Below, piece by piece: positions 1 through 13,811 of a DNA stretch of 13,811 bases. A program made the translations under genes and the position numbers. Source of the stretch: a virus. The stretch lies in IMG/VR virus record IMGVR_UViG_3300046047_000096. One strand, given 5' to 3'. Position 1 is the stretch's first letter. Every line of letters starts with the position of its first letter. A model generated the notes under the pieces. The model saw only the letters and a program-made list of their open reading frames with translations, made no database searches and had not been told where the DNA came from.

Positions 1-127
1 GCGGTGATCTCATCGCTGGCATCAATCATTTTCACCATCTGCTGTTCTTGGCTGTTGCCACTAGGCGGCTGGCGTGGCATACCGTCCAGCGCCACGGCCT
101 GGATATGCTTCACCCGGTCCACCTTCA
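1..127. repeat. Terminal overlap, copy 1 (identical to 13685-13811); signature of a circular contig
   Basis: Base-by-base comparison of 1-127 with 13685-13811 shows identity. The repeat lies inside a CDS and sits exactly at both window termini. Confidence 0.95.
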
Positions 128-191
128 CTTTGTTGTTCAGGTACCGGGACAGCACCCGCTGGGCGTTTCTTGCGCTTGGAGAATAGAACAT
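1..191 (-). CDS. ArpU/RinA-like late transcriptional activator, 5' portion; the gene is split by linearisation and continues at 13684 down to 13459
   Basis: ATG at 189-191 (minus) is preceded by GAAAGGGG 7 nt upstream. It reads MFYSPSARNAQRVLSRYLNNKVKVDRVKHIQAV... and runs off the left edge in frame. 191 + 226 nt = 417 nt = 138 aa plus stop across the junction. Confidence 0.7.
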   Translation of the reverse strand, partial: MFYSPSARNAQRVLSRYLNNKVKVDRVKHIQAVALDGMPRQPPSGNSQEQQMVKMIDASDEIT

Positions 192-206
192 AGTCGTGCC
201 CCTTTC

Positions 207-383
207 TTAATACGTTGGGCTGTCAGCATCAACAATCATGTTGGGGCAGCGCAACGTTTTGTAATGACCGTCCGGCCACACTAGCGTTACCGTGTTCTTG
301 CCCTGAATGGCTTGATTGAAGCCATCAATGTCAGAGTTGTAAATTTTCTTTCCGTCGGGGAACCATGCTTGAATACGGATCAT
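207..383 (-). CDS. Hypothetical small protein (58 aa)
   Basis: ATG at 381-383 has AGAAAGGG 8 nt upstream. The ORF-track start at 416 is a TTG without an RBS and lies inside the iteron field. No recognisable motif. Confidence 0.5.
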   Translation of the reverse strand: MIRIQAWFPDGKKIYNSDIDGFNQAIQGKNTVTLVWPDGHYKTLRCPNMIVDADSPTY

Positions 384-408
384 CGGGATCGCCCTTTCTG
401 TGGTTGAG

Positions 409-715
409 TGTTCCAAACTTTATGGAACAGATGGAACACTACGTAATTGCTGAGCTCCTTGTGGCTGTAGTGTTGTTCCACGTGTTCCATTGTTCCATGG
501 TTTTTCATCCTCTTGCAATACGGCCTAGGTCTTCTGCTCACTTATAAACATAAGACCTACCCATTTTTCACGGTTCAACCTTTAAAAAATTATGGAACAA
601 TGGAACAGAATGTTGTGAAGCCTTGTCCTGTAAGGTGTTAGGCTGTTCCATCGCTTGAAAAATCATGGAACAGTCTATGGAACGAAGAACGCTTTGAAGA
701 ACGCTTTATGGAACA
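409..715. repeat. Iteron cluster, putative replication origin
   Basis: The octamer ATGGAACA occurs at 422, 431, 592, 600, 665, 677 (ATGGAACG) and 708. Its complement TGTTCCAT occurs at 409 (7/8), 474 (7/8), 483, 491 and 644. An AT-rich core at 541-590 carries the inverted repeat TAGGTCTT (526-533) / AAGACCTA (552-559). A tandem GAAGAACGCTTT x2 lies at 684-707. The cluster sits immediately 3' of the helicase gene. Confidence 0.7.
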
Positions 716-2334
716 AAAGGATGGGATTCATGAAACATTGGGTTGATGTACGATTTCGTAAGCCGTAGCCCGATGTATCTGTATACGTTCGGTGGGCTTT
801 CAATGCCTTCACGGTCGAAGCCTTTACGGTTTCTAGTCCATTTCACGTGGCGCCGTGCTAGTTCCTTCTTAATCGTGGTGGCCGTTGTTTTGTCTGAATA
901 GTTGTTTTCGCGGCAGAACGCGGTGTATTCGTCCAGAACTTGTTTGGCTGATTCACCGCGGTTACTGGTCAGGTCAATTACAGCAGCTTCTTTCAAGAAC
1001 TCGCCGAAGTGATCGTTATCGTCAAGCCAGCGTTGTGTAGCGTCCTGAATGGCCTGGGGCTTGGCAAAGCCGTGTCCTTCATTCATCATTTTGGCGAATG
1101 CCTGCATACAGGAGACAGCGAAGGCGGGGGCTTCCTGTTCAACTTTCTTCATATCGTGGTGCTTCCAAAAGTCGCGGTTCACCCGTACGTCCCCGTTAAT
1201 CAGATCAATGACAATTAAGCGATCTCTGAACCCGCTCGTATTGTCGCCAAACGCTGGTAAGTCGTTAGCACTGAAAATCAGTTTCGCGTAGTTGATGTAG
1301 TTGAAGCCCTGGATGCCTTTGTATTCGGCATCAATTGGATCGCCACCGCTCAGCTTCTTTAGAATCGCCGTGCCCTTCAAAAAGCCTTTATCAACGTCGG
1401 CAACCATGTTGGCTTCCTTGCCGTAAAGATTAGATGTAGCAAAGCGGTTGTTACTGTCGGCAAGCTTTTGCGGTGGTTCAGCAGCACAATTGTCAATGCC
1501 CAGCACCTTGTCGCGAACAAACCGTAATAGGGTAGATTTCCCTTCACCGCCTTCGCCGTGTAGCCAAAGCATTTCTTGATAGGGCGCATAAGACTGATAG
1601 AAGCAGTAACCGATGTACTGCATAAAGGTCTCTGCTGCTTCGCCCATCATGGCCTTCAGTAATGAATCTGTTTCAGGGGTATTATTCCGGTCGGGGTTAA
1701 TTGCGTAATCGTGGGCGTTCAACAGATAGTAATGCGGATTATTTGGCAGCACCCGGTTTTTAAGCATGTCGTACGTGCCGTTCGCGAAAGCCACCAATTC
1801 AGGGTGCTCATTTTGGTCGAATGGCGAATGCTTGCCGAATTTCTCGTTCCACATCATGTAACGCATATACTTCCTTACAGCAATGACGTTCCTTTCTGAA
1901 TACAGTCCCCAGGCAAGCAATTCCCTGGCCGTACGGCTTTCAATTGTTTGGTTGTTTTCCCCCTTGCCAAACGTTCGCCAGCTGCCGCGATAATTTTCAT
2001 AGATGGCGCCTTCCATCAATGCGGGAAATGTTTCAATGGGATGCTTTTCTAGAAACAGATCACCGTAGGCCACGGAGTCAAAAGATATGTGGCGATCCAG
2101 ATGCCCATCCTTATTGCGCTGAATGGTAAAAGACAGCCACACCGGAATCCTAGTCTTGATGCTGTCGTTGAATTCCTTAATCTGTCCATTTGCTTGGTTT
2201 TCGTCGTTCGATAGACGGGGCAAGCGTTCTTTGTACACGTTGAATGGTTTTAGTTCTGTGGAGTTCATTATTTTCAGCTTTTCCGTTTCAGGGAACTGGG
2301 CCAGTGCGCGTTTCAATTCGTCCAGTGTTGTCAC
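706..2334 (-). CDS. P4/D5-family primase C-terminal domain with SF3 replicative helicase
   Basis: 542 aa. Walker A is LHGEGGEGKSTLL, with downstream acidic Walker B-like segments. The overall layout matches phage/plasmid primase P4-family C-terminal proteins. ATGA overlap with the upstream Prim-Pol gene. Confidence 0.9.
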   Translation of the reverse strand: MTTLDELKRALAQFPETEKLKIMNSTELKPFNVYKERLPRLSNDENQANGQIKEFNDSIKTRIPVWLSFTIQRNKDGHLDRHISFDSVAYGDLFLEKHPIETFPALMEGAIYENYRGSWRTFGKGENNQTIESRTARELLAWGLYSERNVIAVRKYMRYMMWNEKFGKHSPFDQNEHPELVAFANGTYDMLKNRVLPNNPHYYLLNAHDYAINPDRNNTPETDSLLKAMMGEAAETFMQYIGYCFYQSYAPYQEMLWLHGEGGEGKSTLLRFVRDKVLGIDNCAAEPPQKLADSNNRFATSNLYGKEANMVADVDKGFLKGTAILKKLSGGDPIDAEYKGIQGFNYINYAKLIFSANDLPAFGDNTSGFRDRLIVIDLINGDVRVNRDFWKHHDMKKVEQEAPAFAVSCMQAFAKMMNEGHGFAKPQAIQDATQRWLDDNDHFGEFLKEAAVIDLTSNRGESAKQVLDEYTAFCRENNYSDKTTATTIKKELARRHVKWTRNRKGFDREGIESPPNVYRYIGLRLTKSYINPMFHESHPFVP

Positions 2335-3167
2335 CTCCTAACTTTTTGGGCAAGTTCTCGTCGCATGATGGACTGAATGATTTTAGCCAGCTCTTTAGTT
2401 GGTAGTGGCGGCCGAACAAAATTGTTGTTCACCAGTTCCATAAGCCGGGTAAAGTTGTCGAAGTCCATGCCAGTATGCAATAGTGATCCTGCAACGCTGG
2501 CAAGCCACGAATTGCGTTCACCACTGTCCACGCCCTGTACAATTCGGTCCAAAAGCCGGCCAGACCAAAACTTTTGGCTGCTATGAAAATCATTGGTGAA
2601 TTTTCCGGCTGTACGCTGCCGCTCAATTTCGGCCAATAGCCATTCAGGTGCCGGGGCCAGGTCTTCTAACGTATACGTATCAACCGCTTTGTATCTCTTG
2701 CCGTAACGAATACTGGGGGCAACAGGCACGGCCAGTGCATTGTAATCAACGCCGGTTTCTTCACTCTGGCTTTGGGCGAAAAGTTTCTGTCCCATTGTCA
2801 GTGATAATTCTTTTGGATACGTGAAGAAAAAGTGTAAACCACCGCTGGGTGTTGCTTCGATATACGTATCAGTAGGCAGCATCGTGGCGCGGCCGTCGCT
2901 AACAAGCTGATTGATCGTTGCGATGCCATCGGATTTACTCGCATGGCCGCGGTCAATGTCCAGCATTAAGATATTGGTATCTGCTAGCGACAGACCAATA
3001 TTGTACGCGGGGCACTGTTCCCACCAGTCGTGAGCCTTCTGGGAGTCTAAACTGGCATCTTTATAGCCGTGTGAACCTTTGGGCGGGATTCGCGTCCCTG
3101 GGGCTAGGGGATATACCTTGAATCCATGGGCTTGATACGCCAAGGCACATTCAAGCATGGTTGCCAT
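2331..3167 (-). CDS. Bifunctional DNA primase/polymerase (AEP Prim-Pol N-terminal domain protein)
   Basis: 278 aa. Contains GFKVYPLAPGTRIPPKGSHGYKDAS, the acidic motif LMLDIDRGH and SGGLHFFF, all typical of the Prim-Pol family. RBS AGGAGAAAGGGG lies upstream of the ATG at 3165-3167. Confidence 0.9.
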   Translation of the reverse strand: MATMLECALAYQAHGFKVYPLAPGTRIPPKGSHGYKDASLDSQKAHDWWEQCPAYNIGLSLADTNILMLDIDRGHASKSDGIATINQLVSDGRATMLPTDTYIEATPSGGLHFFFTYPKELSLTMGQKLFAQSQSEETGVDYNALAVPVAPSIRYGKRYKAVDTYTLEDLAPAPEWLLAEIERQRTAGKFTNDFHSSQKFWSGRLLDRIVQGVDSGERNSWLASVAGSLLHTGMDFDNFTRLMELVNNNFVRPPLPTKELAKIIQSIMRRELAQKVRR

Positions 3168-3318
3168 TGCCGTGTGCCCCTTTCTCCTGATACAGTCCCC
3201 GGTATGCCCACCGTGCGATACGTGTGCGCATGTGGCGGGCCATCTTGCGTGTTAAGTGATCGATAGCCGTGTCAGCGGCCACCTGGTTTAGCATGGGAAT
3301 TACTTCTTGGTTTTTCAT
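3151..3318 (-). CDS. Hypothetical small protein (55 aa)
   Basis: ATG at 3316-3318 is preceded by GGAGG with a 7-nt spacer. The track start at 3333 has no RBS. It overlaps the Prim-Pol start by 17 nt. Confidence 0.5.
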   Translation of the reverse strand: MKNQEVIPMLNQVAADTAIDHLTRKMARHMRTRIARWAYRGLYQEKGAHGNGNHA

Positions 3319-3380
3319 TTCTCGCACCTCCATTATTTGCTGGGGATTATACCGTCGCCGCTACAGATCAAATTGACTTC

Positions 3381-3409
3381 TTGAAAAAAGTTCAGAGAAC
3401 TGGCATAAT
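3381..3409 (+). promoter_or_regulatory. Sigma-70-type promoter on the otherwise gene-free plus strand
   Basis: -35 TTGAAA (3381-3386), 17-nt spacer, TG-extended -10 TGgCATAAT (3401-3409). Confidence 0.45.
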
Positions 3410-3415
3410 GAAGGT

Positions 3416-3476
3416 GTGGAGAATATTCGTTATGCCCTGTGCCCCTAAGCATTGCCGTGCTTCGGGGTCTTTTTTT
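3416..3476 (+). ncRNA. Candidate ~60-nt antisense small RNA (promoter-to-terminator unit)
   Basis: The predicted start is about 7 nt after the -10. The unit ends at the hairpin CCCCTAAGCA (3442-3451) / TGCTTCGGGG (3458-3467) followed by TCTTTTTTT (3468-3476). It is antisense to the 3' end of the minus-strand gene 3445-3642 and the spacer before the replication genes. It contains no plausible ORF. Confidence 0.35.
3442..3476 (+). terminator. Rho-independent terminator, plus-strand orientation
   Basis: 10-bp stem with one mismatch, 6-nt loop, then a T-run. On the minus strand the same hairpin has no U-tract. Confidence 0.5.
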
Positions 3477-3642
3477 GCACTTTTTCCATCAAGGCGGCCG
3501 CTTCGGGTTTCACCATCATCAACGCCGCTTTCTCTTTGGTGAAGATCAACAGTGCGGATTCAAGTTGTGCAGCGTACCAAGCCAGATCAACGGCATCGCA
3601 CTCTTTCAGCAGCTCATTAGCGCGTTCCTCTGTAAAGCCCAT
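3445..3642 (-). CDS. Hypothetical small protein (65 aa)
   Basis: ATG at 3640-3642 with AAGAAAGGA upstream. Packed 5 nt after the preceding small ORF. Confidence 0.6.
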   Translation of the reverse strand: MGFTEERANELLKECDAVDLAWYAAQLESALLIFTKEKAALMMVKPEAAALMEKVQKKTPKHGNA

Positions 3643-3647
3643 CGTGG

Positions 3648-3773
3648 TCAGCGTCCTTTCTTGATCTCATCGGCATAAATCCACATCGTGAAGACGGCAC
3701 CTAGCAGGAATGCCAGGCCCAGACCGCCTAACGTACGGACGTGGGTGAACGTCCAGTAAATTAGGTCAGTCAT
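3648..3773 (-). CDS. Unlisted 41-aa single-pass membrane peptide
   Basis: Hand translation gives MTDLIYWTFTHVRTLGGLGLAFLLGAVFTMWIYADEIKKGR. Its ATG overlaps the upstream stop (ATGACTGA). It fills an otherwise unexplained gap. The RBS is weak. Confidence 0.4.
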   Translation of the reverse strand: MTDLIYWTFTHVRTLGGLGLAFLLGAVFTMWIYADEIKKGR

Positions 3774-3966
3774 CGGGATCACCACACACTGCCAGGAAGA
3801 TACGCGCTAAGCGTCGGGCCTTCGGGTCAAAATTGGGATCATCGGCCACGCGCTGGGCGGCAATCTTCATACCTGTCTCATCAATTCCCAGACCTTCGGG
3901 GGTCATTCGGAAATGGTCACTGGAAATGTTCCGAAAAATTGGGTACTGGGCTTGAAATTCAGCCAA
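3766..3966 (-). CDS. Hypothetical protein (66 aa from a TTG); possibly the 3' half of a gene interrupted by an in-frame TAA
   Basis: The only start candidate is TTG at 3964-3966, with no RBS. It is in the same frame as 3994-4149 and separated from it by one TAA plus 9 sense codons. Confidence 0.4.
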   Translation of the reverse strand: MAEFQAQYPIFRNISSDHFRMTPEGLGIDETGMKIAAQRVADDPNFDPKARRLARIFLAVCGDPDD

Positions 3967-3993
3967 GCTCTGGGGTTCTTTACCGACGTAGCC

Positions 3994-4149
3994 TTAATCA
4001 ATGGCTTTTTCCGTCGGCTCGCCGTTTTCGTCCAAAATACCGTTGGAGAACAGTAAGCGGAATGTCTCTTCCATCGTGATATTTTTGCCGGTATCCATAA
4101 TGACCCGGCGTGCAGCAGCCACGAGTGGGGAATACTGAACTTTATTCAT
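3994..4149 (-). CDS. Hypothetical small protein (51 aa)
   Basis: ATG at 4147-4149 with GAAGGAAG upstream. ATGAATAA start/stop overlap with the preceding ORF. The 84-aa track ORF is an upstream extension over another gene. Confidence 0.55.
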   Translation of the reverse strand: MNKVQYSPLVAAARRVIMDTGKNITMEETFRLLFSNGILDENGEPTEKAID

Positions 4150-4303
4150 CTGAATCTTCCTTCTTTCCTGTCGTAAACATCTGGGGCAATTCGTTAACCG
4201 TTCCGGGTTCAGCCAAGTATTCGGCGACCTCCTGAATCGTGATGCCATAGCCGTGGGAAATCAGTGCTCGGTAAACCTGGTTAATGTAATCGGGATCGGT
4301 CAT
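4142..4303 (-). CDS. Unlisted 53-aa protein
   Basis: Hand translation gives MTDPDYINQVYRALISHGYGITIQEVAEYLAEPGTVNELPQMFTTGKKEDSDE. GGAAGGA lies 7 nt upstream of the ATG at 4301-4303. Its stop overlaps the next start. Confidence 0.55.
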   Translation of the reverse strand: MTDPDYINQVYRALISHGYGITIQEVAEYLAEPGTVNELPQMFTTGKKEDSDE

Positions 4304-4353
4304 AATGCAGTCCTTCCATATCCAGCCGCCTGCCAGGACGATTTTTTCTTCTT

Positions 4354-4626
4354 CTAAATGGCTTTATCAGCCATGAACTGGATAAGTTGGGCTTTGCTGA
4401 TTCGCTTGGCTGAACCGATAAACGTCACTTTCAGTTCACCGTTCTTGATGAGCTTGTTCAACGTGCCGCGGGACAGGTGAATGAAGTCCGCTGCCTGGCC
4501 CAGGTTCAAGAAGTCGGGGCCTTTCTGTTCTGCTTGTGGCCGTTGCAGCATTTCCGCTACTGTCTGGCTGACCATTGCCCGAAGCTGGGCTTCAAACTCT
4601 GGCGTGGTGCTTACTTGTAATTGCAT
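4354..4626 (-). CDS. Excisionase-family (MerR/AlpA-like HTH_17) DNA-binding protein; Cro-like early regulator and/or Xis
   Basis: 90 aa. The C-terminal segment LNLGQAADFIHLSRGTLNKLIKNGELKVTFIGSAKRISKAQLIQFM fits the excisionase-type HTH. GGAGGA RBS. Transcribed divergently from the repressor. Confidence 0.8.
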   Translation of the reverse strand: MQLQVSTTPEFEAQLRAMVSQTVAEMLQRPQAEQKGPDFLNLGQAADFIHLSRGTLNKLIKNGELKVTFIGSAKRISKAQLIQFMADKAI

Positions 4627-4659
4627 GTTGGTTTCCTCCTAGCAATTTTTATAGCCAAA

Positions 4660-4739
4660 TTGACTACAAAAATTATGATATACCCAATACGGCTATTAGT
4701 CAACGCCTGTTGCAAAAAAATCGCCAAAACGGGTATAAT
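4660..4739. promoter_or_regulatory. Divergent promoter/operator region of the genetic switch
   Basis: Minus strand: -35 TTGACT (4698-4703), 17-nt spacer, -10 TATCAT (4675-4680). Plus strand: -35 TTGCAA (4710-4715), 18-nt spacer, -10 TATAAT (4734-4739). Inverted heptamers TTGACTA (4660-4666) / TAGTCAA (4697-4703) are possible operators. Confidence 0.5.
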
Positions 4740-4772
4740 GTTGATTAAGTAGTAAAGGAGGTAAACGCCAAA

Positions 4773-5381
4773 GTGAACAATCGAATTAAGTTATTCCGCC
4801 GGACACGGGGGATGACACAAAAACAGTTAGCCGATAAAGTAGGCCTTCCAGTTACCACACTTAGTAATTACGAACTGGGGAAAAGGACCCCACCTGTCTC
4901 TGTACTCAAAAACATTGCAAACGTGTTTCACACAAGCACAGCCTACTTGATGGGATTAGATGAGCCGTCTTCATATGAAAACGTCAATCCAAATGATGGA
5001 GCAAGCTCCCAACATGCTGTGTACAGTGAATTGGCCGACGATGTGGACATGCTCCAAGTGAATTGGGGTGGGGATTTGGATGATAGGGCGGAAAACATCC
5101 TTCGAAATTTAGATTCTTTCGTCCGCGCGTCCCATAACAACGCTATGTTGACAGCAGATAAAACGTTGGTCGGTAGTAATATTCAACAGTTAGATTGCAT
5201 TTCCTATGCAATTCGTGAAATAATTTCTTCTTCGTTTCCCGAAGCGTTAGATTCAGTGGACAATAAACTGAAAGGACTTGACAGAGAGAAAGCAAACGCC
5301 GTTCGCTTTTCCAAGCTACAAGGGGAAGTCTTGGAAGCCTTAAATAAACTCTATCTGGATAATTACTTCATAAAGCGTTAA
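4773..5381 (+). CDS. XRE-family HTH repressor (cI/Stl-like) with a non-peptidase C-terminal domain
   Basis: 202 aa. GTG start with AAAGGAGGT upstream. The N-terminus RGMTQKQLADKVGLPVTTLSNYELGKRTPPVSVLKNIANVFHTSTAYLMG is a classic XRE HTH. I see no S24 GDSM-type motif in the C-terminal ~130 aa. Confidence 0.88.
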   Translation: MNNRIKLFRRTRGMTQKQLADKVGLPVTTLSNYELGKRTPPVSVLKNIANVFHTSTAYLMGLDEPSSYENVNPNDGASSQHAVYSELADDVDMLQVNWGGDLDDRAENILRNLDSFVRASHNNAMLTADKTLVGSNIQQLDCISYAIREIISSSFPEALDSVDNKLKGLDREKANAVRFSKLQGEVLEALNKLYLDNYFIKR

Positions 5382-5445
5382 CTATCCTAGATCCTCTTAC
5401 ATATCTCACCGCCTGCCAGGACGTGACGATATGGAGGAATTAGCA

Positions 5446-6594
5446 ATGGCAAGTATTGATAGTTACACGACGAAGGCCGGGAAGAAGCTGTGGCGCTTCC
5501 AGGTCTGGACCCCGGCAGATCCTCACACCGGAAAGAAAAGCCACGTTATGCGCCAAGGATTTCCAACTAAGTCCGAAGCCAAGCTGCAAGCGGTTCGATT
5601 TGAAGCAGCAATGGACCGGCACGGTTTCAGGGAAGCAAGCCAGCTCAAGTTCCGGGAAGTTTATGAATCGTGGTTCCAGGGGTACCAAAACACGGTAAAA
5701 GAATCCACCTGGGCGAAGACCGCGGACAATGTTCGGCTGCATGTACTGCCGTTTTTCGGCGACAAACTGCTGGCGAAGATCACCCCAGTGGATTGCCAGG
5801 AAGCTGTTAATCAGTGGTACAAAAAGGGCTATACCAAGTATCAGACGTTTCTGAACCTGGTTTCCCGGGTTTTCCAGTATGCTGTCCGCATGGATCTGGT
5901 CATGAATGACCCCACAAAAAAAGTAATTGTCCCCCGGGACCGGAATAAACCGGCCACAACGATGGAGAACAATTACTACGATCTGGACGAACTGAAAAAA
6001 TTCTTTACAGTCCTAGCTGACCACGGCGATCAACAGGAATTCACCTTCTTCCGCGTGCTGGCATTTACTGGCATGAGAAAGGGCGAAGCGTTAGCATTAC
6101 TCTGGTCAGATATTTCCTTCAGCGGCGGCACCATTTCAATTACGAAGACCCAAACGCGTGGTGCCACCGGGATCATGGTCAATTCACCCAAAACGTACAA
6201 TTCTATTCGCAACATCAATGTAGATAAGAAGACGTTGGCGATCCTTAAGAAGTGGCAATGGCAGCAGCGGCAGAATTTCATGGCCTATGGGACGCCTAGC
6301 AATCCTGAACATCAGCTGGTATTCAGTACCCGCTACAATGGCATGATAGGCCCAGCGCAACCGGTGAACTGGCTAGATAAGTTGGTTGAAGCCTACGACT
6401 TGAAGAAGATCACCCCGCATGGATTTCGGCATACCTATGCCACGCTGGCTTTTGAATCTGGGCTGACGATTAAGGAAGTGCAGAAACAACTGGGCCACCG
6501 GTCGTTCCAGACCACAATGGATATTTACACGGCGGTCACCAAGAAGCAACAGGAACAGACGGCTGCCACCTTTGCCAAGTATGTGGATATGTGA
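5446..6594 (+). CDS. int: Tyrosine site-specific integrase
   Basis: ATG at 5446 lies 8 nt after GGAGG. The N-terminal arm-binding-type segment is MASIDSYTTKAGKKLWRFQVW. Catalytic-region motifs are FTGMRKGEALAL, HGFRHTYATLAF and LGHRSFQTTMDIYTAV. Confidence 0.95.
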   Translation: MASIDSYTTKAGKKLWRFQVWTPADPHTGKKSHVMRQGFPTKSEAKLQAVRFEAAMDRHGFREASQLKFREVYESWFQGYQNTVKESTWAKTADNVRLHVLPFFGDKLLAKITPVDCQEAVNQWYKKGYTKYQTFLNLVSRVFQYAVRMDLVMNDPTKKVIVPRDRNKPATTMENNYYDLDELKKFFTVLADHGDQQEFTFFRVLAFTGMRKGEALALLWSDISFSGGTISITKTQTRGATGIMVNSPKTYNSIRNINVDKKTLAILKKWQWQQRQNFMAYGTPSNPEHQLVFSTRYNGMIGPAQPVNWLDKLVEAYDLKKITPHGFRHTYATLAFESGLTIKEVQKQLGHRSFQTTMDIYTAVTKKQQEQTAATFAKYVDM

Positions 6595-6598
6595 ATTT

Positions 6599-6620
6599 CG
6601 TGTAGTGGCCGTGTAGTGGC
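6599..6620 (+). repeat. Tandem 11-bp repeat CGTGTAGTGGC x2; putative integrase arm-type sites (P arm)
   Basis: 6599-6609 and 6610-6620 are identical. The core TGTAGTGGC recurs at 6806-6825. Confidence 0.5.
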
Positions 6621-6721
6621 GAACGAAAATTCACAAATAGAAACATAACAATACAGCCAGCAATGGGGTCGCTTGTGAAATTTATAAAGTTCCCTAGTTA
6701 CCCAATTTTCCCCATTCGCTG

Positions 6722-6763
6722 GCTGTCATCGACGTTCAAAACGTTGATATGACAGCTTTTTTG
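6722..6763 (+). terminator. Rho-independent terminator downstream of int
   Basis: Imperfect stem GCTGTCATCGACGTT / AACGTTGATATGACAGC followed by TTTTTT (6757-6762). Confidence 0.6.
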
Positions 6764-6805
6764 TTGCTTCGAGTTGGTACCGATAAACACCCATTTACAG
6801 CGTTT

Positions 6806-6825
6806 TGTAGTGCCGATGTAGTGGC
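6806..6825 (+). repeat. Second pair of TGTAGTG(C/G)C repeats; putative arm-type sites (P' arm)
   Basis: TGTAGTGCC at 6806-6814 and TGTAGTGGC at 6817-6825. TGTAGTGGCGAA is shared with 6612-6623. Confidence 0.45.
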
Positions 6826-7033
6826 GAAAAGCGTCAGAAAACCAAGTTACTGGCAGGCGGTTGCCGTTGTGTGTAGCGCACAGCGGTTATTTTTTTGCGC
6901 TGAATTAGGTATGTCCAAAAATGGCGACACCCACGGGGCAAAATTCCGCCGCCAGTTGATCCAGACAGTCATTCACCCGTCTTCTTCGCTGGGCGTGCAC
7001 CAGAAACCGCCTGTCAGCACTGACTTTTCAGGC

Positions 7034-7062
7034 AAACAAAAAAACGGGCATTTCTGCCCGTT
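7034..7062 (-). terminator. Rho-independent terminator closing the minus-strand packaging/head operon
   Basis: Perfect 8-bp stem AACGGGCA / TGCCCGTT with a 4-nt loop. On the minus strand it is followed by TTTTTGTTTG. It lies 60 nt after the connector gene stop. Confidence 0.75.
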
Positions 7063-7121
7063 CGACGATTAAATTTGGGTCAGTGAAAGGTAACGGGCCT
7101 TACACCAACAACTATATTGTA

Positions 7122-7427
7122 TTACAAAGTAGTGCCTTTGGCAAGCGCTTTACCTCGTAACTGTTGAATCATACTCACCACAGAGTAGGGTATTTCTTGG
7201 CTGGCTGTGGTGACGGCACCACGGTTCTGGTACCAGAATTCTACCAGCATTGCCACGGCAATATCATACTGGCTGAAATTCGCCAGGTCTTCGGCAGCGG
7301 CTGCACTGTCCACCGCATTGTGTACGTAGTCCTGGGCCGCTGTGATGTAGCCATTAATCAGCCCATCATCTGCCGTGTCGGTATCTAGGCGTAGGCTGTT
7401 CTTGATCGCTTCTAGGGTAACTGTCAT
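7122..7427 (-). CDS. gp6-like head-tail connector (DNA-packaging/head-tail adaptor family)
   Basis: ATG at 7425-7427 follows AGGAGA. MTVTLEAIKNSLRLDTDTADDGLINGYITAAQDYVHNAV...QLRG resembles the SPP1 gp15/HK97 gp6-type connector family. The track start at 7469 has no RBS. Confidence 0.78.
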   Translation of the reverse strand: MTVTLEAIKNSLRLDTDTADDGLINGYITAAQDYVHNAVDSAAAAEDLANFSQYDIAVAMLVEFWYQNRGAVTTASQEIPYSVVSMIQQLRGKALAKGTTL

Positions 7428-7440
7428 GTTTTCATCTCCT

Positions 7441-7473
7441 AAATGAAAGGGGCGTACCCGTAGGCACACCCCC
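7441..7473 (-). terminator. Possible leaky terminator/attenuator between the capsid and connector genes
   Basis: The minus strand reads GGGGTGTGCCTACGGGTACGCCCC followed by TTTCATTT. The stem is imperfect and GC-rich. Confidence 0.3.
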
Positions 7474-7549
7474 GTAGTGATTAATTACTTGGCGTGAATT
7501 GTGATCGCCCCGGGTCCACTGGCGCCTGTAGTAACGTCAGTCGGGGACG

Positions 7550-9094
7550 TTATTTTGACGGCGTAGCTGCTGCGGCCGGGGTAATTTCGACGTACCGAGC
7601 AGCGTCTTCGTCAATCTTCTGGTAGTCGTTGCGGATCACCACAGCCAAGCCGCTGGCATAGGAATCGAACTTTTCCCAGCTGGTTTCTACCTGGTTCTTT
7701 TGAGCCAGAAAGACAGATTGCTCCAAGTCACCGACAATCATCGGGAACGTGCCCGCTACTGGGTCAGCCAGCACCTTATTCGATACCACAATGACCGGGG
7801 CGCCGAATAATTGCTTGCCGGACGGGGCCGTGATGGACGGTTGCAACAGGTAGCGGCCTTCACTGTCCTTCAGTGTATCCAGCCAATTGAACCCGCTCTG
7901 GTTCGTAATAACCGACAGAGAAAGCGCCGGGTCCAGTTCAACGTTGAAGATCTTCTTCAAGTCGTCCGTATTGGTTGCAGCAATCTTCTTGAAGCTGGTC
8001 AGCAGCTTGGTGATTTCCGTGTTGTTGGTGTTTTGCACCAGCTTTTTCAGTTGGGCTTTCACTTCGGCGACGATATTCACTTCGCTGTCTTCTACCAGTT
8101 CGTCAGACAGATAAATCTTTCCGGCCCGGGTGGTTACCTTGTAATCCACACCCTTGAATAAATTGGCGTCAATGTCAGGAATTTCAGCCAGTTCCTCTTT
8201 CGTTGCCAGCACGCCATTATTGACCAACGCCACCGGGTAGGTGCCCACGGGCGTACCCACAGACTTCACTGTAACGTACTTCGCCAAGTCATAGCTTGAT
8301 TGCTTCAAGTCCAGTACGTCTTTAATGACTTCCTTCGGTACGACGGCCCCCGCTGATACGGTGGTCAGTCCGTCCCGGTGCTCACCGTGGGAACGGATGT
8401 AATCTTCAAAAGCGCGGCTTTCAGTGTGTGCTGCATCAATAATTGTCTTTTCCATGGGGGTAACCTCTTTCTTTTGTTGGTTGTTATTTTGGTCGTCAAG
8501 CCATGCGGTGTAGCTGCGCTTGTCCACTCGTACGTTCGTATCATCGTACGCGCCGATTGCACAAAGCGATACATCAAAAAGGCTCTTCACTTGCTTAATT
8601 GTGCGGATCACCTGGCCGCTATCGTCTTTGGTGAATGTATCGCCATCGGGGGCAGCCACGAAAGTGAAGCTCATCGCGGACAGGTTGCCCGCTTCGACGT
8701 TCTTAAAAGCGTCGGATGCCATCGTGGTATCGGGCAAAGTGGCTTCAAAATGCAGTCCCTTATCATCAACGTCCAATTTCAGCGTGCCGGCCTTCGTACT
8801 GGCTAAAACCTGGCTGAAATCGTGATTCGAAACAAGATAAACGTCTTTCAAGTCCACGTCATCAAACGCGTGGGGATCCACAATCTCACGGAACCCCCCA
8901 AGATCCTTACTTGGTTGATTGAATACCACGGCATAACCTGTTAACTTCTTAGGGCTTGTGGTAGCCTGTTGCTTGGCGTCTGTTCCCTCATTCGGTGTAG
9001 CGCCGTCTGCTTTGGTCGGTTGATCGGCACTTACACCAGCGTCTGGGGTCAGGCGTTTTTCTAATACATCATTGTTCGCCATCTGCTGGCTCAC
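7550..9094 (-). CDS. Prohead serine protease (HK97/S78 type) fused in frame to an HK97-fold major capsid protein
   Basis: 514 aa. The N-terminal half (YAVVFNQPSKDLGGFREIVDPHAFDD...LVSNHDFSQVLAST...LSAMSFTF) is protease-like. The C-terminal ~300 aa (ESRAFEDYIRS...LLQPSITAPSGKQLFGAPVIVVSNKVLA...) is MCP-like. Start is GTG 9094 or ATG 9082. An internal in-frame ATG at 8453-8455 has an AAGAGG RBS. Confidence 0.88.
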   Translation of the reverse strand: MSQQMANNDVLEKRLTPDAGVSADQPTKADGATPNEGTDAKQQATTSPKKLTGYAVVFNQPSKDLGGFREIVDPHAFDDVDLKDVYLVSNHDFSQVLASTKAGTLKLDVDDKGLHFEATLPDTTMASDAFKNVEAGNLSAMSFTFVAAPDGDTFTKDDSGQVIRTIKQVKSLFDVSLCAIGAYDDTNVRVDKRSYTAWLDDQNNNQQKKEVTPMEKTIIDAAHTESRAFEDYIRSHGEHRDGLTTVSAGAVVPKEVIKDVLDLKQSSYDLAKYVTVKSVGTPVGTYPVALVNNGVLATKEELAEIPDIDANLFKGVDYKVTTRAGKIYLSDELVEDSEVNIVAEVKAQLKKLVQNTNNTEITKLLTSFKKIAATNTDDLKKIFNVELDPALSLSVITNQSGFNWLDTLKDSEGRYLLQPSITAPSGKQLFGAPVIVVSNKVLADPVAGTFPMIVGDLEQSVFLAQKNQVETSWEKFDSYASGLAVVIRNDYQKIDEDAARYVEITPAAAATPSK

Positions 9095-10253
9095 TTCCTT
9101 CTAGTTTGTTTTGGTACTTGTAAATATTGTCCAGTGGCGTGTAATTCAGTGACGCCATAGGTACATCGCCGTTTGCCACTTTAGGCAAGCCCAACTTTTC
9201 CCGGGCCTCGTTCGTGGTCAGCACGCCACCTTGCAGACCCGTCACGGCCAACTTCTGCATGGTCACCGGATCGGCAGAGAACAGCCGGTCAGTGTTGAAG
9301 CTGAACCGCTTGTCACCTGCGGATACCTTGGCATCTAACTCGCTGGCGAAGCAGGCAAAGTATTGCACCAAGGTATTTTGCAGATAAATCACGTTGCTTT
9401 GCACGCTGCTAGAATGTTCACTTTCAATGCCCAGGCGATCCAGCGGCAGGCCGAACGCCTTTGCAATTTGCCGCGTTGTGAAGTCGTTGGAGTTCACCAG
9501 CTTCAGCACGTCCGTATTGACCTCCAATTGCTTATAGTCCATGTCATTATCCAGAATGATAGTCCGTAAAGCGTTATCTCCGCTGTTGGCTTCTTCGAAC
9601 TTCTTACGGATGTTGTTCTTGGCGTCGGCGTCCAGCGCGGCTTTCTGTACTTTCAGCAGGCCAGTCCCTTGTACGCCAGACTTGAAGAACCCGGTCAGCA
9701 GTTTGTTGCCTGCTTTCTGAATCGTCACTTCATCACGTAGGCTGTAAAGCGGTGACAGGCCCGTGTAGCCGTCTTGGGTGAAACACTTGAAGTGCAGCAC
9801 GTCAGACGGTTCTAAGCGCTGTGCGTGCCCCTCTGGGGGCGTGTACGTGTAACTGACCTCACCGCTTGCATCGTCCAGCTTCACCACCATTTGGCTATTC
9901 GGGATCAACGTGAAGCCGGTGATCTGGCTGCTGTTGTTCCGGTCAATACGGGCAAAGCTGTTGCCGTTCAGCAGCATGTTCGCCACCAGAGAAAACTTAA
10001 ACGCCCAGGCGGTCATGTGATCGTTTGGGGCCTTATTCAGCAGCGTGGTCAGCTTCTTATCGTCGTATTCGATGGGATTACTCGCTAAGTCGCTGGCGAT
10101 CACTCGAATGGCGGTAAATACGTCCGAATTTCGCAACGCCCCAGCACCCACGTACACGCCGCTGTCATTGCTGGTCATGCTGATAAGGGCATCCAGAAAC
10201 GGTTCACTGTTGTCTTCGCGGGGCTGACTGGGATCGTTCTTGAAAAAACTCAT
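9069..10253 (-). CDS. Portal protein (HK97 family)
   Basis: ATG at 10251-10253 follows GAAGGTGA. 394 aa with an SDVFTAIRVIASDLASNP... portal-family N-terminus. ATGA overlap with the upstream small ORF. The track start at 10343 is an extension. Confidence 0.9.
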   Translation of the reverse strand: MSFFKNDPSQPREDNSEPFLDALISMTSNDSGVYVGAGALRNSDVFTAIRVIASDLASNPIEYDDKKLTTLLNKAPNDHMTAWAFKFSLVANMLLNGNSFARIDRNNSSQITGFTLIPNSQMVVKLDDASGEVSYTYTPPEGHAQRLEPSDVLHFKCFTQDGYTGLSPLYSLRDEVTIQKAGNKLLTGFFKSGVQGTGLLKVQKAALDADAKNNIRKKFEEANSGDNALRTIILDNDMDYKQLEVNTDVLKLVNSNDFTTRQIAKAFGLPLDRLGIESEHSSSVQSNVIYLQNTLVQYFACFASELDAKVSAGDKRFSFNTDRLFSADPVTMQKLAVTGLQGGVLTTNEAREKLGLPKVANGDVPMASLNYTPLDNIYKYQNKLEGSEPADGEQ

Positions 10254-10435
10254 TGGTTCACCTTCTTTCCTGTCTCGTTTTGGTTGATAAGCACGGCCAC
10301 TATAATCAGTACCGTCCCTAGCGCAACCAAGGCCCATTGCCACCCCAGCAGTGCCCAGATGCCCGCCACCAATAGCAGAAAGCCCAGCACCAGCACCACC
10401 GTTTGGATGTTAAAAACTGAAATTATTGCTCGCAT
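10250..10435 (-). CDS. Small two-TM membrane protein between terL and portal
   Basis: 61 aa with hydrophobic helices VVLVLGFLLLVAGIWALL and ALVALGTVLIIVAVLI. Overlaps both neighbours. Confidence 0.6.
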   Translation of the reverse strand: MRAIISVFNIQTVVLVLGFLLLVAGIWALLGWQWALVALGTVLIIVAVLINQNETGKKVNQ

Positions 10436-12116
10436 AGAACCGGTTCAACTCCTCACTGTTTTCTGCCGTCGTAATTGAATCCATTGCCACTGTGTACGCG
10501 TTCATTAGGGCGGCTATCGGGTCAATTTTCGTAGCGTTCCGGGCCTTGTCAATAATGGGGTTGTTGTTGGAGTCCCATTTTAGAATGGCGTTGTTCACGG
10601 CGTAGGCCAGCAGCTCATTTTTCCGGTGCTTAATGTGCTCATTGAATAGGTCATCACGAAAACGGACCGTGGGAATTGACAGCGTGCGCTGGCCTTGGCG
10701 TACCTCAACCATTGGCAAGTTACGTTTTTCAAACTCCGGTAGAAGGTATGAAAACGACCAGGGATCGTAACAGATGGCCCGCACGTTCCACTGGTTCTGC
10801 TCGATCAGGTCGAGAATGAAACTCAAAACCTCGGAATAATCGATCATTCCGCTTTCCAGTTTGGTGATGCTGCACTCGCCGCGACTAGCACCGCTGATGT
10901 AGTCGAAGCCGTCCCGTTTGCTCTTTTCATCAATGCCGCCGTACTTCGTGCCCACAAAGCTGAATGAATCAGCATACAGATACCCGTTCATAGGATTCAG
11001 CCAACTCACCGAAGTCAGATCACTGGATTTACTAAGGTCAATACCTAGAAAAACGTCCCGGCTAGTCGTATCTGGTTCTTCCACAGTGGCTTTGTTCCAG
11101 TCGGTCAGGCTGATATAGCTATCGGCCCGGGCCTGAACGAACATGTTGAAGTTTTTGATAAGCAGCGGGGCCAAATTGTTCCGTTTAGCGGCCAGATCCA
11201 CATCGGCCTGCAAACTGGGAATCATCGTTCTGGCGCGTTCCTTGTTGGCTAGAAGCGGATTGGATTTTTCCCAGGCGGCCGGGTCAAACGCTTCTTTGCG
11301 GTCATCTTGTTCCCAGATGGCAATGAAGTAACGGTCGGCGCTTTGTTTCCCAGTCAGTACCTGCCGGACAAACTTGTATTCCTGGTACATTGGCCCGTTT
11401 AAGTTCGGCCCGGCGGTACTAATAACCGCTAGTAAAGAATTATCGCTGTTTATTTGCCCCGATTTAAGCACGTTATAGATTTCATTCGTCTTTGCTAATG
11501 CATATTCATCTATGATAGCTAAGTCCGATTGGTATCCATCCAGGCTATGCAGATCACTCGCCAACGGTAAAGCTCTGCTATCGGTTTCTAAGTCGCGTAC
11601 TTCGTCCCGGTTGATCTTCAAGCGCTGACGCAATGACGGGGACACTTTGGTGACTTGCCGTAACCCACTTGCCATCATGCCATAGGCTAAACGCGCCTGG
11701 GCCGCCGTATTGGCGCTGTAGACAATTTCCCGGTTGCGGGCTGGCTTATTCTCTAGTAACAGGTACAACGCGCCGATGGACGCCATCAGGTACGATTTCC
11801 CCGACTTGCGGGCCATGGAAATGAATGCCCGGTCATAGCGCCTGTTTCCGGTTTCCTTGTCTCGCCAGCCGAACAATTCCGATAGCAGCCACTTCTGGAA
11901 AAGTTCCAGTTTCAGCACACTACCGTCCCGGGCGGGCATCAACTCCACGAACTCAATCGCCTTAGCAGCCTTGTCTTCGTCGAAGTAGTAGGGGAAGTCT
12001 GCGGACTTGCTGGCCTTAATATCTCGCCGATACCGCCGGGCGGCTTGTTTAATCTTTTTCCCGGCCACAATATCGCCAGCCAGTACCTTGTCCGTGTATT
12101 CCTTTGCCCAGTTCAT
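10410..12116 (-). CDS. terL: Terminase large subunit
   Basis: 568 aa. Walker A-like MARKSGKSYL, Walker B-like DLAIIDEYA, and a C-terminal nuclease-like region. ATGA overlap with terS. Confidence 0.95.
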   Translation of the reverse strand: MNWAKEYTDKVLAGDIVAGKKIKQAARRYRRDIKASKSADFPYYFDEDKAAKAIEFVELMPARDGSVLKLELFQKWLLSELFGWRDKETGNRRYDRAFISMARKSGKSYLMASIGALYLLLENKPARNREIVYSANTAAQARLAYGMMASGLRQVTKVSPSLRQRLKINRDEVRDLETDSRALPLASDLHSLDGYQSDLAIIDEYALAKTNEIYNVLKSGQINSDNSLLAVISTAGPNLNGPMYQEYKFVRQVLTGKQSADRYFIAIWEQDDRKEAFDPAAWEKSNPLLANKERARTMIPSLQADVDLAAKRNNLAPLLIKNFNMFVQARADSYISLTDWNKATVEEPDTTSRDVFLGIDLSKSSDLTSVSWLNPMNGYLYADSFSFVGTKYGGIDEKSKRDGFDYISGASRGECSITKLESGMIDYSEVLSFILDLIEQNQWNVRAICYDPWSFSYLLPEFEKRNLPMVEVRQGQRTLSIPTVRFRDDLFNEHIKHRKNELLAYAVNNAILKWDSNNNPIIDKARNATKIDPIAALMNAYTVAMDSITTAENSEELNRFYASNNFSF

Positions 12117-12583
12117 TGTTCAATGACCTTCGCGAATGGATCGTCAGGCTTCTTCACGTCGCTCTTGATGTTCATCTTCAACCGACCATAGACAGACAAG
12201 CCCAGACTGTCCGCCAGCTTCATCAATTCCGCCGTAGCCCGCTGCTTAATGCCCACACTGGGGTTCTGACGCGTGTTGCCGTTGTCAGCGGTCAATATCA
12301 AGCCGTTTGCTGTAATGTCTTCCTGGGCGTGCTGAACGTCCGCATACGCCTGGCAATAACTGGCGATCATTGCCACATCCAGTTCACTCACCGGAATTTC
12401 TTGCTTCAACAGCGGCACAATACGCTGCCACTCCGTCACTGCCACTTCATCCAGCCAAGTAGGGGGCTGGGCAGTGAGTTCCTTGAATTGAAACATCGTT
12501 TGCTGCGCCTGTTGCCGGGCTTCTTTCTCTTTCGGGGGCATGTGGCCCCGAATGTCTTCCACATTCTTGAATCGGTTCGCCAT
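12113..12583 (-). CDS. terS: Terminase small subunit (P27-like family)
   Basis: 156 aa. The segment VTEWQRIVPLL...LDVAMIASYCQAYADVQHAQEDITANGLIL...NPSVGIKQRATAELMKLADSLGLS fits P27-type small terminases. It is positioned directly upstream of terL. Confidence 0.85.
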   Translation of the reverse strand: MANRFKNVEDIRGHMPPKEKEARQQAQQTMFQFKELTAQPPTWLDEVAVTEWQRIVPLLKQEIPVSELDVAMIASYCQAYADVQHAQEDITANGLILTADNGNTRQNPSVGIKQRATAELMKLADSLGLSVYGRLKMNIKSDVKKPDDPFAKVIEQ

Positions 12584-12718
12584 TTTCTCACTACCTCTTG
12601 TTTTTATTGATTATTTCTATTATTTATTTAATACGTCCGCGGGCCAGCAAAAATTATCGGATTTATTTGTCAAGAAAGGCTCACCCATCGGTTCTCATAA
12701 ACGTTGATATAGCGGGCC
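12584..12718. other. Putative cos region (packaging cleavage/recognition site)
   Basis: This is the only sizeable intergenic gap in the late operon, between HNH and terS. A strongly AT-rich tract (12600-12632) abuts a GC island, CGTCCGCGGGCCAG (12634-12647), containing the palindrome CCGCGG. GCGGGCC repeats at 12639-12645 and 12712-12718. Confidence 0.35.
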
Positions 12719-13111
12719 TTATCTTAATGGGGGCAAATCATATCTTTCAATATCCTCTTGTGACTTGGTATAGTGGCAGGAATTACATAAACTCTGTAAG
12801 TTTGCTTCATCTAAACGCTTGTTCCAATCAACCCGCAACGGAATTATATGGTCGCAAACGTCCGCTTTCACGTACAAACCGCGTTCTTTGCATCGCTTGC
12901 AAATTGGATTGCGTAAACGGAATGAATACGACAACTTTCGCCACTGCTTCGACTTGTAGAACTGGAAATATTTCCCACCGATTGCTTTGCGGTTCTGGTA
13001 GTTGTCGTAGGCGTTTGGCGCGCGATGCTCTGGCTTGTGTTCAGCACAGTAAGCCACGTTGAACGGCACCAATGTGCGACAGCCTGCATGATTGCAGAAC
13101 TTCATCACCAC
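12719..13111 (-). CDS. HNH endonuclease (packaging-associated)
   Basis: 130 aa. Cys pairs (CNHAGC, CAEH, CKRCK, CNSCH) and DHIIPL...N...LQSLCNSCH form an HNH/zinc-finger signature. Located adjacent to terS. Confidence 0.9.
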   Translation of the reverse strand: MVMKFCNHAGCRTLVPFNVAYCAEHKPEHRAPNAYDNYQNRKAIGGKYFQFYKSKQWRKLSYSFRLRNPICKRCKERGLYVKADVCDHIIPLRVDWNKRLDEANLQSLCNSCHYTKSQEDIERYDLPPLR

Positions 13112-13123
13112 GAAAGCATCACC

Positions 13124-13444
13124 TCATTCTTCATATTCAAGCGTCACCAAGTCCATACCGTTCACGTCATCGTCTGGCAGAACTTGCTTCACGTTGTACT
13201 GTTTCCCGTTGATCTGAAATGCACCACTATTCGTAACTCGCTCATTGTGCCGAATGATGATTACTTTCACTTCGCCATTGCTCTCACCTGAAAGTTGCTG
13301 CACATCTTTCAGCGTCTGCTTATATGAACCGTAGAACAGTGTCATCACTTCATGCCAGACTTCTGTCGGCTCACCGTCTCCTGACGGCGTGAACTCGCCG
13401 TATGCAGCACGTTTGTTCAGTCGTGCCAGTCTTACATTCTTCAT
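13124..13444 (-). CDS. Head closure / head-tail joining protein (SPP1 gp16-like)
   Basis: 106 aa. LNKRAAY...DGEPTEVWHEVMTLFYGSYKQ...VKVIIIRHNERV...FQINGKQYNVKQV...LVTLEYEE matches the pattern of the head-tail joining family. AAGGAAG RBS. Confidence 0.72.
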   Translation of the reverse strand: MKNVRLARLNKRAAYGEFTPSGDGEPTEVWHEVMTLFYGSYKQTLKDVQQLSGESNGEVKVIIIRHNERVTNSGAFQINGKQYNVKQVLPDDDVNGMDLVTLEYEE

Positions 13445-13458
13445 TGCGTTAACTTCCT

Positions 13459-13811
13459 TTACCAGTTCTGATTCGCGGATTCACGTAGTTCACCATTGCG
13501 ATACACTTCAGCGAATGCTTCAAGCGAAACCGCAACGTACTCGTTCCAATGTCGGTCAGTGATCGGAATGCCCAGTGAGTCCAGCAGGTCCAGCCAGTCG
13601 CTGGCTTTGTCCTGGTAGGTCATGTACATGTAGCGGATCAACTTCCGGGGCTTTGGTTTCAACTTCTTCACCGCGGCATCCACGGCGGTGATCTCATCGC
13701 TGGCATCAATCATTTTCACCATCTGCTGTTCTTGGCTGTTGCCACTAGGCGGCTGGCGTGGCATACCGTCCAGCGCCACGGCCTGGATATGCTTCACCCG
13801 GTCCACCTTCA
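13459..13811 (-). CDS. ArpU/RinA-like late transcriptional activator, 3' portion (5' end runs off the window; 13685-13811 duplicates 1-127)
   Basis: The ORF is open to the right edge. The sequence ...QMVKMIDASDEITAVDAAVKKLKPKPRKLIRYMYMTYQDKASDWLDLLDSLGIPITDRHWNEYVAVSLEAFAEVY resembles the ArpU family (sigma-like C-terminal HTH). Confidence 0.7.
   Translation of the reverse strand, partial: KVDRVKHIQAVALDGMPRQPPSGNSQEQQMVKMIDASDEITAVDAAVKKLKPKPRKLIRYMYMTYQDKASDWLDLLDSLGIPITDRHWNEYVAVSLEAFAEVYRNGELRESANQNW

Follow-up and report, generated by a model that had tools for sequence, protein, structure and literature searches.

A 13.7-kb circular DNA, very probably the excised form of a capsid-forming phage satellite of Schleiferilactobacillus harbinensis

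In the window, meaning the whole stretch of 13,811 nucleotides analysed here, we very probably see a capsid-forming phage-inducible chromosomal island (cfPICI) that has left the chromosome of Schleiferilactobacillus harbinensis and become a circle, with a unit length of 13,684 bp. The element combines a replication module containing an iteron origin with a complete head-and-packaging module, and no tail or lysis gene could be recognised in it.

Positions 1–127 recur exactly at 13685–13811, and this terminal direct repeat is the assembly overlap of a circular molecule whose unique unit is 13,684 bp. Identical, circularly permuted contigs are present in other samples (e.g., L038 and L055), and JGI and Logan assemblies of different samples contain the sequence at 100% identity with differing breakpoints; the end match and the permuted contigs together bear out the 13.7-kb circle proposed in an earlier note on this DNA. 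One contig (L053) holds an integrated copy with both host junctions, located at the 3' end of a tRNA-Gln(CTG) gene that was confirmed by ARAGORN, and the corresponding vacant attB is found in the complete S. harbinensis genome CP041364.1. The attB, attL, attP and attR sites rebuild exactly around a 14-bp core, at which integration occurs by tyrosine-recombinase crossover, and public data contain the element as an integrated copy, as a vacant site and as a free circle. The integration and regulatory features are as follows.

6693–6706, plus strand: att core CCTAGTTACCCAAT, equal to the 3' end of the host tRNA-Gln(CTG), with unitig breakpoints at 6693 and 6706
6595–7121, no strand: attP region, with arm-type repeats and predicted replacement tRNA terminator
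5431–6594, plus strand: tyrosine integrase with arm-binding domain (Phage_integrase 5e-22, Phage_int_SAM_3 2e-18, Arm-DNA-bind_4 6e-5; phrog_1 7e-75)
4773–5381, plus strand: XRE-family repressor, Stl analogue (HTH_3 4.5e-15; phrog_8, phrog_4)
4627–4772, no strand: switch region of divergent promoters, separating the XRE-int genes from the HTH_17 operon
4354–4626, minus strand: HTH_17 (MerR/excisionase/AlpA-like) DNA-binding protein (HTH_17 1.6e-8; phrog_668 1e-10)
1–191, minus strand: ArpU-family late activator, 5' part (phrog_248 'transcriptional activator', 4e-14)
13459–13684, minus strand: ArpU-family late activator, 3' part (same ORF, found on the circularised sequence)

Within the attP region, arm-type repeats TGTAGTGSC lie at 6601–6620 and 6806–6825 (4 found against 0.18 expected), a replacement terminator for the tRNA is predicted at about 6712–6761, and an ORF at 6749–7072, for which no homologues were found, is probably not a gene. 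Integrated copies are bordered by tRNA-Gln and host genes on one side and by an ABC-transporter operon on the other; the host genes flanking integrated relatives include an ABC transporter, DUF1304, a deaminase and a two-component system, and NCBI names the sources of such relatives as S. harbinensis. The search of host genomes suggested in the earlier note has therefore been made, and it returned integrated copies bounded by the 14-bp core as well as the empty site. We rejected the idea that the window is a fragment of a normal prophage: contiguity with tail or lysis genes was not seen, host genes stand at both flanks, and the permuted circles, the integrated copy and the empty attB together refute it.

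The replication module and the small ORFs beside it comprise the following.

2331–3167, minus strand: Prim-Pol primase-polymerase with PriCT_1 (Prim-Pol 6e-24, PriCT_1 6e-17; phrog_695 4e-41)
706–2334, minus strand: SF3 (D5-type) replicative helicase (DUF5906 5e-20, D5_N 4e-5; phrog_864 4e-94)
409–726, no strand: iteron replication origin with ATGGAACA copies, directly 3' of the helicase gene
207–383, minus strand: 58-aa ORF with no assigned function (gene call in public assemblies; conserved in S. harbinensis relatives)
3151–3318, 3445–3642, 3766–3906, 3994–4149 and 4142–4303, minus strand: five small early ORFs (gene calls in public assemblies)

The iteron origin first read from the letters alone is borne out by nine exact copies of ATGGAACA, in both orientations and all within 422–715 (under 300 bp), with degenerate copies besides; 0.66 exact copies would be expected for the whole window, and nine were reached in 0 of 200 shuffles. 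The 58-aa ORF matched no family in searches that included PHROGs. For the five early ORFs the sole match was phrog_25006, a family of no known function, and matches to tail, lysis or defence families were all absent.

If the Prim-Pol, helicase and iterons sufficed to keep the circle, the element could live chiefly as a plasmid-like episome (a phage-plasmid) and not as a satellite that depends on a helper, a reading that would suit the circular assemblies in several metagenomes and the deposition of a related 14.5-kb element (L022) as 'plasmid PLA6' of Lactiplantibacillus carotarum. We consider this improbable, since the integrase, the arm-type sites, the tRNA attB and the integrated copies in both isolate and metagenome contigs argue against it, partition and toxin-antitoxin genes were not detected in searches including Pfam and PHROGs, and all except three of 969 cfPICIs are chromosomal according to the sections of PMC10085698 covered here.

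The regulatory genes fit a satellite cfPICI. The XRE repressor has its HTH at the N terminus, followed by an uncharacterised C-terminal domain of about 130 aa, and its gene is swapped for other alleles in six of the seven close relatives that cover the region. Divergent from it, the HTH_17 gene is the first of a leftward operon and also matches phrog_66 ('excisionase and transcriptional regulator', 1e-6); back-to-back sigma-70-like sites are predicted between the two at 4703–4675 (minus) and 4710–4739 (plus) from consensus matches only. Regulators of Stl, MerR and AlpA types are all in use among cfPICIs, as the covered sections of PMC10085698 describe. The ArpU-family activator is a divergent protein of 138 aa whose gene spans the circle junction. 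Its earlier assignment holds by way of phrog_248 and of remote homologues (P0202, P0203 and P0205, which match TIGR01637 ArpU at 1e-22 to 1e-31), but not by any direct match in Pfam or NCBIfam. ArpU-like genes are recurrent in related Lactobacillaceae elements.

The head-and-packaging module comprises the following.

13124–13444, minus strand: head closure (head completion) protein Hc1 (Phage_HCP 1e-7; phrog_25 7e-11)
12719–13111, minus strand: HNH endonuclease, packaging accessory of HNH-cos systems (HNH 1.3e-10; phrog_144 7e-38)
12584–12718, no strand: HNH-terS intergenic region, candidate cos site (contig and record breakpoints)
12113–12583, minus strand: TerS (Terminase_4 6e-24; phrog_83 3e-38)
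10410–12116, minus strand: TerL (TerL_nuclease 3e-57, TerL_ATPase 3e-28; phrog_9 1e-137)
10250–10435, minus strand: two-transmembrane protein of 61 aa (helices predicted from sequence and hydropathy)
9069–10253, minus strand: portal protein, 394 aa (Phage_portal 1e-71; phrog_12 3e-95)
7550–9082, minus strand: 510-aa fusion of an S78 prohead serine protease to an HK97-fold major capsid protein
7122–7427, minus strand: head-tail adaptor Ad1, gp6-like (Phage_connect_1 5e-12; phrog_40 2e-30)
7042–7063, minus strand: terminator-like hairpin downstream of Ad1, the last late gene (consensus match only)

The fused protease-capsid gene noticed at first reading is real: Peptidase_S78 (9e-44, residues 46–197) and Phage_capsid (3e-25, residues 249–476) lie in one ORF that matches phrog_2263 over its full length at 1e-135, so the fusion is a family trait and not a frameshift artefact, and it is a single ORF throughout all relatives. 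The capsid family has many members (1229 homologues below 1e-20), and both Pfam domains are present in all of the best 120 of these 1229, whereas the top true-phage matches listed are at most 50% identical and have protease and capsid as separate genes. A merged protease-capsid is typical of Firmicutes cfPICIs in the covered sections of PMC10085698. The HNH-terS intergenic region is a candidate cos site on the strength of one contig and one GenBank record: linear contig L039, the one such contig found, ends at window positions 12679 and 12691 and lacks the intervening 11 nt at 12680–12690 (CTCACCCATCG), and the record of R23.1, a relative discussed below, breaks at the homologous position.

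The SatelliteFinder rules for cfPICIs, as given in the covered sections of PMC10085698, demand an integrase, regulator, primase-replicase, HNH, TerS, TerL, portal, protease, capsid, head-tail adaptor and connector, with tail and holin genes as forbidden components, and the cfPICI median is 14 kb and 19 proteins. Applying these rules by hand, we found every demanded component, so that the cfPICI-type architecture and the gene set named in the earlier note (integrase, switch, replication, head and packaging) are upheld, each gene with HMM support, and the profile searches it had advised (Pfam, PHROGs and NCBIfam) gave zero tail, holin or endolysin matches. Its remark that no unassigned space was left for such genes is right as to their absence and overstated as to space, because coding sequence takes up 87% of the circle and no function could be assigned to eight ORFs of at most 65 aa. 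Together these ORFs occupy less than 1.3 kb, which would not accommodate a tail tube, tape measure, baseplate or endolysin. The 61-aa two-transmembrane ORF, missed at first reading, is found throughout the family where terL meets portal; it and the ArpU-family activator lie outside the 11 SatelliteFinder markers set out in those sections.

If the small ORFs nonetheless provided tail or release functions, with the two-transmembrane protein acting as a holin, for example, the element could be a minimal autonomous virus or a gene-transfer-agent-like particle. One of the eight function-less ORFs is indeed a conserved small membrane protein, and the release of tail-less capsids by cfPICIs has been reported (10.1101/2025.02.11.637232), but the size of these ORFs argues against such a role, Pfam, PHROGs and NCBIfam matched none of them to a tail or lysis family, and the families matched by the 61-aa protein (phrog_7105, phrog_502 and phrog_4810, about 1e-7) are labelled 'membrane protein' or of unknown function, not holin. 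We give this reading very little weight.

Twenty-four loci of Lactobacillaceae and Vagococcus have the same tail-less gene order, at 48–77% protein identity. In the covered text on Firmicutes cfPICIs of Lactobacillaceae and Enterococcaceae (PMC10085698; 'group 2' of Lactococcus and Enterococcus, 10.1101/2022.09.08.507074), which does not name S. harbinensis as a host, all core components are shared with our element, as are the merged capsid-protease, a size of about 14 kb with some 20 genes, the lack of tail and holin genes, and chromosomal integration. Group 2 elements have hnh-terS-terL first (10.1101/2022.09.08.507074), ahead of portal and capsid as here, but the head-closure gene follows the adaptor in Firmicutes cfPICIs and lies upstream of HNH in our element. 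The same architecture is found in two 'Lacticaseibacillus phage' records, R23.1 (OP869847, 14,518 bp) and JB1P3 (PV668529, 14,135 bp), with 72–74% identity in the protease-capsid fusion (74% for R23.1), 75–76% in TerL and portal, and the small membrane ORF between terL and portal, although Int, the regulator and Ad1 are just 26–43% identical and an ArpU-like homologue was not detectable by tblastn. Both entered the databases as phages, and the paper on R23.1 does not call it a satellite; the authors report no tail, holin or lysin genes, and cargo of membrane proteins, a GlsB/YeaQ/YmgE family protein and MscL (PMC10219966).

Could such elements be decaying prophages that lost their tail and lysis modules and no longer function as mobile elements? 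The element has phage-like genes only, and PHASTER-type tools call its like, R23.1 included, 'incomplete' (PMC10219966). Yet every ORF is intact, the 12–14.5-kb architecture is retained across many genera at the identities given above, which implies selection, the att sites are precise with a vacant attB, excised circles occur in several samples, and a lysate made with mitomycin C yielded R23.1 at 333x coverage beside a 41.6-kb phage (PMC10219966), so we regard decay as highly unlikely. A chimeric or falsely circularised contig, its 127-bp overlap generated by the assembler, is nearly inconceivable given the identical JGI and Logan sequences and the copy with host flanks at both sides.

The satellite reading also places the element among characterised systems. 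EcCIEDL933 of E. coli, the experimentally characterised prototype cfPICI (15.4 kb), likewise has int, regulator, rep, HNH, TerS, TerL, portal, protease, capsid and two head-tail connectors and lacks tails, but has the Proteobacteria order with morphogenetic genes first, separate protease and capsid genes and AlpA-driven induction, and its lineage is reportedly of independent origin. Classical PICIs and SaPIs of Gram-positive cocci share the integrase, the divergent repressor/activator switch (Stl-like XRE), TerS, the primase-helicase and an iteron origin 3' of the helicase gene, whereas SaPIs lack the capsid, portal, TerL and connector genes of our element and remodel helper capsids.

From these analogies with SaPIs and EcCIEDL933 we infer a life cycle in which the element would depend on a helper, form small capsids, acquire the helper's tails and pass through a repressor-antirepressor step. 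In the integrated state the XRE repressor would keep the leftward promoter shut until inactivated by a protein from a helper prophage or an infecting siphophage, after which the HTH_17 protein and Int could excise the circle, Prim-Pol and helicase would replicate it from the iterons, and the ArpU-family activator would switch on the late genes. The protease-capsid fusion, its protease domain removing itself, and the portal may then build small procapsids, into which TerS, TerL and HNH, cutting cos between HNH and terS, would package one 13.7-kb unit; Ad1 and Hc1 would complete the neck, and the helper would supply tails and lysis. The analysis did not find a helper phage; among deposited phage proteins, none exceeds about 40% identity to the connector proteins.

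The earlier note had left open whether the fused protease-capsid, the ArpU activator and the XRE repressor set this element apart, and all three fall inside the variation already described for cfPICIs. The element is a clean example of its satellite family rather than something new in kind, and earlier work had already found that family to be widespread in this bacterial group, with cfPICIs detected by SatelliteFinder in 25% of Lactobacillaceae genomes according to the covered sections of PMC10085698.

The first and last 127 bases of the window are identical in an end comparison, so the unique sequence is a circle of 13,684 bp; an exact 127-bp overlap is the typical leftover of a de Bruijn assembler on a circular path. 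Exact-protein look-ups returned the same DNA (100% identity) from other public assemblies with other breakpoints, including a 13,829-bp JGI contig (L038, 100% identical) that breaks within terL and a 13,714-bp Logan contig (L055) that exceeds the circle by a 30-nt k-1 overlap and breaks at the att site. G+C content runs between 44 and 53% along the window (about 0.5 overall), and coding density is 87%, with the longest non-coding stretches at attP (527 bp) and at the origin (322 bp). No phage or plasmid matched the whole circle by megablast.

The integrated state is found in L053, a 15,018-bp JGI contig in which the identical element has host DNA on both sides, the kind of att-bounded copy in host genomes that the earlier note proposed to search for. 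A 14-bp core, CCTAGTTACCCAAT (window 6693-6706), is present at both L053 junctions. The flank next to the head-tail adaptor gene (Ad1) is a tRNA-Gln(CTG) gene, with the core forming its 3' end, and the flank on the integrase side carries the displaced tRNA-Gln terminator and then a sugar-binding lipoprotein gene. These flanks are 99% identical to the complete Schleiferilactobacillus harbinensis genome CP041364.1 (L061), which holds the empty attB, and the flanking proteins are those of S. harbinensis by NCBI naming. All four forms of the site (attB, attL, attP and attR) agree at every base with what site-specific recombination predicts, and the junctions together with the empty site put the element boundaries 416 bp past Ad1 and 99 bp past int. 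Arm-type repeats, TGTAGTGSC, occur to the left and right of the core (two copies each; 0.18 expected), in agreement with the arm-binding domain of the integrase. Just beyond the core, at 6712-6761, the element has its own hairpin and T-run, which replaces the host tRNA-Gln terminator on integration. ARAGORN run on the window finds no tRNA in attP, the tRNA being recognisable only with the host flank.

A complete temperate siphophage can be dismissed, since at the junctions and the empty site the tail, tape-measure and lysis modules are not contiguous with the head module. The other alternative, that the sequence is a fragment of a larger prophage, would call for contiguity with tail and lysis genes somewhere among the homologous loci, and it is refuted: the junctions and the relatives give host genes only. 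Long contigs (263 kb, 51 kb and others) carry close relatives at this tRNA, with host genes alone as neighbours.

Genes were called with Pfam and PHROGs, with NCBIfam added for the questions of tail and lysis genes and of ArpU. The features of the element are as follows, the minus-strand genes in order of transcription.

Features of the satellite circle
4354-4626, minus strand: HTH_17 protein, first in minus-strand transcription order
between the HTH_17 gene and Prim-Pol, minus strand: five small ORFs
2331-3167, minus strand: Prim-Pol/PriCT_1 (Pfam, PHROGs)
706-2334, minus strand: D5_N/DUF5906 SF3 helicase (Pfam, PHROGs)
after the origin and before the activator in transcription order, minus strand: 58-aa ORF
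191 to 1, then 13684 to 13459, minus strand: 138-aa putative activator (ArpU-like), spanning the circle junction
13124-13444, minus strand: head closure protein Hc1 (Phage_HCP, phrog_25)
12719-13111, minus strand: HNH (Pfam, PHROGs)
12113-12583, minus strand: TerS (Pfam, PHROGs)
10410-12116, minus strand: TerL (Pfam, PHROGs)
10250-10435, minus strand: 61-aa ORF with two predicted transmembrane helices, overlapping the terL end and the portal start
9069-10253, minus strand: portal (Pfam, PHROGs)
7550-9082, minus strand: protease-capsid fusion (Peptidase_S78 and Phage_capsid)
7122-7427, minus strand: head-tail adaptor Ad1 (Phage_connect_1, phrog_40)
4773-5381, plus strand: XRE repressor (HTH_3), divergent from the HTH_17 gene
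5431-6594, plus strand: integrase (Pfam)

The genes named from the sequence alone in the earlier note (int, the switch, Prim-Pol, helicase, and the head and packaging set) are all present, and Pfam and PHROGs confirm every assignment; its list lacked the 61-aa ORF between terL and portal. The protease-capsid fusion is genuine: the ORF carries Peptidase_S78 at residues 46-197 and Phage_capsid at 249-476 (Pfam), aligns end-to-end with phrog_2263 (551 positions, 1e-135), and stays undivided in every relative. The iteron origin is likewise genuine, all nine of the window's exact copies of ATGGAACA being packed into 422-715, immediately 3' of the helicase gene, against 0.66 expected window-wide. 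Several candidate features were set aside. An 84-aa ORF at 3994-4248 and a 69-aa ORF at 207-416 were dropped in favor of the shorter versions consistently called in public assemblies. A 107-aa plus-strand ORF in the attP region (6749-7072), annotated as a gene in JGI assemblies and considered as cargo, is probably not a gene, as its homologues are absent from every library, it overlaps terminator-like hairpins, and the region is swapped for other sequence in relatives. The sole Rfam hit, IRES_Bip at 9969-10102 (minus strand) within the portal gene, is a chance match (20.8 bits, where the gathering score is 40). PADLOC identified no defence cargo, its matches being limited to generic HTH hits on the XRE repressor.

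Searches of Pfam, PHROGs and NCBIfam, at permissive thresholds as well, linked no ORF to a tail, holin or endolysin family, which agrees with the absence of a tail or lysis module claimed earlier. The 8 ORFs without known function are each at most 65 aa and sum to less than 1.3 kb, so they are too small for a tail module or an endolysin. The 61-aa ORF contains two strongly hydrophobic helices, predicted to be transmembrane, and is kept at the terL-portal position in essentially all related elements, where TerL identity is 49-77%; its PHROG matches are to families of unknown function or with the label "membrane protein", not holin.

Membership in the phage-inducible chromosomal islands that form capsids (cfPICIs, or cf-PICIs) was judged by the published SatelliteFinder rules, applied by hand to the HMM results. 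The integrase lies at one end of an att-bounded chromosomal island, and beside int is a regulator of the AlpA/MerR/Stl type, the XRE gene divergent from the HTH_17 gene. A primase-replicase is accompanied by its own origin (Prim-Pol/PriCT_1, D5_N/DUF5906 and the iterons); HNH, TerS and TerL are present by Pfam and PHROGs, as are portal, prohead protease and major capsid protein, the last two fused, and both Ad1 (Phage_connect_1/phrog_40) and Hc1 (Phage_HCP/phrog_25) serve as connectors. The components that the rules forbid, tail and holin, were not recognised inside the element, and its flanks are host genes. The observation of a satellite with its own head and packaging set is thereby confirmed, and its interpretation is supported by gene content, att sites and host flanks.

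The cf-PICIs were defined by Alqurainy et al., whose Firmicutes examples have an operon opening hnh-terS-terL (10.1101/2022.09.08.507074), a start common to the S. harbinensis element. The account of de Sousa et al. (PMC10085698) gives 969 cfPICIs, whose medians are 14 kb in size and 19 in protein number, a norm within which the present element falls (13,684 bp, about 20 genes), and places cfPICIs in 25% of Lactobacillaceae genomes. The same account describes AlpA, MerR and Stl types as all in use as cfPICI regulators and the protease as fused to the capsid in Firmicutes cfPICIs, so neither the fusion nor the XRE repressor, raised in the earlier note as possible distinguishing traits, sets this element apart. 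Packaged cf-PICI DNA has also been reported from viromes (10.1101/2025.02.11.637232). The evidence supports the element as another example of a known, abundant satellite type.

The third trait raised with these, an ArpU-type late activator of the element's own, stands in part. The 138-aa protein falls short of a direct cut-off match to TIGR01637 (ArpU) with NCBIfam and Pfam, and direct Pfam, NCBIfam and PDB searches gave no match, but it matches phrog_248 (4e-14), and remote homologues that align with it over the full length (27-32% identity, E 1e-5 to 8e-4) reach 78-109 bits, where the TIGR01637 cut-off is 43. A word-indexed protein search gave only two clusters, and it was an exhaustive HMMER search that reached ArpU-family members. 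Judged from sequence similarity, the most fitting label for the protein is that of a divergent ArpU-like activator whose membership is transitive only. The eleven SatelliteFinder markers do not include an ArpU-like gene, and a literature search for a link between ArpU and PICIs found nothing relevant. Weak ArpU-like genes are present in Lactiplantibacillus/Limosilactobacillus relatives (L009, 12056-12424; L015, 12536-12952), where they lie past the adaptor gene, at the element's far end, and not upstream of HNH. The gene is a lineage feature and not a peculiarity of the S. harbinensis element. Three other relatives (L004, L008 and L017) have an ORF after Ad1 that, judged by sequence only, resembles a head-closure gene, and the order of these accessory late genes varies within the family.

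With the protease-capsid protein as query and one genome per species, 24 Lactobacillaceae and Vagococcus loci share the order int, regulator, primase/helicase, HNH, terS, terL, portal, protease-capsid, Ad1, and then host genes. Below 1e-20, a large protein database holds 1229 protease-capsid homologues, of which the best 120 listed all have both Pfam domains. Among the matches listed, the closest named homologue is from S. perolens (89% identity), and true phages reach at most 50% identity and have protease and capsid as two genes. For the connectors Ad1 and Hc1, the sole phage relatives are siphophage proteins at no more than 40% identity, so no helper can be named. The only close matches among deposited phages (72-74%) are R23.1 (L060, OP869847.1) and JB1P3 (L059, PV668529.1), each a 14-kb, tail-less "Lacticaseibacillus phage" of like architecture. 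R23.1 was obtained at 333x coverage from a mitomycin C-induced L. rhamnosus culture, alongside the 41.6-kb phage R23.9; it is without tail, holin and lysin genes, has similar sequences in 13 strains, and was not termed a satellite by its authors (PMC10219966). A 14.5-kb "plasmid PLA6" of Lactiplantibacillus carotarum (L022, NZ_OX443576.1) has the tail-less cfPICI architecture as well, and the same strain has a chromosomal copy (L023). R23.1, JB1P3 and PLA6 appear to be satellites under other labels.

Closer to the element, S. harbinensis relatives at the same tRNA-Gln site (L049-L058) were compared over window 412-3185 and 4640-5394. Their packaging genes are 90-100% identical, and a different XRE gene (alleles of 198-230 aa) is found in 6 of the 7 that cover this gene. 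A Prim-Pol/helicase homologue of the element's type was undetectable in all seven relatives covering the whole replication module; most relatives have alternative modules, either an 875-aa D5_N/DUF5906/Pox_D5 fusion or a 764-aa NrS1-1-pol-like/D5_N protein. Swapped repressor and replication genes with packaging genes kept are the pattern expected if repressors track different helper phages. Several of these relatives also have a DUF1304 gene between Ad1 and attL.

A candidate cos site comes from L039, a 13,673-bp Logan contig (SRR35178714) containing the entire element, with ends at window 12679 and 12691. It omits the 11 bases CTCACCCATCG (12680-12690), where a circular assembly would give a 30-nt overlap, and the gap falls in the HNH-terS intergenic region (12584-12718). 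In the R23.1 record the break falls at the corresponding homologous spot, 104 nt upstream of terS. The 11 bases may represent a cos with an 11-nt 3' overhang, blunted in library preparation; no further contigs ending there were found beyond L039, and with a single contig we keep the assignment tentative.

Back-to-back promoter-like sites are found at 4675-4739. If the element behaves like SaPIs and EcCIEDL933, the E. coli prototype cf-PICI, then the XRE protein would repress the leftward promoter, and a helper-phage protein would inactivate it via the repressor's C-terminal domain. Excision and replication would follow derepression, and the late genes would be switched on by the ArpU-like protein. 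Small procapsids could form from the fusion protein and portal, the protease domain cleaving itself off; TerS, TerL and HNH would cut cos, the head would be filled with one 13.7-kb unit, Ad1 and Hc1 would finish the neck, and tails and lysis would come from the helper. Indirect evidence bearing on helper induction and transfer comes from the excised circles seen in metagenomes and from R23.1, obtained with a 41.6-kb phage following mitomycin C treatment. We consider it quite improbable that the lineage is more autonomous than the E. coli prototype, with its own ArpU-family activator driving the head and packaging genes without a helper late regulator, the two-transmembrane protein aiding release (in a holin- or pinholin-like role) or exclusion, and the helper required for nothing beyond derepression and tails.

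Published work already covers the family, how prevalent it is in Lactobacillaceae, and the protease-capsid fusion, and the element opens no new question; its value lies in complete delimitation and multi-state evidence rather than in a new biological principle. It offers a fully delimited Lactobacillaceae cfPICI reference from a food- and fermentation-associated species, including exact attP and attB, the tRNA-Gln target, the iteron origin and a candidate cos, with the empty site, the integrated form and the excised form all seen directly in public data. By the same comparison, the 14-kb database "phages" R23.1 and JB1P3 and the "plasmid" PLA6 would belong to the cfPICI satellite type.
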